From IMG/VR virus record IMGVR_UViG_3300037067_021792: DNA of 64,000 nucleotides; one strand, 5' to 3'. Below are positions 1-64,000 of the stretch, piece by piece; positions within the stretch are counted from its first letter, which is position 1, and the number at the start of each line of letters is the position of its first letter. A program made the position numbers and the translations under genes. Source of the DNA: a virus. Taxonomy: Duplodnaviria; Caudoviricetes. The notes beneath the pieces are model-generated. The model was not told where the DNA came from. It saw only the letters and a list, made by a program, of their open reading frames with translations, and ran no database searches.

Positions 1-1
1 A

Positions 2-790
2 ATTATTGCATTAAGCGGTCGTAAGGGATCTGGGAAAAATACTGTTGGACAATTTATTGAGCAGTATTATATCAACTGCTGTCTACGAACCCGGAGTGAC
101 GTAGAAACTCCAATAGGAGTGGATAGCCCAGTTTTTATCTGTTCTTTTGCGGATAATCTCAAGGAATTTTGTATCAATACCTTGGGATTATCGATGGAAT
201 CGTGCTATGGTTCTGATGAGCAAAAAAATGCTCCTACTCAATATGTATGGGAAAATGCTCCCAAATTCTTGCGATGGAAATTTGGGGATGATCCATTAGC
301 GAAGCACCTAATTAAGTCTGGCTGTTCCCCAGATGTAATTATGGATGCTTTTTATCCTAAAGCTATTACTGGGATTGGGGCATGTGATTATCCACCAGAT
401 GAACCAGATAGAAGTAAAATGAAATCAGGACCGATGTCAGGCAGAGATATAATGCAGTTGTTTGGTACCGATTTAATACGACATACGTTTGGTAATGTTT
501 GGGCCGCAGCTACCATTCGGACTATTCATCGTAATGGCAAGCCTTTGAACGTGATAGTTGACAATAGATTTCAAAACGAAATAGAGGTAGTATTGAAAGA
601 GCCAAAGGGATATATTATACGTTTAACTCGTAGTCCATTTGGGACAGAAGACGTGCATCCGAGTGAATCAGCTCTTGATAATTATAACTGGAATCAGAAA
701 AAACATTTTGTTTTAGACAATAAGAACATGACCGTAGAAGAACAAAACGAGGCTATTAAGCCAATATTAAATACAATTTTTTCTGGGTAA
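2..790 (+). CDS. Deoxynucleoside monophosphate kinase (5'-truncated by window edge)
   Basis: Frame is open from position 2: [14 protein letters not shown] (P-loop), [33 protein letters not shown], typical of phage dNMP kinases. Confidence 0.85.
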
Positions 791-806
791 AGAAAGGAGA
801 GAAAAG

Positions 807-2672
807 GTGAGTAAAATTGTTGGCGTGGATCTTGGCACTACTAATTCGGTTGTCGCCATTGTAGAAAATGGACAGCCAAAAGTATTAATTAATAGCAGCG
901 GTGGCCGCACTACTCCGTCTCTGGTTTCATTTAATAAATCCGAGAGGATTGTTGGTCAACGAGCTAGGAATCAGCAGGTTTTAAATCCTAAGAATACAAT
1001 TTATTCTATCAAGCGATTTATGGGAAGGCGACATTCTGAAGTTAGCGCAGAAGAAAAGACTGTTCCATATACAATAGTGGGTGGTCCGGAAGAACTGGTT
1101 AAGGTCAAAGTTGATGATAGGGACTACGCCCCTCCAGAGATTTCCGCAATGATATTGAAAGATCTCAAGACGACTGCTGAAACATATTTTGGGCACGAAA
1201 TAACTGAAGCGGTTATCACTGTCCCCGCATATTTTAATGATGCCCAGCGACAGGCCACAAAAGAAGCCGGGCAGATTGCTGGGTTTGATGTTAAGAGAAT
1301 TATCAACGAACCCACTGCTGCTGCTCTATCATATGGTCTGAATAAAAAGAAGCAGCAAAAAATAGCTGTTTTTGATTTGGGTGGTGGAACCTTTGATATT
1401 TCAGTTCTTGATATTGGAGATAATGTTTTTGAGGTTCTTAGCACTAACGGCGACACCCATTTAGGCGGTGATGATTTTGACGCCGCATTCGTTGACTACA
1501 TTGCAGAAGAATTCAGAAAGGTGGAAGGTATCGATCTTCGAAAAGATCCGATGGCTCTACAGCGGTTAAAGGATTCTGCTGAAAAGGCTAAGTGTGATTT
1601 ATCATCAAGTCTCGAAACTCAAATATCCCTACCTTTCATTACTGCAGATTCCAATGGACCGAAGCACCTAAATCAAACTATAACTCGTTCTAAATTTGAG
1701 CAAATAATTTCTGGTTTAATTCAGCGTTGTAGAAATCCAGTTATGCAAGCACTTAAAGACGCCAATTTAACACCGAAGGATATAGATGAGGTTATACTGG
1801 TCGGTGGCTCAACCCGCGTTCCCGCAGTTCGTGCTTTGGTAAAAGAGATGTTCGGCAAAGAGCCAAATTCTAGTGTAAATCCCGATGAGTCGGTAGCCAT
1901 TGGTGCTGCTATACAAGGATCAATATTAAGCGGAGAATCCTCAGATATTGTTTTACTTGATGTCACACCGCTTTCTTTAGGTGTTGAAACCCTTGGTGGC
2001 GTTATGACTGTTTTAATTCCAAGAAACACCACTATACCGACCACTAAAAAAGAGACATTCTCAACTGCCGCAGACAATCAACCTGGAGTAGATATACATA
2101 TTCTCCAGGGCGAGAGAAAGATGGCAGATTCCAACAGAACTTTAGGCAGATTTCAATTAGCAGATATACCATCTGCACCTCGTGGTGTGCCACAAATTGA
2201 GGTTAATTTTGATATAGACGCTAATGGCATTTTGCACGTATCTGCTAAGGATCTTGGCACTGGAAAACAGCAATCCATAGAGATTAAGTCGTCATCTGGA
2301 TTAAGCGATGATGAGGTTAAACGAATGGTGGATGATGCGCAGAAATATTCGGAAGAGGATGCTAATAAAAAGGAATTGGTAGATGCAAGAAACCAGGCTG
2401 ATAATCACATCTATCAAGCCGAGAAGATGATGAAAGAGCATGGGGATAAAATACAAAATAAGTCCGATGTTGAATCTGCTGTCAGCGCAGTCAAGGACGC
2501 CATTAAAACCAATGATAAGGATTCTATTAAAAAATCCTTAGATGTTCTCAATACCGCTTTGCATAAAGCCAGCGAAGATATCTATAATGCTAATAAAGCA
2601 GCGACTCCTGATATACCCGTTGGCGAGACGCCGACAAATGTAGTAGATGCAGAGTATTCAGTAAAGGATTAA
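807..2672 (+). CDS. dnaK: Hsp70 chaperone DnaK
   Basis: [45 protein letters not shown]; GGAG RBS. Confidence 0.98.
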
Positions 2673-2675
2673 AAA

Positions 2676-3800
2676 TTGGAAGACCTAGCACGAAAATATA
2701 GGCCGAAAAAATTACAGGATTTAGTTGGACAAAGCGTGGTTGTTCAAACTCTGACTAACGCAATTAAAAATAACAAACTACATCACGCTCATTTGTTTGT
2801 AGGCCAGTATGGCTCGGGAAAGACAAGCTGCGCACGTATTTTAGCTGCTACAGAAAATTGTCTCGTATCTCCGGGATTGGATCCATGCGGAACCTGCGAT
2901 AATTGTAAAAAGATTTTTGCAGGGACCCATACCGATGTGCTAGAAATAGACGCGGCTAGTGGCGCTGGCAGTGTGAAGGAGGTTCGGAAATTAAAAGAAA
3001 ATGCGCTATATAACCCAATTGCAGGGTGTAAGACAAAATATTTTATTATTGATGAAGCACAAAGGTTATCACAAGAGTCAAACGATGCCTTATTAAAGCT
3101 AATTGAAGAACCTCCATCGAGGGTTAGATTCGTACTATCAACTACTGATATTCATAAATTACGACCGGCAGTCCAGTCAAGATGTCAGAGACACGATATA
3201 AGGCAGATTTACTGGGCACAGATATCTGAACGGTTGGCATACATTGCGAAAAGTGAAAACATAGATGTCGAAGAGGGAGCACTGAATTTATGTGCCCGTT
3301 TAGCTCATGGTAGCATGCGCAATGGCATACAGAATCTGTCTAAGCTAATATCTTTCTCTAAGAATGGGAAGGTTACTACTTCTGATGCAGATGATGTTTT
3401 TGGAACTGTGTCCGAAAGTCTCTTTTATGATTTGATAGATTCTTTAATTGAAACCCATACTGGAAAATTAGATACCAGGTCGGGTTTGAAGGTTATTAAT
3501 AATATACTCCAGAGTGGTGCTGAATTTCAATCAGTATATGATGGCATAGCAAACCATCTTAGAAATATGCTGGTAGTATTGACCGCTTCGGCGGCATTTG
3601 AGTTTGTCGATGCGTCCCAGGAAGGCAAGAAAAGATTGAAAGAGCAGTGTCTTAAGTGCCAACAGGGCAAGAAACATAAGGCATTACTTAGAATCTTATC
3701 TGCTTTAAATGAATCAAAGCAGTCGGTAGACTACAATATATCTCCTGAGATTGCACTACAAGCTTGGCTCATAAAGAGTGTTATATTTTTTAACGAGTAA
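2676..3800 (+). CDS. dnaX: DNA polymerase III gamma/tau clamp-loader ATPase
   Basis: LARKYRP, GQYGSGKTS Walker A, Cys zinc module, EIDAAS, IIDEA, SRC. Confidence 0.93.
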   Translation: MEDLARKYRPKKLQDLVGQSVVVQTLTNAIKNNKLHHAHLFVGQYGSGKTSCARILAATENCLVSPGLDPCGTCDNCKKIFAGTHTDVLEIDAASGAGSVKEVRKLKENALYNPIAGCKTKYFIIDEAQRLSQESNDALLKLIEEPPSRVRFVLSTTDIHKLRPAVQSRCQRHDIRQIYWAQISERLAYIAKSENIDVEEGALNLCARLAHGSMRNGIQNLSKLISFSKNGKVTTSDADDVFGTVSESLFYDLIDSLIETHTGKLDTRSGLKVINNILQSGAEFQSVYDGIANHLRNMLVVLTASAAFEFVDASQEGKKRLKEQCLKCQQGKKHKALLRILSALNESKQSVDYNISPEIALQAWLIKSVIFFNE

Positions 3801-3815
3801 GGAGAAAAATACAAT

Positions 3816-4481
3816 ATGTCTCTCTCCAAAAAAGAGAGAGACCAAGCACTGAAAGAAGAAGAGATCACTTCTCTAGTGAATCAAGTGCGTGATTATGACA
3901 ACGAACAATCGTTTATAAAGTTGAAAATTTATTTAGACGGTTATATACGGTTGTTTACACAAAAATATCACATCCCAGGATGTGATGCCGATGAAATTGA
4001 GCAAGAATGTTTGGTGGCACTAAAATTTAAAGCAATACAAGATTTTGATGCTGCCAGAGGGAAGTTTAAGTCTTTTGCCCTCCTTTGTATTAGGAGACAT
4101 TTGTTCTCCTTAATTAAAGGAAATAACCAGCAAAAGCGACGAGTATTAAATCAGTCTTTGTCTCTCGATGAAGACCGTGGATCGGAAGAGGGTGAAACTC
4201 TCAGTTTGATCAATATAATTATAACCAACAAGCCAACGGTGGCCGATCAGATGGAAAAGCACGAAGACGAGGAAGATAAGAAACACAAACTTTTATCTCG
4301 GCTGTCAGAAATGGAGCGAGAGGTTCTAAGACTCTATTTAAAACAATATCACTACGATGAAATAGTAAAAGAATTAAAGAAAAAATTTCCCCAGATAAGC
4401 CGCAAGAGCACTGATAATGCACTTGTTCGAGCACGAAGCAAAGCGAAAGAGCTGGCTAAAGAACTGGACTGGGATGATTGA
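3816..4481 (+). CDS. SigH-like sigma-70 family RNA polymerase sigma factor
   Basis: PGCDADEIEQE..KAIQDFD..FKSFALLCIRR..SLSLD..LSEMEREVL..KSTDNALVRA matches the sigmaH pattern. Confidence 0.88.
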   Translation: MSLSKKERDQALKEEEITSLVNQVRDYDNEQSFIKLKIYLDGYIRLFTQKYHIPGCDADEIEQECLVALKFKAIQDFDAARGKFKSFALLCIRRHLFSLIKGNNQQKRRVLNQSLSLDEDRGSEEGETLSLINIIITNKPTVADQMEKHEDEEDKKHKLLSRLSEMEREVLRLYLKQYHYDEIVKELKKKFPQISRKSTDNALVRARSKAKELAKELDWDD

Positions 4482-4506
4482 AACTTCGGAATTTCCTTAA
4501 TCTCGC

Positions 4507-4534
4507 TTGACTTTTCATGGGAATACGATATACT
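4507..4534 (+). promoter_or_regulatory. sigma70-type promoter
   Basis: TTGACT-16-TATACT followed by AAGGAG RBS. Confidence 0.75.
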
Positions 4535-4554
4535 TGAAGTGAAGGAGAAGAAAC

Positions 4555-5043
4555 GTGAACATAGATGAGTGCATCTACCGTCATAAGGCTCCGAAGTTTT
4601 CAGTCCGTACCAGGGACGGAGTCGTTTGTCATGAGTGCCGAGAATCAATGATTGAGCATAATCGTAAAAGCAATTGTGATTGGACCGATCTGCTTGGTGA
4701 TCTTTGGTTTGACGCAATGCAAGTCGAGGAGTGTGCGAGAAAAGCAGACATCTCTTCTGCGGACTGGCGCAATGCTATGCTTAAGTGTATTGACCGTATC
4801 GGGAGATATGCCGAACTCTTGCAACGGTATGTAGTTTGTAAAGGCTGCGGCAGACCAGAAATTCACAAAATGTGCCCTGCGTGGGGCACGCCGTTCTACA
4901 TGAGTGGCAAATTATATACCGCAGAAGATGAGGCAGAATTCGGTGAGCAGCATCGTAAAGCAATGATGGAAGTAGGAAATAGTAAAGAAGCAAATGAGCG
5001 TGCTGATTGGGAACTTGGTATTTTGAAGAACAAAATTGACTAG
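4555..5043 (+). CDS. Hypothetical Cys-rich protein
   Basis: ORF with RBS behind promoter; CxxC motifs. Confidence 0.6.
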   Translation: MNIDECIYRHKAPKFSVRTRDGVVCHECRESMIEHNRKSNCDWTDLLGDLWFDAMQVEECARKADISSADWRNAMLKCIDRIGRYAELLQRYVVCKGCGRPEIHKMCPAWGTPFYMSGKLYTAEDEAEFGEQHRKAMMEVGNSKEANERADWELGILKNKID

Positions 5044-5261
5044 TGAGGAGAATCAGTATGTATGCGGAAGATGAAATTCATCTTTGTCCATCAATGTCCC
5101 GCGAAGGAAGATATCTCCAATATTGTTGTGCGGGCAAAAGAAATGCGAGATGGAGGTTGATTCTTCCTACCGAGTCTACTGGCGAAGACGAAGAATCGGT
5201 TATTTTACAAAATGTATTATTCTGTCCGAGTTGTGGCAAAGATTTACAAGTGGAGGACTAA
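5043..5261 (+). CDS. Small zinc-ribbon protein
   Basis: C-terminal FCPSCGKDL. Confidence 0.6.
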   Translation: MRRISMYAEDEIHLCPSMSREGRYLQYCCAGKRNARWRLILPTESTGEDEESVILQNVLFCPSCGKDLQVED

Positions 5262-5523
5262 AGAATTAAACATAGTCCATATGCAGATTGTCGTGCGCCA
5301 GATGGCATAATTGCCAATGGTTGGCGACTAGTTCGTAAAGGTGGACGGGTGAAGTTTGGAGGGTCGTATTATTCAGCAGCACAGCTTTCTGAGATTGTGG
5401 GTGAATTGGTTTATGCTTCAATGGGAGAATATTGGCAAAGCTATGTGAGAATTTACCGTGGGGCGGTTGGATGCCAAGGTTGGTTTTGTAACGCAGAAGT
5501 GGAATTGCCAAAAGGATAAATAA

Positions 5524-6270
5524 GTGTGGTCTAAATTTAAGATATGGAATCTAGGTTTACTAGCACTAATTATTACTGGTTGCGCAGATCGGTTATTAAT
5601 GGGTGACACCAATTTGCGCCGCTACCCCACATGTGTTTACTCGGACGTTAAATTAGGACCATATGCTAAGGCTTGGTTTATAAAACACCCAGAAGCACGA
5701 GGCACGGCTATTCTTTTGCCAGGCTATAAAACTAATAAAGGATATCTTCTGGAATTTATTGATTTATGGACAAGTAACAAGTTTAATGTACTATTGTTGG
5801 ATTATCGAGGGTTTGGAGATGCTGCCGGTACTGTGGATTTTAGGGGAATAGTAGAAGACGTTCATCTTGCGGTTGTTTTTGCTCAGTCTCAGCATCCTCG
5901 CGTTATTTTGCACGGATTTTCTTTGGGCACTATGGTAGAAGCTAAAGTGGCATCAGAAGTTGATGTTTCAGGATGTATTTTTGATGGAGTGGCCTCACCT
6001 AACGCATTGGGTTTGACGGGCTTAGTTTTACCTAAAGACATGCGCACACGTCAAACAATTCTTAAAATAAAAGAACCGAAACTGTTTATCCATAGTATAG
6101 ACGACGATGTAACGGTATATTCAGAAGCAGAATATATCTACAACAGAGCGACTGAACCGAAATCGATGTGGACCACATCTGGGCCACATATTTTATCATA
6201 TAAGTATGACCCACAAGGCTACCAGAGAGTAGTTTCTGGTTGGTTGTCTCAAAATTCATTGGAGAATTGA
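5524..6270 (+). CDS. Alpha/beta hydrolase lipoprotein
   Basis: Lipobox IITGC; DYRGFG, GFSLG nucleophile, HSIDDD, GPH. Confidence 0.85.
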   Translation: MWSKFKIWNLGLLALIITGCADRLLMGDTNLRRYPTCVYSDVKLGPYAKAWFIKHPEARGTAILLPGYKTNKGYLLEFIDLWTSNKFNVLLLDYRGFGDAAGTVDFRGIVEDVHLAVVFAQSQHPRVILHGFSLGTMVEAKVASEVDVSGCIFDGVASPNALGLTGLVLPKDMRTRQTILKIKEPKLFIHSIDDDVTVYSEAEYIYNRATEPKSMWTTSGPHILSYKYDPQGYQRVVSGWLSQNSLEN

Positions 6271-6620
6271 ATTGAAAACCCATGTCCACAATTGGATTCT
6301 TGTTGATCTTTCATATGATAATGAAGATCATGAAACAATTACTTATAGCTGCTCAATTTGCGGTCGATGTCGATACGTTAATGCAGGATGACAAACATAG
6401 AAGATGAAAGGTGAGGTGAAGCTGATATGAAAAAGTCCTTTTGTGATCATTGTGGTGAAGAATTCTCAGCAACAGATGAATATGTAAAAGCGAAAATAGA
6501 AATATCTTACACCGAGTATTTAGGTGATGATGGTTCGAGTTTTCGCGAAGAGAAAATCGAACTTTGCCATCAGTGTTTTAGAAAAGTTTACGGAGTTCTG
6601 AAACCGAAGGAGAACTCTAG

Positions 6621-6998
6621 ATGAAAATTCGAAACTCTTTTGTAAGTAATAGTTCATCTTGTTCGTTTATTATTGACAATCGCACGGATCAGATTAAGAC
6701 CTTAGTAGATTTTATTCAAGATAATCCGAACATTTTCGAGCAGTATCTAAAGGAATACGAGGAAGATATTAAAGAAATGGGTTCGGACTGGATGGGCACT
6801 CCTGCCTCTCGACTAACTACGAAGAATTTTTTGAAATCTGCGGCAGAATATGATAAAACAATATTGCCCGGTCGTAATTATTTGACATTCGCCGATGATA
6901 GTGGTGATTTTGCGGAATATGTATTACACACCATGCTTTCCGATGTAAAATCAAGCAATAAAAATTGGCACTGGGAATTTTATGAATCCTACCACTGA
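6621..6998 (+). CDS. MKIRxxFVSNSSS-family protein (paralog 1)
   Basis: N-terminus MKIRNSFVSNSSSCSFII. Confidence 0.75.
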   Translation: MKIRNSFVSNSSSCSFIIDNRTDQIKTLVDFIQDNPNIFEQYLKEYEEDIKEMGSDWMGTPASRLTTKNFLKSAAEYDKTILPGRNYLTFADDSGDFAEYVLHTMLSDVKSSNKNWHWEFYESYH

Positions 6999-7696
6999 AA
7001 AACTTTGTCCTACTTGTGGACAAGCAACGGAACATATTATTTATATGTGTGAAGTGGAATGCTGTTCTAGCCCTGCTGATTATGAAGGATGGTGGCGAGT
7101 TATAGATGGTTTCGGGATTAAAACAGGATTAATGCAGAGGAGGAAAGTATGTCAACATCATAGGTATTTGTTGATAGGGAAAGGAGATCAATAATGGAAT
7201 ACTATGGTGATATTTATGCTACAGTTAAATTAAGAATGCGAATTCAGATTGAAGCTAATGAAGAGCCTAGTCCAGAGGATATTCTGTCGGCTTTACGAGG
7301 AGATGAAGACTCGGATAATTTAGTAGAAATTATCGATATTGTTGATGATGAGATAGTAGAACATATTTCAATCGATGAAATCGATATTCATGAATCTTCT
7401 GTGGAAGATGACACCGAAGACGACTAATTTTTAGGAGAAATATATGAGAAATAATAAGATAGCTATTTTTGTCATCAGTTTAGGTTTGCTTTTGTGCTCA
7501 GGATGCGATTTTATGGAGCAAATGTTGTCGGACATTGATGGGTGGGATTTATCAGTGTGTGCGAATTATCCAGGGGCTTGCTGGGAATGCTATTGGGATA
7601 ATGTTGACAAAGTTTTAGAAGCCCAATAAGAGAATGCCGAGAAAAATCAAATATTTTCGGCTAAAAAGGTTTATAACGCAGAAGCTCATTGATATA

Positions 7697-7735
7697 ATAC
7701 GATGGATGTATGATACTAAGCGACATCCATCGTAT
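7697..7735. repeat. Perfect 13-bp inverted repeat, 13-nt loop
   Basis: ATACGATGGATGT-N13-ACATCCATCGTAT. Confidence 0.85.
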
Positions 7736-8805
7736 CGGCTAGTTGGTAGGAATTTTGTGCTGGACCTTGAGGAGAACTGAAATGAATTGTGTATCAGATA
7801 ACGAAACACTTCAGGAGATAAGTGTTCAGAGGGACATTTTTCGAGAATTGGTGCTGCTGGCGTATTCGTCTGTTGAAGAATTATATTTTATGCCGAGTCG
7901 CCTTTCGGGTCCTAAACGTGTGTTTTCTGGGTATCCAGATGATACTCCTATTAGCTGGCGGGAATTGGCAAGGAAACATTTAGGTATAAAAGATGAGTGA
8001 TCCTAAATCCCTAATCAAAGACCCATCAGCTTTAATTCAATCATCCAACGATATCATTCAATTTCTTGAAAAAATAGTTAATGAATTCGGTACCAGGATG
8101 ATGCTTGATGCCGTTATCGACTTCTTGTCTCTAATGATAGTACTAAATAAGATAACAATAAAAGATATAGAAGACTATGTGAATTTACACACTAAATTTT
8201 TTGAGGAAAAAGTATGAAGTGGATTATTTTCATTATTCCACTTTTTTTATTTGGCTGTGTTTTTGATCGTCCTGCCCACTGGTTTACTGCTAGTGATGGG
8301 TATCAATGGCGAGCCTATGAATCTGACTGCGAGCAATGGTATGACCCGATAACTGATAGCAGTGGATTGTGGGCAAAAGATCCGAGGACTGGAGAAAAAT
8401 ATAGGTTTATATATTTTAATCAGTGGAGTTTTGAGTGAAAGGAAGAAACAACATGCAAAAAGAGGTAAAATGCGAATGTTTTTCGTGGGGGAACTTTACA
8501 GAAGGAAGGTCAAAGGCATTGGATTTTGTTAATTCTGGGAAACGGAAAATTATATCGATCAATGAGATTGTAACAGGCACAGGCGAACTGCAAATATCGG
8601 TTTATTATTATGATCATGAGGAGACCGATGCTGAGCGGTTGGATAGAATTAGAAAGAAAATTCTAGATCCCGAATGCATGCCACGAGGAATACCTAGTGA
8701 TCCCGAGGAACGCAGGAAAATGGCGGAAAAATATTGGGGTGCAGTTGATAAAGTGTTAAAGCTCTTGCGTACCGGATCTTGGTGAAGGACCAATGAAAGA
8801 CACAA

Positions 8806-9126
8806 ATGAGCGAAATTAAGACACGCCAATGTCCTGCTTGCCACGGTGAAGGTGGACGAGTTGAACCAGTACTTGATTTTGGTGAAGGACCATTTGAACC
8901 TTGTGGTTTTTGTAATGGGCGGGGTATTATTATGGGTAATTATTATTTTACTATTTTGGGGTGGCTATCTGCCATAAAACGAGATAATATTAGATTAGAT
9001 GCAGAAATGCTTAAATTAGCAGAAGAGGCAGTTAGACAAAAGCAAAACCAGAAGCAACTTACAGATAGCGAAATTAAAGAGTGTGCACAAAGACTGGTTG
9101 ATGATGTAATTGATGTTGATGATTGA
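8806..9126 (+). CDS. DnaJ-type Cys-rich zinc-finger small protein
   Basis: CPACHGEGG...CGFCNGRG (CxxCxGxG twice); no J-domain HPD. Confidence 0.65.
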   Translation: MSEIKTRQCPACHGEGGRVEPVLDFGEGPFEPCGFCNGRGIIMGNYYFTILGWLSAIKRDNIRLDAEMLKLAEEAVRQKQNQKQLTDSEIKECAQRLVDDVIDVDD

Positions 9127-9168
9127 AATTGTTCTGCAACAGATGTATAATTGAAAAAGGAGATTTGA

Positions 9169-10428
9169 ATGAAAGCGACTGTATCCAATAAGGAATTGGT
9201 TCGTGGTTTTGACAAATTGTGCGAAGTGGCCACCAAGGGGGTGAAGTCTGATTTTCAGCTAGCGGGCCGCATTACCATCGAAGTATTAAGCGATAAGCTC
9301 GTACTTTGGTCAACCAATGGGCACCTAGATGCCAGATATACCATCTCTGATGTAAGTGATTGTGAACCGGGCATTATTACGGTTGATGCCGTTATTGGTC
9401 GCGACGTAATACGAGTGGCGAGTCAGGAAGGTAAAGATATATTGATGAGTGTGGATAAAGATGTTCTGCACCTAAAAGCTGGCCGCAAGAAGTTTAAAAT
9501 CTCTACTCTGCCCAAAAATCATGTAGGGGATGATGCTCCCGACCCTATTAAAATTGTTATTCCGGCTAAAACCCCCAAGAATGGCCTAAAATATACATTC
9601 CCCCAATCTATGTTATCCGATGGCATCTCAACAGTGGCTCGGTATAAGGCTCCGCTCAAATATAAAACAGAATATCTACAGATATGTATGCACTTTCTAG
9701 AGGATAAGGTCCGATTCGTTTGTGGCGATGGTATGCGGTTCGCTGTGTATGCCCGGAATCACGAGAAAAACGGCATTACCGGGGATGGCGGTAAGTGGCT
9801 GTTGCCTTCGGATCAGGCAATGATAATTGCAGCAATAATAGACGAAGAAGTTTCTCTGACATATTCAGATGCCAAGACATGTTATATTCAATGCGGTAAA
9901 TTAGACATGCTTTTGAAGGGAATTCCAGAAATTGAATATATCAGTTATGACGTTCATGCGTATAGGTTCGAGGATGCTGTTGCCCTAGTGGACATTAATT
10001 ATGATGATATGTCCGCTGGTATGGAAACTGTTCGGGTTGTTCGAGATAAAGAAATGGAAAATGAGGGCGATTTCCATAGTTGCACTTTTGATGCAGCACC
10101 AAATACTATTAATTTCGCCGTAAACGAAGGTCGATATCAGGCAGATTTTGATGCTGATATATCGTTTACCAAGATTAAGGTAGATAAGTTCAAATCGATA
10201 TATTCCTATGCGTTTTTGAACGAAGTTACTCACGCCATCACTTGTGAAGCTTTGCGATTCTATTGTATAGAAGAGGGCGGCATCATGCTGGCAGAGCCTT
10301 TTGTTAAAGATGCGGATAGTAAAGGAGATGGAGTGCGTGCTGGTATATCCCAAAATGCTAATGCTCCAACTGGTGAACCACTATTGATATTCTTTTTTGC
10401 TGCCGCAACAGAAGATGAGGAAGAGTGA
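9169..10428 (+). CDS. dnaN: DNA polymerase III beta sliding clamp (divergent)
   Basis: MKATVSNKEL start, LWSTNGHL, EPGIIT, VCGDGMRFA; clamp-like length; near dnaX and holA. Confidence 0.75.
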   Translation: MKATVSNKELVRGFDKLCEVATKGVKSDFQLAGRITIEVLSDKLVLWSTNGHLDARYTISDVSDCEPGIITVDAVIGRDVIRVASQEGKDILMSVDKDVLHLKAGRKKFKISTLPKNHVGDDAPDPIKIVIPAKTPKNGLKYTFPQSMLSDGISTVARYKAPLKYKTEYLQICMHFLEDKVRFVCGDGMRFAVYARNHEKNGITGDGGKWLLPSDQAMIIAAIIDEEVSLTYSDAKTCYIQCGKLDMLLKGIPEIEYISYDVHAYRFEDAVALVDINYDDMSAGMETVRVVRDKEMENEGDFHSCTFDAAPNTINFAVNEGRYQADFDADISFTKIKVDKFKSIYSYAFLNEVTHAITCEALRFYCIEEGGIMLAEPFVKDADSKGDGVRAGISQNANAPTGEPLLIFFFAAATEDEEE

Positions 10429-10832
10429 TGATAGGTGCAGTTATGCGCGGAGATGGAGTGTATGTTCTCCCTTCTGATGGGTCCATTGATCCTGATGGAC
10501 CTTACGTTGCAGAGTATAGCACAGAGCAGAAGCTAGAGTTTTTTGATGATTTAACTAAGACCGCATTAGAATGGGCAGAAGAGAAAGATCCAGAAGAAAA
10601 ACGAGTTCTTCAAAGATATATCACAGATAGATTATGGGATATAGCAAGAGGGTACCCTTTTGGTTTGCCTCGTATATATGAAACGACTGGTCTGATCATA
10701 ACTAATGATTATGCTTCCAGTGCTTTAACGTGTGGGCACGCAAATGAGGTGCCATCTGTCTGTGAATGCGAAGATAATTGTTATTGTAAATCGCATAGTT
10801 GCAAACATGATTTTTCATCAGTGCATGAATGA
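10425..10832 (+). CDS. Hypothetical protein with CGHANE Cys-rich tail
   Basis: ORF coupled to dnaN. Confidence 0.55.
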   Translation: MMIGAVMRGDGVYVLPSDGSIDPDGPYVAEYSTEQKLEFFDDLTKTALEWAEEKDPEEKRVLQRYITDRLWDIARGYPFGLPRIYETTGLIITNDYASSALTCGHANEVPSVCECEDNCYCKSHSCKHDFSSVHE

Positions 10833-10844
10833 AACGTAACCGAC

Positions 10845-12014
10845 GTGGACAAAGATAAATATCTTTTTTGGATTTACGGCAATTACTATCAGTCTCACAA
10901 GGCGTGGGGAGATATATGTTCGAAAACTAAGGATGCCAGAATTGAAATATTAGATTGTGGACATAATCCAGATAACTCCACAGAAGATAATAGGGTTGTA
11001 ATGGCGGGGGGAGTTATTAAAGCATTAAAAAATAAAGATATCTTTGATAAGAGACCTCGCATAATCAAATTAAAAGGATTGCCCAGTGATTATACAATCA
11101 TTACGGACTATCTTCATCTGGTTAATAAGAAATGTGTTTTAGTGATAGATGCTTCCTTTGGGCACTATAAATCCAAGCGGTTTAATAGCGCCAAAACAAG
11201 TAATTTTTACAAAACCGTTAAAGCTGAGGGTAAAATACTTGAGTTTCCTCTTGAGGCCACCAGACACGATAGCGCCGTAAAATGGGTAAAAGATATAGCA
11301 CTAAATTTTGAAAAAAAAATAGATGATGATGCTGCTCAACTAGTTGTCGAAATGAAGGGCAGAAATCTAGATGCATTATATGCGGCGGTAGTCCTTCTGA
11401 GGGATTATCAGATTGGCAAGAATATCAAAAAGTCTGACGTTGAGACTGCCTGTGTCTCTACTTTTTTGAGAACGGTTTGGGATTTAATTGAAAGTATTTT
11501 TGCACAAGACTACAATAATGCGTTATTGCATATGCAGCGATTTTATCAGCTTTCAGAAGTTCCATCTGAATTTCCGTCTATGACGTATGAAATGCTTGGA
11601 GCACTGATGTATAAATTCCGGCCATTAGTTTTAATCAAAGACAGTATCAATGATAAAGACCCAACGTTTGACAATGTAAAGGCGGCACTGTTTGGCTATA
11701 AAAGAATTGATAAGAAGAACTCAGATGGAGAAGACGAAGATCAAAGCACCGAATATAAAGAAATGTATGACGATAGATTCATAGGAATGAGCTTACAGGA
11801 CAGTGGGTTTAATCGCATGCTCCGACTGTCCCGCGACCAGATTTATAGTAAATACTCTGAAATACTGGAAGTTCAGAAATATGTAAGAATCGAAGCTAGA
11901 AGCAATACGCAAATCAAAGAAGCACTAGATTCACTAATCATGGTTCTTTGCGGAACAATTACTCCATCGGTGTCAAAGCAAGTGCGTAAATATAAAGTAG
12001 ACTTGGAGGCATGA
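10845..12014 (+). CDS. holA: DNA polymerase III delta subunit (HolA-like)
   Basis: YLFWIYG start, WVKDIA..KKIDDDAAQLVVEMKGRNL, IKKSDVE, VWDLIESI. Confidence 0.75.
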   Translation: MDKDKYLFWIYGNYYQSHKAWGDICSKTKDARIEILDCGHNPDNSTEDNRVVMAGGVIKALKNKDIFDKRPRIIKLKGLPSDYTIITDYLHLVNKKCVLVIDASFGHYKSKRFNSAKTSNFYKTVKAEGKILEFPLEATRHDSAVKWVKDIALNFEKKIDDDAAQLVVEMKGRNLDALYAAVVLLRDYQIGKNIKKSDVETACVSTFLRTVWDLIESIFAQDYNNALLHMQRFYQLSEVPSEFPSMTYEMLGALMYKFRPLVLIKDSINDKDPTFDNVKAALFGYKRIDKKNSDGEDEDQSTEYKEMYDDRFIGMSLQDSGFNRMLRLSRDQIYSKYSEILEVQKYVRIEARSNTQIKEALDSLIMVLCGTITPSVSKQVRKYKVDLEA

Positions 12015-12218
12015 ATGTCAGAAGCAAAAGAAATAGAAGTTACAATAGATCAAGAGGGCAACATAGAAGTTGAGATGTTTGGGTATCACGGCAAAGGATG
12101 CCATGATATTCTACAAAAGATATCAGCTGCCCTCGGTAAGTCCATAAAGATTAGCAAAAAGCCAGATTTCTATAAGCCAGTTCAAAAGGAAAAGGTTAAA
12201 ATTGTAAGAGGCATGTAA
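12015..12218 (+). CDS. DUF2997-like small protein
   Basis: IEVTIDQEGNIEVE..G.HGKGC..AALG..KPDFY. Confidence 0.7.
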   Translation: MSEAKEIEVTIDQEGNIEVEMFGYHGKGCHDILQKISAALGKSIKISKKPDFYKPVQKEKVKIVRGM

Positions 12219-12232
12219 TTAGGAGAAATGTC

Positions 12233-13606
12233 GTGAAAAGAGTGTTGAGCATTTTGTTGGGATTGGTTTTTGCTAGTACTGCTTTTGCGCAGGCGGTTGT
12301 TTCGTCACTATCGATACTAGATAATGAGCCACTGGAATATGTGTCGGGAGATATCACTAATGACGATCCAACCTACGGTCCATGTGCTGGGTATTATTAT
12401 GATGACGCCTATGTGAATAGCTATTATGCGATTACTATTTATGTGGTTAATAATGGATATGAGGGATATGTTTCGATTCCATATTCTTCGTTCGAATACG
12501 ATTGGGATTATTGTCGATGGGAATATAATTTAAGTAGTCCAATTAGTATTAACGGAAGCAACAGCCAGCACCAGACTCGTCGAGTTGCTGTTTTAAATAA
12601 TTTGTTTGTTGGATTTAAGTTAAAATTGCCATATGAAATTAGATATTCATATTCTGCCGTATTAGATGAGATACCAGATGGTTTTGGCACACCAAGAACG
12701 CCAGATACCGGATTAATTTATATCATTCCCTCAGATGTTATTATTCCTTACGGCAGATATGAGGCACGGTGTCGGACAACTCATGGTGGAACTGACACGA
12801 ATGGCGATGGATTTCAAAATAATGCCATTGGGCAGGAAGCAAATGATCCATCTGGTGAAAATAGCATGGAATATTTCTATGTAGACAGTGAAACGGATAG
12901 ATTGTTTTTTGAGCGAGGATTTGCATGGTTGTCATGTGAAGACGATTCAATGATGTATTCTATACAGTCGCCATCTTATCCGGATTACTCTGAAATTCTA
13001 GATTCTAGTATTTTCATGTTTGGTATTTACAATGTACTGGAAACATCTTGTGGTGACAACATTTCGGGGACCGAAGTTTTTAATTTAATGCGACGATTGA
13101 TGGTGGACGCTTCGGCTTATGACTGTCTTACCCTGGAGCCCATGCAAGGGGTCACAATTCACGGTTTGCCGGGTGATCCACAAACTGATGAAAACGGTAG
13201 AGTTTTGGTCACAGTTGAATACGGTTGGAGTAGTCCTGGCATTTTTCCGACCACTTCTGATACGTGTGATTATTTTGTGCCAACATCTGCGGGTCCAATT
13301 GAAAACCTAACTGTAGATCTGGTCGATAGCCTTAATTTTTGTAGACTTAAGTATCTATTCGAAATAACCGGGAGAGTAACAGATGAATCTAATAATGGGA
13401 TAGGTGAAGTTTGGATGGATGGGCTGGGGCATCCTACAGATATGGATGGATACTATTATGGTGGTATTACTTCTATTATAGAATGTGGTTGGACAATAAC
13501 GGTTACTCCCATAAAGGAAGGGTATAGTTTTACACCGCAAAGCAGATATTACGAAAATATCCATGAAAACTACGTCAACCAGGACTACGTTGGCACTCAA
13601 GAATGA
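12233..13606 (+). CDS. Secreted acidic protein with C-terminal carboxypeptidase-regulatory/Ig-like modules
   Basis: Signal peptide ending AFA-Q; ITGRVTD..TD.DGYY..VTPIKEGYSFTP..NQDY. Confidence 0.7.
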   Translation: MKRVLSILLGLVFASTAFAQAVVSSLSILDNEPLEYVSGDITNDDPTYGPCAGYYYDDAYVNSYYAITIYVVNNGYEGYVSIPYSSFEYDWDYCRWEYNLSSPISINGSNSQHQTRRVAVLNNLFVGFKLKLPYEIRYSYSAVLDEIPDGFGTPRTPDTGLIYIIPSDVIIPYGRYEARCRTTHGGTDTNGDGFQNNAIGQEANDPSGENSMEYFYVDSETDRLFFERGFAWLSCEDDSMMYSIQSPSYPDYSEILDSSIFMFGIYNVLETSCGDNISGTEVFNLMRRLMVDASAYDCLTLEPMQGVTIHGLPGDPQTDENGRVLVTVEYGWSSPGIFPTTSDTCDYFVPTSAGPIENLTVDLVDSLNFCRLKYLFEITGRVTDESNNGIGEVWMDGLGHPTDMDGYYYGGITSIIECGWTITVTPIKEGYSFTPQSRYYENIHENYVNQDYVGTQE

Positions 13607-13770
13607 CTAAAAACATGAACATCAGTATTCACTTTGAGCCAAAAGATATTTGGATTGGAGTATTTTGGGATACAATCCCATTGCCCGATCACATGGAGGA
13701 GGTATTCGTATACATTTGTCTATTACCCTGCCTGCCTATTTGTATTAGATGGGAAAGAGACACGGATTGA
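13603..13770 (+). CDS. Small hypothetical protein (55 aa, below ORF-track cutoff)
   Basis: MTKNMNISIHFEPKDIWIGVFW...ICLLPCLPI; ATGA overlap with upstream gene. Confidence 0.55.
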   Translation: MTKNMNISIHFEPKDIWIGVFWDTIPLPDHMEEVFVYICLLPCLPICIRWERDTD

Positions 13771-13786
13771 ATATAGGAGAATTATT

Positions 13787-14602
13787 ATGCAAAATCCAGA
13801 TGTTGGAGTCATTGGTTGCGGATTTGTAGGTGGAGCAGTTTCGAGAGCTTTTAGTCCGTATACTAATATTAAGGTTTATGATAAAAGACCGGAATTCTGT
13901 TCACACTCTTTGAAAGAAGTTTGTAGTTCTGATTTTGTATTCATTTGTGTGCCGACGCCTATGAGTGTAGATGGTTCATGCGATATATCGATTTTAGAAT
14001 CAGTCTGCCAAGATATCTGCAAAGCTGGCGTTATGGAAAAAACTGTATTTATACACAAATCTACAGTCCCGGTTGGCACCACAACAATGCTAGGTAAAAA
14101 GTATGGGCTTAAACTTATTTTTAGTCCAGAATTTCTCACCGCTCGGCACGCAGATATTGATTTTTTGATGGCGAATAGAAACATTTTGGGCGGTAATCCT
14201 GAATGGGTTGAAAAGGTATCTGCGCTTTTTCAGCACCGATTTCCTAATCGTCCAATTATACGTATGACAGCCGAGGAAGCCGAAGCTGTGAAATACACTG
14301 TTAATTGTTTTCTGGCTACAGTCGTGATATTCTTTAATGAAATTAAATTAGGACTATGCGATAAATATGGATTGGATTACAGCAGAGTTCTTGGGCAAGT
14401 CATGTCGGATGGTCGAATAGGGTATAGTCATGCTCAAGTTCCGGGGATTGATGGCGATTGTGGGTTCGGTGGGAGCTGTTTTCCAAAGGACCTTAACTCA
14501 TTAATTTGTCAGATGGAACAGAAGGGATTTGATCCTAAATTACTAAAAGCTTGCTGGCAACAAAATCTTGTCGTCAGAAAGCACAGAGACTGGGAACATT
14601 GA
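13787..14602 (+). CDS. UDP-glucose/GDP-mannose dehydrogenase family protein (short phage form)
   Basis: GCGFVG, FICVPTP, KSTVPVGT, SPEFL, GFGGSCFPKD; AGGAG RBS before ATG 13787. Confidence 0.9.
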   Translation: MQNPDVGVIGCGFVGGAVSRAFSPYTNIKVYDKRPEFCSHSLKEVCSSDFVFICVPTPMSVDGSCDISILESVCQDICKAGVMEKTVFIHKSTVPVGTTTMLGKKYGLKLIFSPEFLTARHADIDFLMANRNILGGNPEWVEKVSALFQHRFPNRPIIRMTAEEAEAVKYTVNCFLATVVIFFNEIKLGLCDKYGLDYSRVLGQVMSDGRIGYSHAQVPGIDGDCGFGGSCFPKDLNSLICQMEQKGFDPKLLKACWQQNLVVRKHRDWEH

Positions 14603-14624
14603 TTAAAATATCGGAGAATTGCTA

Positions 14625-15158
14625 ATGAAAATTCGTAGCGGTTTTGTATCAAACAGCTCGTCCTCATCATTTTTGGTTCCACTAGATAAATTCAAAAATG
14701 TGTTTGACCTAGCACGTAAAATGATTGCATTACGAAATAAAGATTGGAATGAAGATGGTTTTGAAACTGGACCAGAATTGTTTGAAGTTATTGACGACCT
14801 AGAACAGAGCGGGATGGATCCCAATACTTCAGTTTCGTTTCCTACGACAAATTATAATACTTGGATTATTCAAACTCCGGATGGATATTTGGTTGATACT
14901 TGCAATAATCACGATTGGATATTTGAAGGAGTTCGAGCAGAGCATATATGGGATTTTAATATTCCAGGATATACCGAGAAAGACGGTCATAGATTGCAAG
15001 ACAATAGGGTTTATTTTTTGCATTTAGGATTGTTCGGTAAATTGGTTAAAGGTCATAGGTGGTATGATACTTGCAAAAATTGTAGTGGATATTTGTTAAA
15101 GCTCGATGACGATAGCGTTATTTGTCCAGTGTGCAAAGGTTTGGGGGATATTTGGTGA
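14625..15158 (+). CDS. MKIRxxFVSNSSS-family protein (paralog 2)
   Basis: MKIRSGFVSNSSSSSF; TCNNHDW; C-terminal zinc ribbon. Confidence 0.75.
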   Translation: MKIRSGFVSNSSSSSFLVPLDKFKNVFDLARKMIALRNKDWNEDGFETGPELFEVIDDLEQSGMDPNTSVSFPTTNYNTWIIQTPDGYLVDTCNNHDWIFEGVRAEHIWDFNIPGYTEKDGHRLQDNRVYFLHLGLFGKLVKGHRWYDTCKNCSGYLLKLDDDSVICPVCKGLGDIW

Positions 15159-15549
15159 TAAACATCGAATTTGACGTTTTGGAGGATAGTCATGATTGAA
15201 CAGGATTTGTTGAACGCGATTAAGCAACTAACGGAAGCTATTAATAATCTTTATAAGGTAACCGAGGAATTCTCGAAGGCGAATAAGGCGAATGCTGCCA
15301 ACTTGGTGAGTATTAGGGATTCTCTGCGAAGAGCAGAAACAGAAAGGGTCGTTTACTAATGGATATTGAATTTGAAATATTAGAAGATGGAAGCGTTCTG
15401 ATTAATAGGCAGAATCAGGATTATAATGATATGGTCCGGAAGTTTTTTAGTGGTATAATTGAAGATGAGGAAGCACTAAATTCATTTCTTTCCGCAACGG
15501 AAAATGTTGAAATAGTTTTTGGCCCACACACAATGTGCGGATAAATTTC

Positions 15550-15577
15550 AAGGATTATAGTCCACAAACGGTATAAT
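15550..15577 (+). promoter_or_regulatory. Class-2 promoter candidate
   Basis: AAGGA-N16-GTATAAT upstream of ruvC. Confidence 0.5.
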
Positions 15578-15588
15578 GTAATATCGTT

Positions 15589-16188
15589 ATGGACTTTAAT
15601 CTTAAGAAAATTGCGTCATTTGATCCAGCATCACAGAAAAACATCGGTTGGAGTCTCTGCGAAGTTCTGTGTAAAGACGGTAAATTTGACATAACCCGAT
15701 GTGTTGCAGATACTTTCGTGATGGATGAATATGATAACAGATGGGCATGTTATTGGCCCATGTTTCAGAAAATAGAACAATTCCTGAGCGAAAATAAACC
15801 AGATATTTTAATCATGGAGAAGACCAGTGTTTTTGCTGGTGGATTCGTGACGGGTCAGGTGGCCCAATGCATGGGTGCTATTTTTGTTGCCGCAGGTAAA
15901 TACGGAATAAAGGATATTGTTTTCGTATATCCTACGTCAGTTAAGAAAACAGTAGCAGGGCATGGCAAGTCTACCAAATCGCAAATTAAACGAGCTGTTA
16001 ACTATTTGACTAAGAGCTTTGAATGTGGGCAGTCGAAGCTGTCGTCTGATCACGCCTATGACGCTGTTGCGAATATATTATTCTACCTAATAGAAGAAAA
16101 ATATATTGATCCTTTAACGTCATTTCCGTGGTTAACCGCAAAACAACTGAAAACGAGGAAAAATAATGGCAAAGTCAAAAAAACTTAG
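15589..16188 (+). CDS. ruvC: Holliday junction resolvase RuvC-like
   Basis: SFDPA..IGWS, PDILIME, PTSVKKTVAGHGKSTKSQI, DHAYDAVA. Confidence 0.85.
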   Translation: MDFNLKKIASFDPASQKNIGWSLCEVLCKDGKFDITRCVADTFVMDEYDNRWACYWPMFQKIEQFLSENKPDILIMEKTSVFAGGFVTGQVAQCMGAIFVAAGKYGIKDIVFVYPTSVKKTVAGHGKSTKSQIKRAVNYLTKSFECGQSKLSSDHAYDAVANILFYLIEEKYIDPLTSFPWLTAKQLKTRKNNGKVKKT

Positions 16189-16984
16189 CGAAGATTACGC
16201 GATTAAGCACGAAATAGAAGAAAGCCTCAAAACCTCTAATTATCTAGACAAAGTTGCCGAAGTGCTAGAAAAGGGAGGATCAATTGGTGAAGGCATAGTT
16301 CCTGACTACTCCGGAAATTCTGGTGGTTTAACTAAAAGCAAAGGTGGTATGACTGTTGGGCACAGTACTGCCAATGAGAGCAGTTCATTAATACCGATCA
16401 CTACCGATATGCTTTTTAATGCTGCTACTACAGCACTTAATACTGAGCAAATGGCGTGGGCCATAAACAATGATCCAATGGCATCTGCCGATTCATATAA
16501 AACAAAAACTAAAACAGCTGCAACTGAAGCACCAGATGTAGAATATGATGGGCCGAAAATATCTAAAGCCCAGTGGAATGCTATACAAAAATATCCTGCT
16601 CTTATTGAGCTACTTGGCACCTCCAAGGGCGATTCTATTGTAAAAGAAATTGCCGCCAAAGTGAATGTTATGATGATAGAAAAACTAGCAGAAAATGCCA
16701 AGTCTGTTAGTAAGTATGCCGATAAGTGTATTGTAGACAGGAAGAATATTAAACAATATTTCGTCGGCGAAAATAATGAGTGGGCCTGTCAAGTCACTGC
16801 TAATGGGCCATTTCGTGGGAATGAAGCAATATATTACGATCCAGAAAAAGAGGATGCGTATATCCTCAGATTGTCCGATAATGCATGGGTAGATGTCACT
16901 GATGAATTCAATGTGGTGCACGATTTTGCTAGCACCGAAAAAGTTAAAGATTCACCAGAGAACATCCCAGATATTGTGGAGTAA
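16166..16984 (+). CDS. Hypothetical protein, possibly virion-associated
   Basis: 272-aa ORF with KTAA motif. Confidence 0.55.
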   Translation: MAKSKKLSEDYAIKHEIEESLKTSNYLDKVAEVLEKGGSIGEGIVPDYSGNSGGLTKSKGGMTVGHSTANESSSLIPITTDMLFNAATTALNTEQMAWAINNDPMASADSYKTKTKTAATEAPDVEYDGPKISKAQWNAIQKYPALIELLGTSKGDSIVKEIAAKVNVMMIEKLAENAKSVSKYADKCIVDRKNIKQYFVGENNEWACQVTANGPFRGNEAIYYDPEKEDAYILRLSDNAWVDVTDEFNVVHDFASTEKVKDSPENIPDIVE

Positions 16985-16987
16985 ACG

Positions 16988-17329
16988 ATGAGAATAATTT
17001 TTGTTTTATTGGTTTCACTGTTGCTTTTTGTAGGATGTGCCAAGAATGGCTCGGTGGAATATATTCAAGTGGTTCATGACCATAAAGTGTTAACAAATGA
17101 AACACTAGATGCTGTCGTGGCATCTATACAAGATGATGTTGCAAACATTAGATCGGCAGGAAAGTTAACCCCAGAGATCGAGACGAGTGCTCAGCAGCTA
17201 ATTGATAGACTCATTGTGATCAAAATGCAGAGTACTGTTATGTCTAATTATGTTGATACTATTATTGTTGATGAAGAGCTATTATCTCAACTAGTAAGGG
17301 CTAGGTGGGATGAATCTCGTGAATACTAA
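16988..17329 (+). CDS. Lipoprotein
   Basis: Hydrophobic signal plus LFVGC. Confidence 0.65.
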   Translation: MRIIFVLLVSLLLFVGCAKNGSVEYIQVVHDHKVLTNETLDAVVASIQDDVANIRSAGKLTPEIETSAQQLIDRLIVIKMQSTVMSNYVDTIIVDEELLSQLVRARWDESREY

Positions 17330-17521
17330 GGAGGAATTATATGTTTAAGGAATTGTTTTTGAATGTGAGAATATGGTTTGCTTGTTTGTTTTTGAGCAAA
17401 AAAGAGGCAAAGGTAATTCGACGTGCTCTGTCTAAACCTAGCCAAAAAGGAATATGCACAAATAGTTCAGAAATCTATGTGGGACGGAACATTTTGGAAT
17501 GTCATGATGGGTAAAAACCAT

Positions 17522-17806
17522 ATGCCAGATGATCAAGTGGCTATTATTAAAATGTCAGAAGAATATGCCGGTATTGTTCCCGAGGAGAAGTCTGTTTATA
17601 TATCAGGCCGCAAGCCGGATAAAAGTGAAATTCGACCAAAATTCACCAAACAATTTAATGAGAAGTCCGCATCTGTACTTGAGTCCATTGTTGGGCTACA
17701 ATCAGATGAGGAAAACGAAGTTACTTTAAATGTTGCACCGGAAACTCAAGTTATTAGTATGAGGCCGGGATATTCTAGAAAAAAGGACGGAAAGTATGTA
17801 CGTTAA
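17522..17806 (+). CDS. Hypothetical protein
   Basis: ORF; likely start MPDDQ. Confidence 0.5.
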   Translation: MPDDQVAIIKMSEEYAGIVPEEKSVYISGRKPDKSEIRPKFTKQFNEKSASVLESIVGLQSDEENEVTLNVAPETQVISMRPGYSRKKDGKYVR

Positions 17807-17982
17807 CCCGAGCCCGAGAAAAAAGAGAATGAAGTGATATGTCGGCCTGGATTATATTGTGCTGCTGGTGGAGATGGTGCTACGGCAAGTGTGAATGTTC
17901 CTCTTTCAACTGAATCGGGAACACCTGATAATAAAATTAAACGAGTGACCTCTAGGGATACGGAATAAATAGGAGATAAGTC

Positions 17983-18546
17983 ATGGGATTCTTAAATGCA
18001 TATTTGAAAAACCACATCCTTGATACAATGCCTGATTCACAACAGGCCAATTTGGAGAAATTAGAAAAGGTAGAACAAAATCTTGAAAATCAGATATCCG
18101 GAACATCTGGAACATTGAATTTTGAAGAAATTGTTAAACAGCACGGTCCAGAAATTGCTGATTTGGTAAGTCGAGCGTCAGAGGCATTTAAGAATATAGA
18201 ATTCTCATTTTCGAAGTTTCGTGTTATCATTAATATTGGTGTTGAAGTGTACCAAATGGTCGAGGAGATGGGTAGCTCAATTGTAACTGACACAATGACT
18301 CCCGAAGAGAAACAAATGGCGAAAATCAAATTTGGACAAGAGTTGATTTATTTTATTTATTTAACTATAGACCCGCTCAAAAACGTCTTAAATTGGGTTC
18401 CGTTTAAGTCTACTCTTGAAAAGAAAATTGTTAAATGGCTCTCTGGATTATCTTTGTCTGCTGCTGTTGATTTTCTCAAGTCTAAGGGGATCGAGATAAT
18501 GTCAGTAAACAGAGTTAAAGCATTGCCGGATGTTCCGAAATGTTAA
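17983..18546 (+). CDS. Hypothetical helical protein
   Basis: AGGAG RBS, 187 aa. Confidence 0.6.
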   Translation: MGFLNAYLKNHILDTMPDSQQANLEKLEKVEQNLENQISGTSGTLNFEEIVKQHGPEIADLVSRASEAFKNIEFSFSKFRVIINIGVEVYQMVEEMGSSIVTDTMTPEEKQMAKIKFGQELIYFIYLTIDPLKNVLNWVPFKSTLEKKIVKWLSGLSLSAAVDFLKSKGIEIMSVNRVKALPDVPKC

Positions 18547-18914
18547 ATTGGTTTAGTAGATTAGCAATGTCTGATCGTATGCGGATTGAAAATAACATAA
18601 CCCGCCTGATATCATTGCAATCTATGGTCCACGACTTGGCCTTCTTCGCTGTCGCGTCCCAAAGCGGTGGATGGCAAGCACTAAATAGTCTTTTAGAAGA
18701 CAGAACCATCCTGGGACGCCCAAAAGTTCATCAAAAGTTAAAGAGCGCCTTAATTGGTGAGAATAACCAAAAATTAGTTCTTGATGCACCAACAAAATTT
18801 CAGGGAATTATGCTTGAGGCTGAAGAGCTTATTAAAAAAGAGGTTATAATCGAAAAGAGGAAACTAAAAGAACTTTTGGGAGATGAGTACGAAGAACAAA
18901 AAATCGGAACGTGA
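18540..18914 (+). CDS. Hypothetical protein with N-terminal WFSRLA motif
   Basis: MLNWFSRLAMS. Confidence 0.6.
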   Translation: MLNWFSRLAMSDRMRIENNITRLISLQSMVHDLAFFAVASQSGGWQALNSLLEDRTILGRPKVHQKLKSALIGENNQKLVLDAPTKFQGIMLEAEELIKKEVIIEKRKLKELLGDEYEEQKIGT

Positions 18915-19045
18915 TGCTTTTTTACAAAGCCAAATTGATTTCTTGATGGAACAGTTAAGATCTGGGTTTATTAACGTTCCTCAGTTTCTAAAATTATTAG
19001 AAATGACGTATGGAGATTATCTAGAACTACACCCGGAGCCCGCAT

Positions 19046-19723
19046 ATGACGAATTCAGACCAGAACCTTGAGATAGAACTGCTTCCTGATCCCAAACCAT
19101 ACGAAAAGCTATTTCAGGAAATTTCCAAATTAGATCCAGATGATATAGTTTACAGAGTTGGTTGTAAATTCTGCGAGCATCCAGCCAGGGCAGATGCAGA
19201 GGAAGTCTTTGAACGAACACGCAGTTATACGCCGGTCTTTAAATTCTTTCGAGATTTCAAGGCGAAACACCCACAATCATGTCCGATGTCCGTGCAGAAC
19301 ATCAGAAATCATTGTCTCAACCACTATAATTTGCAAGAACAAAAGATATGGATGAGGGAATATTCCCAAAAAATATCTCTATTTATGAATAATAAAATAG
19401 ATACCGAGAAAAGGCTAAATGCCATTAAATCTATTATGGAGGAGAAGCTATTATCAATTGCGAGTAATCCAATGATAGATGAAGTTAAAGCCGCTGATAT
19501 AATCATTAAATTGGCAAAACAAATTGTAGAGATAGATATTTCTCAGGCTAAATTGAAGGGTGAATTAAAATCAGTCAATATAGTTATTGACAAGTTTATG
19601 AATGTTTGGAGCCATTTGGCTCAAGAATATAAGACCCCAGAAGCCAAGCAGATTATCATGGATGGATTGGCAATGTTCGAGGAGCACTTAACAGGTGTCA
19701 ATCTCATAGAACAAGGTGAATGA
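19046..19723 (+). CDS. Zinc-finger/helical protein
   Basis: CKFCEHP...NHCLNH followed by coiled coil. Confidence 0.6.
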   Translation: MTNSDQNLEIELLPDPKPYEKLFQEISKLDPDDIVYRVGCKFCEHPARADAEEVFERTRSYTPVFKFFRDFKAKHPQSCPMSVQNIRNHCLNHYNLQEQKIWMREYSQKISLFMNNKIDTEKRLNAIKSIMEEKLLSIASNPMIDEVKAADIIIKLAKQIVEIDISQAKLKGELKSVNIVIDKFMNVWSHLAQEYKTPEAKQIIMDGLAMFEEHLTGVNLIEQGE

Positions 19724-19902
19724 TGAGATACTGTTCGGTATGCGGGAGGGCGCTAAGAGTTACAGAGGGCGATATCGGGCCAGTATGTTCTCGCAGAAAC
19801 AAATATCGCACAGCAAAGGTTAAGCCGAGAGTTTCTAAGAAAGCCTATTTAAGACTGGTTAAGCGAAAGGATATTTTTGTCGATGGACAGAGAAAAGGCT
19901 AA
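19720..19902 (+). CDS. DUF6011-like zinc-finger protein
   Basis: CSVCGRAL...IGPVC. Confidence 0.6.
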   Translation: MMRYCSVCGRALRVTEGDIGPVCSRRNKYRTAKVKPRVSKKAYLRLVKRKDIFVDGQRKG

Positions 19903-20121
19903 GAAACAGATTCAGATTCTTCGCAATAAGCAATTAATGCGACAAACCGTCCAGCCAAAAAAGAAGGAAATACAGGTCCAAAATGGTGTAGTTCGAGTAG
20001 AAGGCAGAGTCATAAAGCAACAAACAATGGCTCCACCAACTGCTGCGCCCAGCAAAAAGCTAGATGAAAAAATCATAGCCGAGTCTGCAAGGCTTAATAC
20101 TGAAAAGAAGAAAGTAGGAGG

Positions 20122-20895
20122 ATGCACGGGATGCCGTCGAAAATTAGGTCATTAACCAAAGAATCAATTGCGGTATATAACCCCTCGGACCCATTTGAAC
20201 AAATGGTGCAGAGTGCATCCAAAAAGTATACAGGCGATTGGCTTTCAATGTATCAATGCAAATTAGTAGCAAAAGCTATACTAAGTCTCAAATCCTTTGA
20301 AGAAACATGGAGTGATAGCACCGAATTGCTGCAACAGAGAGTGTCTTACTTCTTCAGTGATGCTTTTACTAAAAACAAGAATTATGTTGTTTTTCTCACC
20401 TTCCCTCTGTTCGTGAGAGATATACTTGAGAACCGAGAAATTAATTCTTATATTCATGATCCGGTAGTGTTCATGACTATTTCTTTGTCTCATTTTTTGT
20501 TCAAGGAATATCCAGTGCATATGTATATTGATGCCAACGCTCTTCGGGCAGAAAATGGCGGCATTAAACTCATGGAGATCGGCGGTTTATTTATATCCGA
20601 CGGTGAAAATGTAAGTGTTAATTCGTGTATATCAAAAATAATTTCAACTGATGCAGAAAGTGCTCCACAACTCAAGGCGGCGGCTACAAATTTAGGAGAA
20701 GGCATATTCAAAATAGACGAACACGAAAGAAAGATAATGCCAGATACAGAAGTGTGGGACAAATACAAGAGGGTTGTAGCTCGCATTTTTACCGTAGAGC
20801 CCGGAGAGACAGGCGAAGTCGGTATTCGGTATGATGACGGCAATGAGACAATGATATCAAAACTTTATTTTGACAATCATTTTGTCTGCATTTAG
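20122..20895 (+). CDS. Hypothetical protein
   Basis: 257-aa ORF ending in TAG. Confidence 0.6.
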   Translation: MHGMPSKIRSLTKESIAVYNPSDPFEQMVQSASKKYTGDWLSMYQCKLVAKAILSLKSFEETWSDSTELLQQRVSYFFSDAFTKNKNYVVFLTFPLFVRDILENREINSYIHDPVVFMTISLSHFLFKEYPVHMYIDANALRAENGGIKLMEIGGLFISDGENVSVNSCISKIISTDAESAPQLKAAATNLGEGIFKIDEHERKIMPDTEVWDKYKRVVARIFTVEPGETGEVGIRYDDGNETMISKLYFDNHFVCI

Positions 20896-20898
20896 GCG

Positions 20899-21414
20899 AT
20901 GAAGTTCATGAGATACCCTATTATATCAAATAATAAAAAGATAATGATAGATGAGAGTAGAATCATATCAAAAATTAAAGATATGATCAAGAATTCTCGT
21001 GTAATGAGAAAATTATTTGAAGAATTTGAAGTTAGTCCAGAGAAAATTGATGACCTACGAATACGAATAGTAGAGATAGATGACAAGTATGCCGAGACAG
21101 ATGCAGACCAGATGCTTTTAAATAAATTTATGTTCGAAAAGGGAACATTCTTTGACGATTACTTCTTCGTGGTAATGCATGAGATTGTGCATTATCTATC
21201 TAGAACAAAAGAACAAAACTCATATTTTGCGGATCCAGAAGAACAATTAGGATTTGTTAATTCTATAGCGTTTGAAATAGAGCGTGGCACTGATTTGGAT
21301 ATAATTTGGAATCGTATATATCCTAAAGTCGAATTCCATTTTCATAACCCAAGAGACGCAAAACAGTTCTTTAAAAATATGGTAGAAAAAGCCTATAAGT
21401 TGTTGGAGTCGTAA
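20899..21414 (+). CDS. HExxH zinc metalloprotease-like protein
   Basis: VMHEIVHYL, followed by YF.DPEE. Confidence 0.65.
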   Translation: MKFMRYPIISNNKKIMIDESRIISKIKDMIKNSRVMRKLFEEFEVSPEKIDDLRIRIVEIDDKYAETDADQMLLNKFMFEKGTFFDDYFFVVMHEIVHYLSRTKEQNSYFADPEEQLGFVNSIAFEIERGTDLDIIWNRIYPKVEFHFHNPRDAKQFFKNMVEKAYKLLES

Positions 21415-21415
21415 A

Positions 21416-22351
21416 TTGAAACACGCACTTGGATTGGTTACTCGTGGACGCTGGAAGCTAACCCAGCAAACTCTGATGAGTTTATTTTACTCACAGCAGC
21501 CAAAGAATAGCTATGACCTTTATATTATAGACAATTGCTCACCGGAAAAAGATGCTAATAATCTAAGAGGGTTTATTAAATCAGGATTACTGCCAGTCAA
21601 AAATGCATATTTCCTACCCACAGAGGCAACCACATCAGAAGCATGGAATTTATTCTTGGCACTTACTGAAAAATATGATTTTCGTACTAAATTGGATAAT
21701 GATATTGTTTTCAGGGGAACGATTCCGCCAACGCCACAGAAGATCGCTGCGAATCAATCTAACCCGGCTGATTCTGGGCCGAACCCAGGGTCGATCCCTT
21801 GTGGCCCTCCAGTGAAAGGCGCAATGTCATCTCAGATTGCTCGTAGCAGGGCAGAAAAACGGAGAATGAAAGAATTTAATCACACTCGGTTTTTAGATCA
21901 TCTAGATCGATTCATGGATGAAAATAATGTCGGAATATGTGCTTTAGTCCCATGTCCAGAGCAATCCCAGTTTCATCAGGTAAGACGGGCATTGGCTGTT
22001 CAGCAGTTTGGTGCGCGGCCTTTTTTGGTGGGTGGATGTGTAATGATTTCAAAAGATACGTTTGATAAACTGGGGTTTTTTGATGAACGCATACCGAGAA
22101 AAATTGACTTGGAATATTCACAGCGTGCCATTAGAAATAAGATAAATATTGGCTATCATCCTCTTTATTATGTTAATCACATGGATAAAGGGCACACTGA
22201 AAGCAATGCCGTATTTCAAGCCAAAATTGAAAAATCTATGAATATTATCCAAAACAGCCCAGTCGAAACCCATTGCCCCTCGATGTGGTCCAAAGTGATT
22301 TGGAAGGTTTTATCGGCCTCCAAAAATAATAAAATTATTCATCTCAAGTGA
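21416..22351 (+). CDS. GT-A/GT2 glycosyltransferase
   Basis: IIDNCS, KLDND (DxD), GGCVMIS..LGFFDE, D.EYSQR. Confidence 0.8.
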   Translation: MKHALGLVTRGRWKLTQQTLMSLFYSQQPKNSYDLYIIDNCSPEKDANNLRGFIKSGLLPVKNAYFLPTEATTSEAWNLFLALTEKYDFRTKLDNDIVFRGTIPPTPQKIAANQSNPADSGPNPGSIPCGPPVKGAMSSQIARSRAEKRRMKEFNHTRFLDHLDRFMDENNVGICALVPCPEQSQFHQVRRALAVQQFGARPFLVGGCVMISKDTFDKLGFFDERIPRKIDLEYSQRAIRNKINIGYHPLYYVNHMDKGHTESNAVFQAKIEKSMNIIQNSPVETHCPSMWSKVIWKVLSASKNNKIIHLK

Positions 22352-22481
22352 CATCTGTGTCCAGTCATTTACACGCCGTTTTTTGCTCCCTGCCTTGCTC
22401 TAATTTGATTGATTTGGCAGCACCGAAAAGGTTTTCGAAATTTTACTTCTAATTATAATTGCACAGAACTAACCTCCTTCG

Positions 22482-23219
22482 GTGTATAATATGACAAAAC
22501 AGAGAGTATTATTGAACGTAAAGAGAGTAAAACAGCGTCCATCAGAGTGTTCTTTGGCTGCATCTACTGTACTGGCATCATTTTATGATCCATCAATCAA
22601 GTATCAGCAAGTGAGAAAATTGGTTTCCCAGAAGTTTAGAGACAAAGGAATGTGGACATCTGAGCAAGCTGGTCTTCTGAATGACCTTGGATTTACCAAG
22701 ATCACCATCGTTACAGCGGATTTGGATATAGTAGATTATAGCTGGACAGATTTAAGCAAAGATGAGTTGATAGAAAAATTAAAAAAAATGCGCACTCATT
22801 ATGGAAGGGCAAGAAACTTTGGGGAAAAGGGACGAGTCAGCGATATGATTAAATGGCTCTCCAGAGAGGAACATGATAATCAGCTGAAAATTGATCAGGA
22901 CTTTCCTAAGTGGATTCGCAGATATATTGATAATGGTCGTCCGGTTTGTGCGTCAATTAATTGGACAGCACTTCATAAAATGCCCAAGTCATCAGCATAC
23001 GCCGATGGGAATAGAGACAAGTATGTTGACATAGGTGGCACTCCTGAACTCCACTCAATTGTTGTGAGAGGGTATGATGATGACGGGATTTTTGTTGTGG
23101 ATTCTCACACTAAATACTACAAAGGACGATTACGCAGATATAGAAATGGATACTATAAGATTTCATGGAACAAATTTTTGGTCAATGCACCTTTTGGTGA
23201 TTTGATATTGGTGGGTTGA
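22482..23219 (+). CDS. Papain-like C39-family cysteine peptidase
   Basis: Q...ECSLAA, HSIVVRGYD, VVDS catalytic triad. Confidence 0.75.
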   Translation: MYNMTKQRVLLNVKRVKQRPSECSLAASTVLASFYDPSIKYQQVRKLVSQKFRDKGMWTSEQAGLLNDLGFTKITIVTADLDIVDYSWTDLSKDELIEKLKKMRTHYGRARNFGEKGRVSDMIKWLSREEHDNQLKIDQDFPKWIRRYIDNGRPVCASINWTALHKMPKSSAYADGNRDKYVDIGGTPELHSIVVRGYDDDGIFVVDSHTKYYKGRLRRYRNGYYKISWNKFLVNAPFGDLILVG

Positions 23220-23476
23220 TGTCCTGGTTAAAACGAGCATATACTGATGCAAATAGCATTATTCAACAAGTAAATGGTGGGGCACTTTCACCGCAATCAG
23301 CAGCGTTACAATTACAGGGGATGGATGTTTGTGGGGCAATATCGAATATGGTTGACAGCTACGGATACCTGATTCAGTTAAGTAGACTTTTGAGGTGTGG
23401 CGAGATGACAACATCACCCGAGGCAGCACCGAATGAGGAGTCTTTTCAGAATGTTAACAATGAGGAAGCAACATGA
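23216..23476 (+). CDS. Hypothetical protein with N-terminal WLKRA motif
   Basis: MMSWLKRAY. Confidence 0.55.
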   Translation: MMSWLKRAYTDANSIIQQVNGGALSPQSAALQLQGMDVCGAISNMVDSYGYLIQLSRLLRCGEMTTSPEAAPNEESFQNVNNEEAT

Positions 23477-24279
23477 AGGTGAGAAATTATTCGTTTAAGG
23501 ATTCAACGAGATTGCCAGAGCATAAAATGACCGAAATAAATGGAGTAAAGATACCGGCAATGCCAGGATCGTGCTACCATGCCATTATTTGTGCTCTCGC
23601 GGAAAATAAAGACCAATTTGTCGTATGGCCTCGTATACTGGAGCGAGTAGAAAAGTATATGCGGCAATTCGGTGGTGATGAAGTGTGGAATAAATTCAAG
23701 AATAAAAGCCAAGTGAAACCACTCAATAGAAGAATTAAAGATAATGTTCATACTCTTACCCGACGGGGAAAAGATTGCTATGGATATCGAATGCACGAAA
23801 AGGGCATGTGTATCTATTTCTTTAAAGATGGCGCTATGCTTTTAACTGGTGGTGAGATAGAGACGCATGGTAAAACATATGATGTCACGTTTCCGTGCGG
23901 TAGAAAACTCCAGGTTAGATATCGTGGCACTACAATGACCAGTAGAGAATACAAGAGATTTTATGATGCCGGATATATAGATATTAATTGTAAAATACTT
24001 GATAATGAGGGCATTAAACAATCCAGAGTTAAAGCAAGGACATTTTTACCACAGCAAGCACCTAATTCTTTGGAACGAGTTCAAATTTCTATTGAACTAG
24101 ATGAGTCGTATGATCAGAATACGGCTGATAGATTATCTAATCTAGGATTGGTAGTTCAAGAATTAAATGACAATATGCTTATTGGCATAATTATTGCAGA
24201 TAAAGTGAATGATGTTAAAGAAGATACAGATGTGATAAGTGTCACAGTGTTGGGGCAGGAGTCATATAATGCAGGCTAG
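23473..24279 (+). CDS. Hypothetical protein
   Basis: 268-aa ORF with RBS. Confidence 0.6.
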   Translation: MKVRNYSFKDSTRLPEHKMTEINGVKIPAMPGSCYHAIICALAENKDQFVVWPRILERVEKYMRQFGGDEVWNKFKNKSQVKPLNRRIKDNVHTLTRRGKDCYGYRMHEKGMCIYFFKDGAMLLTGGEIETHGKTYDVTFPCGRKLQVRYRGTTMTSREYKRFYDAGYIDINCKILDNEGIKQSRVKARTFLPQQAPNSLERVQISIELDESYDQNTADRLSNLGLVVQELNDNMLIGIIIADKVNDVKEDTDVISVTVLGQESYNAG

Positions 24280-24626
24280 TTTCGGAAGGCAAATGAACCA
24301 GTCAATAAAATCTGACAAGGCATCTCCTGCCCAAGTAAAAACAGATGAGATTGGCTCAACAGTGTCCTTTATGCTGGGCATTACTTCTGTTGGTATGGAA
24401 GAGACGATACAAAAAGACATTTATGGCATGATAACTAAAAAACAGCAGCATAGTCTTAATGGATATGTTTTGTGTTTATCAAAAATTGTGTCACATGAAA
24501 TAGGATGGTCTTGTTTGTCTGGTGCATTCTCTCGGGCTAATACGGCGATACCATCAAAATATTATATGCTCTTCAATAAAAGTAAAGATCAAATAAGAAC
24601 ACGGGGATTTCAGGTAGGGAAGTGAA

Positions 24627-24956
24627 ATGTCACATAAGGCGTCAATATCTATATTTCGCAAGTCTATTAAAACGGATAGTAAAGTCGCTACACCAATAGT
24701 TCCTGATGAGGTTTTCAAAGCAGCTCAGCGTGTGATTGAAAGCAAAGGGGTGGAGCTAGTGAAATCTACAGATGGGGTTTATTTGCTTCAATACTCTGAA
24801 ACGGGGCCATTTAAAGAAAAAATTAGCGATGACTGGCTACCAGTTTTTGTTATGAAGCTCCAAGAATGGAGTTCGGGAGGAATAAAAAAAGAAGAACTTG
24901 ATGGTTACTTATCAGAAATAATAGATTTGGATAATGCAAATGCTCAGTCCGGATGA
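24627..24956 (+). CDS. Hypothetical protein
   Basis: ORF in operon. Confidence 0.55.
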   Translation: MSHKASISIFRKSIKTDSKVATPIVPDEVFKAAQRVIESKGVELVKSTDGVYLLQYSETGPFKEKISDDWLPVFVMKLQEWSSGGIKKEELDGYLSEIIDLDNANAQSG

Positions 24957-26103
24957 GATTTCAGATTCTAAAGTTAAAGAGTGGTATGCAAAAAAACTCG
25001 GTTCACCAAAAGCTCTCATAATAGAGCACTTTGACGGAACGTGGTCGAGGGTATTTTCTAGGAATCTAATTCAGGAAAATATCCCAGTCGTTATTATTTC
25101 ATTGTTCAGAGATATTGATATACCAGATAGAACGTGTATAAAAGTTAAATTAAATATTACCACTAACGAAATTGACTATAAAGCCTTAGAGAAATTACTC
25201 ATTGACCACAACATTGGATTCGTGTTTCAGCATGCATCTTTTGAACGACCTTATACTAAAATTTCCGATTATATTGAGAGCAGAAATTCTTTAATTGAGC
25301 AATACAAGTTACCTGTTCGGCCAATTGACATTTTCCATTTTGAGGGCGGATTTTTACGGCCAAGTTTATATCAGTTGGACTGCGTTGGTTGGAATTTGTG
25401 GAATTCAATGACTGATGAATCTTTTCCTAATATAAGTCAAGATCAAGAGACGGAATTGGATAAATGGCTTGTGAGGTTCCGAGAGGAAAAAACTCGTGGC
25501 ACCATTTTTTCAAAACAGGATCTCTGCGAAAAGTTTAATATTCCGCCGAATAAATCAATCGTATTATGCGGTATGCAAGTTCCTGGAGACAGTGTTCTTT
25601 TGCATTTCTCGCCATGGTGTAATACTCCATCGGAATTTATAGAAAATTGTATAAAAATTTTTCCTTCAGACCGTTTTCATCTAATATTTCGGCGACATCC
25701 CAAAGATACCGAGCAGTCAATGCTGGTAGATTTATTACAAATGTCACTTCCCGACCATTGCACTTTTCTACCGCCCTTGGATGGTGAGGCATATGACTCA
25801 GGATCTTTTTTGCCGGCATGTGACGTGGTTTGTGTTGTTAATTCTACGTTAGGATGCGAAGCTTTGGCATTTGATAAACCAGTAGTTAATTTAGGATTTG
25901 CCGCTTATCGATCAGCAACAATCCCATGCTATAATGACGATTCCAAAACGATTGAAAAAATGTTACAACAGATAGACCGATTTTCAGAATACAGAGTGCG
26001 GGTTAGAAACTTATTATACCATATCATTACCAACTCCCCGGGATTAAGGGGATTATCATTTAAAGATTTGGTCAACAAGAAGTCGAGATATCACAAAATA
26101 TGA
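24934..26103 (+). CDS. KpsS/KpsC-like capsule-modification glycosyltransferase
   Basis: FEGGFLRP, MQVPGDS, RRHP, VNSTLGCEAL..KPV..LG.A.Y. Confidence 0.78.
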   Translation: MQMLSPDEISDSKVKEWYAKKLGSPKALIIEHFDGTWSRVFSRNLIQENIPVVIISLFRDIDIPDRTCIKVKLNITTNEIDYKALEKLLIDHNIGFVFQHASFERPYTKISDYIESRNSLIEQYKLPVRPIDIFHFEGGFLRPSLYQLDCVGWNLWNSMTDESFPNISQDQETELDKWLVRFREEKTRGTIFSKQDLCEKFNIPPNKSIVLCGMQVPGDSVLLHFSPWCNTPSEFIENCIKIFPSDRFHLIFRRHPKDTEQSMLVDLLQMSLPDHCTFLPPLDGEAYDSGSFLPACDVVCVVNSTLGCEALAFDKPVVNLGFAAYRSATIPCYNDDSKTIEKMLQQIDRFSEYRVRVRNLLYHIITNSPGLRGLSFKDLVNKKSRYHKI

Positions 26104-27305
26104 TAAATGGGAATTTGCGACTTATCGAATTGTTTGCGAAAAGATACCTTCGCCCTGGAATATCTGTACTTGATGTTGGATCTAATGGGGAAGCTGCTTA
26201 TATCTTTTCTCAAAAACAATGCGTAGTAACAGCTCTTAGTTATGGAGATATTCCATCGTCTCCGGAATATTGTAAAGTAAAAACTAATTTGTTATTCTTC
26301 GATTCAGATGATAAATTTGATGCGATTTGGTGTTCGCATGTATTAGAGCACATTTCTAATGTCAACATCTTTTTGCGGAAAATGATTAGTTGTGCCAAAA
26401 GCGATGCTTCGATTGGAGTGGTAGTTCCTCTAATAAAAGACGTATTAGTTGGTGGGCATATAAATTTATTTACTCCTGGTACTTTATGCTACAGTATAGT
26501 ACTTGCTGGTCAGGATTTATCCCAAGCTACTGTTATACAATATAAAAACAACATCTGTGTATTTTGGAAAAGGCGAGATATATATCTGCCTACACTAAAA
26601 TATGATAAAGGAGATTTGGAAATTTTGTCGTCGTTATTCCCACTTCCCGTTTGTCAAGACATTCAGGCAACAACGATATGGTCAGATGTCAGATCTGACG
26701 ATTTTGACAGAGACAAAAATAATTTTGCTGACCAATTAGAAGATTTAGCTCGTGATTCAAATATCGAAGATAGATTTAAAAATGCAGAAATGTTATGGCA
26801 TAGATACTCCAGGGTAATAGAACATGCTAAATCAATGGGATATAAAAAGGGGTTGGACTTTGGTCCTGGTTCGTGTCCAGGACTGATCGCCGGCAAACTA
26901 CTCGGAGTCGATGTTTCAGGGATAGACATACCGATTTGTAGGGGACTGCCTAATAGATTTCACACAATCCATCAACATGCAATACAAAAAGGGTTCAATT
27001 TAACAATATGCGATACTGATTTATACCCGTGGGCTTTTGACAGCGATTCTTTTGATTTTGTTTTGTGTTTTGATGCTCTTTTTGTGGATTGGAAACAACA
27101 TATAGATTGGAAGGTTGATCCTTCCAGATGCCTGTCGAGGATTAACGAAATGTTGCGGATTTTAAAGAATGGAGGAGGGTTTTATATTGGGGGCGGTGGT
27201 GGCATGGGCCTAGACGCAGACTTTGTTAAATTGGTATCGTTCAGTAATCTTAAAAGTATCAAGTTTTTTAAATGGGAATTCGCTTCTATCTCCCAGATTC
27301 TGTAG
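26100..27305 (+). CDS. Tandem class I SAM-dependent methyltransferase (two domains)
   Basis: VLDVGS..FDAIWCSHVLEH; second GLDFGPG..SFDFV..EMLRILKNGG. Confidence 0.8.
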   Translation: MINGNLRLIELFAKRYLRPGISVLDVGSNGEAAYIFSQKQCVVTALSYGDIPSSPEYCKVKTNLLFFDSDDKFDAIWCSHVLEHISNVNIFLRKMISCAKSDASIGVVVPLIKDVLVGGHINLFTPGTLCYSIVLAGQDLSQATVIQYKNNICVFWKRRDIYLPTLKYDKGDLEILSSLFPLPVCQDIQATTIWSDVRSDDFDRDKNNFADQLEDLARDSNIEDRFKNAEMLWHRYSRVIEHAKSMGYKKGLDFGPGSCPGLIAGKLLGVDVSGIDIPICRGLPNRFHTIHQHAIQKGFNLTICDTDLYPWAFDSDSFDFVLCFDALFVDWKQHIDWKVDPSRCLSRINEMLRILKNGGGFYIGGGGGMGLDADFVKLVSFSNLKSIKFFKWEFASISQIL

Positions 27306-27308
27306 TAT

Positions 27309-27566
27309 TCAGAGCTGCTTACCTCTAGAATGTATGATATGAAAAGGTATCAACCGCCTTTCTCCTTTGACTGGCACTATTAAAGCAGAATGGTCTTCTG
27401 TTAGCTCGGCGGCTTTCCACATGGGTTTATGGGTCACTAATTTTTTGGGTAAATCAGAAATTTTTAGAACATAAGAGTTGTTGTCCAGAAATCTGACTAC
27501 GAATACTTCATCTTTAGGATGAAAGCTAAATTCAACGATATACGCAAATTCTCTTAGATCTGTCAT
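27309..27566 (-). CDS. Hypothetical small beta-rich protein
   Basis: ORF preceded by a GTATAAT -10 element. Confidence 0.55.
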   Translation of the reverse strand: MTDLREFAYIVEFSFHPKDEVFVVRFLDNNSYVLKISDLPKKLVTHKPMWKAAELTEDHSALIVPVKGERRLIPFHIIHSRGKQL

Positions 27567-27585
27567 GTTGTATTATACAACAGAT

Positions 27586-28785
27586 TTAGTCATTCATGAG
27601 CCCACGATTTTGTTCTCGATGCACAGCTCCTGGTGTGAAAGAAACAATTTTTCCTTTCCAGCCAATTTTATTGCGCGATAAGTCAAGATACTCATCGGGT
27701 ATTTTGCTTGGATTTTGAAAGGAAACAAAAGTGACTTGATGAGAAAAAGGCAGCACTGAATATGTCCAGGCTGTGCCATCTGCACTTAACTCTATCAATC
27801 GATTTGCTATATCTTGTTCATTTTCAATGGTTTCGGTTATACGATTTAAATATTTAGCACTAAATATGTATTTCCAGTCTGATTTTTGTGCTCTGGGCCT
27901 GATTTTCTTAAAAGCTTTTTTAGCAGCATAAGAAAGAGACCTCAACATAGGTATTGCTATTGTTTGATTAGTAGCAAAGGGTTCTGGCTGTTTTGGTGGG
28001 TCTTTGGCCCGTTCTTTTGGTTCTGACATAACCATTTCTTTGGGTGGTTCCGGATCAAATATTTTCTGCAATAACTCTTCTTTAGTGCCACCTTGTCTTT
28101 CGTATTTGTCCACAAATTGAATTATGGAGGAAACTGGTTCGTCGGGCCACATTTTTTGTAATGCACTTAAAACATCCGACATATCCATAGAATATCGGTA
28201 TGTCGTGACTCGATTCCGGCCTGTTCCTTTCTTTTTAACTGTTTGATTAGGGTCTTTTATGCTCCAAAATTGATTTAGGGTAGAATCTGAACTTATATCG
28301 GGGTATCGATTTCCGTAAATGGTATTTCTCCAATCTGGTGCCTTTTCTATATCTGCAATATAAAAATTATATAGAGGCACATTGCTACGTTCTTTATGCT
28401 CAACATCGGTTTTATCAAGGGCAGCACGTAATTGAGTTTTAACTCCTGTCATTGGTTGAAGGCTATAAGTCATATCTTTGGTAGTTTTTTCGACGATCTT
28501 TTGTATGTTTTCGTAGGTTTTTATGGCGGATTTTTTCTCATTTTTTTTGAAATGCCAATATTCTTGATAACCAGAAATGCCCAGTTTGGTATTAATAACA
28601 TATAAGCCAATCGAATACCCCTTTTTTGTTTCATCAAGGGCCAGGTTGACATTATAGTCATCTGTGCAATATCGATCTATATCGTGAATGTAGTAGGTTC
28701 GTCCTTTTGAGAGGTGCTCTGATATCGAGTCACCTTCTTGCACGGTTGTGGCAACTTTGATTGGATATACATTTTTCCACGGCAT
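27586..28785 (-). CDS. Hypothetical protein, possibly virion-internal
   Basis: 399-aa ORF downstream of a class-2 promoter. Confidence 0.6.
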   Translation of the reverse strand: MPWKNVYPIKVATTVQEGDSISEHLSKGRTYYIHDIDRYCTDDYNVNLALDETKKGYSIGLYVINTKLGISGYQEYWHFKKNEKKSAIKTYENIQKIVEKTTKDMTYSLQPMTGVKTQLRAALDKTDVEHKERSNVPLYNFYIADIEKAPDWRNTIYGNRYPDISSDSTLNQFWSIKDPNQTVKKKGTGRNRVTTYRYSMDMSDVLSALQKMWPDEPVSSIIQFVDKYERQGGTKEELLQKIFDPEPPKEMVMSEPKERAKDPPKQPEPFATNQTIAIPMLRSLSYAAKKAFKKIRPRAQKSDWKYIFSAKYLNRITETIENEQDIANRLIELSADGTAWTYSVLPFSHQVTFVSFQNPSKIPDEYLDLSRNKIGWKGKIVSFTPGAVHREQNRGLMND

Positions 28786-28791
28786 AGATTA

Positions 28792-28861
28792 ATTATACGG
28801 CGCTAGCACTGAATTGTCCTTTGAAATTTCCAAAGGAATAGATACAATCAATTCGGTATAA
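28792..28861. promoter_or_regulatory. Divergent pair of class-2 promoters
   Basis: Minus strand AAGGA-N18-GTATAAT (28821 to 28792); plus strand AAGGA-N18-GTATAA (28833-28861). Confidence 0.65.
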
Positions 28862-28888
28862 GTAATTGGAGAAAATCGGAGAAATTTG

Positions 28889-29596
28889 ATGGATCTAATA
28901 GTAAAACCCATAAATCAATGTATAAGTAAATTTGCGCAACAATCTGGCAATCCTTTTGTCGGGGTTCCTGGCACTCCAAATTTGCCTCCTGCCGCTCCTG
29001 CGCCTGCTCCGGCTGCACCTGCTCCGGCTGCACCTGCTCCGGCTGCAGTTGCTACTCCTGCTGCTGGTGGTGGTGCTGCCCAAATGCTTCGGGATGCTAT
29101 TAAATCATTCGGCAATATATTGAATAATCAATTGATTAGACCATATAACAAAGCTATTCAGGAAGCATTAGCAGCTTTAAAATATTTGTCAAGCGTTAAC
29201 CCGCAGTCAATAAGTCCTCAAATCACTCAACAAGTGTATTCAGTTGTTAATATGCTGAATCAAATGAGCGCTACAACCCAAAAAGACTCTGCGTTGGCGT
29301 CACAATTAGTGCAGGGGATTCAGCAATTGATGATGTCGATTAAAAGGTCTTTTGGTACAATGGAGCGAAGCCCTGAGTATACTAAGGCGCTACAGGATAT
29401 CCAGCGGCAATATGCCCAAAGACAACCACAGGCACCACAATTGCAAGCGCCGCGGACACAAAATCCAGGATTATGGCAAAGAATGCAGCAAGGCTTACAG
29501 AATTGGATACAGCCCGGAACAGCCCGAGCCAAAACAGATAGTTCAATTAAAATTAGCGCCCAGATGGGATCGGTAAATTCAATTATCGAAAAATAA
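28889..29596 (+). CDS. Ala/Pro/Gln-rich protein, candidate internal virion protein
   Basis: KFAQQ and KISAQ motifs; 15-bp CCTGCTCCGGCTGCA repeated 3 times encoding PAPAA. Confidence 0.6.
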   Translation: MDLIVKPINQCISKFAQQSGNPFVGVPGTPNLPPAAPAPAPAAPAPAAPAPAAVATPAAGGGAAQMLRDAIKSFGNILNNQLIRPYNKAIQEALAALKYLSSVNPQSISPQITQQVYSVVNMLNQMSATTQKDSALASQLVQGIQQLMMSIKRSFGTMERSPEYTKALQDIQRQYAQRQPQAPQLQAPRTQNPGLWQRMQQGLQNWIQPGTARAKTDSSIKISAQMGSVNSIIEK

Positions 29597-30627
29597 TGTC
29601 AAGTTGGCTACGAAAGATCGCACAGTCTGACATTCGATTCGACATGCATCGGTATGACGCCGAGATGTCGGAGTATATTACTGATTTATATTACAGAATC
29701 ATTGAAAACGAAGAGCGACTTAAGACATTTCAAGTAGATGCAAATTTTATAATCAATACCTATCAACAAGCAGGATATCCCGATATAGAAAAGCTCAAAG
29801 CAGCATTGCAGTCTGCCGATCCGTCAGCAGTAAGCGAACAACTAGGTGAAATATCTCAGTGGAATGTTAACCTTAATAAAAACAATTATGAGAATTATGA
29901 TCAAAGATATGAAGCTTATAAAATGCTCAGAGATTATGATGATACATTAACTCCTTCCTCGACTTCTATAGAAGAGGCACAGAAAATAATTGCCGATGTT
30001 CAGTCTAAAACCCGGCAGAACATGCAATGGATTGCTAATCAAATTCAGTCTGCCATAAGCCGTGTTTCTAACTGGAATAATAGTCCTATCATCATAACTC
30101 CCTCTCCGGTATCTGGTAGTTTTGGCAATGAATGGCTTGAACCTGCAACAGGCGCTGGTGTAAGAGTGGGAGGCGGGAACGATGATGAGCTTAGCCCGGA
30201 TTTTGAAATATTTGTTCACGAAAATCAAATAATAATACCACCTGAAGGCATTAATGAAGATAATGACTTTTTCCAAAATCCCAGAGTGACGAGCGATTAT
30301 TTTAATCTGATCAAAGAATTACAGAATCCTGGTTCCACAAATAGGCCAGGAAAAATACTAACACTTTTTACTGCTCGTCCCGTTGAACATCGAGAACAAT
30401 ATATGAGTGCAACTACTGTGCCGGGTGGTATTTGGCTTTCTAGCTCTTCAAGTAATGTCGAAGATGTGGCACTTGATCTGTCTGGCAAACGTGACATTTG
30501 GAAAGTCCGAATAGATGAACGATATGTTCAGAAACACTTAGATATGGGCTCTTATCAACATTATGAAGTCATGGGACGTGAACCGGTTCCGGTTAAAAGT
30601 ATCAAATTATATTATCCCGCTGATTGA
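29596..30627 (+). CDS. Hypothetical protein with WLRKIAQ N-terminus and possible ART-like C-terminal domain
   Basis: MSSWLRKIAQS; LTLFTAR..GIWLS..WKVRID..YEV. Confidence 0.5.
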   Translation: MSSWLRKIAQSDIRFDMHRYDAEMSEYITDLYYRIIENEERLKTFQVDANFIINTYQQAGYPDIEKLKAALQSADPSAVSEQLGEISQWNVNLNKNNYENYDQRYEAYKMLRDYDDTLTPSSTSIEEAQKIIADVQSKTRQNMQWIANQIQSAISRVSNWNNSPIIITPSPVSGSFGNEWLEPATGAGVRVGGGNDDELSPDFEIFVHENQIIIPPEGINEDNDFFQNPRVTSDYFNLIKELQNPGSTNRPGKILTLFTARPVEHREQYMSATTVPGGIWLSSSSSNVEDVALDLSGKRDIWKVRIDERYVQKHLDMGSYQHYEVMGREPVPVKSIKLYYPAD

Positions 30628-30652
30628 CAAATACCTATTCCTGTAGTATACT
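30624..30652 (+). promoter_or_regulatory. sigma70-type promoter
   Basis: TTGACA-17-TATACT. Confidence 0.75.
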
Positions 30653-30669
30653 ATTACAAAGGAGATACT

Positions 30670-32049
30670 ATGTCTGAACGAGCTTTGCTTGGAACACCGC
30701 CCGTTTCGTTTAACGAAGTAATTAAAGAAGACACGACTATAGAATATGCAATGGTTGTCAAGGCCATTTGTGAACAATATGGGATTAAACCGCAGGATTT
30801 GAGACAAATTACCTACACGTATACTACATGGGATGTCAAGAGCGAGAGCAAGATAAGACATATTCGTCAGGTTCCTCACAAAATTTATATCCCAGAATCC
30901 CTAGCACCTAATACCAGGGATGAAAATGAGACTCCGGTTCTAAACTTAACCATGTCTCCAAATCCGACATTAGATGACCCATATGATGCCGGAATACACG
31001 AATATGAAATTAATGCCAACAGGGGCAAAATTCGAATGTGGAGATGGAGAGGATTCCGTAATTATGCGCCTCTGGGAAGCTACGTGGAATTTGTTGAGCA
31101 TTGCAATTTGAAGAAGTTTTATCGATTTATTTTAGAGAGCCAAAATGATATTCCAGATGCCCTTCAACCTGTTCTAGAGCCTGAAAAATTACGAGATATT
31201 TATGCGAATAGTATCGGGTTTCTTGAACGAGGCCAGTCGATGCTTAAGACATATAAAGAGCACAATATACCCTGCAAGAGAGGATTGCTATTAGCCGGAT
31301 GTCCCGGCGGGGGAAAAACGTATACTTGCAAGTGGCTGCGACAATTATGTGTTAGGAAAGGATTTGATTATAAAGTTGTTACTTTCGAGGATTACCGTAA
31401 TGCTTTGTCTCGTGGCACTGTTAGTAGCTTATTTAGGTTAGCTCCAGGAGAATGGGGTATTATCTTTTTTGATGACATGGAAATGGCCTTACAGCCTAAA
31501 AGCTCGGGAAATACTCATGTTAACACATTCTTAACTGAACTAGATGGAATCGAGCCCACAGAGGGTATAGTATATATATTTACATCTAACCAAATAGAAG
31601 ATCTCGATACAGCTTTTGTTCGTCCTGGTCGTATTGACGTATTTATGATTTTTCAAGCACCAAATAAAAAATTAAGAAGAGTATATATTGAGAATCGTTT
31701 TCACGCCGATTTGCTAAAAACATTAGGTGCTAACATTGCGAACAAAGACGATGAAATTATTAAAGATATTATAAATAGGACCGAAAGCTATACATTTGCC
31801 GAAATCGAGGAAGTGCGTAAATTGATGACTATTGATTTTTTGGATGGAAAAGAAGTTAGTGTAGAAAAAACCTTTAAATTATTTGAAAAACATCGGCAGG
31901 AATTTGCAGATCGGCTTAAATTCGGGTTTGGAAAAATGGGCGAAAGCGCAGATGATTATGACGGAGACTGCGGAGAAGATTGGGCGTCCGAATTTGTTCT
32001 TCCGCCGCCATATAGTCCTGTTGACCTTCTTCGCCGGAGGATGACGTGA
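30670..32049 (+). CDS. AAA+ ATPase
   Basis: KRGLLLAGCPGGGKT, IFFDD, FLTELDG, TSN..LDTAFVRPGRID. Confidence 0.9.
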   Translation: MSERALLGTPPVSFNEVIKEDTTIEYAMVVKAICEQYGIKPQDLRQITYTYTTWDVKSESKIRHIRQVPHKIYIPESLAPNTRDENETPVLNLTMSPNPTLDDPYDAGIHEYEINANRGKIRMWRWRGFRNYAPLGSYVEFVEHCNLKKFYRFILESQNDIPDALQPVLEPEKLRDIYANSIGFLERGQSMLKTYKEHNIPCKRGLLLAGCPGGGKTYTCKWLRQLCVRKGFDYKVVTFEDYRNALSRGTVSSLFRLAPGEWGIIFFDDMEMALQPKSSGNTHVNTFLTELDGIEPTEGIVYIFTSNQIEDLDTAFVRPGRIDVFMIFQAPNKKLRRVYIENRFHADLLKTLGANIANKDDEIIKDIINRTESYTFAEIEEVRKLMTIDFLDGKEVSVEKTFKLFEKHRQEFADRLKFGFGKMGESADDYDGDCGEDWASEFVLPPPYSPVDLLRRRMT

Positions 32050-32357
32050 ACAGAGAAATTTTTGAAGTCGGAAAGCAACCATGTGACAATTTCAATCCCA
32101 GCGACTCGTGCTATCCGGGTGGTGGGAATCTACATGAGTGTCCAGGCTGTTGTGGTTGTAGATCGTGGTGCCAGAATTGCAATAAAGATCATCATTCTGA
32201 AGGATGGGATTTGTGCGGAAGCAACACGAAGCATGCACTGCGGGCAATTGTGGCACGTATTAAAGGCGAATTCGACAATCCCGAGTTAATGTTGTTTGGC
32301 CCACTGAGCACAGATACCGTAAAAGACATTCTGAACATTGCCCTTAGCGCAGAATGA
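32046..32357 (+). CDS. Cys/His-rich hypothetical protein
   Basis: ORF coupled to the AAA gene. Confidence 0.55.
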   Translation: MNREIFEVGKQPCDNFNPSDSCYPGGGNLHECPGCCGCRSWCQNCNKDHHSEGWDLCGSNTKHALRAIVARIKGEFDNPELMLFGPLSTDTVKDILNIALSAE

Positions 32358-32407
32358 CCATCTTTGGTTCCCAAGTCTGTGATGGGGATTCCTAGCACCT
32401 AATATAA

Positions 32408-32475
32408 CGCACCCAGTAGGAGTCGAACCTACTTTGACAGAGTTAGAATCTGCTAGCTCCCACGAGCATAGGTGC
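32408..32475 (-). tRNA. Amber-suppressor tRNA (anticodon CUA) with tRNA-Pyl-like compact architecture; CCA not encoded
   Basis: GCACCTA-T-GCTC-GTGG-GAGC-TA-GCAGA-TTCTAAC-TCTGT-CAAA-GTAGG-TTCGACT-CCTAC-TGGGTGC-G; all four stems pair. Confidence 0.85.
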
Positions 32476-32507
32476 AAAAATGGCCGTGAATTTTAATTTC
32501 GCGGCCA
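32476..32507 (-). terminator. Intrinsic terminator after hsp20, directly abutting the tRNA 5' end
   Basis: TGGCCGCGAA/TTCACGGCCA stem followed by TTTTT on minus strand. Confidence 0.7.
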
Positions 32508-32516
32508 TTAACTTAA

Positions 32517-32960
32517 TCAGTCTGTCTTGACCGGAATTTGTTTCCGGTCAGAACCATTTGCAATCTTAGGGCAAGTTACCGATAGGACTCCATCTCGGAG
32601 CGATGCAGATATCTGGTCTTTGTCTACATTAGGCATGTAGTAAGACCTTGTGCTCTTGCCATAATATCGCTCTTTGTGTCGAGATTGTCCTTCCTCGTTA
32701 TCCTTTCTGGTTTCAGATGTAATAGTTAAAGTATTATCGCCATATTCGACTTTTATGTCTGTTTCCTTTGTGCCTGGTACTTCGGCTTTGACTGTGAACG
32801 AACGGTCACTTTCACTAAAGTCTGAAACAATACTAGTAGTTGGCCAATTCCAGTCCGGCCATCCCAGCATTATATCAGCAAGACCCCGCTCAAAAACAAA
32901 TCCGAACGGGTCATACGAACTAAAGATACCAAGCCTTTGCTTTTTGGATAACTCATTCAT
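32517..32960 (-). CDS. Small heat shock protein Hsp20
   Basis: AEVPG..DIKV..LTI..ERYYG..R..ASLRDGVLSV..PK. Confidence 0.92.
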   Translation of the reverse strand: MNELSKKQRLGIFSSYDPFGFVFERGLADIMLGWPDWNWPTTSIVSDFSESDRSFTVKAEVPGTKETDIKVEYGDNTLTITSETRKDNEEGQSRHKERYYGKSTRSYYMPNVDKDQISASLRDGVLSVTCPKIANGSDRKQIPVKTD

Positions 32961-32987
32961 TTGTTTTCTCCTTTCTTTGTGTGAATT

Positions 32988-34616
32988 TTACATGCCGTCC
33001 ATTTGTGGATGTTTGTCATTCTCTTCTTTGGGCACATCGGCGACTACAACGTTTGTAGTCAAAAGCAAGCCACCGATACTCGCTGCATTTTGTAGGGCAC
33101 ATCGTTCTACTTTAACTGGCACCAATACACCCATCGAAACAAGATTTCCATATTGCCCGGTTAGGGCATTATACCCGAAATTAGGGTCAGTAGAATTTTG
33201 TACTTTCTCCAACACAATTGCGCCTTCAACGCCAGCATTAAGGGTTATCTGGCGTATTGGAGCACATAGGGCTCGCTTAACAATGTCCACGCCTGTTTTC
33301 TCGTCTAGCGTGAGAGAATTATCATTAAGTAAATCATTCAGCGCCCTTGTTGCCCTTACTGGTGCAACTCCACCACCAGGCAAAACACCTTCCTGCACGG
33401 CCGCTCGGCACGCGTGAAGGGCATCATCAATGCGGGCTTTCTTTTCCTTCATTTCTGTTTCAGTCGCAGCACCAACATTGATCTGGGCAACACCACCTGA
33501 AAGCTTTGCTAGCCGTTCTTCTAACTTCTCTTTGTCGTAATCGCTATTACTTGATTCGATAGCAGATTTAATCTGATTAATGCGCCCCTTAATTGCTTCA
33601 GGGTTACCTGCTCCATCGACAATAGTAGTATCATCCTTGGTGATTTTGACTTTCTTGGCTGCTCCAAGAATTTCAAGTCCTAGATTTTCGAGCTTTTCAC
33701 CAAGTTCTCCAGTGATGGCTCTGGCACCAGTTAGAATGGCAATATCTTCGAGCATTGCCTTTCTACGATCGCCAAAACTAGGTGCTTTTGTGGCACAGCA
33801 TTTAAGAGTTCCACGAAGTTTATTGACAACTAGAGTTGCCAACGCTTCACCTTCGATATCCTCGGCGACAATCAGTATTGACTTATTTGCTTGTGATACT
33901 TGTTCGAGTATTTTTACGATATCTTTGACGGTTGTTAGCTTTTTGTCATACAGAAAAATGTATGGTTCTTCGAGTTCGCACTCCATTGTTTCAAGGTCAG
34001 TAGCAAAATGCGGAGATTTATATCCTTTATCAAATTGCATTCCTTCAACTAGCTCTACATATGTATCAACTGTTGTGCCTTCTTCGATAGTAATAACACC
34101 GTCTTTCCCGACTTTATCCATAGCTTCTGCAATTTGCTCACCAATGGCTGCATCCTGGTTGGCTGCACTGGTTCCAACCTGCGCTATTTGTTTTGTGTCG
34201 GTTACGTCAATTTTCATTTTCTTAAATTCTTCGACAACAACTTCGACTGCCTTGTCGATACCTCGTTTAAGGCTCATTGAATCAGCGCCAGCTACAACGT
34301 TCTTGAGCCCTTCCTCAAATATCGCTTCTGCATAAATCGTAGCAGTTGTTGTTCCGTCGCCCGCAGTATTGGAAGTTTTATTGGCAACCTCTTTGACCAT
34401 TTGGGCACCAACATCCTCGTAAGGATCTTTTAGATCAATTTCGTTAGCTACGGTTACACCATCTTTGGTGATAACAGGTGTGCCGAAGTCTTTCTTGATG
34501 ATTACATTGCGGCCACGAGGCCCTAGAGTTTCTTTGACTGCCCGAGCAAGTTTCTTTACACCATTACGAATGGACTCTCTGGCTTGTTGATCATAAAGCA
34601 TTTCTTTTGCGCTCAT
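32988..34616 (-). CDS. groL: Chaperonin GroEL
   Basis: [36 protein letters not shown]. Confidence 0.98.
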
Positions 34617-34629
34617 TCATTTTCTCCTT

Positions 34630-34944
34630 TTACTCTTTGACTACACAGAAAATTTCGTTTTCGCTTAGTAGTAGATATTTTTCACCGCAACATTCGAATT
34701 CATTTCCGGAGTATTTGGCAAAAACAACCTTATCGCCGGGTTGTAGCACTAATTTTGTTATCGTGCCATCAGAATTTAGAATCCCTTCGCCAACTGCCAA
34801 CACAGTTCCAACAACTGGCCTCTCTTTGGCATCATCTGGTAGATATAGCCCACCTTCTGTTTTTTGAGGCTCCTCGTCTCGCTTGACTACAATTTTGTCT
34901 CGAATTGGTTGCAACTTGCAATTACATTTACACTGATTTTCCAT
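34630..34944 (-). CDS. groS: Co-chaperonin GroES
   Basis: LQPIRDKIVV, KTEGGLYLPD.AKERP, GDKVVFAKYSG. Confidence 0.95.
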   Translation of the reverse strand: MENQCKCNCKLQPIRDKIVVKRDEEPQKTEGGLYLPDDAKERPVVGTVLAVGEGILNSDGTITKLVLQPGDKVVFAKYSGNEFECCGEKYLLLSENEIFCVVKE

Positions 34945-34959
34945 CTTGCTTTTCTCCTT

Positions 34960-35472
34960 TTATCTGAACATGATGAATTTGTGTGTTGATTTAAAATCGT
35001 TCCAAAGTTTTTTGACTCCACTATTATCGGAATATGCCCGAAACACATCCATAATAATAGCGTGAGTTCGTTCTGCTGCTTGTGACAATTCCATTAATAA
35101 TTGTATATCACTTAACCTGATATGTTTAATAGAGTTACAACTTAAAATAAGTAGATGATCACCGGGAAAAAATTCGTTGTGCTGATGTTTGAAATTTTCT
35201 TTTTGATGTCCGGGGGTGATAACGATAGCACTTCTTTCGTGGGCAATTAAATGTGTTAATAAAGTTGAACCAGTTCCCCTTGGAATTTGGAATTGCAAAG
35301 TTTGTTCATCTTCTACTATATATTCTGAAAGTGGCTTATAATCATCCAGGAAGCTGTCAATAACATTTTTAATATGCACGAGAAACGGGGATACTTCTGA
35401 TAGGTTGGGGAAATTCTGATATGAGTTTTCTTTATCTGTCATTTGGGACATCTCCCACAAATCTGCGGACAT
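34960..35472 (-). CDS. Hypothetical protein, possibly a degenerate P-loop
   Basis: PRGTGST motif; TTGAAA..TATAAT promoter upstream on minus strand. Confidence 0.55.
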   Translation of the reverse strand: MSADLWEMSQMTDKENSYQNFPNLSEVSPFLVHIKNVIDSFLDDYKPLSEYIVEDEQTLQFQIPRGTGSTLLTHLIAHERSAIVITPGHQKENFKHQHNEFFPGDHLLILSCNSIKHIRLSDIQLLMELSQAAERTHAIIMDVFRAYSDNSGVKKLWNDFKSTHKFIMFR

Positions 35473-35524
35473 CTCCGCTTCTGCAATATTATACAGCGTA
35501 TTTTTGATTTTTCAAGAAAATTTC

Positions 35525-35552
35525 TTGACATCTGCCAGAAACCCGATATACT
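35525..35552 (+). promoter_or_regulatory. sigma70-type promoter
   Basis: TTGACA-16-TATACT. Confidence 0.75.
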
Positions 35553-35584
35553 GTGGTACCGAATGGGACAGGATTGGAGAAATC

Positions 35585-36127
35585 GTGTCGATATCAGTTC
35601 AAAAACCAAAGAAGTGTGCTTGCCCAGAAATTGGTGAAATTCTTTATGGGCAGGAGTATATCAGTCGAATTGAATTTCCGACTAAGTTGTTAGATGGAAA
35701 GAGATTAGTAATACCGGAGTATGGTTACGGATGGGACGGGATTAAACATCTCAACATCGATGCCTGTAATCTACCTTCCGAAGTAAAATATGAGTGTCCG
35801 TGGACTCATAATAAATTTAATTGGATATATCCCATTGGGATTATTACAAGCGATGAGACTCGTTACGGGTATGATCATGATGCAGAGAATATATGGGAAG
35901 GAAAACCCTGGCAGTGTCCTGAAATCTGTGAAGATAAAGAATGTGAAGTTGGATATACTGGCATATCGGGATTTTTAACGAGTTCATTATATCTCTCATT
36001 TGTGGGACATGGATATACGGAATTTACTTTGCCGCATGATGGAAGTAGAGATTTGGTACTAGCTACCGTGCCATTAGATAATGGCGATGAGCTGCTATGC
36101 TTGTGCTGGATTTGGTACAACAAATAG
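35585..36127 (+). CDS. Hypothetical protein
   Basis: GGAG RBS before GTG 35585; ends TAG. Confidence 0.6.
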   Translation: MSISVQKPKKCACPEIGEILYGQEYISRIEFPTKLLDGKRLVIPEYGYGWDGIKHLNIDACNLPSEVKYECPWTHNKFNWIYPIGIITSDETRYGYDHDAENIWEGKPWQCPEICEDKECEVGYTGISGFLTSSLYLSFVGHGYTEFTLPHDGSRDLVLATVPLDNGDELLCLCWIWYNK

Positions 36128-36306
36128 ATGATGAAGAAAAACAAAAAGAATTTTAATGCTGATGAAGTTCTTAAAAGAACAGACGAAGAAACTCAGCTAG
36201 AGCTGCTTGATATGCTAATGGTGATGTATCCAGATGAATTAGAAGCAGCATTAGATGTTTATAATGGTGATGATCCTTTTCTCAGACGATTAGCGAGGTC
36301 AGTGGA

Positions 36307-36711
36307 ATGAGCCTAAAAGACGAATTGCAATCTCAAATTTATAATGCGCAGCGGAAGCTGGCACTATTAGAGCAATTTCCTGATTTGCATAAATATTCCG
36401 GAAGATGGGATAAATATTTGTGTAGTGAATTGGTCAATCCAATTGCTACTGGCGTTGACTTCGTTCATAGTTGCGGATGTTGCTCTGATGCTGTTTTATA
36501 TGCAATGCCCTATGTTGAAGTTGCTAAAGAACGGATTTATTCTGATCCCGCTCAAATTGCGATAGGTGAAAAATCTCCCAATGGGGGTGAAAGGTCCTGG
36601 CACAATTGGGCGGAAAAAATTAAGGATCATGGCTTACCCGGTGCGATTATTGAACAAATCAAGAAAATGTTCGAAGAAAATCAAGAAAGAGATGAAGAAG
36701 ATGACTTGTGA
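36307..36711 (+). CDS. Hypothetical protein (HSCGCC motif)
   Basis: ORF in operon. Confidence 0.55.
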   Translation: MSLKDELQSQIYNAQRKLALLEQFPDLHKYSGRWDKYLCSELVNPIATGVDFVHSCGCCSDAVLYAMPYVEVAKERIYSDPAQIAIGEKSPNGGERSWHNWAEKIKDHGLPGAIIEQIKKMFEENQERDEEDDL

Positions 36712-36950
36712 TGAGCAACTTAATAAATGGCTTGCAGGAAATTCGGTTCACAATAACGATGGGTGTGACGAATGTTGTCCGGATTTTTCTTGTTGTCGGC
36801 CCGAGCTTTTAGCACCACTAGAAGAAAGGGAACATTTTGTGGTATCCAATGACTTAGAACGACAGCGTATGTTAATGATGTTTTTGGGTCGATTAATCTC
36901 AACTTCACCTAATAAAGTACATATCACTGGACCAGACAGAGAAGCGGAAG

Positions 36951-37431
36951 ATGAATAGTCGATATCTTGGAGAATGGCAAATATGGGAATGTTGTTATTG
37001 CCAATCTAAGAACTATGTTTACGATTATTTTAGCGGAGATGTAACAAGTGGCGAAGATACCGAAGCAATTAGATGCTGGAAGTGCGGGAAAGCAAGTTTT
37101 GTTGGCGACTCAGATGAGATGCGTGAGATGATAATTGATTTGCCAGACTCTCCGGACGAATGTTTGGGGTTGAAAGATGGCAAGGAGTTTCCGGATGGTT
37201 AGCCAATACTGTGGATCGTGGCATATGTTTAAATGCTGCCATTGCCAGTCAATTAATTATGTCGAAGATTATGATAACGAAGATGGAGAGGATATTAGGG
37301 CTATTAAATGCTGGAAATGTCAGAAAACAAGCTTTGTGAGTGAAATAAGTGAAATACTAATTGAGGCAGGCTTATATAAATCGCCAGATAATTGTTGTGT
37401 GGATGGTTCGGAGTTTCCGAAAAATGTCTGA
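36951..37431 (+). other. Two tandem paralogous zinc-ribbon ORFs (36951-37202 and about 37195-37431)
   Basis: Both W..CCxCQSxNYV...AIxCWKCxKxSFV...SPD.C..DG.EFP. Confidence 0.7.
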
Positions 37432-37884
37432 TATCAATTACTATGACTGTTTTCCGCCCGATAAAACAATTCTAATGTATTAATGTCCTATTTGCACAGG
37501 TAATTTTGAGCAAACATTGATTGATGCACTTGATAATGGTAAACTTAAATGCGATCTTGGTTGTGATTGTGAACTAGATCTTTTAGAAGTCAGGATTCAA
37601 CATGTCTAATCTTGATAAACTTCCCAAAGATGCCATTGAGGGATTATCTCATTGGTTTCAAACATATGGCAGGCGATTTAAAAGCGAAATTCTGGATGGT
37701 TGGAATAGAAATGTTGAAATGGGAGACTATCGAATTCAGATGGTGAGAAATATTATTGGTCCGTCCGGATTAATGTCTATATCTAGCACTAAATTAATTA
37801 AAACTGGAATATTATGTAAATGTTCGTCGTGTGTTACGGGTCGCGAACGAGATGAAATTTTTCGAAGATTAAAGGAAATTCAAA

Positions 37885-38388
37885 ATGAGCATTCAGGTTA
37901 AATCGGGTTCTGCGACCAACCTAGAGCCCCATGTAATTCTTGGACACGTTTGTAACTCTGCCGGAGGATGGGGAGCTGGCTTTGTTTTATCGGTAAACAA
38001 TATTTCATCTGTTCCGAAAGCAGCATATAAAGCTCTATACCAAGATAATCAACTCTCATTAGGATTTACTCAATTCGTTGAAATTAAGCCCACAATTTTT
38101 GTTGCTAATATGATCGCTCAGGATGGATATGCCCGTAATCACGCTGATGGTTGTGCCTTAGATTATGAAGCATTAAAATCATGTCTTAAAACTCTTTTTG
38201 CCCGCGCAATTAAATTGGGGTACAAAGTTTATTTTCCTGCCGGTATGGGATCAACTCTAGCTGGTGGAAAAAGAGAAACGGTTCACGAAATTATTAAAGA
38301 AACAGCAGAATTAATTGAACAGAAATTCGGCGGGGAATTAGATGTAACATTGTGGGAGTTTGACCCCAAAACAGAGGACACAAAATGA
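37885..38388 (+). CDS. Macrodomain protein (ADP-ribose binding/hydrolase)
   Basis: GSAT..ILGHVCNSAGGWGAGFV..VANMIAQ..LDYEAL..GMGSTLAGG. Confidence 0.85.
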   Translation: MSIQVKSGSATNLEPHVILGHVCNSAGGWGAGFVLSVNNISSVPKAAYKALYQDNQLSLGFTQFVEIKPTIFVANMIAQDGYARNHADGCALDYEALKSCLKTLFARAIKLGYKVYFPAGMGSTLAGGKRETVHEIIKETAELIEQKFGGELDVTLWEFDPKTEDTK

Positions 38389-38695
38389 CGTTGGCAGAGA
38401 AAAAATTGCTACGGCTGACCAAGGTTAAGATGATAGGATGCACAGAGATAACCTTAAAGGATCGTGGATTTTCTGTGGGATATGCAGGCAATATGGGATC
38501 GAGCGTTAAGGATCTTAATGATGATCTAAAATTACTTACCGGTCTTAAAGATAGTGTTAATTTTTGGAAAAATCACGAAATGATTAAATCGTTTAAAGAA
38601 ACGGGAGATTATGGTTATTATTACAGTATCACTTTTTATCTAAAAAATAGAGGGAAGAAGACTAGCACTAAATAAGAATTTTTCTGCAAATCTAC

Positions 38696-38723
38696 TTGAC
38701 TTCCCTCAGGTCTGTGGTATAGT
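38696..38723 (+). promoter_or_regulatory. sigma70-type promoter
   Basis: TTGACT-16-TATAGT. Confidence 0.7.
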
Positions 38724-38762
38724 AGTGGTAGACGAACAAGTCTTTGAGAAAAGGAACAAAAA

Positions 38763-39389
38763 ATGGCCAAGAGCAAAGCACTTGACTTACTGAATCAGGC
38801 TTCAACTGCCAAGTCAGCAACAAGCAAGAAATCCAGCATTCCATCTTGCAAGGCTTCACCTGCAATTGAAGCAGCAATGGCAGATTTTGCCACTGCCAAA
38901 ACAGATGAAGATAACGCGAAGGCTCGGCGGGCCGATGCGGAGTCAAGAATGGTCGGTGAATCTCAACGATTGCGGCTGGAGCACTGCAAGAAAGATGGCA
39001 CTCTTTATAATTCTATTAAGCTGGCAGGATCAACAAATACTCTGACTTTTACCCAAAAGAATCAATGTAAGAAGATTTCTACCGCAGATTGTGAACCCAA
39101 GATTCGCTCAATTGTTGGGAATGATGATATATTTGATAAATATTTTGATGTTAAAAATAGTTATGCCATTGATGTTGATGCCCTAATGGCACTACCTGAT
39201 GCAGACGAAATTGCGGCTGCTTTGGCGACTGCTTTGGGCAACAATTCGCATATCCTAAAGCACGAATCTGTTATTGTTCCGAAGGAAGACTTTTATCATG
39301 ACAGGATTTTTGATAAGAATACTGAACGGATGGCAGTTGCCCTAGAAAATGATGGGCTAGTTGTCCCGTTTAAGCCATCATTTAAGTAG
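38763..39389 (+). CDS. Hypothetical protein, monocistronic
   Basis: Own promoter, RBS and terminator. Confidence 0.7.
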   Translation: MAKSKALDLLNQASTAKSATSKKSSIPSCKASPAIEAAMADFATAKTDEDNAKARRADAESRMVGESQRLRLEHCKKDGTLYNSIKLAGSTNTLTFTQKNQCKKISTADCEPKIRSIVGNDDIFDKYFDVKNSYAIDVDALMALPDADEIAAALATALGNNSHILKHESVIVPKEDFYHDRIFDKNTERMAVALENDGLVVPFKPSFK

Positions 39390-39397
39390 ATCAACAA

Positions 39398-39436
39398 ATG
39401 AGCAATCTGTCCTAGGGCAGATTGCTCATAGTTTTT
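39398..39436. terminator. Terminator between convergent genes
   Basis: ATGAGCAATCTG-N8-CAGATTGCTCAT then GTTTTT. Confidence 0.8.
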
Positions 39437-39456
39437 GTGGGTGGAGCGTTCCGAAA

Positions 39457-40029
39457 TTAATCGTTATCTACGTTTGCGCCACGATTTGTATAGGTAATCT
39501 TTGTTGTATTGGTAACTGTGGCACCACTGCTTGTATCAACAACACTAGTTGTATCGGAATATCCGTAATCGGAAGTATTGTCAACGGCGGCACCCTCATT
39601 GGTTTCTGTAACAGTGGCCTTGGCACTATTCGTAACTGTAATTGTTTTGCTGCCCTTCTTTGCGGCGCTGGTTTTCAAATTGTCAGACAATTGGGTAATG
39701 GCGTCCGGGGTTTGATACCTTTTGTCTCTGGTCTTAAAATTTGACCAACTGCTCCATGCTGCTGTGCCTTGTCTGACTTTAACCCGAAAATCAGTTCTGA
39801 AAGGCAGAATAATATGTAGGGTTGCTTCGCTTAACTTGACAACTTGGGACATTTGGGATATATCAGCATTAGATTTGATGCTTACTATTGTCTGGTGATC
39901 ATCTAGCCGCTGAATTTCATACGTAATGATTCCGCTTGTAAATCCAGAATTAATAATTGTAGCGTCTGCGTCTGTACTTCCAACTAAATCTCGATTAGGA
40001 TTATCTTGAACGCTGATTGTAATTGCCAT
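39457..40029 (-). CDS. Fn3/Ig-like putative structural protein
   Basis: YEIQ..FRVKVR..WSSWSNFKT; Thr-rich tail; class-2 promoter. Confidence 0.55.
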   Translation of the reverse strand: MAITISVQDNPNRDLVGSTDADATIINSGFTSGIITYEIQRLDDHQTIVSIKSNADISQMSQVVKLSEATLHIILPFRTDFRVKVRQGTAAWSSWSNFKTRDKRYQTPDAITQLSDNLKTSAAKKGSKTITVTNSAKATVTETNEGAAVDNTSDYGYSDTTSVVDTSSGATVTNTTKITYTNRGANVDND

Positions 40030-40063
40030 TTTTTAGCTCTCCTGTAAAATAGACATTCTAAAT

Positions 40064-40089
40064 ATTCGTCTAAATTTTACTGCCTCCTT
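40064..40089 (-). promoter_or_regulatory. sigmaH-like class-2 promoter
   Basis: AAGGA-N17-GAAT on minus strand. Confidence 0.55.
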
Positions 40090-40115
40090 TAATTTCCGCA
40101 CAAAATTTCTTTGGC

Positions 40116-40143
40116 TTGACTTTTGGCGTACTTGGAGTATAAT
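40116..40143 (+). promoter_or_regulatory. sigma70-type promoter
   Basis: TTGACT-16-TATAAT. Confidence 0.75.
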
Positions 40144-40449
40144 TGAGGCATGGCAAACAATGTCGATAGTACAGAATCTGTGGCGTTCTCCGAGAAGGAA
40201 ACCGTTAATGCACAACTCGTATTAAGGTATACCAATCAAGACTTTATAAAAAAACTCCAACTGTCCGTAAGAGGAGCATTTGTGGGTTCTTATGATTGGG
40301 GAAGAATGGATATTAAATATCTTTATTGCGAGAAATCCGTCCCGAGATTTCGTGTGAATTGGTGGGATTGGAATGGAGATAAAATATTGGTATCAAAATT
40401 TATAACTGTAACAGAAAAAGATGATGATCTATTAGTTGGAGTGAAGTAA

Positions 40450-40704
40450 ATGAGTAAACTGGACACGCTGCCCCAATGGAGTGTTATTCTAGATGGGGAT
40501 AAAAATAAAAATATTCCGGCACCTGCCCTAATCAAAAAAATATCAGATGTGCTTTTGCTGAGTCCCGACCAAATTAAGCAAAAAATCGAAGAACCTAATG
40601 CAGAATTGGTAACGACTCATTATGAAAAAGCAGAATTAATTCAATTTCTTCTGAAAAAAGTAAAGGTTAAATCGGTTCTCAAGCGACAGGAGTCTGTTCG
40701 ATGA
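40450..40704 (+). CDS. ClpS-like adaptor (degenerate)
   Basis: LPQWSVIL.. and AELVTTHYEKAEL resemble ClpS; HNDD pocket absent. Confidence 0.55.
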   Translation: MSKLDTLPQWSVILDGDKNKNIPAPALIKKISDVLLLSPDQIKQKIEEPNAELVTTHYEKAELIQFLLKKVKVKSVLKRQESVR

Positions 40705-41273
40705 ATGTAATGGTTGTTGACATGATAGAAGGTTTTGCTCGGCAGGGAGCCCTTTCGAGCCCCCGGGTAGCTGCTCTAATACCTAAACAGGTTCATTTTT
40801 TGGAACAAGTTCCTTCTGATACACTCGTGGTGTTTCTGGCAGATGTCCACGAAGATTCAGACCATGAACTAGAGAAGCTACCGAAACATTGTATGGCAGG
40901 CACAAAAGAATCTGAAGTTTGTCCAGAACTGCTCAAGGTTTGTAAGGATAGGGAATTAGATTACATTATTATTCCCAAGCAAACTTGGAGTGGGTTTTTT
41001 GATCCGCCTTTAAAGGATGGGTTAGATGATTTGTCTTCCGATAAAGATTGGGTTGTAATGGGGTGTGTGACAGATATCTGTGTATCAGCCAACGTTTTTG
41101 AGCTTCTATATCGTGGCAAAGATGTAACAGTATTACGAGATTGTGTTGATACTTATGATATGCCTGGACATGATGCTGAGTTAATAAACAAAACATTTTT
41201 TGATAATGTATTTCCATCTCTTGGAGCCAGAGTTGTTGATTCAGACGATTATTACCCTGATAACCACGCGTGA
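40701..41273 (+). CDS. pncA: Nicotinamidase (isochorismatase family)
   Basis: VVDM..GF, D.H..H.E..PKHC, K..SGF, GCVTDICV. Confidence 0.85.
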   Translation: MNVMVVDMIEGFARQGALSSPRVAALIPKQVHFLEQVPSDTLVVFLADVHEDSDHELEKLPKHCMAGTKESEVCPELLKVCKDRELDYIIIPKQTWSGFFDPPLKDGLDDLSSDKDWVVMGCVTDICVSANVFELLYRGKDVTVLRDCVDTYDMPGHDAELINKTFFDNVFPSLGARVVDSDDYYPDNHA

Positions 41274-41354
41274 TGGGGATTTTGAGAAGATGACCGAACG
41301 ATTCATGGACAAATATCGTGCCTCTGGTCGTACCGATCCGTTTGCGAGAGCCAT

Positions 41355-41621
41355 ATGAAACCGACAACCCGAAATTGTCCAGAATGTGATGGAACTGGAC
41401 GTTGCAGCTACGCTCCCGGGAAATGCTATTTTTGTCGCGGTAAAAAGAAGATTAATTCTGATTTTATTAAATGGACCCGATCCAGAGAAAGATACGCCAA
41501 CAGAATATACAATAAAATTGAATCCAATATGGCAACACTACGACAGCAACTAATAGACGAGTGTATGTCTGGTTGGGAACATGCCAATCCTAAGCCAAGC
41601 AAATTTTCTTCAAAGGATTGA
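41355..41621 (+). CDS. Small zinc-finger protein
   Basis: CPECDGTG..CYFCRG. Confidence 0.55.
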   Translation: MKPTTRNCPECDGTGRCSYAPGKCYFCRGKKKINSDFIKWTRSRERYANRIYNKIESNMATLRQQLIDECMSGWEHANPKPSKFSSKD

Positions 41622-42235
41622 AAATGCTTTCTTTCCGGTTTCCTGACAAGCCAACTCGGATAGACTCTAGTTTTGTGCTTGGAATACGAGAAAATGAGTG
41701 GCTATGTCAAGGTAAATATGATGGATGGCGCTGTCAAATCTATCAAGATAATGGGCAATTAAATTTTTTTAGCAGAATCGGTAATAATTTGCCGTCAAAA
41801 ACCAAGTTTCCGCAGCAGATTGTCGATACTGTTAAGGCATTAAATCTACCCGATGGCACTGTTTTGGACAGTGAGTTTGTTGGTCCTAGAGGCAGAACAC
41901 CGCCACAATTATATCTATTTGACTGTCTAGCATTGGAAGGGCAATGGTTAGTTAAACAGCACTTCATCGAGAGATGGAAGACGGTTAATCGATTGTATGA
42001 ATTAATCAGGAATAACTCCCACGTTTGTTTAGCCGAAACAGTAGAGTGCGATTTTTTAAATTATTTTGAGAAATTAAGGCAGCAGTGGTTGGATAATAGG
42101 GATTTTAAGTTGTTCGAGGGTGTTGTAATCAAACGAAAAACCGGAAGCCTGATATTAAATAGAAGTTCTTGTGCTAAGTCGATTCATATGTTTAAATTGA
42201 AATATCGTGAAAATGATGAAGGTAAAAAGTACTAG
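41618..42235 (+). CDS. ATP-dependent ligase-type nucleotidyltransferase (adenylation domain only)
   Basis: KYDGWR, LDSEF, YLFD, EGVVIK, KLK; no OB domain. Confidence 0.8.
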   Translation: MKMLSFRFPDKPTRIDSSFVLGIRENEWLCQGKYDGWRCQIYQDNGQLNFFSRIGNNLPSKTKFPQQIVDTVKALNLPDGTVLDSEFVGPRGRTPPQLYLFDCLALEGQWLVKQHFIERWKTVNRLYELIRNNSHVCLAETVECDFLNYFEKLRQQWLDNRDFKLFEGVVIKRKTGSLILNRSSCAKSIHMFKLKYRENDEGKKY

Positions 42236-42246
42236 GGAGATTGTCC

Positions 42247-42954
42247 ATGAGTATGACTTACTACAAAATCACGAACAAAACCGAAACACATCACGGTCTT
42301 AAATACAAGACAGGATTAAACGTAGACCCTCTACCTTTCAATCCTCGTGGAGATTGTACTCCAGGTGGCATTTATTACACTGATGCCGAGAATATTCTAT
42401 ATTTCCTTGACTATGGTCCCTGGATCAGAGAGGTTATACTACCCAAAGACGCTCAAGTTTATCAAAATCATGGCTTACCTAAGAAATGGAAAGCAGATAA
42501 AGTCAAACTAGGACCACGTCATAAGTGGTGTAGCCTGGAGATTATTAAAAAGCTTATCAAAGAAGGTGCTGACATACACATCGATGATGATTATGTTTTG
42601 AGATTGGCCGCTGAAAGTGGTCATCTAGATGTGGTTAAATATTTGATTAAAAATGGTGCGGATATACATGCTAGGGATGATTATGCTTTAGGATGGGCTG
42701 TTAGCAATGATTATCTAGATGTGGTTAAATACTTGATTAAAAATGGCGCTGATATACATGCTAGGGATGATTGTGCTTTGCGATATGCTGCTAGCAATGG
42801 TCATCTAAGTGTAGTAAAATATCTCGTAGAAAAGGGTGCTGATATACACGCCGTGGATGATTGGGCTTTTCAGTGGGCTGCTATCAGGGGTCATATGGAT
42901 ATAGTAGAATTTTTATCAACTGTCAGTGAGAATGCTAGACTAGGATGGCGGTAG
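42247..42954 (+). CDS. N-domain + ankyrin-repeat protein, copy 1 (four 30-aa units)
   Basis: YYKITN..GGIYYT..KWKAD plus GADIHxxDDxxLxxAAxxGHLxVVKYL. Confidence 0.9.
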   Translation: MSMTYYKITNKTETHHGLKYKTGLNVDPLPFNPRGDCTPGGIYYTDAENILYFLDYGPWIREVILPKDAQVYQNHGLPKKWKADKVKLGPRHKWCSLEIIKKLIKEGADIHIDDDYVLRLAAESGHLDVVKYLIKNGADIHARDDYALGWAVSNDYLDVVKYLIKNGADIHARDDCALRYAASNGHLSVVKYLVEKGADIHAVDDWAFQWAAIRGHMDIVEFLSTVSENARLGWR

Positions 42955-43380
42955 CAGAAGTGGCTGATCCTTCTCTGTTTCTCCTAGTTTTAATCCATCT
43001 TGTGAAAGAGACAAACCAAGCTGGTCTACGACATTGCATAGATATATACAAGCCTGAACATCTGCCTCGTTGGGTTCTGTCCATTCCTGAAGCTGAAGCG
43101 CCGATTTAGCAGGATCGATGGAGCACTGATAGCATTCTTCGCTCATTTTTTTACCGAACAAGACACCAGGCTGATTGAGGGAGACAGATGTTCCTAAAAT
43201 TCTGCGCCTGGCATGTTCATATTTAAAAAGGGCAATGAACGATTCTTTGAATAATGATCCGAGTTCATCGATATTGTCTATGATGAAATCTAATTGTTCT
43301 CGAACTTCTTGTTGCACTAGATTCCACCAATTGGCGGATATTAGTGCTAGTTTGATCGAATTAATTTTATGCTGTTCCAC
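42940..43380 (-). CDS. Hypothetical protein
   Basis: ORF with GTATAAT upstream. Confidence 0.55.
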   Translation of the reverse strand: MEQHKINSIKLALISANWWNLVQQEVREQLDFIIDNIDELGSLFKESFIALFKYEHARRRILGTSVSLNQPGVLFGKKMSEECYQCSIDPAKSALQLQEWTEPNEADVQACIYLCNVVDQLGLSLSQDGLKLGETEKDQPLLLPPS

Positions 43381-43585
43381 GTCTACATTATACCTTTTTC
43401 TTTTGACTTTTGGGATTAATGCGATTAGAATAATTTAAAGGAGAAAAAATGAATTCTTGTGTCGGTATTTCAATAACGCTCGGCGCTTTTTTGTTGTTCC
43501 TGTCTCTTGCTCATATGGGAGATCAATTATCGATTATTGCGAAGCATCTGGAAAATATCTTGGAGCAACTGAAATTGAGGAAGCT

Positions 43586-44251
43586 GTGAAAATCGATGTT
43601 TCGCAGAAATTATCTCCAGCAAACAAGAGAAGCATAGTTTTGTTCGGCGGCGCTTTTGACCCTCCAACCCTGGCGCACTTAGCGGTTGCAAAATTTGTGT
43701 TGAACTCGAATTATGGAATAGATCAGGTATGGTTTACTCCGTGTTATAGGCATCGTTATAACAAAAATATGGCACCATGTGAAGATCGTTTAGCCATGTG
43801 CCAATTGATGTTAGATGATAATCGGATAAAAGTATTTGATTATGAAATTAAAAACCGCCTGCGAGATGGAACATACGATTTTATCAAGAGATTATTAGAA
43901 GAACAACAATTTATTCAAGATAAATACAATTTATCTTTGCTTATTGGAATGGATAATGCTAACACTTTTGATAGATGGGTCAATTCTGAAGAGCTTAAGA
44001 AGCTAATACGATTTATAGTAGTTCCGCGTGCGAGTGAAAGTCCTAATCCGAAAGTGGATTGGTATTTAAAACCGCCGCATATCTTTTTGCAGTCAGATAA
44101 ACAATTGCCACATATATCATCTACTGATGTCAGAAAATTTACTTTTCGTCGGTATGTTGGAACACCGAGTTGTGAGGCTGATGTTCTTAGGATGATAAAT
44201 CCCAATGTTTGGGAATACATTCAGTCTCACGGGCTGTATCAAAATCAATAG
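43586..44251 (+). CDS. nadD: Nicotinate-nucleotide adenylyltransferase
   Basis: GGAFDPPTLAH, R.AM, IGMDN..F.RW, ISSTDVR; probable GTG start at 43586. Confidence 0.88.
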   Translation: MKIDVSQKLSPANKRSIVLFGGAFDPPTLAHLAVAKFVLNSNYGIDQVWFTPCYRHRYNKNMAPCEDRLAMCQLMLDDNRIKVFDYEIKNRLRDGTYDFIKRLLEEQQFIQDKYNLSLLIGMDNANTFDRWVNSEELKKLIRFIVVPRASESPNPKVDWYLKPPHIFLQSDKQLPHISSTDVRKFTFRRYVGTPSCEADVLRMINPNVWEYIQSHGLYQNQ

Positions 44252-44264
44252 TAAAGGAATTGAA

Positions 44265-44735
44265 ATGGACGAGTATGACAGTGCCGCTGATACTGCTGCC
44301 CATATAGCAGAAGTAGCTAAGAATCTCTCAATCTTTGTATCAGAATTAGTTAATCGAGCAGGTAGTCATGATAAAAGTAAGTTTGGCGTGGAAGAAAAAT
44401 CTGCCTTTGATAAAATTACTCCGCTATTGAAAAATACTACTTATGGTTCGGATGGGTATAAAGCAGCACTAAAAGAACAAAAACCTGCCATTGATCATCA
44501 CTATCAAAATAATCCACATCATCCAGAGCATTATAAAAACGGTATTTGCGATATGAATTTGGTAGACTTATTAGAAATGTTAGCAGATTGGTTCGCTGCC
44601 ACCAAAAGACATGCCAACGGCGACATTTTGAAAAGTCTTGAAATTAATACTGATCGATTTGAGATAGGAGCACAATTACACTGGATACTTGAAAACACAA
44701 TTAGAGAATTCTTTTTGGAGAAAACAAATGATTGA
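44265..44735 (+). CDS. HD-like hydrolase (DUF5662-like)
   Basis: HI..V, HDKSKF, HHYQNNPHHPEHY, EMLADW. Confidence 0.75.
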   Translation: MDEYDSAADTAAHIAEVAKNLSIFVSELVNRAGSHDKSKFGVEEKSAFDKITPLLKNTTYGSDGYKAALKEQKPAIDHHYQNNPHHPEHYKNGICDMNLVDLLEMLADWFAATKRHANGDILKSLEINTDRFEIGAQLHWILENTIREFFLEKTND

Positions 44736-45020
44736 TCCTGCTCAATTACCTGATGCTAAAAACCCCGACACTGCTATGCTAAAGTTTCATATCTCTTGTT
44801 TAGAGAATGAAATGTTAGCCTATAGAATTTTTGATGTAAATAGCGTCATTAGTCAGATGTTGTTGTGTTCTAATAAAGATAAAGACGAGCAAGAAAAAAA
44901 TCGAAAGAATCAGCAATTAATTGAAGAATGGCTAAAGACTGCTAAGGCAGAACTTGAAGCTCGGGCAGATAAGGGCACTGCTTGTATTGAGGTAGAACTA
45001 AAAGATTAGGTCCTAATTGC

Positions 45021-45048
45021 TTGACATCTTTAGGATTTGTGGTATACT
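45021..45048 (+). promoter_or_regulatory. sigma70-type promoter of PARP gene
   Basis: TTGACA-16-TATACT with extended TG. Confidence 0.75.
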
Positions 45049-45076
45049 TCAGTAGAACCGTGACAGGAGATGCACA

Positions 45077-46378
45077 ATGGCAGATGTGATAGAACACAGG
45101 AAATTTGTATTTGTCTCAAACAACCTTAACAGCAACAAGCGATGGGAAGTGCTCTTATACGATAACGATGACGTAGAAGTGAGATATGGCAGAATCGGAA
45201 AATCCTTACAAAGTAAGGTTCATCCCGGTGCTGGTCGTAGAAGGATGGAGTCTTCGATTCGAGATAAAACCAGTCCATCTGAGCATTATGATGGTGGTTG
45301 TTATCGAGAAATCGAAGTGCTTGATACTGCCGCTACATCATCTCCTGCCTGTATATCATCATCAAAATCAGAATTAAAGAAAATTGCTAAGGCGCAAATT
45401 GCTACTTGCCCTATTACACAAAAACTAATTGAATTCTTCACAGAAGTTAATGCTCATAACATTTCTCATGCTACTGGTGGGCGTATTACTTATGATGTGT
45501 CTGCTGGCACATTCCGCACACCTGTTGGTATTGTTACAAAGTCAAATGTCGATGCGGCACGGACTCTGCTGGATGATCTTACGGGGTTTATTACCAAGAA
45601 TTCATTTGGTAAGCCGTTTATTACAACCCTTGAAGATTATTTAATGCTCATACCTCAAGATGTTGGCCGCAAATTTGACCCCCGCGGTTTTTGTGGAAGC
45701 ATTGATGCTATTCAACATCAGAGCCAAATTCTTGATGGATTGGATGCATCAATTCAATCGGTTTTATCAGCTCCCAAAAATGGGAAGAAGAAAGAGGAAG
45801 CGGAAACACCGAAGCTATTCAATGTTAAATTGTCAGTTGTAGATGATAAGGATATTTTAACTGAAATTCGCACATTCTTTAATAAAGGACGGCATCACGG
45901 TCATAGAAGTTACGATCTCAAGATTACAAAGGCATATGCAATCGATATGCCAACAATGAAAGACGCATGGGATCGCGATGGCTCTAAACTAAATAACCAG
46001 TGGAAGTTATTCCACGGGACAAAAGCATCTAATTGTCTTTCAATACTTAAAAATGGGTTTGTGATTCCACCTGCTTCTGCTTCTCATGTATGCGGGCGGA
46101 TGTATTCGAATGGGTGCTATCATTCAGATGAGAGCACAAAATCCCTGAATTATGCTACAAATTATTGGGGCGGAAGGGACGAGGGTAGATATTTTATGTT
46201 TTATAATCTAGTAGCTATGGGTAATTATTTCATTCCTTCTGGTTCTCGGTCTTCTCCTCCGCCTAAAGGATATGATTCATATTTTGCAAAAGCAGGGCAA
46301 TCTGGTGTGATGAATAACGAAATGGTAGTTTTTAGAACCTCCCAAATCCTACCCCTAAATTTATTAGAATTTGAATAA
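45077..46378 (+). CDS. WGR-domain PARP-like ADP-ribosyltransferase
   Basis: SNK.W..YGRIG (WGR); LFHGT, GRMYSNGCY..KSLNY, NNE = H-Y-E triad. Confidence 0.9.
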   Translation: MADVIEHRKFVFVSNNLNSNKRWEVLLYDNDDVEVRYGRIGKSLQSKVHPGAGRRRMESSIRDKTSPSEHYDGGCYREIEVLDTAATSSPACISSSKSELKKIAKAQIATCPITQKLIEFFTEVNAHNISHATGGRITYDVSAGTFRTPVGIVTKSNVDAARTLLDDLTGFITKNSFGKPFITTLEDYLMLIPQDVGRKFDPRGFCGSIDAIQHQSQILDGLDASIQSVLSAPKNGKKKEEAETPKLFNVKLSVVDDKDILTEIRTFFNKGRHHGHRSYDLKITKAYAIDMPTMKDAWDRDGSKLNNQWKLFHGTKASNCLSILKNGFVIPPASASHVCGRMYSNGCYHSDESTKSLNYATNYWGGRDEGRYFMFYNLVAMGNYFIPSGSRSSPPPKGYDSYFAKAGQSGVMNNEMVVFRTSQILPLNLLEFE

Positions 46379-46407
46379 AGGATTTTCATAATATTCTCTT
46401 GTATAAT
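46378..46407 (+). promoter_or_regulatory. Class-2 promoter
   Basis: AAGGA-N18-GTATAAT. Confidence 0.6.
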
Positions 46408-46412
46408 ACATA

Positions 46413-46583
46413 ATGGAGAATATTATGAAAACTTCAAAATACAAACTATTAAACGATAGGGAATGGCTCTATCAAAAGCACCATGTTGAAAATCTGGACG
46501 CCAATCAGATTGCCAAACAGGTCGGATGTAATCAGGGTTCTGTTGTGCAATCTTTTAAGCGTTTAGGTATAGTCTTTAAAAAG
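46413..46583 (+). pseudogene. N-terminal HTH of a homing-endonuclease-like gene, cut by a GC-rich segment
   Basis: LLNDREWLYQKH..ANQIAKQVGC..V..KRLGI; composition switches abruptly after 46583. Confidence 0.55.
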
Positions 46584-47854
46584 GTCCGCGAGCGCAAAGT
46601 CGGAGAAACGAGATGAATCTGGACCGATTGGATCAGGACTTGATGGCCTTGAGCGTGCCTACGGTCGCGCCTGGCCCGCACGTGGAAACCCTGGCCGTGC
46701 GTTTGTCGCCTCGCTGGGGAGCCGTTTCGCGCGGACGAATGTCGCCACGCAGACGTGCCGCCCTCTTTGTGGGCATCGCACTCGCCAGCCTATCGGCTGC
46801 CGCCGGCACCTACACCTACCACCGCTACGTATTCGGTACAACTTGGACCAGAGCGTCGTCCGAGCCTGAGACACCCGATGAGCAGGCGTTTGCCGACTTC
46901 GACTCAGCACACCGTGACGAGGCCATCGGACTTTGGAAGAGTGGACAGGTCACACTGCTGGAGCGGAAGCCGGACACCTCCGATCGCATGAGCGTATACG
47001 TGGTTCGCTTCGATTTTCAGGACGGCACATCCGAGACGGCCAAGATGGGCGATCATCCGAATCCGGCCCTGCGCGCCGAATGGCGGCAGATTCGCGACGC
47101 CGGCGGCGGAGAGCTCGTTTCGCTCCGTCGCTTTCCGAACGGAACGGTGATGTATGTCGTCCAGTATGCACTGTCCAGCGGAGAGACGATCCGGCAGCTC
47201 TCCAATGTCCCGCCGATGTCGAAAGCGGACCGATTCGCGGCCTACGACTTCGTGACCGAGCAGATGAAGGTCGGCGGCGGGCGGGTCGTTGGGACGACCA
47301 GCACGGGTATGCTCGTAGTCGAACTTGAGCTTCCGGACGGACACCCGTTCACGGAGGTCGTGCAGCCACCATACCCGCGGGCGGGGCTGACGCCGGAGCG
47401 TCAGGAGGAGATCTCCGAGATGATTGCGCTGGGGCAGGGAGATTTCAAAGACCAGCTCTTCTCAGCGCAAGGGTCGTGTTACGTGGTCGAATATGTGTTG
47501 TCCGACGGAACTTCCTTCCGCATGGGCGGGGATCGGCCCGTGATGACGGATGCCGCGTGGGACGCGGCCCGTGTGGAGGCGGCGACACTGTACGCCGCCG
47601 GCCAGTACACGCGCGAGACGGTCACCGCCACCGACGGTCAGGCGGTTGAGGTCCTTGTGATAACGCTATCGACCGGCTACGTCGCGAAAATCCGCGACGT
47701 GGCCCAAGCGCGGGCGCTGTGGGGGCTCGAGTAATCCGCTGCGCTCCAGGGACCTAAGCGTGAATCGGAGATTGGCCTATGCCATAGCGTAGGACGAGGA
47801 TTCGGAAGAGCAATCAGCCAGGCACTACGCCGCCCGATGCGGGGCGGCGCGGGG
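46584..47854. other. GC-rich foreign segment (~1.27 kb)
   Basis: Sharp switch to GC-rich sequence with G/C third positions; sharp return at about 47855. Confidence 0.9.
46613..47734 (+). CDS. Single-pass membrane protein with five ~50-aa repeats (anti-sigma-like layout)
   Basis: RRRAALFVGIALASLSAAAG TM; repeats G.G....YVV.Y.L.DG; ATGA-coupled to upstream gene tail. Confidence 0.7.
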   Translation: MNLDRLDQDLMALSVPTVAPGPHVETLAVRLSPRWGAVSRGRMSPRRRAALFVGIALASLSAAAGTYTYHRYVFGTTWTRASSEPETPDEQAFADFDSAHRDEAIGLWKSGQVTLLERKPDTSDRMSVYVVRFDFQDGTSETAKMGDHPNPALRAEWRQIRDAGGGELVSLRRFPNGTVMYVVQYALSSGETIRQLSNVPPMSKADRFAAYDFVTEQMKVGGGRVVGTTSTGMLVVELELPDGHPFTEVVQPPYPRAGLTPERQEEISEMIALGQGDFKDQLFSAQGSCYVVEYVLSDGTSFRMGGDRPVMTDAAWDAARVEAATLYAAGQYTRETVTATDGQAVEVLVITLSTGYVAKIRDVAQARALWGLE

Positions 47855-47905
47855 ATATATCACTAGAAGAATCTTATAGATGCTACTAATTTCTCATATG
47901 TTTTG

Positions 47906-47962
47906 GTCGTAGTTTATAGAACGTCTCAGATTCTTCCAACTCATTTGATGGAGTTCTCATGA
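47906..47962 (+). pseudogene. Second copy of the PARP C-terminus
   Basis: VVVYRTSQILPTHLMEFS* versus MVVFRTSQILPLNLLEFE* at the end of PARP. Confidence 0.8.
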
Positions 47963-48258
47963 TGGATTTTTCTGCTGCCTTAATTTTGTTAAAACAAGGT
48001 TGTCACATTCGACGCACCGAATGGACAGCGGGAGCGTATTGGTCTTTGGGTAAAAAATGGATCGAACAAATATCTTTTTACGCTGGTCAAAAAATAACTG
48101 AGCAACGTGGGGCTTTTGAGATAGAGGAAATGTTAGCAACCGATTGGGAGAAAGTAGGTCCTGATTGGTCCGAAGAATATTTCAAACAAGTATCTTGGGA
48201 GAAACATAAGAAAAGTTGTGAAAAATACGCCAAAGAACAGTCGGAGAAAACCGCATGA
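47959..48258 (+). CDS. Tad2-like (DUF2829) anti-defence nucleotide-sponge protein
   Basis: MDFSAAL..LKQG..IRR.EW...EMLATDWE. Confidence 0.65.
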   Translation: MMDFSAALILLKQGCHIRRTEWTAGAYWSLGKKWIEQISFYAGQKITEQRGAFEIEEMLATDWEKVGPDWSEEYFKQVSWEKHKKSCEKYAKEQSEKTA

Positions 48259-48533
48259 ATTTCGTTTGTGAACAATGTGGCGAAGTTGACACTATTTTGA
48301 TAGATGGATATAATTTCGGAGATCGTCTACTCGAAGGGGTGATGTTCCGGGTCAAATATGTTAGAGATAAATTAACTGCCACAATTGAACCAGAATCTGT
48401 GGAGTATATGAAGAGATTAAATAAAAAGAAATGGATCAAGGAATGCCTTGATTTTATTGAATCGGCAGACGAATTCTCAGGCCAATGTTCCGTATGTGGG
48501 AGCGAAGTGTGTTCTGACGACGAAATTTATTAA
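48255..48533 (+). CDS. Zinc-binding hypothetical protein
   Basis: CEQCG..GDRLLEGVMF..CSVCG. Confidence 0.6.
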   Translation: MNFVCEQCGEVDTILIDGYNFGDRLLEGVMFRVKYVRDKLTATIEPESVEYMKRLNKKKWIKECLDFIESADEFSGQCSVCGSEVCSDDEIY

Positions 48534-48587
48534 GCAGGATTTTTCCTCCAGGTATTGTATATAATTACAGCACTTGGAGGATTTTTT

Positions 48588-51500
48588 GTGGCTAGAGAAT
48601 CGTGGTGGGTGATAAATAATACTAAGCGTCCTGTCGTAATTGGTGATCTTCCGAGGGTTCCTACTATTGAGTCGGGCAAGAAGGTAGATTTGCTCCTTTA
48701 TGCCACCAAAGACCAAATAGGACAATCCCAAAATTTAACTGATTTAAGTAAGTCTGGTGCAATCACCATCAAAAAATATGCGGGTATTACCCAAAAAACC
48801 ATTTCTCGTAATCGGTCTGAAGAATCCATCACAAGTGTAGAAGAGGAAGAATTAACAGATGCCTTAACAGATGCCTTAACAGATGCCTTAACAGATTATT
48901 ACACTAAAGATGAGGTCTATACTAAGGATGAGACAGATGATTTATTAGTGGCTGCTCATAACCGTTTAATTGTCAGTGTGGAACCTAAGTCTGGTCAATA
49001 TGATTCTATTGCCGCTGCCATTGCTGCGGTTACAAGTCCCGCAGATGATAACAGATGGGTTATAAAAGTAGAACCAGGTATATACACAGAACCTTTGTGC
49101 GATATCCCATCTTATGTATCTATCGTAGGCGATTCCACTGAGGCGGTGGTTGTTAAACCCGATGGTGACCACAATATATTCAATTTAAGTCAACATAGTC
49201 GTATGAACTTTATGACAATATCGGATGCTCCGTCGGGCCGATACGGGATATATGCATATGATATTGGTAATTTTGCGATATTACATAAAGTTAGTATTAC
49301 TGACTGTGAGACTGGTGTTTACTTGGCATCGAACACTGCTGACTCCTATTTATTTTTAGAATATGTGGATTTCACCGATTGTGATACAGTAGCAAAAGTC
49401 ACTAACCTTGCCTCTAAAACAGCATTTCTCAACGGAGAAAATATTTATTTTGAATACATGACCAAAACGCCTGTTACTGCTGTCACCGTCGATGGTGCTT
49501 ATGCTCAAATAAGTATACAAGGATTAAATGCACTAAGTGCATCCGGCAGCGGAGATGGGACTGCATTTCTTGTCACTAATGGTGGATATTTAAATGTATC
49601 TTCAGGTCGGGCTGAAGATTGGAATATCGCTTTTCGTGCTGATACCAATGGAAGTAATCCGTATATTAAAATTCAATCGGTTGATATAGATGATTGCACA
49701 ACAAATTTAAAAATAGAGAACACAACGGCCGAAGGTTATTTTGCTGGGTTCACTGAAGTTGAGAAAACAGAGATTGCAGCAGCATCGGGATTTTTTATTG
49801 TCAGTAATGATTCGAATATTATAACTGTAGCCAAAAAAGGTGGTGAATATACCTCAGTAAAGGAAGCAATCGACAATATTACAAACGCTTCTGTTACTAA
49901 TAAATATATTATCTTAATTGGGCCGGGTGTGTTTAAAGAAGATACTATCGTAATGAAAGATTATATTTATTTGTTGGGATGTCTTAAATATGCATCTCAT
50001 ATTGAATTAGATACAGCAACATATCCAGCTAGTACTCATCTGATTACTGCTAATGATAAAAAATCTTCTATTTCAGACTGTATATTGGAAGCAAATGGTA
50101 AGACTGTTATTAGGTATACGGGTGGTTCATTCAGGGTTTTGGGATGTCAATTTTATGATTGTACGACTTGTATTGATGCTACTAATATTTCTGGCACCAC
50201 AACAAATAAAATAATTTTGAATGATACCGATTTGGGTATTGGACAAACAGCTACGACATTTATTACAGCTTCAGACGATGGTGCTCATACGGGTGTTATT
50301 TCTTTAAATAATGTAAAAATCACTGATGGCACATTAACTGACTTCGCTCTTGTGGTAGGTTCAAATACTACGCTTAAAATTACTAACAGCAAATTAGATC
50401 AAGACACTTTGGCTGGAACGTGTATCTCCATGAGCAATGGATCTAACTTAGAGATTATTGCATCTACCATATCCGGATTTGCAACTGGTTTTGATTGTCC
50501 GAACGTTGGCTCTGGTCCAGATATAAAAATATCAGCTCTGTGGGATTCTAACACCGAAGATATAGATATAGAGAATCCACTTACGACTGGTACTATTGTC
50601 GGAATTGCTACTGCTACTAAAATAAAAGTAACTGATTTGGCGGATGTGTCATTATCCATAACTGATCCCAATGATGGGAGCCTGAATGTTGTTGGAGATT
50701 ATTATCGAGGCGATACTTGGAACGACCTTACAAATTTTACTCCACTTTTGAATAAAGGGCAGGCGCTAGGAGCTATATATGGTGGAGAATTAGATACTGG
50801 CAGTGGCGACGGATTATATATTAATATATCTAGTGGCAATGGATACTTAATGACAGGGGATTCACCTGATGACCATGCTACTTTTATCGAATGGGATGAC
50901 ACGGCGCTTCTTTTGCCTGCATCTACTTCCTCTTATATTTATGTAGATGATGACGAGCACGTTCATTCGGCGGATACCCTGCCGGATTTTTTTAAGACAA
51001 TTATTCTAGGTAAAGTGCAAACTTCTGCTACAGGAATTTTATTTATACAAGATATCATAGTCGAAGCCAATCAGATGGTGAGTCGTCTTGATAGAACTTT
51101 AAGGTCGGGATTCGGTCCAATTTATTCATCGGGCTCCCAGCTTGCAGAAACTGGTATCCGTGAGCTAAATATTACTCAGGGTAAATACTATTATGGCACC
51201 CATGAATATACTCCTCCAGAAGAAAATACAATTGGATGGACCGCTTGGTATTATAATGGAAGTTCGTGGGTCACTGTCGCGCAGAAACAAGTAGACAAAG
51301 ATAATTATAATAATCTTGCCTCTGGTTTGTCGGCATTAGGAGCTGGGAATTATACAAAACATGCTTTTTATCTTGCGAATGATAACACAACTGGGCATAC
51401 GACTTACCAATTAGTTTATGGTTCTAGTAATGAGGCTGATCCTGCTAACACTGAATTACCTAATCCCCCTGGCTTTTGGACTAGCAATATAGTAAGAGTT

Positions 51501-53489
51501 CAGTCTATTTTGGTCAGACAAAGTTCTGCTACTATAATTGAGTTTGAAGACTTAACACCTAAATTAAGTTTTGTTGCTCCGGCGACAACGACCATAACTC
51601 AGCACGCTTTACTTGGTGGCCTTGCAACTGGTAATGATCATCCACAATATTTGCGAAGAGATGGCACTAGTACTATGGTTGATAATTTGGATGTTGGCGG
51701 GAACGACATTGTTGGTGTTGGTTTGGTGGATGGTATAGATGTTGGAGATCATTCATCTCGGCATAATCCAAATAGCGGGACCGATCCTTTGTCTACGTCT
51801 TCTGCGGTTTCTATTGGGATAGGAACTACCAACACAGAAGGCAATGATCCATCTTTCGCCAGAAATGATCATACGCATTTAATTGAAAACGCGCCAGTGT
51901 CTGCCGGAGCCTATGGAACTGATCCAACATTTGTAGACAATGGCAATGGCACGGCAAATATCGGAGCTGGAGACTATTTATTATATACTACAACCGATTT
52001 TACTGGACCATTGACTAAATATTCAATTGCAGCATTATCTAATGCTGCTTTTACAGAAGGTGTAACTAGTTATGTCGTTGTCAATTATAATGGTGGCTCA
52101 CCAGAGTATCAGGTTATCACGAATGTTGAATTGATTACTGAATCAAGTATTCTTCCGGTTTTTACTGTCTTTAGGCACGGCACCACGCTGCATTATATTG
52201 ATTGGGATAGAATGGCCGATGGTATGGTTAACAAAATACACCAGCGGATGGTTAAAACTGACAGAACTGCAAGAGAATCAGGATTGGCGCTGTCTGAATC
52301 TGGAACTCGCGTTGTAGAAATTAGTGAAGGCAAGTTCTGGTATGGTGGTGTTAGAACCACTGCTGCCGCTTTTTCATCTGACACTGATATGTGGCATTTT
52401 TGGAAACATGTTGCTACTGTTTGGACGATAGATTTAACAACAACTGCATATAATAACTCTCAATATGACAATGGAACGAATCTGGTAAATTTAACAGCTG
52501 ATTATTTTACGGTTAACTGGGTATATAGAGGCATTGAAAGCACGGCTCATGCCCATTATATTTTAGGTGACGCTGAATATGCTTCAATTTCTGCAGCAAT
52601 AGAATCACAGCCACCAGCATCTCTTCCACCTATGATATCATCAAGTGCTTTTTTGGTCGGTAGAATTATTATTAAACAAGGACAAAACACTGCTTCTGGC
52701 ACTACTGGTAAAATTGAGAGTGCATTCACGGTTAAATTTGTTCCTGTTCCAATCAATAGCCATAATGAATTATATTCTTTGCAAGGTGGAACTGCTGCTG
52801 AATATTATCACTTAACAAATGCCCAACATACTGGTCTAACATCGTTTACTGGTGATAGGGCAATTGTAAGTAATGCTGGCGGCACAACTTTGTCTTCCAG
52901 CGCTGTGACAGCAACTGAACTGGGATATGTTTCCGGTGTCACATCTTCGATTCAGACTCAACTGGGAACCAAAACAACAGCTGTTAGTCCTTCTGTGGCA
53001 GATAATTTTGTGTCGTTTTCTAATATAACTGGCGGGCAGAAAGATAGTGGTAAAAAGGACACTGATTATGTTCATGTTATAGGCAATGAGAATATAGCAG
53101 GTATCAAGACGTTCACTAACAGCATTTCTGTTACTCAAAACCAATTTTTTCCTGTAGTGTCTCTGTCTCTGACGGCCGGCGGAGCGAACGATGATGTTGT
53201 TATTGGCAATGGAACATTTTTCAGAGTAACACTTGTAGGCACGGGCAACTTCACAGTTTCAGGTTTTGCTGGCGGTGCCGATGGAAGAAGAATAATTGTA
53301 TTTTATCCCAACACGACGGGGGATAGAATGACCATTGTTAATGATGCCACATCGGTTGCTGCCAATAGAATTTATACGTGTACTAGTGGCAACATCCTGA
53401 CAGCAGCCGGAACAGGATCAAGGGGTATCTTTGAATTTATATACAGTGGGACGGATTCCAGGTGGATTTTAATTAGTTACATTCAATAA
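48588..53489 (+). CDS. Large tail-fibre/tailspike-like structural protein with beta-helix regions
   Basis: YTKDE repeats, two GxY.SI..AI..I..G.Y.E beta-helix caps, DHPQY, GVTSSIQTQL, GNENIAGIKTF; GGAGG RBS before GTG 48588. Confidence 0.75.
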   Translation: MARESWWVINNTKRPVVIGDLPRVPTIESGKKVDLLLYATKDQIGQSQNLTDLSKSGAITIKKYAGITQKTISRNRSEESITSVEEEELTDALTDALTDALTDYYTKDEVYTKDETDDLLVAAHNRLIVSVEPKSGQYDSIAAAIAAVTSPADDNRWVIKVEPGIYTEPLCDIPSYVSIVGDSTEAVVVKPDGDHNIFNLSQHSRMNFMTISDAPSGRYGIYAYDIGNFAILHKVSITDCETGVYLASNTADSYLFLEYVDFTDCDTVAKVTNLASKTAFLNGENIYFEYMTKTPVTAVTVDGAYAQISIQGLNALSASGSGDGTAFLVTNGGYLNVSSGRAEDWNIAFRADTNGSNPYIKIQSVDIDDCTTNLKIENTTAEGYFAGFTEVEKTEIAAASGFFIVSNDSNIITVAKKGGEYTSVKEAIDNITNASVTNKYIILIGPGVFKEDTIVMKDYIYLLGCLKYASHIELDTATYPASTHLITANDKKSSISDCILEANGKTVIRYTGGSFRVLGCQFYDCTTCIDATNISGTTTNKIILNDTDLGIGQTATTFITASDDGAHTGVISLNNVKITDGTLTDFALVVGSNTTLKITNSKLDQDTLAGTCISMSNGSNLEIIASTISGFATGFDCPNVGSGPDIKISALWDSNTEDIDIENPLTTGTIVGIATATKIKVTDLADVSLSITDPNDGSLNVVGDYYRGDTWNDLTNFTPLLNKGQALGAIYGGELDTGSGDGLYINISSGNGYLMTGDSPDDHATFIEWDDTALLLPASTSSYIYVDDDEHVHSADTLPDFFKTIILGKVQTSATGILFIQDIIVEANQMVSRLDRTLRSGFGPIYSSGSQLAETGIRELNITQGKYYYGTHEYTPPEENTIGWTAWYYNGSSWVTVAQKQVDKDNYNNLASGLSALGAGNYTKHAFYLANDNTTGHTTYQLVYGSSNEADPANTELPNPPGFWTSNIVRVQSILVRQSSATIIEFEDLTPKLSFVAPATTTITQHALLGGLATGNDHPQYLRRDGTSTMVDNLDVGGNDIVGVGLVDGIDVGDHSSRHNPNSGTDPLSTSSAVSIGIGTTNTEGNDPSFARNDHTHLIENAPVSAGAYGTDPTFVDNGNGTANIGAGDYLLYTTTDFTGPLTKYSIAALSNAAFTEGVTSYVVVNYNGGSPEYQVITNVELITESSILPVFTVFRHGTTLHYIDWDRMADGMVNKIHQRMVKTDRTARESGLALSESGTRVVEISEGKFWYGGVRTTAAAFSSDTDMWHFWKHVATVWTIDLTTTAYNNSQYDNGTNLVNLTADYFTVNWVYRGIESTAHAHYILGDAEYASISAAIESQPPASLPPMISSSAFLVGRIIIKQGQNTASGTTGKIESAFTVKFVPVPINSHNELYSLQGGTAAEYYHLTNAQHTGLTSFTGDRAIVSNAGGTTLSSSAVTATELGYVSGVTSSIQTQLGTKTTAVSPSVADNFVSFSNITGGQKDSGKKDTDYVHVIGNENIAGIKTFTNSISVTQNQFFPVVSLSLTAGGANDDVVIGNGTFFRVTLVGTGNFTVSGFAGGADGRRIIVFYPNTTGDRMTIVNDATSVAANRIYTCTSGNILTAAGTGSRGIFEFIYSGTDSRWILISYIQ
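48852..48896 (+). repeat. 12-bp tandem repeat TTAACAGATGCC x3.75 (in-frame LTDA)
   Basis: Direct reading. Confidence 0.9.
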
Positions 53490-53493
53490 TGGC

Positions 53494-53521
53494 TTGACAT
53501 TGGCGCAGCATGTGGTATACT
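53494..53521 (+). promoter_or_regulatory. sigma70-type promoter
   Basis: TTGACA-16-TATACT. Confidence 0.75.
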
Positions 53522-53557
53522 ATAGCAGGAAGCACGGACCTGACTAGGAGCACTAAA

Positions 53558-53752
53558 TTGTTGCTGAACAAAAAAGCAGTCCGACAATTTATCCTTGATA
53601 AAATATCTGAGCGGCGACCACATCTCAAAATTGACAGAGTTTATAAAGACGTTTATAACAATTTAGATGCCAAGATTAGGAGAATTATCCTGGCAGAGAT
53701 TGATAGGCATCCCACAGTAGGAAAAACTTTCCGCATAGAACCTCTGCTTTGA
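53558..53752 (+). CDS. Small basic protein, candidate histone fold
   Basis: LLNKKAVRQF..RVYKDVYNNLDAKIRRII..GKTF; AGGAG RBS. Confidence 0.5.
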   Translation: MLLNKKAVRQFILDKISERRPHLKIDRVYKDVYNNLDAKIRRIILAEIDRHPTVGKTFRIEPLL

Positions 53753-53785
53753 ATATGGTATAATATATAGAAGGAGGCAAAATTA

Positions 53786-54295
53786 ATGAACAGAAAAGTT
53801 CCTTCCTCAACCAGAGAAGGGAAAAAGTCCATCCAAGTTAATCAAATCACCTTTCTACGACTCAATAAAAAGAAATCATTCCAAGTAAGATTTTTGGCGC
53901 CTTTGTGCAGACCTGTTTTTTCAGTGGTCTCTCCATTTACGGATTATTGTTCGTTCGTCATTGATCGTGCGGATAATAAGATTAAAATGTTCGAATTCAG
54001 CGGTTCTATTTTTGAGTGCTTAAAATCTTTCATGGAATCCCGAGGGTATTGCACAGAAATCGAGGACCCGGGTGATTCAATTCATGGTGGAGAATGGGAA
54101 ATCTATTGGGACAGAGTCACAAAACAATGGTTGGCTCGTGTAATTCGCATGGAAGAATTATCTAAAAAAGATCGAAAATTAATACATCAATTTGTTTCTG
54201 ACGTATCGCAGCCATTTGTTAAGTACGAGCACTTAATCAAGGACATGATTGAACCAGTGTGCGACCGCACAGAGAACCTAATACCGCTGCACTAA
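53786..54295 (+). CDS. gp32-like ssDNA-binding protein (short)
   Basis: FLRL..VRFL..VIDRAD.KIK.FEF..I..DPGD..G. Confidence 0.5.
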   Translation: MNRKVPSSTREGKKSIQVNQITFLRLNKKKSFQVRFLAPLCRPVFSVVSPFTDYCSFVIDRADNKIKMFEFSGSIFECLKSFMESRGYCTEIEDPGDSIHGGEWEIYWDRVTKQWLARVIRMEELSKKDRKLIHQFVSDVSQPFVKYEHLIKDMIEPVCDRTENLIPLH

Positions 54296-54307
54296 ACTTA
54301 TTTTTAG

Positions 54308-54335
54308 TTGACTTTTGGCTACTTGATGCTATAAT
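54308..54335 (+). promoter_or_regulatory. sigma70-type promoter
   Basis: TTGACT-16-TATAAT. Confidence 0.75.
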
Positions 54336-54381
54336 AGTGGGTAGCGTTGTCGAAAAACCCAGAACAAAAAAGGAAGGCAAG

Positions 54382-55068
54382 ATGAATCAGGCAGATTTGA
54401 GAGTGGCAATTGAATCGGCAATTCAGGAAAAGTGCATGTCTAGCATTCCGTTTACTGGCCTGTGTATCAGTAAACCTATTATCGAAAAGAATCCAGAGCT
54501 TCGACATAAGCGAGACGTGAAGCCAATTATCGATGATATGTGGGCAAATGGGAGTATGGTGGGCGTTGATGAGGATGGCATTGCAGATATTCCATATACC
54601 CGATCCATGATCGATGTGGCAGGTGGGAAGTATCAGGCGTGGCTATATCACAGCCCTAATTTTGACCCCGCGAATTTTAGTGAAACAGATTTGTCTCTGT
54701 CTCGCAAGAAGCCTGATCCTGTGGATGTTGATGCTGAGTTGGGATCGGTTACTCCAACTACTGCTGCTCGATTTCTTGACCTGAGCGAAGAGGATGACAA
54801 TTCCCCTTTTGAGTGTAAAGCCCAGGATAGAAGGGCTTGTCTTAATATTCCCCGTGCTGCAATCAGAATGTTGAAGTGGAAGCAAGGAGATCATCTAGTT
54901 GTTACTTCATCTGCATCACCTTATAGTTTTAAGGTTAATAAGGTGAGAAGGACCCAGCCATTTAATCAGATCGTTGACAAGGAAGGTAGAGTGCGATTGC
55001 ACGGCATTTATCCGTCTTTGCCTGCGAAAGTTACCGTAAAAAATAAGGAAATATTGGTATGGAGCTGA
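54382..55068 (+). CDS. Protein with C-terminal AbrB/MraZ-like DNA-binding domain
   Basis: LNIPRAAIRMLKWKQGD..VDKEGRVRL. Confidence 0.55.
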   Translation: MNQADLRVAIESAIQEKCMSSIPFTGLCISKPIIEKNPELRHKRDVKPIIDDMWANGSMVGVDEDGIADIPYTRSMIDVAGGKYQAWLYHSPNFDPANFSETDLSLSRKKPDPVDVDAELGSVTPTTAARFLDLSEEDDNSPFECKAQDRRACLNIPRAAIRMLKWKQGDHLVVTSSASPYSFKVNKVRRTQPFNQIVDKEGRVRLHGIYPSLPAKVTVKNKEILVWS

Positions 55069-55115
55069 TCGTTTGCTGGGGGATTTCTTAACTAAAAAGA
55101 GCTACCAAAAATAAA

Positions 55116-55811
55116 ATGAGACGTAATATATCTCGATCCGGTTCAGTCCGGCGAGAAAAACACGATAGGTATCAGATTAAAAATTGGGTAGATAGGCTGC
55201 CCGATGTTCCATGTTTTGTTTTGGGCAATGCACCAAGTATTTTAGACCACGACATATCTCTACTTGAAAACTATTTTACCATAGGTATTAATCGTGCGTT
55301 TAAATTGATTGATCCAACAGTTTTGCTGTGGCAAGATGCTAGTTTTTGGAGAACAGAGTATTATAATATCCATAATTTGCAAGCACTAAAAATAGCCAGG
55401 GATACTGCCGACCCTAGACGATTATATTTCAATTTTCATTTGAAAGGCGATTATAAATTTGCCAATCCGAAACAGTCTCATATTTTATATGGCAGAGGCA
55501 GTTCCGGACCTATTGCGATCCAACTTGCATATGCTCTTGGGTGTAGACCAATAGTTCTACTTGGCATGGACTGTCAAACGGATGATCAAGGTAGAGGAGA
55601 TTTCTATGGTAACAATAGATTTTGGCTACCCCACACCCTCGATAGTTGCCAGAAGGGGTTAGAATTTATTAGAAAAAACTGTCCAGTGGAAATAATATCG
55701 TGCGGGAATTCGCCCTTGTGGGATCGAAGGGAATTATCGGATGTGTTAAAAAGCCTAAAAGTAAAACCAATGGGTAGGCAGCAATATATCGCTCAACTAT
55801 CTGCTTTTTAA
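55116..55811 (+). CDS. DUF115/MptE/Maf-like glycan-modifying enzyme
   Basis: CFVLGNAPS, TIGIN, SG..AIQLAYALGC.PIVLLGMD. Confidence 0.7.
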   Translation: MRRNISRSGSVRREKHDRYQIKNWVDRLPDVPCFVLGNAPSILDHDISLLENYFTIGINRAFKLIDPTVLLWQDASFWRTEYYNIHNLQALKIARDTADPRRLYFNFHLKGDYKFANPKQSHILYGRGSSGPIAIQLAYALGCRPIVLLGMDCQTDDQGRGDFYGNNRFWLPHTLDSCQKGLEFIRKNCPVEIISCGNSPLWDRRELSDVLKSLKVKPMGRQQYIAQLSAF

Positions 55812-55839
55812 TTGACAATCTCGGAATTTGTGTTATACT
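55812..55839 (+). promoter_or_regulatory. sigma70-type promoter of ankyrin copy 2
   Basis: TTGACA-16-TATACT. Confidence 0.75.
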
Positions 55840-55859
55840 TTACAAGTACGAAAAGGAGA

Positions 55860-56633
55860 ATGGTCGTGCCATTTTACAAAATCACAAATGAAGCTGAAAC
55901 ACACAACGGCTTGAAATACAAGACAGGATTAAACGTAGACCCCCTACCTTTCAATCCTCACGGAGATTGTGAGCCAGGTGGCATTTATTACACTGATGCT
56001 AGAAATATCTTTCATTTCCTCAACTATGGTCCCTGGATCAGAGAGGTTATACTACCCAAAGACGCTCAAGTTTATCAAAATCCTGGCACCCCTCTAAAGT
56101 GGAAAGCAGATAAAGTTAAGTTAGGACCACGCCATAAGTGGAGTAGTGTAGAAGTTCTCAAGAGTCTTATCAAAGAGGGTGCGGATATACATACTAATGA
56201 TGATTATGTTTTGAGATGGGCTGCTGAAAGTGATCATCTAGATGTGGTAAAATACCTGGTTAAAAACGGCGCTGATATACATGCTTGGAATGATTATGTT
56301 TTGAGATGGGCTGCTTGTAATGGTCATCTAAATGCGGTTAAATATCTCGTTAAAAATGGCGCTAATATACACTCTGGGGGTGATTGGGTTTTGATGTCCG
56401 CTGCTGAGGCGGGTCAACTAAGTGTAGTAAAATATCTCGTAGAAAAGGGTGCTAATATACACGCTGGGGATGACTATGCCTTGAGACATGCTGCTTACAA
56501 TGGTCATCTAGATATAGTTAAATACTTGGTTAAAAACGGCGCTAATATACACGCTGGGGATGATTGGGCTTTACGATATGCTGCTTGTAATGGCCATCTA
56601 GATGTGGTTAAATACCTGGGAAGCAACAGATGA
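55860..56633 (+). CDS. N-domain + ankyrin-repeat protein, copy 2 (five 30-aa units)
   Basis: Paralog of 42247; AAGGAG RBS. Confidence 0.9.
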   Translation: MVVPFYKITNEAETHNGLKYKTGLNVDPLPFNPHGDCEPGGIYYTDARNIFHFLNYGPWIREVILPKDAQVYQNPGTPLKWKADKVKLGPRHKWSSVEVLKSLIKEGADIHTNDDYVLRWAAESDHLDVVKYLVKNGADIHAWNDYVLRWAACNGHLNAVKYLVKNGANIHSGGDWVLMSAAEAGQLSVVKYLVEKGANIHAGDDYALRHAAYNGHLDIVKYLVKNGANIHAGDDWALRYAACNGHLDVVKYLGSNR

Positions 56634-56765
56634 GAACCGGACAGGTACTCTATGCGGCAGTAATGAAAGATTCTGGCGAAATATTTTCCCACCCAGAAGG
56701 AGAGATAATGTCGGAGTCCAAAGCTGGGCTGGATTTCTTTGGGAATAGCATTGAAATTATAGACA

Positions 56766-58149
56766 ATCAACTACCCAACCGCTAAAGACGGTCGGGTTTG
56801 CTCCTTAACAGGAACGATTGGCTAGTTGATAGTAGCCTGCCCATCAGGTTTAATCTGCCGCGTAGCGGCAAATTAAAGGAGACAGGGTGTTTAGCTCCTT
56901 TCGCTTCTTGAGTCTGAACATACTTACGAGCTATATTAATAGCAGCATTCCAGTCTGCATCAAATATTACTCCATCAGAAGCGTTGAACCTACATCCCTT
57001 CCGCTCTCCTCCAGCCAGACCACGATGGTCTCTTTGACTAGTATAAGCAGGGTTAACCGTTTTAATCCTCTTCCCTCGAATAGGTGCCTTGTAGGTCAGG
57101 ATGCTCAACAGCATCCCAAAAGGAACTTGACTAAGTCTATTTTTGGAAGATTTACTCTTCTTGTAATTGTTCTTTCTCAAGTTCTTCTTTTTGAGATTGG
57201 ACAAGTCTTCCAAAACAATCGTGTTGGAACTGGCCTCAAGAATTTTGTTAGCCAGATGATGAGACATGTTCCTATTTTTGTTTCTCTCTTGTCTGCGTAT
57301 CTTATGGAGCTTCCTTTTGGAAGAATGAGAATTAGTCTTCTTCCTCTTGGAATTGAGGACTCTTTTAAGATAACGTAGAGCCCGTTTTTGTTGGAGGAAG
57401 TCTTTGTCAGTGAGAGCCAAACCTTCTGATGTGACAGCAAAACGACGTTCGCCAAGGTCCACACCAATACAGGTATTCTCTACAAAAGTAGGCTCAGGAA
57501 CCTCAAAGGAGATTGACAGCCAGAACTGATTGTCTCTGACAAAAACGAGTGGATCACAAGCAGAATACTTTGAGAATAGTTCCTCGAACTTATCATAAGG
57601 CTGGTAGGAACAGATAATACGTTTGCCAGTCGTGGTGAGTTTAATCTGATTATTATCTAGGAAGGTGTAAAGTCTCTTGTCTAGGCGGATGCTTAGGTTA
57701 GTTTGTTGACAAGGTTCTTTTAACTGACTGAGCATTTTACTGGTTTTGAGAGCTTTGTAGGTAGCGTAGACTGAGTTGATAGCTCGTATAATAACTTGTG
57801 AGGGAGCGTTAGGAAAGAGTTTTCTGCACTGGTGATAGTTAGCATCCTGAATATGCTTTTTGTCGAGCTTCTGTCGTTTGAAGGTGTCAACGGATATATG
57901 GTTCCAAGCCTTTTGGTGCTCCAAAAGTGTTGATAAGAGGAGATTGTGGTCCTCTTGGGAGTTGAAGGAGAGTTTGATGTTGTAGGTTATATTGCTCACA
58001 ATTGTTACTTACGGAATGATTATACAAGTTCCTTTGTGGAATTTGAAAAATTAGGAATTATTTTCAAGGAGGCGGATTGCTAACTCCTTGGCTAAAGACC
58101 AAGGAGCTTCCGCAATCCGAACATAGTGAAACGGGTTCGTATGCCCGGT
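56766..58149 (-). mobile_element. TnpB-only IS200/IS605-family element (IS1341-like)
   Basis: Subterminal hairpins with identical loop CTAAAGA near 56774-56796 and 58084-58106; right end GGGTAGTTGAT; no tnpA. Confidence 0.78.
56782..57999 (-). CDS. tnpB: TnpB RNA-guided nuclease
   Basis: IGVDLG, IVLEDL, VNPAYTSQ, DADWNAAINI. Confidence 0.92.
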   Translation of the reverse strand: MSNITYNIKLSFNSQEDHNLLLSTLLEHQKAWNHISVDTFKRQKLDKKHIQDANYHQCRKLFPNAPSQVIIRAINSVYATYKALKTSKMLSQLKEPCQQTNLSIRLDKRLYTFLDNNQIKLTTTGKRIICSYQPYDKFEELFSKYSACDPLVFVRDNQFWLSISFEVPEPTFVENTCIGVDLGERRFAVTSEGLALTDKDFLQQKRALRYLKRVLNSKRKKTNSHSSKRKLHKIRRQERNKNRNMSHHLANKILEASSNTIVLEDLSNLKKKNLRKNNYKKSKSSKNRLSQVPFGMLLSILTYKAPIRGKRIKTVNPAYTSQRDHRGLAGGERKGCRFNASDGVIFDADWNAAINIARKYVQTQEAKGAKHPVSFNLPLRGRLNLMGRLLSTSQSFLLRSKPDRL

Positions 58150-58269
58150 TTAATTGGGTAATGACTAATTTTGATTATCATCCATTAGAGTTATCAGTAG
58201 GAGAATATTTTGAAAAACCCGTTCTTCGTAATTGGAGAACCAGCAAAGGCAGGATCGTAGAGGAATAAA

Positions 58270-58737
58270 ATGTATCTGACATTCGTTGAAAATGCTGATA
58301 AATGGAAGGATACGGTTCGAGGGTATTCAATAGATGATGAAATTATATTGCACGGGAAGCCTCGGGAATTTCCTTGTTTTATGATGCTTGGTAATATCAT
58401 AGGACATGACGCATATTGTAATTTTATTTATGAAGAAGATATTGTCCCTCTTTTGGACTCAAAAAAATACGTAAAAGCAAAGCACGTTGTTGACTTGTTA
58501 AATGAATTGTTTGAATACCAACCTGAATTTATCGCATCTATTGTGAATGCTAGATTTCCCGTAAACACGCTTGTTGCAAATCACCCGTTCATTCAAGTCA
58601 CACCGGATCGAACCGCTGGATTTTTGGGCATTATAAATGGGTTTTTTGGGGAAGTAAAAGATGGACATAGAGGGCACGTTAACGCCATTTTTAATGATGA
58701 TGGAAAACTTATTAAATTTGAAGAGGAGCAACCATGA
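58270..58737 (+). CDS. Hypothetical protein
   Basis: ORF coupled to nadE. Confidence 0.6.
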   Translation: MYLTFVENADKWKDTVRGYSIDDEIILHGKPREFPCFMMLGNIIGHDAYCNFIYEEDIVPLLDSKKYVKAKHVVDLLNELFEYQPEFIASIVNARFPVNTLVANHPFIQVTPDRTAGFLGIINGFFGEVKDGHRGHVNAIFNDDGKLIKFEEEQP

Positions 58738-60446
58738 AAGTGGCGATGTGTCAAGTTAATCCCACCATTGGAGACTTATCTGGTAATCTGAGGATTATGT
58801 CTCAGTCTATTGAATCTGTTTTACAACATGATGTAAGTGTGATATTATTTCCGGAAATGGCAACCACAGGTTATCCCCCGCGTGATCTTTTATATCGTGA
58901 AGATATGTGGGATCAGCAATCTGTGATTGCCGATGAGATTCAGGGTATTTTAAGGCGATCTCAAAAACAAGTAACTGCCATTTATGGTGGTATTGATAAA
59001 GTAAGACTTTCAAATGGGCGATATGCTCGATATAATGCTGCTTATATTGTAGACCCAGATCAAATCAGAGTTATTCACAAAAGGCTGCTCCCTTGCTACG
59101 ACGTGTTTGATGAAACTCGATATTTTGTCCCCGAAACTGGACCATTAACACCTATTAAGTTAGTTGGAGTTGAAGGCAATTGTGATATTCTTATCTGTGA
59201 GGATATTTGGAATCATAATTTTCAAGGGGTTACTTGGCAATCTCCAGCACCATATAACATCGATCCAGTATCTGAATTGAAAGGCACTGGGCCATTGTTT
59301 GTTTTGAACGCCTCGCCTTTCTGGCGGGGAAAGATCAAAACCACAATTGATCTTTTGCAATCAGTGCAGTCCAAAATTAAACGACCTGTTCTTTGGTGTA
59401 ATCAGGTTGGTGCCCACGACGATATTGTAACTGGCGGGTATTCTATGGCAGTGGGCCAAAACGGACTTTATATGTTGAAGCCATTTGCTGAAGACATGAT
59501 AATTGTTAATGTCATGGATAACAAGAATGTTGTATGTCACCCCATTGATATCGGTTTCCGTTTTCCGTCTTTCGGAAAACAAATTGAATTTCAGGAACAT
59601 TTTGAGGAGTGGTGTGTATATCAGTCCCTAAAGCTACATCTTTCTGATTACTGTCGCCGCACTGGCTTTAAGGATGTAGTTCTTGGTTTGTCTGGCGGTA
59701 TTGACAGTGCATTAGTTGCCACGATTGCGGCCGATGTATTAGGCAGTGAACACGTATATGCCATTACTATGCCATCAAAATATTCATCAGAGGGTAGTAT
59801 TAAGGATTCTGAGAAACTTGCAAAAAATTTACACATCCGGTTATTCAACCAGCCAATAGGTGAAATACATCAATCATTTTTGGATTCATGCCTAAGCGGT
59901 GGAATACAAAAATTTAATAATCCTCTTACCGATGAGAATATACAGCCGAGAATAAGAATGATACTCCTAATGGCGTGGAGCAATGATCACAAGGCATTGC
60001 TTTTGACTACAGGCAACAAGTCAGAAATATCGATGGGATATTCTACATTATACGGCGATATGGCAGGTGGTGTAGCACCAATTAGCGATTTATGGAAAAC
60101 AGAAGTGTATAGTCTATGCCGATTCATTAATTATTATCGCGGAGAAATTATACCTCAACAAATTATTGATAAACCTCCATCGGCAGAATTGAGACCCGAC
60201 CAAAAAGACACTGATAGCCTACCGCCATATGAAATTTTAGATCCTATCTTAGAATCTATAATTAGTAATGAACCAATAGAGAAAACGTATGAAATTGCAA
60301 ATGGTGCGAATGTAAATAAGATTTTGCATCAGTATACCATATCAGAATTCAAAAGACAACAATTGCCGATAGGTCCAAAAGTATCTCTAGTATCTTACGG
60401 TAGTGGTAGAAGAATACCAATTGCAGCGAAAGTGACAACAATTTGA
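58734..60446 (+). CDS. nadE: Glutamine-dependent NAD+ synthetase
   Basis: Nitrilase triad FPEM/HKRLLP/ICED; LSGGIDS, ENIQPRIR, TGNKSE, PPSAELRPDQKD. Confidence 0.95.
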   Translation: MKVAMCQVNPTIGDLSGNLRIMSQSIESVLQHDVSVILFPEMATTGYPPRDLLYREDMWDQQSVIADEIQGILRRSQKQVTAIYGGIDKVRLSNGRYARYNAAYIVDPDQIRVIHKRLLPCYDVFDETRYFVPETGPLTPIKLVGVEGNCDILICEDIWNHNFQGVTWQSPAPYNIDPVSELKGTGPLFVLNASPFWRGKIKTTIDLLQSVQSKIKRPVLWCNQVGAHDDIVTGGYSMAVGQNGLYMLKPFAEDMIIVNVMDNKNVVCHPIDIGFRFPSFGKQIEFQEHFEEWCVYQSLKLHLSDYCRRTGFKDVVLGLSGGIDSALVATIAADVLGSEHVYAITMPSKYSSEGSIKDSEKLAKNLHIRLFNQPIGEIHQSFLDSCLSGGIQKFNNPLTDENIQPRIRMILLMAWSNDHKALLLTTGNKSEISMGYSTLYGDMAGGVAPISDLWKTEVYSLCRFINYYRGEIIPQQIIDKPPSAELRPDQKDTDSLPPYEILDPILESIISNEPIEKTYEIANGANVNKILHQYTISEFKRQQLPIGPKVSLVSYGSGRRIPIAAKVTTI

Positions 60447-60465
60447 AAGAATTGGAGAATAAAGC

Positions 60466-61071
60466 GTGAATCCTATTATTGGCATTTGTGGCGGAATAGG
60501 CTCCGGCAAATCTCATGTTGCATTACTTTTTGAATCATTGGGATGTGCTGTTTTTAATGCAGATCAGGAGGCGCATAATTGTTTGTCTGGGGATCGGGAA
60601 GTTATAGAACAAATTCAACAGAAATTGGGATATGAATGCTATCCATCTATGGGCTTTGGGTGGCCACAGCCGGATCACAAAAAGATAGCCGAAGTAGTTT
60701 TTGGTTCTCCGGAAAAACTTAAGATTCTTGAATCGATAGTAATACCGCAAGTTATAGACCGATGTTTGCATTTTATATGTAAATATCGCAGTAAGCATCC
60801 CATAGTATTAGATGCGCCATTACTATTTGAGAGAAACATTCACGGATTATGCGATACAATTGTTTTTGTTTCTGCATCTTTTGAAACTCGATGTAAGAGA
60901 GTAGAAAAACGGGGATGGTCCAAACAATACTTGTCATTTCGAGAATCGTTTCAGATTCTTCCTGCCGTGAAACAACAATTGTCGAATTATATCATTAATA
61001 GCGAGGATGGCTCTGATTTAGTGGAACAGGTCTCGGCAACGATGAATAAAATTTTGGAGAAATACCTTTGA
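60466..61071 (+). CDS. coaE: Dephospho-CoA kinase
   Basis: [26 protein letters not shown]. Confidence 0.88.
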
Positions 61072-61262
61072 AAGCAGCGTTTTGTGGCTCATTTGATCCA
61101 ATTACGTTAGGGCATATCGATATTATAGAGCGAGCATCTAGAATGTTTGATTTTCTTTTGATTGGTATAGGACAAAATACTGTGCCATGTCGGCTGGTTT
61201 CGCTGGTTTCGCTGGTTTCGCTGGTTTCGTCAAACCGGGGGCAAGTTTTTGATTTGGCTTGA
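61068..61262 (+). pseudogene. coaD: Truncated phosphopantetheine adenylyltransferase
   Basis: [28 protein letters not shown], then similarity is lost at a tandem repeat. Confidence 0.8.
61193..61229 (+). repeat. 9-bp tandem repeat GCTGGTTTC x4
   Basis: Direct reading. Confidence 0.92.
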
Positions 61263-61286
61263 CATCTCAAAATCTTGGAGTATACT
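61259..61286 (+). promoter_or_regulatory. sigma70-type promoter
   Basis: TTGACA-16-TATACT; ATG 7 nt later, possibly a leaderless mRNA. Confidence 0.75.
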
Positions 61287-61292
61287 TAACAT

Positions 61293-61754
61293 ATGAGAGC
61301 AGTTCTGAGTAAAGCGCATTACAGTCGGCCACTTGACCGTCCACATAGAATACGTTTATGCGATTACGAATATCAATTTTGTTCCCTATCTACTCTCACT
61401 AAGGACGAGTGGCGTTTTATTCATAAGTATATGAGTTTTCCTGGTGGTGGCATACGATACTGGAGAAACAGTCGTCAGCGTGGTATGCGTATGGCATTAT
61501 TGTATTATGATAGGCATTTAATTGCTTGGTGTGCAATTGACACTGAATATTCAGGTGCCCTTGGAGCATTGTCAAAAAATCCAGGTGTAACTTGTTGGGT
61601 TTTAGATTCGTGGAGAAACAAAGGTATAGCAACAAGAATCATCGATGCTGCATTAAAAAGATACAGAATTCAGGGAAAAGTCGATGTGTATAATCGGAAA
61701 ATGAAACATATTTGTAGTAAACTTGGGCACAATCCAGAAAACATTTGGAATTAG
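61293..61754 (+). CDS. GNAT acetyltransferase
   Basis: LIAWC..CWV..WRNKGIATRII acetyl-CoA motif. Confidence 0.7.
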   Translation: MRAVLSKAHYSRPLDRPHRIRLCDYEYQFCSLSTLTKDEWRFIHKYMSFPGGGIRYWRNSRQRGMRMALLYYDRHLIAWCAIDTEYSGALGALSKNPGVTCWVLDSWRNKGIATRIIDAALKRYRIQGKVDVYNRKMKHICSKLGHNPENIWN

Positions 61755-61765
61755 GAGGTGTCATT

Positions 61766-62452
61766 TTGCTTCGGACAAAATTTTACAAAATCACAAATGA
61801 AACCGAAACACACAATGGCTTGAAATATAAGACAGGATTAAACAGAGACCCCTTGCCTTTCCATCCTCATGGAGATTGTACTCCAGGTGGAATCTACTTT
61901 ACTGATGCCAAGAATATCTTATATTTCCTTGACTATGGTCCCTGGATTAGAGAGGTTACACTACCCAAAGATGCTCAAGTTTATAAAAATCCTGGCACCC
62001 CTCTAAAATGGAAAGCAGATAAAGTTAAGTTAGGACCACGTCATAAGTGGTGCAGCTTGGCGATTGTTAAGAAACTTATTAAAAAAGGTGCGGATATACA
62101 CATCGATGATGATTATGTTTTGAGATTGGCTGCTTGTAATGGTCATCTAGATGCGGTTAAATATCTCGTTAAAAATGGAGCTGATATACATGTTAGGAAT
62201 GATTATGCTTTAGGATGGGCTTCCAACAATGGTCATCTAGATATAGTTAAATACTTGCTTAAAAACGGTGCTAATATACACTCTGGGGGTGATTATGCCT
62301 TGAGATTGGCTGCTGAAAATGGCCATCTAAGTGTAGTGAAATACTTGGTTAAAAACGGCGCTAATATACACGCCGGGGATGATTGTGCTTTGAGATGGGC
62401 TGCTAGAAATGGCCATCTAGATGTGGTTAAATTCCTGGAGGATAACAAATGA
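61766..62452 (+). CDS. N-domain + ankyrin-repeat protein, copy 3 (four 30-aa units)
   Basis: Paralog; AGGAGG RBS; stop overlaps the pncB start. Confidence 0.9.
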   Translation: MLRTKFYKITNETETHNGLKYKTGLNRDPLPFHPHGDCTPGGIYFTDAKNILYFLDYGPWIREVTLPKDAQVYKNPGTPLKWKADKVKLGPRHKWCSLAIVKKLIKKGADIHIDDDYVLRLAACNGHLDAVKYLVKNGADIHVRNDYALGWASNNGHLDIVKYLLKNGANIHSGGDYALRLAAENGHLSVVKYLVKNGANIHAGDDCALRWAARNGHLDVVKFLEDNK

Positions 62453-63600
62453 TAATCAATTCTTTGTTAGACAACGACCTTTACAAATTTTGCATGGGTC
62501 AATGCGTTTTCTTCGGAAAATATGATGGAGTATCATTCCAAAACGTTGATGTCGAATACGAATTTATTAATAGGGGTGATACGCAATTTCCAGATGGGTT
62601 TGCGAGAAGTCTGGAAGACGAAATCGTTGGCTTGCACTGTCTGCGGTTAAATTCCGATGAGGCGGATTACCTTCGCAATATTCGGTTTATGAAACGTGCC
62701 TACGTAGATTTCTTGAGTTCTTACTCTTTTGATTCTAGTGAAGTAAAAGTATGCCAATCAGGCGGGGATTTAAAGGTTACAATATCTGGTCCCTGGTATC
62801 GCACTATTTTCTGGGAAGTCCCCCTGATGGCGATTATCAGTGAGTTGTATTATAAAATAGCCGGTGTTTCTCCCAAGTTCGACTATATACTGAAAACTAA
62901 GGAAAAAGCATTTACACTATCCAATGCGGGATGTAAATTTTCTGATTTTGGCACCCGCCGAAGATTTTCGATGGAAGTTCATGATGACATAGTTGATATA
63001 TTCCGGTATCTAGCCGTAGGAACCAGTAACGTTTATTTAGCCAAGAAATATGAAATGACTCCAATTGGGACTATGGCTCATGAAATGTTTATGGCTATCG
63101 CAGCTTTGTTTGGATACAAGAGAGCAAATCAGATTGTACTTGATTTGTGGAATGAAGAGTTTAATGGCGATTTGGGAATTGCCCTGTCGGATACGTTTAC
63201 TAGCGATGTGTTTTTTGAACAATTTAATATGAGAAACTCCAAGCTTTTCGACGGAGTTAGACAGGATTCTGGCGATCCGATTCAATTCGCCCAAAAGACA
63301 ATTAATCATTATCAAAAAATGCGAATTAATCCCATAAGCAAAACCATCATTTTCAGCGATTCACTAGATGTCAATAAAGCAATTCAAATTGCAGATTTCT
63401 GTAAAGGCAAAATTCAGTGTGCCTTTGGTATTGGAACTCACATGACGAATGATGTCGGGCATAAACCGCTAAATATGGTAATCAAAATGTCTAAATGCAA
63501 TGGTAAATCGACCGTAAAACTATCAGATACACCAGGTAAACACACTGGCGATCCTAATGAGATTGTGAAGTGTGAACAAGAGCTTGGAATCGAGGAGTGA
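62449..63600 (+). CDS. pncB: Nicotinate phosphoribosyltransferase
   Basis: SLLDNDLYKF.M, DFGTRRR, GTSNV, GTMAHE, RQDSGD, FGIGT, KLSD. Confidence 0.95.
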   Translation: MIINSLLDNDLYKFCMGQCVFFGKYDGVSFQNVDVEYEFINRGDTQFPDGFARSLEDEIVGLHCLRLNSDEADYLRNIRFMKRAYVDFLSSYSFDSSEVKVCQSGGDLKVTISGPWYRTIFWEVPLMAIISELYYKIAGVSPKFDYILKTKEKAFTLSNAGCKFSDFGTRRRFSMEVHDDIVDIFRYLAVGTSNVYLAKKYEMTPIGTMAHEMFMAIAALFGYKRANQIVLDLWNEEFNGDLGIALSDTFTSDVFFEQFNMRNSKLFDGVRQDSGDPIQFAQKTINHYQKMRINPISKTIIFSDSLDVNKAIQIADFCKGKIQCAFGIGTHMTNDVGHKPLNMVIKMSKCNGKSTVKLSDTPGKHTGDPNEIVKCEQELGIEE

Positions 63601-63603
63601 GTA

Positions 63604-63783
63604 ATGCTAATTAAAGTAGAACTAGAAGGTGGAAAGACTGTGCTTTTAAATGACAGTCAAGTATGCTCTGTGGTAGCATATTCCCCGGACAATATTGGTT
63701 GTATTGTTCGTATGTCTAATGGAGATGAATATCTTGTTTTAAAGCCAACATACAAACAGTGGGAAAATGATACTTTCGTGTGA
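63604..63783 (+). CDS. Small hypothetical protein
   Basis: MLIKVELEGGKTVLLNDSQV...; GAGGAG RBS. Confidence 0.55.
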   Translation: MLIKVELEGGKTVLLNDSQVCSVVAYSPDNIGCIVRMSNGDEYLVLKPTYKQWENDTFV

Positions 63784-63825
63784 TTCTAGGTTGAAATCTT
63801 GCCGCTTAATTTCATGGAGCAAACA

Positions 63826-64000
63826 ATGACTTACTACAAAATCACAAATGAAACCGAAACACATCACGGTCTTAAATACAAAACAGGATTAAACGTAGAC
63901 CCTGTTGCTTTTAACCCTCACGGAGATTGTGAGCCAGGTGGCATTTATTACACTGATGCTAGAAATATCTTTCATTTCCTCAACTATGGTCCCTGGATTA
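63826..64000 (+). CDS. N-domain (+ presumably ankyrin) protein, copy 4, truncated by window edge
   Basis: MTYYKITNETETHHGLKYKTGLNVDP...GGIYYTDARNIFHFLNYGPWI. Confidence 0.88.
   Translation, partial: MTYYKITNETETHHGLKYKTGLNVDPVAFNPHGDCEPGGIYYTDARNIFHFLNYGPWI

Follow-up and report, generated by a model that had tools for sequence, protein, structure and literature searches.

The window, as we call the whole 64-kb stretch of phage DNA analysed here, carries a chaperone operon on its minus strand. The operon runs from a promoter-like site through an ORF of 170 amino acids, groES, groEL and hsp20 to a hairpin with a U-run, which is followed directly by base 1 of a tRNA with the anticodon CUA. An AAA+ ATPase gene on the plus strand converges on the tRNA. 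These features, together with two further genes of the window, are:

807–2672: dnaK, part of the chaperone set (Pfam HSP70, 833 bits)
30670–32049, plus strand: AAA+ ATPase gene, convergent with the tRNA (Pfam PF00004)
32408–32475, minus strand: compact tRNA of 68 nt, anticodon CUA, G73, CCA not encoded (ARAGORN, Rfam RF00005, minimum-energy fold and parsed stems)
32476–32506, minus strand: putative intrinsic terminator of hsp20, hairpin and U-run, GGCCGCGAA-loop-UUCACGGCC AUUUUU (read from the sequence)
32517–32960, minus strand: hsp20, small heat-shock protein, last gene of the operon (Pfam PF00011, E = 6e-21)
32988–34616, minus strand: groEL (Pfam PF00118, E = 4e-71)
34630–34944, minus strand: groES (Pfam PF00166, E = 1e-28)
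35486–35515, minus strand: sigma-70-like promoter, TTGAAA-16-TATAAT, 11 of 12 matches (consensus scan, pattern match only)
56782–57999, minus strand: tnpB (OrfB_IS605 and Cas12f-like TNB)

The promoter-like site at 35515–35486 was the sole strong one found by the consensus scan upstream of the tRNA. The hairpin behind hsp20 abuts the first base of the tRNA; it was overlooked by our terminator scan because of its long loop and a mismatch in its stem. Its sequence makes it a likely intrinsic terminator, one that has to be read through for the tRNA to be synthesized. The same layout of terminator and then tRNA recurs in five loci of related phages (L085, L082, L087, L083 and L086), and the tRNA copies behind hsp20 start within a few bases of the U-run.

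The window belongs to a jumbo phage genome of about 268–270 kb. A 268,137-bp ENA metagenome contig bears the same DNA at 99.9% identity, and the same proteins are found on a 270,634-bp contig. Compared over 20.4 kb, the window and the ENA contig differ by no more than a single 15-bp indel in the region of 29032, inside a 236-aa ORF (28886–29596). The gene content includes DnaK, GroES, GroEL, Hsp20, a clamp loader, a sliding clamp, a PARP, an NAD synthase, TnpB and many ORFs without a family; the phage thus encodes a full chaperone set, with DnaK at 807–2672 and GroES, GroEL and Hsp20 at 32517–35472. A tnpB gene is also present in a relative represented by a 326.8-kb contig (L082:372–1508). In a large protein database, the nearest named homologues of the GroEL protein come from Phycisphaerae (Planctomycetota), at 65–70% identity, while its matches in IMG/VR are all at 59% identity or below. 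Among genome contigs the matches belong to mixed phyla at 58–63% identity and do not settle the host, which from GroEL similarity, a weak hint, is probably a member of the Planctomycetota or a relative.

The standard code (code 11) fits the window best, giving 96 genes and a coding coverage of 94%, in agreement with the statement of an earlier note on this sequence that the genes are intact in code 11. TAG closes 15 of the 96 genes (16%), TAA 34 and TGA 47. Recoding of TAG was rejected for all the DNA seen, and treating TAG as a sense codon brought no better gene models. In the loci of the relatives, TAG terminates between 1 and 11 genes each and the standard code fits there too. In the 17.5 kb of L082 read, TAG closes 11 of 27 called genes (41%), unusually many for a suppressor-carrying phage; the CUA tRNA of this relative looks partly degraded.

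ARAGORN, the check proposed in the earlier note, called one tRNA in the 64-kb window, at 32407–32476 on the minus strand with the anticodon CTA. The accompanying ‘Pyl’ label is uninformative because every CTA tRNA receives it. The Rfam model RF00005 (gathering cut-off 29 bits) spans 32475–32408 end to end over model positions 1–71, with 36.9 bits and E = 4e-4 for the whole window; this lies at the very bottom of the range for cellular tRNAs, which score 49–75 bits with one outlier at 35.7. The cloverleaf is also the minimum-energy fold (−26.1 kcal/mol, z = −3.35); no shuffled sequence out of 200 was as stable. The element is a genuine tRNA, beyond chance, and the 68-nt minus-strand cloverleaf described in the earlier note is there in every feature.

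The parsed layout likewise agrees with that description, which comprised a 1-nt connector, a 4-nt D loop, a short variable region, G73, a TTCGA T loop and no encoded CCA. The acceptor stem (GCACCUA/UGGGUGC) has 7 bp, including one G.U pair, and begins with G1:C72. A single nucleotide, U8, connects it to the D arm, where four perfect pairs (GCUC/GAGC) close a loop of 4 nt (GUGG); a U follows. The anticodon helix (GCAGA/UCUGU) has five standard pairs and an outermost A.C, the mismatch at the sixth pair that had been noticed before. Then come a variable loop of AAA, a T arm (GUAGG-UUCGACU-CCUAC) with a canonical T loop and the discriminator G73, followed by UUA, hence the absence of an encoded CCA. 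The anticodon loop is UUCUAAC, closed by an A-U pair. A register that would give UCU (Arg) was rejected; it does not pair, and CUA is for that reason the sole consistent reading. The loop is what an amber-suppressor anticodon calls for: 7 nt with CUA at 34–36, U33 and a purine, A37, on the 3′ side. When the anticodon loop was masked and nearest neighbours were sought among 78 typed tRNAs, the isotypes disagreed and the approach was abandoned: the masked matches were Leu, Lys and Arg for the window tRNA, Trp and Arg for its homologue in L085 and Gln for that in L082. An Arg-like trend seen before masking came from the shared UUCUAA loop and from references chosen by pattern search.

The earlier note had likened the architecture to that of the pyrrolysine tRNA. 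For comparison with true tRNA-Pyl, we located PylS (TIGR02367) in Desulfobacterota genomes and read the adjoining tRNA (L189 and L204–L208). The layout of true bacterial tRNA-Pyl is 7/1/4-6-4/1/6-7-6/3/5-7-5/7/G73, plus CCA. The window tRNA aligns without gaps to four of these pylS-adjacent tRNAs, apart from 2 nt of the D loop, which bears out the architectural part of the claim. With the tRNA-Pyl of Desulfitobacterium hafniense and the Desulfobacterota it shares the CUA anticodon, the 1-nt connector, a short D loop, an anticodon helix of six positions, a 3-nt variable loop, G1:C72 and G73; the last two are reportedly acceptor identity elements of tRNA-Pyl. It differs in the A.C at the sixth anticodon pair, in its canonical UUCGA T loop where true members have UGCGA, and in lacking the CCA that is encoded in L189. 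Its overall identity to tRNA-Pyl is 57%, no more than to unrelated tRNAs. The 4-nt loop on a GCUC/GAGC stem is not specific to tRNA-Pyl because an unrelated tRNA-Arg(UCU) of 70 nt on a metagenome contig (L184) has the same D stem, likewise closing a 4-nt loop with GG at its end; that tRNA differs in its two connector bases, its 5-nt variable loop and its sense codon.

RF00005 matches the window tRNA but leaves the true tRNA-Pyl of L189 unmatched even at E ≤ 1, which suggests that Rfam 15 contains no model recognizing tRNA-Pyl. We also scored the sequences with a covariance model, R1, made from three Desulfobacterota tRNA-Pyl. The window tRNA scored 35.2 bits, a canonical homologue from a related phage (L094) 34.2 and the compact homologue of L085 23.7, compared with 96–99 bits for true members; the model is narrow, and the test is weak for that reason. 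No PylS turned up in tblastn searches with two PylS proteins, either in the window, where all matches had E > 0.2, or in the flanks at 13 loci of relatives, about 90 kb in all (best E = 0.25), so the reported absence of pylS from the window stands. Of 91 ORFs taken from five true pyl loci, none matched the window or the relatives' flanks at E ≤ 1e-3, and the window tRNA has no pyl neighbourhood. PylS was present in 2 of 401 Desulfobacterota genomes. A search of 401 genomes from the phylum to which one GroEL-related genome belongs, a phylum that may not be the host's, gave no PylS. Beside a Desulfobacterota pylS we observed a match to PYLIS_2, the mtbB pyrrolysine insertion sequence (66.7 bits, L188:1019–1118), which served as a positive control for a true Pyl locus.

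Relatives of the phage were gathered through homologues of its GroEL and AAA+ ATPase proteins. Their CUA tRNAs, with the identity of the ATPase to that of the window where determined, are:

L085: ATPase 69%; tRNA of 68 nt in the same compact layout, A73, Rfam 30.1 bits
L082 (326.8-kb contig): ATPase 46–47%; tRNA of 69 nt with U.U mismatches in two stems (acceptor and T), 33.7 bits, not called by ARAGORN
L087, L088 and L089: ATPase 43%; canonical tRNA of 71 nt, G73
L083 and L084: canonical CUA tRNA, A73
L086: ATPase 43%; two tandem CUA tRNAs, G73 and A73, 54.7 and 60.5 bits
L094: ATPase 44%; canonical CUA tRNA, A73
L190–L192 (IMG/VR phages): ATPase 30%; canonical CUA tRNA immediately upstream of the ATPase gene

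The syntenic CUA tRNAs are thus mostly canonical, at 71–76 nt. A CUA tRNA lies within about 2.5 kb of the ATPase gene in most relatives examined; in L091 and L093 the ATPase gene is present and no tRNA was found at that place. The ATPase, which has an unknown N-terminal domain, accompanies a CUA tRNA in L082, L085–L087, L094 and L190–L192, even at 30% protein identity. No functional link between the two was found, nor did a Pfam search of the neighbours of the L190 tRNA reveal one.

The region between positions 8 and 26 is 15 nt long in the window tRNA, L085 and L082, as against 18–20 nt in the canonical homologues. Since the short form is confined to these three, the shrinkage arose within their sub-clade. 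Apart from the T arm and the terminal acceptor pair, the only invariant columns among all the homologous tRNAs are the UCUAA of the anticodon loop, and its retention on very different bodies points to selection for UAG decoding. The window tRNA is 74% identical to that of L085 and 67% to that of L082. It differs from the L085 tRNA at 18 of 68 positions, and yet all acceptor, D and T pairs are retained, with three double compensatory changes (C-G to U-A, A-U to G-C and U-A to C-G) and two changes by way of wobble pairs. Paired cells amount to 93% for these two tRNAs compared with 26–45% in slid controls, a difference that with two sequences only is suggestive rather than statistical. Both have the compact D arm, whose four pairs are perfect and whose 4-nt loop has GG at its end. 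The sixth anticodon-stem position is A.C in the window tRNA and A-U in L085, which has two other mismatches. The mismatched stems of L082 suggest that decay may have set in in some lineages.

The discriminator base is G or A among the homologues, a switching which suggests that the identity of the inserted residue may not be critical. Two different tandem CUA tRNAs were observed in each of two unrelated huge phages, the 735-kb phage LR756501 (L203:274–347 and 352–427) and L086 (7811–7882 and 7884–7959); the G73 and A73 pair of the latter suggests that two charging identities could serve one stop codon. Exact and degenerate DNA patterns of the tRNA had no matches in IMG/VR. The same patterns gave seven matches in JGI metagenomes, none of them a complete compact CUA tRNA; three were called tRNA-Arg(UCU) by ARAGORN and two (L182 and L186) are odd CUA tRNA-like 3′ halves. 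In these halves (L182:173–224 and L186:425–482), a compact D arm of GCUC-UCAA-GAGC is followed by a loop of CUCUAAA, containing CUA, and by a T arm; their 3′ acceptor strand, CAGGCGC, resembles that of L087, and no 5′ partner strand is present nearby. The halves form the end of an RNA of about 170 nt that is structured and conserved, and Rfam gives only a partial tRNA match of 28 bits.

Start-proximal in-frame TAG codons were sought as read-through targets in the window and the 13 relatives' loci, yielding two candidates compared with three each for TGA and TAA as controls. The only candidate in the window, ‘MSTS-TAG’ at 7149, lies out of frame inside the ORF 6982–7194 and was dismissed as an artefact. 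No conserved gene was interrupted by TAG only; the stop codons within tblastn matches included TAG, TAA and TGA alike, and we take these matches for shadows of conserved genes, either antisense or out of frame. Two in-frame TAG junctions (20895/20899 and 36127/36128) were also discarded, with no Pfam domain and no excess over TAA and TGA junctions. In the window, genes ending in TAG are in frame with the following gene no more often than those ending in TAA or TGA. When a TAG-ending gene of the window is followed beyond its stop, the next in-frame stop comes after a median of 7 codons.

Our preferred interpretation, which we hold with moderate confidence, is that this is a functional phage amber suppressor at a conserved locus, charged by the host and giving partial read-through of UAG, whose compact shape is convergent on that of tRNA-Pyl. 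A clade of jumbo phages has kept a lineage of CUA tRNAs at one spot, behind the groES-groEL-hsp20 terminator and beside the AAA+ ATPase gene, and in the branch of the window the body of the tRNA has shrunk towards the tRNA-Pyl shape. Of the functions proposed in the earlier note, conditional read-through is the best that remains. We infer that expression depends on read-through of the terminator: transcription would start at the promoter of the chaperone operon and reach the tRNA only when the polymerase passes the hsp20 terminator, so that the level of tRNA would stay low. The transcript would be matured by RNase P and the host CCA-adding enzyme and then charged by a host aminoacyl-tRNA synthetase, where the precedent of amber suppressors suggests Gln for G73 and Lys for A73. 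The charged tRNA would compete with release factor 1 at UAG, leading to partial read-through during infection. Efficient suppression would be costly, as TAG is a common stop (41% in L082), and the phage may tolerate suppression because its own TAG-ending genes soon meet another stop. Suppression might serve to make one particular protein, amber-gated or extended, whose gene lies outside the DNA read, or it might affect termination in general.

An alternative that we regard as unlikely is a decaying or idle remnant, that is, a former suppressor or sense tRNA that has partly lost its D arm and gone out of use in translation. The low Rfam score, the mismatched acceptor and T stems of the L082 homologue and the missing tRNA beside the ATPase genes of L091 and L093 speak for this; the target codon was not found in the DNA examined and the tRNA is located after a terminator. 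However, the four stems of the window tRNA are intact, U33, A37 and the T loop are canonical, and the compact D arm has been kept in L085 despite 18 substitutions elsewhere, with three compensatory pairs. The locus has also been retained where the neighbouring ATPase has diverged to 30–47% identity. We consider it quite improbable that the element is a tRNA-shaped RNA without a role in decoding, whether it would occupy an anticodon nuclease or some other defence aimed at tRNAs, as a decoy or sponge, or would act in the processing or stability of the chaperone mRNA. The tRNA does lie at the 3′ end of the operon transcript and its odd shape could evade synthetases, but the invariant UCUAA core on such different bodies argues for decoding of UAG, and nothing at hand ties the tRNA to a defence gene. 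We know of no nuclease that targets a CUA anticodon, which counts against the decoy raised in the earlier note, an idea that gained no support here.

PylRS ignores the anticodon and reads a compact core, its N-terminal domain is blocked by larger variable loops, and the discriminator base also has a role (PMC11467909). The window tRNA could be a genuine equivalent of tRNA-Pyl, with a PylRS from the host or from the rest of the phage genome charging it with pyrrolysine or a related residue for insertion at UAG. The near gap-free alignment to pylS-linked tRNA-Pyl and the elements it has in common with them, from the 1-nt connector and six-position helix to G1:C72 and G73, favour this, and of the phage itself the search for PylS covered the 64-kb window out of 268–270 kb. 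We nevertheless judge it very improbable. PylS was not found in the window or in the relatives' flanks, the ORFs that flank pylS are unmatched there, and PylS was detected in none of 401 genomes of one candidate host phylum and is rare even in the Desulfobacterota, with 2 of 401. The positional homologues are canonical tRNAs, the closest compact one, in L085, has A73, and the sixth pair and the T loop depart from those of true members. RF00005 recognizes the window tRNA and not a true tRNA-Pyl, and R1 scores the window tRNA about as it does the canonical L094. The link to pyrrolysine made in the earlier note is thus not supported, nor is common descent with tRNA-Pyl. Because the syntenic CUA tRNAs are mostly canonical, the nearest compact relative has A73 and no PylS was found in the window or the relatives' flanks, the compact shape was most likely derived inside a lineage of phage suppressor tRNAs. 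A further possibility, to which we give very little credence, is that the shrinkage was adaptive rather than drift: a Pyl-like core would have evolved independently, hiding the tRNA from most host synthetases and fitting a single dedicated one. The host could supply this synthetase, of the PylRS type or otherwise unusual, or it could be encoded in the remaining 200 kb of the phage. If true, tRNA and synthetase would make up an orthogonal pair of natural origin, distinct from the known pyrrolysine lineages.

With the host-charged suppressor as the preferred reading, the wider interest lies in one locus that can be traced through a clade of jumbo phages while the body of its tRNA was remodelled from 71–76 to 68 nt and its CUA loop stayed fixed, which is direct evidence that decoding of UAG is the selected property. 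Since the end product matches the architecture of tRNA-Pyl, that shape can arise by convergence, and neither the shape nor the ARAGORN label is evidence for pyrrolysine. The constant place behind the chaperone terminator suggests a simple way of dosing a potentially toxic suppressor. A compact natural suppressor of this kind may also offer a scaffold for work on genetic-code expansion.

In crAss-like, Lak and other phages, suppressor tRNAs accompany the recoding of TAG (code 15) and, more rarely, occur in relatives that use the standard code; host GlnRS has been proposed to charge the TAG suppressors (Borges et al., bioRxiv 10.1101/2021.08.26.457843). Among jumbo phages with the standard code, Sinorhizobium phage AP-J-162 is reported to carry CUA tRNAs with the label ‘Pyl’ (PMC11242549). 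Suppressors in standard-code phages are thus already documented; what is new here is a compact structural variant of the phage amber-suppressor tRNA. Like the known examples, it is a phage-encoded tRNA that reads UAG and for which no dedicated synthetase is visible. It differs from them in that TAG is undepleted as a stop (16% in the window and 41% in L082) and in-frame TAG was not seen, in a body that is unusually compact at 68 nt, and in its fixed position behind the terminator of a chaperone operon.

Follow-up and report, generated by a model that had tools for sequence, protein, structure and literature searches.

NAD+ genes in a 64-kb window of probable viral origin

The stretch of DNA analysed here (the window, 64 kb) lies within a 268-kb contig of metagenomic origin (groundwater and landfill samples). 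It carries genes for four enzymes predicted to act in succession between nicotinamide and NAD+, together with several genes of related interest (Table 1). The original prediction had named pncA, nadD, nadE and pncB at these positions, and all four open reading frames were confirmed there on the plus strand.

Table 1. Coordinates of the NAD+ gene set and selected neighbours in the window
Feature	Coordinates	Strand	Length	Family evidence and remarks
PncA-like predicted nicotinamidase, divergent isochorismatase-family cysteine hydrolase	40701..41273	+	190 aa	Pfam PF00857 (Isochorismatase), 83 bits
NadD, predicted nicotinate-mononucleotide adenylyltransferase	43586..44251	+	221 aa	GTG start at 43586; frame open from 43457
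PARP-like ADP-ribosyltransferase (NAD+ consumer releasing nicotinamide)	45077..46378	+		PF00644, 67.8 bits
Tad2-like (Thoeris anti-defence 2-like) small protein, modest assignment	47959..48258	+		PF11195, 29.1 bits (cut-off 25)
NadE, glutamine-dependent NAD+ synthetase	58734..60446	+	570 aa	NF010588, 507 bits (cut-off 479)
CoaE, dephospho-CoA kinase (cofactor synthesis)	60466..61071	+		PF01121, 106 bits; adjoins nadE
PncB, nicotinate phosphoribosyltransferase	62449..63600	+	383 aa	TIGR01514, 423.6 bits (cut-off 269.6)

Rather than making up a single operon, the genes of the route are arranged as two pairs (pncA with nadD, and nadE with pncB) separated by 14.5 kb. Each gene has a ribosome-binding site of the GGAG/GAGG type 6–12 nt upstream, and pncA, nadE and pncB each overlap the preceding open reading frame by 4 nt. 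The occurrence of four successive steps of a single pathway among 98 open reading frames is not due to chance. The linkage recurs in other huge phages and in a relative contig from another sample (L021). In this contig, which is roughly 50% identical, PARP (66% identity), the PncA-like protein (49%), NadE (57%) and PncB (50%) are all encoded within 13 kb.

Alignments confirmed that the catalytic motifs are intact in all four enzymes, and the family and motif evidence supports both the gene identities and the proposed pathway logic, from nicotinamide through nicotinate, NaMN and NaAD to NAD+. NadD scores marginally under the TIGR00482 cut-off (108.9 versus 112.45 bits) and reaches 63.7 bits with Pfam CTP_transf_like. 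It keeps both signatures of its family, GGAFDPPTLAH (PPTLAH) and ISSTDVR, its top PDB matches are all bacterial NadD proteins (E down to 8e-15), and it is 41% identical to the NadD of phage LR756501; the motifs and the closest solved relatives lead us to predict that it is an NaMN adenylyltransferase. NadE combines an N-terminal CN_hydrolase with a C-terminal NAD_synthase domain and aligns with the solved glutamine-dependent NadE 5KHA (E 1.5e-88), including the E-K-C triad (FPE/HKR/LICED) and the SGGIDS loop. PncB, composed of NAPRTase_N and NAPRTase domains, matches the solved NAPRTase 2IM5 (E 1.3e-87), with its phospho-His motif GTMAHE aligned with GTHPHE, and shares 45–50% identity with PncB of huge-phage contigs.

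Neighbouring genes

A PARP had also been predicted on this element, and PF00644 bears this out; its gene lies between the pathway genes. The protein aligns with the helical and catalytic domains of PARP1 and retains two residues of the H-Y-E triad, His and Tyr; the Glu lies beyond the end of the alignment. Three IMG/VR lineages have a PARP homologue within about 3–7 kb of PncB, and in L021 the distance is about 10 kb. For the Tad2-like protein, a search by sequence retrieved no solved relative. An NAD kinase is encoded on the same molecule about 7 kb beyond the window end, on an overlapping contig (L017), and queuosine-salvage genes accompany it downstream. The window also encodes DnaK, GroEL/GroES and HSP20, as well as an NAD-dependent UDP-glucose dehydrogenase. 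Ankyrin and TnpB genes are interleaved with the NAD gene set, as are those for the PARP and the Tad2-like protein.

The PncA-like protein and the probable viral origin of the window

The PncA assignment is the weakest link of the four-enzyme set. Residues D7, D48-x-H50, E56, H63, K93 and C127 align with D10, D52/H54/H71, K94 and C133 of Pyrococcus PncA. The Asp-Lys-Cys triad among them (D7/K93/C127), aligned with that of P. horikoshii PncA, is invariant in 29 homologues, and the metal site, D48-V-H50 plus H63, aligns with D52-W-H54 and H71 of 1ILW. Across this 29-member family H50, E56 and H63 are as invariant as the triad, and D48 is found in at least 90% of the members. A metal-binding Asp-x-His...His site separates nicotinamidases from most other isochorismatase-like hydrolases. 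The AF2 model of the protein (pLDDT 93.7) retrieved the nicotinamidases of S. pneumoniae, B. subtilis, P. horikoshii and yeast among its Foldseek matches, with probability 1.00 and TM 0.70–0.77. Identity to characterised or solved nicotinamidases is 22–26%, indicating a divergent subfamily. Bacterial members of this subfamily, clostridial ones included, are encoded 14 nt upstream of the NAPRTase gene (pncB) on at least 24 contigs, another bacterial member abuts an NAD kinase gene, and in L021 the distance from the PncA-like gene is 1.7 kb to NadE and 6 kb to PncB. Triad, metal site, modelled fold and linkage to NAD genes together point to a nicotinamidase.

The phage-like nature of the element, part of the original prediction, is likewise supported. 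A 46-kb contig of the same assembly is identical to the window over their overlap (L017, window positions 56300–64000). Of the 98 open reading frames 86 lie on one strand, and the genes are short and mostly ORFans. Both the clamp loader and DnaK hit phage families, the best matches of DnaK, NadD and PncB among GenBank phage records are huge phages, and the clusters to which an MptE-like protein is assigned are 91–100% Uroviricota. A point against a huge phage is that only 6–9 of the 98 open reading frames have homologues in any one of three huge phages used for reference. PncB orthologues are present in complete huge-phage genomes with terminase, and a 1644-aa protein gives a tailspike-like lead that scores below the 0.9 threshold of the tool. 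A huge phage is the most likely identity of the element. We put the probability at roughly 0.7 that the window belongs to an uncultured tailed phage of huge size (>300 kb), from groundwater and landfill communities, that carries its own deamidating NAD+ salvage route.

Alternative readings

Were the contig a cellular chromosome fragment, a megaplasmid or an episymbiont genome, its NAD genes would be ordinary housekeeping genes. In keeping with this, no capsid, portal or terminase gene was found within the 64-kb window, and DnaK, GroEL, the beta clamp, the sigma factor and RuvC are cellular genes as well. The strand bias, short genes and ORFan content speak against such an origin, however, as do the phage-type clamp loader, the Uroviricota relatives of the MptE-like protein and, as a lead only, the sub-threshold tailspike-like match; moreover, ribosomal and other cellular marker genes were not found in the 64 kb. 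A non-viral origin is very unlikely. It is also improbable, if somewhat less so, that the isochorismatase-family protein is some other amidohydrolase, which would leave a three-step Preiss–Handler route that starts from nicotinate and not from nicotinamide. The protein does score just 22 bits with the NCBIfam PncA equivalog NF008623 (cut-off 174, not reached), its top sequence and structure matches include an N-carbamoylsarcosine-amidase-related protein and uncharacterised isochorismatase-like hydrolases, and several huge phages with PncB and NadE have no isochorismatase at all. Yet the metal ligands typical of nicotinamidases are conserved alongside the triad, the structural search placed solved nicotinamidases among its best matches, and family members adjoin pncB in bacteria and both NadE and PncB in L021.

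Proposed route and its possible roles

In a huge phage with the full deamidating route, the PncA-like hydrolase would convert nicotinamide to nicotinate, PncB would combine nicotinate with PRPP (with ATP) into NaMN, NadD would adenylate NaMN to NaAD, and the glutamine-dependent NadE would amidate NaAD to NAD+, from which the NAD kinase beyond the window could form NADP+. If the enzymes have these activities and are expressed during infection, the route would recycle nicotinamide freed by any NAD+ cleavage, with the phage's own PARP and host NADase defence effectors among the sources, and whichever drain is offset, the net effect would be to keep up the NAD(P) pool. The mechanism overlaps between two explanations that differ only in the selective reason. 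It is possible that the genes are general auxiliary metabolism, in which a cofactor-maintenance set (NAD+, NADP+, CoA) and chaperones serve a long, resource-hungry infection or a salvage-deficient host, without a specific link to NADase immunity. CoaE directly after nadE, the NAD kinase and queuosine-salvage genes downstream, the chaperones within the window and the NAD-dependent UDP-glucose dehydrogenase agree with this, as do the complementarity of phage and host NAD pathways (Li et al. 2024, PMC11662467) and the up-regulation of the host pncA-pncB1-nadE operon on infection by jumbo phage PA5oct (PMC7318152). Against it stand the Tad2-like anti-Thoeris gene and the PARP between the pathway genes, as well as an entry substrate, nicotinamide, that is the exact product of NADase effectors, although neither point is decisive. 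Slightly less probable is the proposal that PncA-PncB-NadD-NadE is a fourth NAD+-reconstitution counter-defence, directed against the NADases of Thoeris, DSR and SIR2-HerA and also wired to the phage PARP. The PncA-like protein would then both feed salvage and remove nicotinamide, a product inhibitor of PARP-type enzymes, and this would account for the PARP, PncA-like, NadE and PncB genes being linked in a conserved manner. CoaE, the NAD kinase and the nearby chaperones are equally compatible with general metabolic support and with counter-defence; the latter role is one that we infer, as do the published proposals.

Comparison with known systems

Among the major arms of bacterial immunity is the depletion of NAD+, and experiments have demonstrated three pathways by which phages rebuild it. 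Like the gene set of the window, NARP1 (Adps, PRPS-like, plus Namat), NARP2 and NARP3 are phage-encoded means of NAD+ rebuilding; theirs are experimentally shown counter-defences. NARP2 (Nampt plus Nmnat; NadV/NatV of Vibrio phage KVP40) starts, as does the route proposed here, from nicotinamide and PRPP, whereas the window would use the deamidated intermediates nicotinate, NaMN and NaAD, four enzymes and glutamine, and its phosphoribosyltransferase is an NAPRTase equivalog, not Nampt. No Nampt was found among the scanned open reading frames of 36–64 kb, nor any Pfam family of Adps/Namat (NARP1) or PnuC/NadR (NARP3) in the scanned open reading frames of the window; the gene set is a member of no NARP as currently defined. 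The claim of a new "third" phage NAD-restoring system is not supported, NARP3 having already been assigned to PnuC and NadR (2026, PMC13464706).

Nor is there support for the view that the route is undescribed in phages. Complete pncB-nadD-nadE clusters of the Preiss–Handler type were reported in "NAD-jumbo phages" such as Kuafu_71 (Li et al., Microbiome 2024, PMC11662467), together with PARP and other NAD consumers in the same genomes, as in the window, and with the same, purely bioinformatic, proposal of NAD+ self-supply and countering of NAD depletion. The 268-kb contig together with the overlapping 46-kb contig carries pncB, nadD and nadE and exceeds the genome size (>200 kb) by which these phages are defined, provided that the element is viral, as it appears to be. 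In addition, the window has the predicted nicotinamidase step, phage pncA being mentioned only in passing in that study. Its genes lie in two separate pairs and theirs in one cluster, and it derives from groundwater/landfill and theirs from animal gut, the genomes being only distantly related. The wastewater huge phage 5-SewaE, similar as far as its description goes, is reported to have four genes for nicotinamide to NAD+, unnamed in the paper and framed as auxiliary metabolism (Viruses 2023, PMC10747093).

The deposited phage genomes LR756501, LR756500, Phosso and Atu_ph07 share these four families, each having PncB, NadE, an isochorismatase that shows the PncA motifs and a gene resembling NMN/NaMN adenylyltransferases. 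Phosso (Sinorhizobium) and Atu_ph07 (Agrobacterium) are cultured phages, and LR756501 is an uncultured phage of 735 kb. Their PncB proteins, with that of LR756500, are 28–48% identical to PncB of the window, but their nicotinamidases belong to another subfamily, none being found by tblastn with the PncA-like protein. Unlike the window, Phosso (268.8–274.4 kb) and LR756501 (423–431.4 kb) have tight clusters of 5.6–8.4 kb and a short ammonia-type NadE; LR756501 has a second adenylyltransferase, the NadD about 41% identical to that of the window, at 31.1 kb, roughly 390 kb off its cluster. Bacterial pncA-pncB(-nadE) salvage operons have the same enzymes and chemistry, whereas the set described here is probably virus-borne, and genes for a PARP, a Tad2-like protein, ankyrin and TnpB lie interspersed with it. 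In the literature searched, no report of an experimental test of the deamidating four-step phage route was found. By sequence, this route is widespread in huge phages, and the window, rather than opening a new question, could offer a test case for it: a further clean, motif-complete example, with a divergent nicotinamidase subfamily beside a PARP, a Tad2-like protein and an NAD kinase.

Four genes for a proposed route from nicotinamide to NAD+

The window carries ORFs for a PncA-like protein, NadD, NadE and PncB exactly where the original prediction had placed pncA, nadD, nadE and pncB. The solved relatives that rank best for NadD are all NadD proteins, and the motifs GGAFDPPTLAH and ISSTDVR are kept. 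NadE has CN-hydrolase and NAD-synthase domains, and alignment with the solved structure 5KHA shows the triad positions FPE, HKR and LICED together with the SGGIDS loop; in PncB, aligned with 2IM5, the histidine motif reads GTMAHE. Ribosome-binding sites of the GGAG/GAGG type precede all four genes, and three of the genes share 4 nt with the ORF before them. Because the biochemistry of the four families is established, a four-step route can be proposed, in which the PncA-like protein would deamidate nicotinamide to nicotinate, PncB would phosphoribosylate nicotinate to NaMN, NadD would adenylate NaMN to NaAD and NadE would amidate NaAD to NAD+ with glutamine as donor. An NAD kinase encoded just past the window end could then convert NAD+ to NADP+.

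Coordinates of the NAD genes, their neighbours and their counterparts in other sequences (L021, relative contig from another sample; L017, piece of a 46-kb contig of the same assembly; L112-L115, bacterial loci)
DNA	Feature	Position	Strand	Match or remark
Window	PncA-like, 190 aa	40701-41273	+	isochorismatase family, 83 bits
Window	NadD	43586 (GTG)-44251	+	TIGR00482, 108.9 bits (cut-off 112.45)
Window	NadE	58734-60446	+	NF010588, 507 bits (cut-off 479)
Window	PncB	62449-63600	+	TIGR01514 equivalog, 423.6 bits (cut-off 269.6)
L017	NAD kinase	14391-15218		window-equivalent about 70690-71517
Window	PARP	45077-46378	+	
Window	G+C island	46500-47750		
Window	373-aa ORF	46613-47734		no Pfam, PHROG or Rfam match
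Window	Tad2-like	47959-48258	+	PF11195, 29 bits
Window	1644-aa protein	48555-53489		no Pfam or PHROG match
Window	MptE-like	55116-55811		PF01973, marginal
L021	MptE-like	10607-11311		PF01973, marginal
Window	Ankyrin-repeat paralogues	42241-42954, 55812-56633, 61745-62452		
L017	Ankyrin-repeat paralogues	7527-8228, 15227-15910		
Window	167-aa protein	37885-38388		phrog_335 ('phosphatase'), 57 bits; no Pfam match
Window	Chaperones	807-2672, 32517-34944 (-)		bacterial-type DnaK; HSP20, GroEL, GroES
Window	tRNA, CUA anticodon	32407-32476	-	ARAGORN, tRNA-Pyl; Rfam, tRNA, 36.9 bits
L021	In-frame TAG in PARP	5773-5775		..MKAA*DRDG..
L112-L114	Isochorismatase-NAPRTase pair	6001-8110		clostridial
L115	PncA-like member and NAD kinase	258-1846		
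Phosso	Isochorismatase	268773-269420		annotated 'hydrolase'
Phosso	NMNAT	269431-270027		
Phosso	PncB	271720-273042		
Phosso	NadE	273584-274414		
LR756501	Isochorismatase	423001-423675		
LR756501	Adenylyltransferase-like	424048-425028		weak, 19 bits
LR756501	NadE	about 428800-429441		
LR756501	PncB	430260-431429		

A probable nicotinamidase, divergent in sequence

The first enzyme of the proposed route is the most divergent from its curated model, NCBI's PncA model giving it only 22 bits against a cut-off of 174. Alignment with Pyrococcus PncA (1ILW) places D7, D48-x-H50, H63, K93 and C127 at the catalytic triad and metal ligands. All 29 aligned homologues share D7, H50, E56, H63, K93 and C127, and at least 90% of them also have D48. 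The AlphaFold model (pLDDT 93.7) matches solved nicotinamidases from S. pneumoniae, B. subtilis, S. mutans, P. horikoshii, yeast and A. baumannii; uncharacterised isochorismatase-like hydrolases are also among the structural matches. Gene context points the same way. On L021, a 36-kb contig from another sample, 13 kb hold homologues of PARP (66% identity), the PncA-like protein (49%), the MptE-like protein (67%), glutamine-dependent NadE (57%) and PncB (50%), with the MptE-like gene directly after the PncA-like one. On at least 24 contigs a clostridial member of 212 aa is followed, after 14 nt, by a NAPRTase gene. Residues, predicted fold and context in L021 and in bacteria make it very probable that the PncA-like protein is a nicotinamidase of a divergent subfamily.

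Falling so far under the PncA model, the subfamily may carry only a generic annotation. The clostridial pair sits just after an rnf cluster, and the stop codon of another member lies across the start of a gene for NAD kinase. A pattern scan found no relatives of the PncA-like protein in IMG/VR, and tblastn against phage records gave no match.

The element as a probable phage

We assign the element to a phage with a probability of about 0.9. No virion or packaging gene is found in the window, and none of the 120 matches listed for a huge-phage TerL query lies on the element's contig. The supporting evidence is as follows. Two metagenome contigs of one ENA assembly (ERZ27247358) cover parts of the element, k141_1154289 (268 kb) with the PncA-like gene and k141_1967289 (46 kb) with the pncB end, and three studies of groundwater and landfill metagenomes contain DNA nearly identical to it. 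Gene organisation is phage-like, with most of the window's ORFs lacking a Pfam or PHROG match; ten large unexplained ORFs scanned against PHROG yielded nothing. Clamp loader and DnaK both have matches among PHROG families, the nearest Atlas clusters of the MptE-like protein are 91-100% Uroviricota, and the best GenBank phage matches to DnaK, NadD and PncB are in 'uncultured phage' genomes of 460-735 kb. Two IMG/VR genomes encode PncB orthologues (45-50% identity) as well as a terminase: one of 365 kb, rated 100% complete, and one of 369 kb with direct terminal repeats. The reference huge phages are distant kin: any one of them has homologues for just 6-9 of the window's 98 ORFs. A 24-kb stretch had no megablast match among GenBank phages. 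An exact 32-mer search of JGI metagenomes matched a single 1.2-kb contig.

The 1644-aa protein shares 38% identity over 311 aa with a protein of the 735-kb uncultured huge phage LR756501. Its language-model neighbours, scoring below the 0.9 threshold, offer only a lead towards a phage tailspike or beta-helix protein, and a pattern scan of IMG/VR found no relatives. Between the window and an ENA contig copy (L019) there are 1707 mismatches over 20.6 kb, for which an indel in the 1644-aa gene is one possibility. The ankyrin, PARP and Hsp70 genes led us to consider a giant eukaryotic virus, a reading that Shine-Dalgarno sites, 4-nt gene overlaps and the bacterial-type sigma factor, beta clamp, RuvC and GroES/EL all rule against.

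The window also encodes a tRNA with an amber-reading anticodon, and TAG is the stop of 15 of the 98 ORFs. The PARP gene of L021 has an in-frame TAG, which may be read through with the help of a suppressor; PARP of the window is uninterrupted.

Surroundings and possible purpose of the route

The window is densely packed (about 39% G+C), with 86 of the 98 ORFs in the non-overlapping set on the plus strand. PARP, the Tad2-like gene, the 1644-aa protein, ankyrin proteins and TnpB separate the pncA-nadD pair from the nadE-pncB pair, and a CoaE gene directly follows nadE. L017 is identical with window 56300-64000 and extends 9.6 kb beyond the window end; the rest of its stretch 9091-17142 (window-equivalent about 65.4-73.4 kb) encodes a second TnpB, a T4-type RNA ligase 1, an ankyrin protein and a queuosine-salvage protein (PF10343).

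Several other features were recorded. Ankyrin-repeat paralogues, five in all and about 230-270 aa long, are interspersed with the NAD genes; one of them overlaps the pncB start. A sharp rise in G+C to 56-69% separates the PARP gene from the Tad2-like gene; this island is taken up by a 373-aa ORF and has the look of DNA recently inserted from a foreign source. DnaK is 55% identical to that of LR756501, and the genes for HSP20, GroEL and GroES stand together on the minus strand, surrounded by plus-strand genes. A 167-aa protein matches a phosphatase PHROG. The MptE-like protein was considered as a PRPP or ADPR pyrophosphokinase, a role left unsupported by its nearest clusters, which are phage proteins, and its WaaZ- or glycosyltransferase-like structural neighbours.

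The gene content suggests candidates for the NAD+ drain that the route would offset but does not single one out. The PARP encoded by the phage itself is a good candidate; besides the window's lineage, PARP lies about 3-7 kb from PncB in three other IMG/VR lineages. Host NADases are another candidate drain, the sole local hint being the Tad2-like gene, whose product has no solved relative by sequence. A broader module supporting cofactors and proteostasis fits equally well, since CoaE, NadK and chaperone genes lie near the NAD genes.

Comparison with known phage NAD+ pathways

PncB-bearing phage records were surveyed for isochorismatase, adenylyltransferase and NadE. In the cultured phage Phosso all four genes are clustered, with a MutT-like gene between those for NMNAT and PncB. 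Atu_ph07, also cultured, has isochorismatase, adenylyltransferase-like and PncB genes and, some 85 kb away from these, a NadE gene, and in the published phage LR756500 a stretch of about 43 kb contains all four. LR756511, another of the records surveyed, has no isochorismatase above the cut-off, together with an adenylyltransferase-like protein, PncB and a NadE of the Gln-dependent type. In LR756501 isochorismatase, a weak cytidylyltransferase-like ORF, NadE and PncB form one 8.4-kb cluster (423001-431429; loci L024 and L107), and a further NadD at 31.1 kb is about 41% identical to that of the window. Every isochorismatase found has the D...DxH...H...K...C pattern. Contrary to Li et al. (2024), who describe this 735-kb phage as having nadD only (PMC11662467), our search indicates that LR756501 has a whole deamidating set.

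Iyer et al. (2021) saw in Nampt-type NAD+ synthesis by jumbo phages a response to TIR and SIR2 NADases (PMC7824862). A 2023 wastewater study described four genes leading from nicotinamide to NAD+ in one huge phage (PMC10747093). Li et al. (2024) defined 'NAD-jumbo phages', with complete salvage or Preiss-Handler pathways in 174 of 668 jumbo phages, among them Kuafu_71 with pncB-nadD-nadE, noted PARP and proposed counter-defence against Sir2-type NAD+ depletion (PMC11662467). During infection by the jumbo phage PA5oct the host pncA-pncB1-nadE operon is up-regulated (PMC7318152). The NARP1/2 preprint does not mention the enzymes of the deamidating route, and our literature search found no report of this route making NAD+ in phage infection or shielding a phage from NAD-depleting immunity.

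The gene set of the original prediction is confirmed and its interpretation holds in part: the pathway inferred from the genes is sound, but the claim of a third, new kind of phage system does not hold, since deamidating sets in huge phages were reported in 2023 and 2024 and the name NARP3 belongs to PnuC plus NadR (PMC13464706). The window is one more huge-phage Preiss-Handler, nicotinamide-to-NAD+ set, and what is particular to it is the divergent PncA-like subfamily, the kept linkage to PARP and the NAD kinase alongside.

What the first reader, a model, noticed from the sequence alone, without database searches (positions are those of the whole stretch)
42247..64000. Four dispersed mosaic paralogs of an N-domain + ankyrin gene forming a DARPin-like binder repertoire
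Seen: copies at 42247, 55860, 61766 and 63826 share a near-identical ~90-aa N-domain. The three complete copies then carry 4, 5 and 4 ankyrin units of 30 aa (90 nt). The scaffold GA(D/N)IH..D..L..AA..GHL.VVKYL(V/I)KN is nearly fixed, while the hairpin and helix-1 positions vary (IDDDYVLRL/ES, ARDDYALGW/SN, AWNDYVLRW/CN, SGGDWVLMS/EA, AGDDYALRH/YN, AGDDCALRW/RN). Identity is patchwork: copies 2 and 4 share an 83-nt identical block (55956-56038 = 63916-63998); copies 1 and 4 share the start; copies 1 and 3 share the IDDDYVLRL unit; copies 1 and 2 share CTAAGTGTAGTAAAATATCTCGTAGAAAAGGGTGCT. Established: those positions form the ankyrin binding face. Inference: recombination or gene conversion shuffles specificity modules, probably against host proteins.
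Basis: partly seen in the sequence, partly recalled or inferred. Interest (0 to 1): 0.82.

Follow-up and report, generated by a model that had tools for sequence, protein, structure and literature searches.

The report
Giant-virus-type ankyrin gene family in phage
A huge uncultured bacteriophage carries at least six scattered genes that join a constant small head domain (shared with mimivirus-type giant viruses, fold like an ADP-ribosyltransferase) to short ankyrin repeats whose binding face differs between copies. The copies do swap short stretches, but one copy as assembled is probably a stitching error.

Summary

- **Family.** They belong to a family of over 3,000 protein clusters. A ~95-aa head is fused to 30-aa ankyrin units, the same design as Mimiviridae ankyrin paralogues. 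Here it sits in a tailed-phage-like genome.
- **Head.** It has no Pfam name. Its confident model matches almost only ADP-ribosyltransferase folds, and weakly (Z up to 6). His and Tyr are conserved, but no acidic residue is.
- **Variation.** It lies mostly in the hairpin and inner helix. dN/dS stays below 1.
- **Gene conversion.** It is real (PHI p=0.0005). One head block has 5-8x read depth.
- **Assembly.** Three assemblies join the pieces around copy 2 differently, so its five units are unreliable.
- **Context.** The copies are interleaved with a complete NAD salvage set.

Most likely this is a panel of target-specific effectors used inside the infected bacterium. This scan reached the same reading earlier on other phage DNA. 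I found no paper describing the phage version.

The parts
42247..42954 (+). Copy 1: head (42247-42531), cap helix, four 30-aa ankyrin units (42565-42924). TAG stop.
   Evidence: A GGGAG ribosome-binding-like motif lies 7 nt before the ATG.
55812..55839 (+). Sigma-70-like promoter (TTGACA, 16 nt, TG-TATACT; 11 of 12) just upstream of copy 2
   Evidence: This is a consensus match only.
55866..56633 (+). Copy 2 as assembled: head 55866-56144 and five units 56178-56627. The GTG at 55866 is the likely start (AGGAG lies 7 nt upstream). Probably a join of two paralogues.
56275..56393 (+). 119-nt exact stretch present twice in the phage population. It is the point where the other assemblies leave the window sequence.
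   Evidence: The unitig 56275-56381 has depth 145 against 70-77 in its arms. A second left arm carries A at 56274. L003 matches the window up to 56393 and L004 matches from 56300.
55956..56038 (+). 83-nt block identical to 63916-63998 (copy 4) and shared with further copies
   Evidence: The unitig 55956-56075 has depth 403 against 77, about 5 copies.
61766..62452 (+). Copy 3: head 61766-62053 and four units 62087-62446. Its stop overlaps the start of the NAPRTase gene.
63826..64000 (+). Copy 4: first 58 residues of the head, cut by the window end. The full gene (233 aa, 4 units) is at L004 7527-8228.
40701..41273 (+). Isochorismatase-family protein, nicotinamidase-like; part of the NAD salvage context
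43457..44251 (+). Cytidylyltransferase-like protein, NadD/NMNAT-type adenylyltransferase candidate
45077..46378 (+). Protein with a PARP catalytic domain
47959..48258 (+). Tad2-like (Thoeris anti-defence 2) domain protein
   Evidence: 29.1 bits against a cut-off of 25
58734..60446 (+). NAD synthetase (NadE type)
62449..63600 (+). Nicotinate phosphoribosyltransferase, lying between copies 3 and 4
56782..57999 (-). TnpB (IS200/IS605-type) gene right after copy 2; a multi-copy element
   Evidence: Loose ends at 56765 and 56795 and raised depth.

Best explanation
The window holds four members of a dispersed gene family with at least six members in this phage; read depth suggests about eight heads. 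Each protein has two parts:
- a constant ~95-residue head, homologous to the head of Mimiviridae ankyrin paralogues and predicted to have an ADP-ribosyltransferase-like fold;
- 3 to 6 short (30-aa) consensus-like ankyrin units, packed rigidly against the head.

Shown:
- the homology, the architecture and purifying selection on the head and scaffold;
- variation concentrated in the hairpin and inner helix;
- old divergence of the paralogues (dS about 0.5), overlaid by gene-conversion tracts of 30 to over 230 nt.

Inferred:
- The proteins are made in the infected bacterium. Every copy has a Shine-Dalgarno-like motif, and copy 2 has a sigma-70-like promoter.
- Each ankyrin array holds a different host protein, and the common head acts on that protein.
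- The most likely action of the head uses or binds NAD+ or ADP-ribose, which would fit the phage's own NAD salvage genes lying between the copies.

The family would thus be a panel of target-specific host-takeover or anti-defence effectors.
For: - Family and architecture: 3,316 clusters; 57 giant-virus hits; TM 0.9; 38-52% identity; a Moumouvirus protein with the same head and 30-aa unit; arrays up to 66% identical.
- Phage setting: beta clamp, clamp loader, DnaK, GroEL and TnpB; Shine-Dalgarno-like motifs and a promoter-like site.
- Models: full length pLDDT 96, pTM 0.90; head alone pLDDT 90.9.
- Head fold: nearly all of the 50 best of 48,161 PDB representatives are ADP-ribosyltransferase-fold proteins. 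These are Arr (Z 6.0), TreX (5.8), BC2332 (5.8), Tpt1 (5.5), then scabin, pertussis-like and diphtheria toxins, PARPs and DarT.
- Head residues, in the order expected for the H-Y-E clade across 280 domains: H16 96%, Y44 96% (motif GG[IL]YF[TS]), aromatic F54 89%.
- Selection: dN/dS is 0.17 in the head, 0.21 in the scaffold and 0.70 at the variable positions. Entropy pattern.
- Gene conversion: and 5x unitig depth.
- NAD context.
Against: - Fold matches are weak: Z is at most 6, below the tool's own trust line of 8.
- Foldseek against PDB found nothing at E<=0.001. A profile search of PDB sequences found nothing. hhalign against the window's own PARP domain gave probability 0.1.
- No acidic residue is invariant: E14 88%, D69 70%, D85 60%, E63 54%. 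Many members may therefore be non-catalytic.
- dN/dS does not exceed 1.
- No target, expression data or activity is known.
- NAD genes are not next to relatives in three other contigs, so that linkage may be local chance.
Confidence: 0.5

Rival explanations
1. Pure binders. The ankyrin arrays act as natural DARPin-like inhibitors or decoys of host proteins, for example defence proteins. The head is a non-catalytic cap, oligomerisation or docking module that only keeps an old ADP-ribosyltransferase-like shape.
For: - No invariant acidic residue in the head.
- No sequence-level link to any ADP-ribosyltransferase.
- Head-only and multi-head proteins exist.
- The copies lie near a Tad2-like anti-defence gene.
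Against: - H16, Y21, N26, Y44 and K81 are kept in 92-97% of 280 domains, and head dN/dS is 0.17. That is more constraint than a mere cap needs.
- H-Y-x variants of ADP-ribosyltransferases that lack the glutamate are still active (established knowledge on mono-ART PARPs).
Confidence: 0.28
2. The mosaic pattern is an artefact of short-read assembly through paralogous repeats and does not reflect biology.
For: - Three assemblies give three different joins around copy 2.
- Exact tracts of 119, 123 and 237 nt approach or exceed read and k-mer length.
- Four contig ends fall inside family members.
Against: - Inside the window no two copies share more than 83 nt exactly.
- The copy 2 head with its first two units, copy 3 and the part of copy 4 in the window reappear with no mismatch in k=141 contigs. 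Such contigs cannot be chimeric across repeats shorter than k.
- The incongruent blocks are 27-83 nt long.
- A 120-nt unitig at 5x depth shows directly that several copies share one block.
Confidence: 0.12
3. The proteins are aimed at a eukaryote, not at the bacterial host. The phage would infect a bacterium living in or on protists, and the family would act like the eukaryotic association module of Wolbachia phage WO.
For: - The closest named relatives are in amoeba-infecting giant viruses.
- Phage WO ankyrin proteins are the only hits in the phage collection.
Against: - No signal peptide or secretion domain is visible; the head starts at residue 1 with a beta strand.
- The samples are groundwater and landfill.
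- The only host lead is a contig binned with a free-living Sulfurimonas genome.
- The family is common in many phage-like contigs.
Confidence: 0.08

Closest known systems
Mimiviridae head+ankyrin paralogue families (mimivirus R267 and L26, Moumouvirus goulette 'repeat protein', Megavirus baoshan and Tupanvirus ankyrin proteins; the same head is also fused to DUF4116 repeats)
   Same: Homologous head (TM 0.83-0.90, 38-52% identity). Same 30-aa ankyrin unit, with arrays up to 66% identical. Many copies per genome.
   Different: Here the genes lie in a phage-like genome with bacterial replication genes, Shine-Dalgarno-like motifs and a sigma-70-like promoter. Phage heads form their own clade (SH-aLRT 97). 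The copies are fewer and are interleaved with NAD genes.
Pfam DUF7666 (PF24703), an unnamed phage domain
   Same: Eight of 30 family heads match weakly (best E 7e-4). It is also the nearest named cluster by language-model features (0.87).
   Different: The window's own heads do not match it at E<=1. The family has no described function, and no paper in the library mentions it.
Ankyrin multigene expansions of large eukaryotic viruses: Bodo saltans virus with 148 copies and its 'genomic accordion' (PMC5871332), and poxvirus ankyrin/F-box host-range factors
   Same: Many ankyrin binders, each joined to a common non-ankyrin partner domain. They evolve by duplication and recombination, and assemblies break at the copies.
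   Different: The poxvirus partner domain is a C-terminal F-box-like module that recruits ubiquitin ligase. Bacteria have no such system, and here the partner is an N-terminal ADP-ribosyltransferase-like head.
Tankyrase (ankyrin clusters plus PARP domain) and the phage T4 ADP-ribosyltransferases Alt, ModA and ModB
   Same: The working logic would be the same if the head is active. Ankyrin repeats would choose the substrate of an ADP-ribosyltransferase, and the phage would use ADP-ribosylation to take over the host (established knowledge).
   Different: There is no sequence similarity. The head is far smaller, about 95 aa. The catalytic acid is not conserved.
DARPins (designed ankyrin repeat proteins)
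   Same: Best structural matches of the array (35-44% identity). The scaffold is fixed and the variable positions 7, 17 and 18 correspond to DARPin randomised positions 33, 13 and 14. The mapping comes from the Pfam Ank alignment.
   Different: The unit is 30 aa, not 33. About three beta-turn residues are missing, so DARPin positions 3 and 5 have no counterpart. Helix positions 10, 13 and 14, which are framework in DARPins, vary here.
Phage-borne ankyrin proteins of Wolbachia phage WO
   Same: Ankyrin repeat proteins encoded by a phage.
   Different: Only 32-38% identity, confined to the repeats, and no head.

Membership tests
Ankyrin repeat proteins (Pfam Ank clan) | Significant match to the Ank profiles | tested here: met
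   Ank_2 E 6.7e-30 to 1.2e-38, well above the cut-off, in all three complete copies
Ankyrin repeat proteins (Pfam Ank clan) | Stack of helix-turn-helix units joined by hairpin loops | tested here: met
   AF2 model with pLDDT 96 and paired helices in each unit. DARPins and natural ankyrins are the top PDB matches.
Ankyrin repeat proteins (Pfam Ank clan) | Canonical 33-residue period | tested here: not met
   The period is exactly 30 aa (90 nt) in every unit. Relatives show 29-31 aa. This is a short variant, not an exclusion.
Mimiviridae-type head+ankyrin family | Homologous N-terminal head of about 95 aa | tested here: met
   BFVD gives 57 hits at E<=1e-3, all from giant viruses, with TM up to 0.90. 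The profile search finds 3,316 clusters. A giant-virus contig, L002, carries at least 6 paralogues.
Mimiviridae-type head+ankyrin family | Head directly followed by short (about 30 aa) ankyrin units of the GA(D/N)IH..DD.AL(R).A...GHL.VVKYL type | tested here: met
   Moumouvirus P0346 has the same layout and unit. Unit spacing of 30 dominates in relatives.
Pfam DUF7666 | Match above the family threshold | tested here: inconclusive
   The window heads give no hit. Eight of 30 relatives match weakly.
ADP-ribosyltransferase superfamily (H-Y-E / Arr-Tpt1-like minimal forms) | Split beta-sheet ART fold | tested here: inconclusive
   Nearly all of the 50 best PDB matches are ART-fold, but Z is at most 6.0. 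Foldseek is not significant.
ADP-ribosyltransferase superfamily (H-Y-E / Arr-Tpt1-like minimal forms) | Conserved His in an early strand, Tyr in the G-x-Y-F strand and an aromatic about 10 residues later | tested here: met
   H16 96%, Y44 96%, F54 89% aromatic in 280 domains. The spacing compares with diphtheria toxin H21/Y54/Y65 and PARP1 H862/Y896/Y907 (established knowledge).
ADP-ribosyltransferase superfamily (H-Y-E / Arr-Tpt1-like minimal forms) | Invariant catalytic Glu/Asp | tested here: not met
   The best acidic columns are E14 88%, D69 70%, D85 60% and E63 54%.
ADP-ribosyltransferase superfamily (H-Y-E / Arr-Tpt1-like minimal forms) | NAD+ binding and ADP-ribosyl transfer | not testable with these tools
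   Needs biochemistry.
Gene conversion among paralogues | Spatially clustered incongruent sites and identical tracts without synonymous change | tested here: met
   PHI p=0.0005 and p<0.0005. Tract tests for copies 2-4, 1-2 and 1-4 give p<=0.006. The 83-nt block has 0 of 27 third positions changed. Unitig depth is 5x.

The most novel reading that the evidence does not exclude
The head is an active, minimal (~95 aa) NAD+-using enzyme: an ADP-ribosyltransferase, or a related NAD+/ADP-ribose-handling domain. The family, shared by huge phages and Mimiviridae, would then be a very large set of ankyrin-aimed modifying enzymes. One chemistry would be retargeted to many host proteins by swapping the ankyrin face, and in this phage it would be fed by its own nicotinamide-to-NAD salvage genes. 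That would give a function to the largest unexplained paralogue family of mimiviruses.
Probability: 0.25. Interest if true: 0.8.

Novelty: new member of a known kind. Interest (0 to 1): 0.55.

Why it matters
- **An old open question.** Head+ankyrin genes are among the largest paralogue families of mimivirus-type giant viruses, and to my knowledge no function has been assigned to them.
- **A tractable system.** The same head and the same 30-aa unit occur in many large phages. This shows gene flow, or common descent, between viruses of bacteria and viruses of eukaryotes. It also offers a bacterial system in which to test what the family does.
- **A concrete test.** The ADP-ribosyltransferase-like fold of the head, with conserved His and Tyr, gives a cheap hypothesis to check.
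- **A caution for metagenomics.** Family members break and mis-join short-read assemblies. Copy number, unit number and "mosaic" genes in such contigs need long reads before they are interpreted.

Tried and rejected
**Searches that found nothing**
- No whole genome is held for the window, so copies could not be counted genome-wide.
- Megablast of 22 kb against GenBank phages: no match.
- A protein search of phages returned only Wolbachia WO ankyrins, on the repeats alone.
- Pfam gave nothing for the window heads. A profile against PDB sequences gave only chance hits to ribosomal protein S29. hhalign of the head against the window's PARP domain was not significant. Foldseek against PDB was not significant.
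- PADLOC matched only an ankyrin-containing candidate, PDC-M72A, on the repeats.
- Rfam found nothing in 42-64 kb.
- The alternative left arm (A at 56274) was not found in JGI metagenome contigs.

- Exact look-ups of copy 1, copy 2 and P0011 were not on record.
- I tried to fetch Arr sequences for a profile comparison, but control genomes give no loci.
- The ankyrin-part search ranks by number of repeats. It could not show whether the five-unit copy 2 exists elsewhere.

**Ideas rejected or weakened**
- Whole-unit shuffling: no two units are more than 88% identical.
- Read-through of the TAG stops of copies 1 and 4 by the amber-suppressor-like tRNA would add only 10 and 9 residues.
- A giant-virus origin of the contig is rejected because of the bacterial-type genes and signals.

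**Not examined**
- A diversity-generating retroelement (reverse transcriptase with template and variable repeats) was not looked for.

Full report
**What is there.** Translation of the four stated places gives three complete proteins of 235, 257 and 228 aa, plus a 58-aa start cut by the window end.
- A tblastn of copy 3 finds only these four in the window, at 76-78% identity over the full length.
- From the motif YKI to the first GADIH is 101 residues in every copy, and every repeat unit is exactly 30 residues. TRF reports period-90 arrays.
- Pfam sees only ankyrin families, all on the C-terminal part. The first ~95 residues get no family.

**Setting.** The window encodes Hsp70, a GroEL-type chaperonin, a beta-clamp, a clamp loader, TnpB, a PARP-domain protein and NAD enzymes. 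Nearly all genes are on one strand.
- Every copy is preceded by a Shine-Dalgarno-like motif, and the upstream DNA is not homologous between copies.
- Copy 2 has an 11-of-12 sigma-70-like promoter.
- Earlier notes of this scan call the genome a ~268-kb uncultured huge phage. My checks agree with a phage and not a giant virus.
- Public runs from groundwater and landfill hold the stretch.

**The family.**
- The head of copy 3 finds 224 proteins in the indexed search. Almost all carry ankyrin repeats, and many sit on long contigs.
- A head profile finds 3,316 clusters at E<=1e-3 in 1.8 billion representatives.
- IMG/VR gives a phage-like contig with three copies and a giant-virus MAG with at least six.
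- Another phage-like contig has ten heads in 11 kb.
- The head model matches 57 giant-virus proteins in BFVD. These include Megavirus, Tupanvirus, Moumouvirus, klosneuviruses and mimivirus L26 and R267, at TM 0.83-0.90 and 38-52% identity.
- A Moumouvirus protein has the same head followed by the same 30-aa unit, and arrays reach 66% identity.
- In a quick tree, copies cluster by virus lineage and the phage heads form one clade with SH-aLRT 97. I left out the partial and duplicate rows named in that script.

This is therefore the Mimiviridae-type head+ankyrin family, here in a phage. The paper library describes ankyrin expansions in giant viruses (PMC5871332). I found no paper on this head, on DUF7666, or on ankyrin families in huge phages.

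**The head.** AlphaFold2 gives pLDDT 96 and pTM 0.90 for full-length copy 3, and pLDDT 90.9 for the head alone. The head is a small beta-rich domain with one helix, packed against the ankyrin cap.
- An exhaustive structural comparison with 48,161 PDB representatives lists almost only ADP-ribosyltransferase-fold proteins among the best 50.
  - The top five are Arr (Z 6.0, rmsd 3.4, 81 aligned), the Rhs toxin TreX (5.8), BC2332 (5.8), 9ld3, an ADPR complex (5.5), and tRNA 2'-phosphotransferase (5.5).
  - Scabin, pertussis-like, heat-labile and diphtheria toxins, PARPs, DarT, ParT and MbcT follow.
- Each Z is below the level at which the tool says a match can be trusted alone. The evidence is the one-sided composition of the list.
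- Foldseek and all sequence-profile tests are negative.
- Across 280 domains, K8, H16, Y21, G24, N26, C38, G41, G42, Y44, G58, P67 and K81 are kept in 92-98%. No acidic residue is kept in more than 88%.
- His, then Tyr 28 residues later inside GG(I/L)YF(T/S), then an aromatic 10 residues on, follows the order of the H-Y-E clade. That comparison rests on my knowledge of diphtheria toxin and PARP1 residue numbers.
- I put the ART-like fold at about 0.7 and catalytic activity at about 0.25-0.3.

**The arrays.** The Pfam Ank alignment (copy 1 residues 118-145 against profile positions 6-33) maps unit positions 12-16 to L-H-L-A-A of the consensus. It also shows that about three beta-turn residues are missing.
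- Among 16 internal units, the most variable positions are 7, 17, 14 and 6, followed by 22, 23 and 13, then 8 and 10.
- Positions 7, 17 and 18 correspond to DARPin randomised positions 33, 13 and 14. Positions 10, 13 and 14 lie on the inner helix.
- Hairpin plus inner helix has mean entropy 1.17 bits against 0.46 elsewhere (p=0.016).
- Pairwise dN/dS is 0.17 in the head, 0.21 in the scaffold and 0.70 at the variable positions. That set was chosen after seeing the data, so this shows relaxed or diversifying change, not proven positive selection. dS of about 0.5 shows the paralogues are old.

**Mosaicism.**
- Variable sites form blocks that pair different copies in different segments.
- PHI is significant for the head (43 informative sites, p=0.0005) and for head plus four units (p<0.0005). 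Longest-run tests are significant for copies 2-4, 1-2 and 1-4.
- Most tracts lie in the head or in scaffold stretches. Units themselves are never more than 88% identical, and nearest neighbours are only partly positional.
- Gene conversion is therefore real. What it visibly does is homogenise conserved parts. Movement of specificity-bearing units is seen at most once, in the IDDDYVLRL stretch of copies 1 and 3.

**Assembly conflict around copy 2.**
- A k=141 contig of 268,137 bp (L003) equals the window from 45854 to 56393 except for one 12-nt repeat unit. It then continues as a 199-aa, three-unit gene, followed by 5 kb of other genes, and ends in another head.
- A 45,935-bp contig from the same sample (L004) equals the window from 56300 to 64000 and begins inside a repeat.
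- In the contigs of two public runs, the arms on either side have single-copy depth (70-77). The stretch 56275-56381 has double depth (145), and a second left arm differs at 56274.
- A third assembly (35,276 bp, binned with a Sulfurimonas MAG) contains the missing 5 kb at 99.98%. It also holds a six-unit gene Y and a four-unit gene Z made of blocks seen in copy 4, in the 3' part of the window's copy 2 and in the 199-aa gene. It starts and ends inside family members.
- Y and copy 4 share 237 nt exactly.
- The 120-nt unitig over 55956-56075 has 5.2 times the flank depth in both runs, and the summed depth is about 8 times. Several copies therefore truly share identical tracts.
- Which head belongs to which array cannot be read from these assemblies. 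By my arithmetic from the contig lengths, the window end is also a contig end. I put the chance that the five-unit copy 2 is a mis-join at about 0.6.

**NAD context.** The following genes lie between and beside the copies:
- a nicotinamidase-like isochorismatase (40701-41273);
- a NadD-like adenylyltransferase (43457-44251);
- a PARP-domain protein (45077-46378);
- a Tad2-like protein (47959-48258);
- NadE (58734-60446);
- NAPRTase (62449-63600, overlapping the stop of copy 3);
- an NAD kinase just before a further copy in L004.

This is a full route from nicotinamide to NAD(P). It fits an NAD-consuming family, but it equally fits counter-defence against NAD-depleting host systems (PMC7824862). 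Relatives elsewhere lack it.

**Verdict.** The object is a phage member of a known giant-virus gene family, with a testable enzymatic idea for its head. The assembled gene structures need long-read confirmation. This scan reached the same reading on other phage genomes, and two first-stage notes on this genome raised the same two ideas.

Noticed in passing
window 32407-32476 (-): ARAGORN calls a tRNA with anticodon CUA (labelled Pyl), which is an amber-suppressor-like tRNA. Copies 1 and 4 end in TAG, but read-through would add only 10 and 9 residues.
   Followed up: partly
window 46613-47734 (+): A 373-aa ORF with G+C of about 0.535 in a 0.39 genome. It has no Pfam or PHROG match, and its N-terminal stretch is arginine-rich and then hydrophobic, like a membrane anchor. 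It looks recently acquired.
   Followed up: partly
window 48852-48896 (+), inside the 1644-aa gene 48555-53489: A perfect 12-nt tandem (TTAACAGATGCC, 3.8 copies, coding LTDA). The window has one unit more than the 268-kb contig. This is the only difference in 10.5 kb, so the two assemblies come from slightly different populations.
   Followed up: yes
window 56765-57999: The TnpB element after copy 2 is multi-copy in the samples. Other contigs join it at 56765 and 56795, and depth rises about fivefold at 56774-56840. A 10-bp hairpin lies at 56773-56797. A second TnpB follows copy 4 (L004 9091-9972).
   Followed up: partly
window 40701-63600 and L004 14391-15218: A complete nicotinamide-to-NAD(P) set: a nicotinamidase-like protein, NAPRTase, a NadD-like protein, NadE and NAD kinase. 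With it lie a PARP-domain protein, a Tad2-like anti-Thoeris domain, CoaE and a GNAT. Together they form an NAD-centred island.
   Followed up: partly
L006 1-11400 (JGI contig, 115 kb): Ten head-bearing genes (most with ankyrin repeats) in 11 kb of another phage-like contig, next to a glycosyltransferase and a lytic transglycosylase-like gene. The copies form their own clade.
   Followed up: partly
L008-L014 (GTDB genome contig JBAZIE010000026.1): A 35-kb piece of this phage, 99.98% identical over 5 kb, is binned in a 'Sulfurimonas sp.' MAG. No other part of window 44-64 kb is in that bin. This is a weak host lead only.
   Followed up: partly
window 61193-61229 (+): A perfect 9-nt tandem (GCTGGTTTC, 4.1 copies) at the end of ORF 61068-61262.
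   Followed up: no
proteins P0125, P0126, P0138: Some database proteins carry two or three heads in one chain (385-1097 aa). These are either fused tandem genes or true multi-head forms.
   Followed up: no
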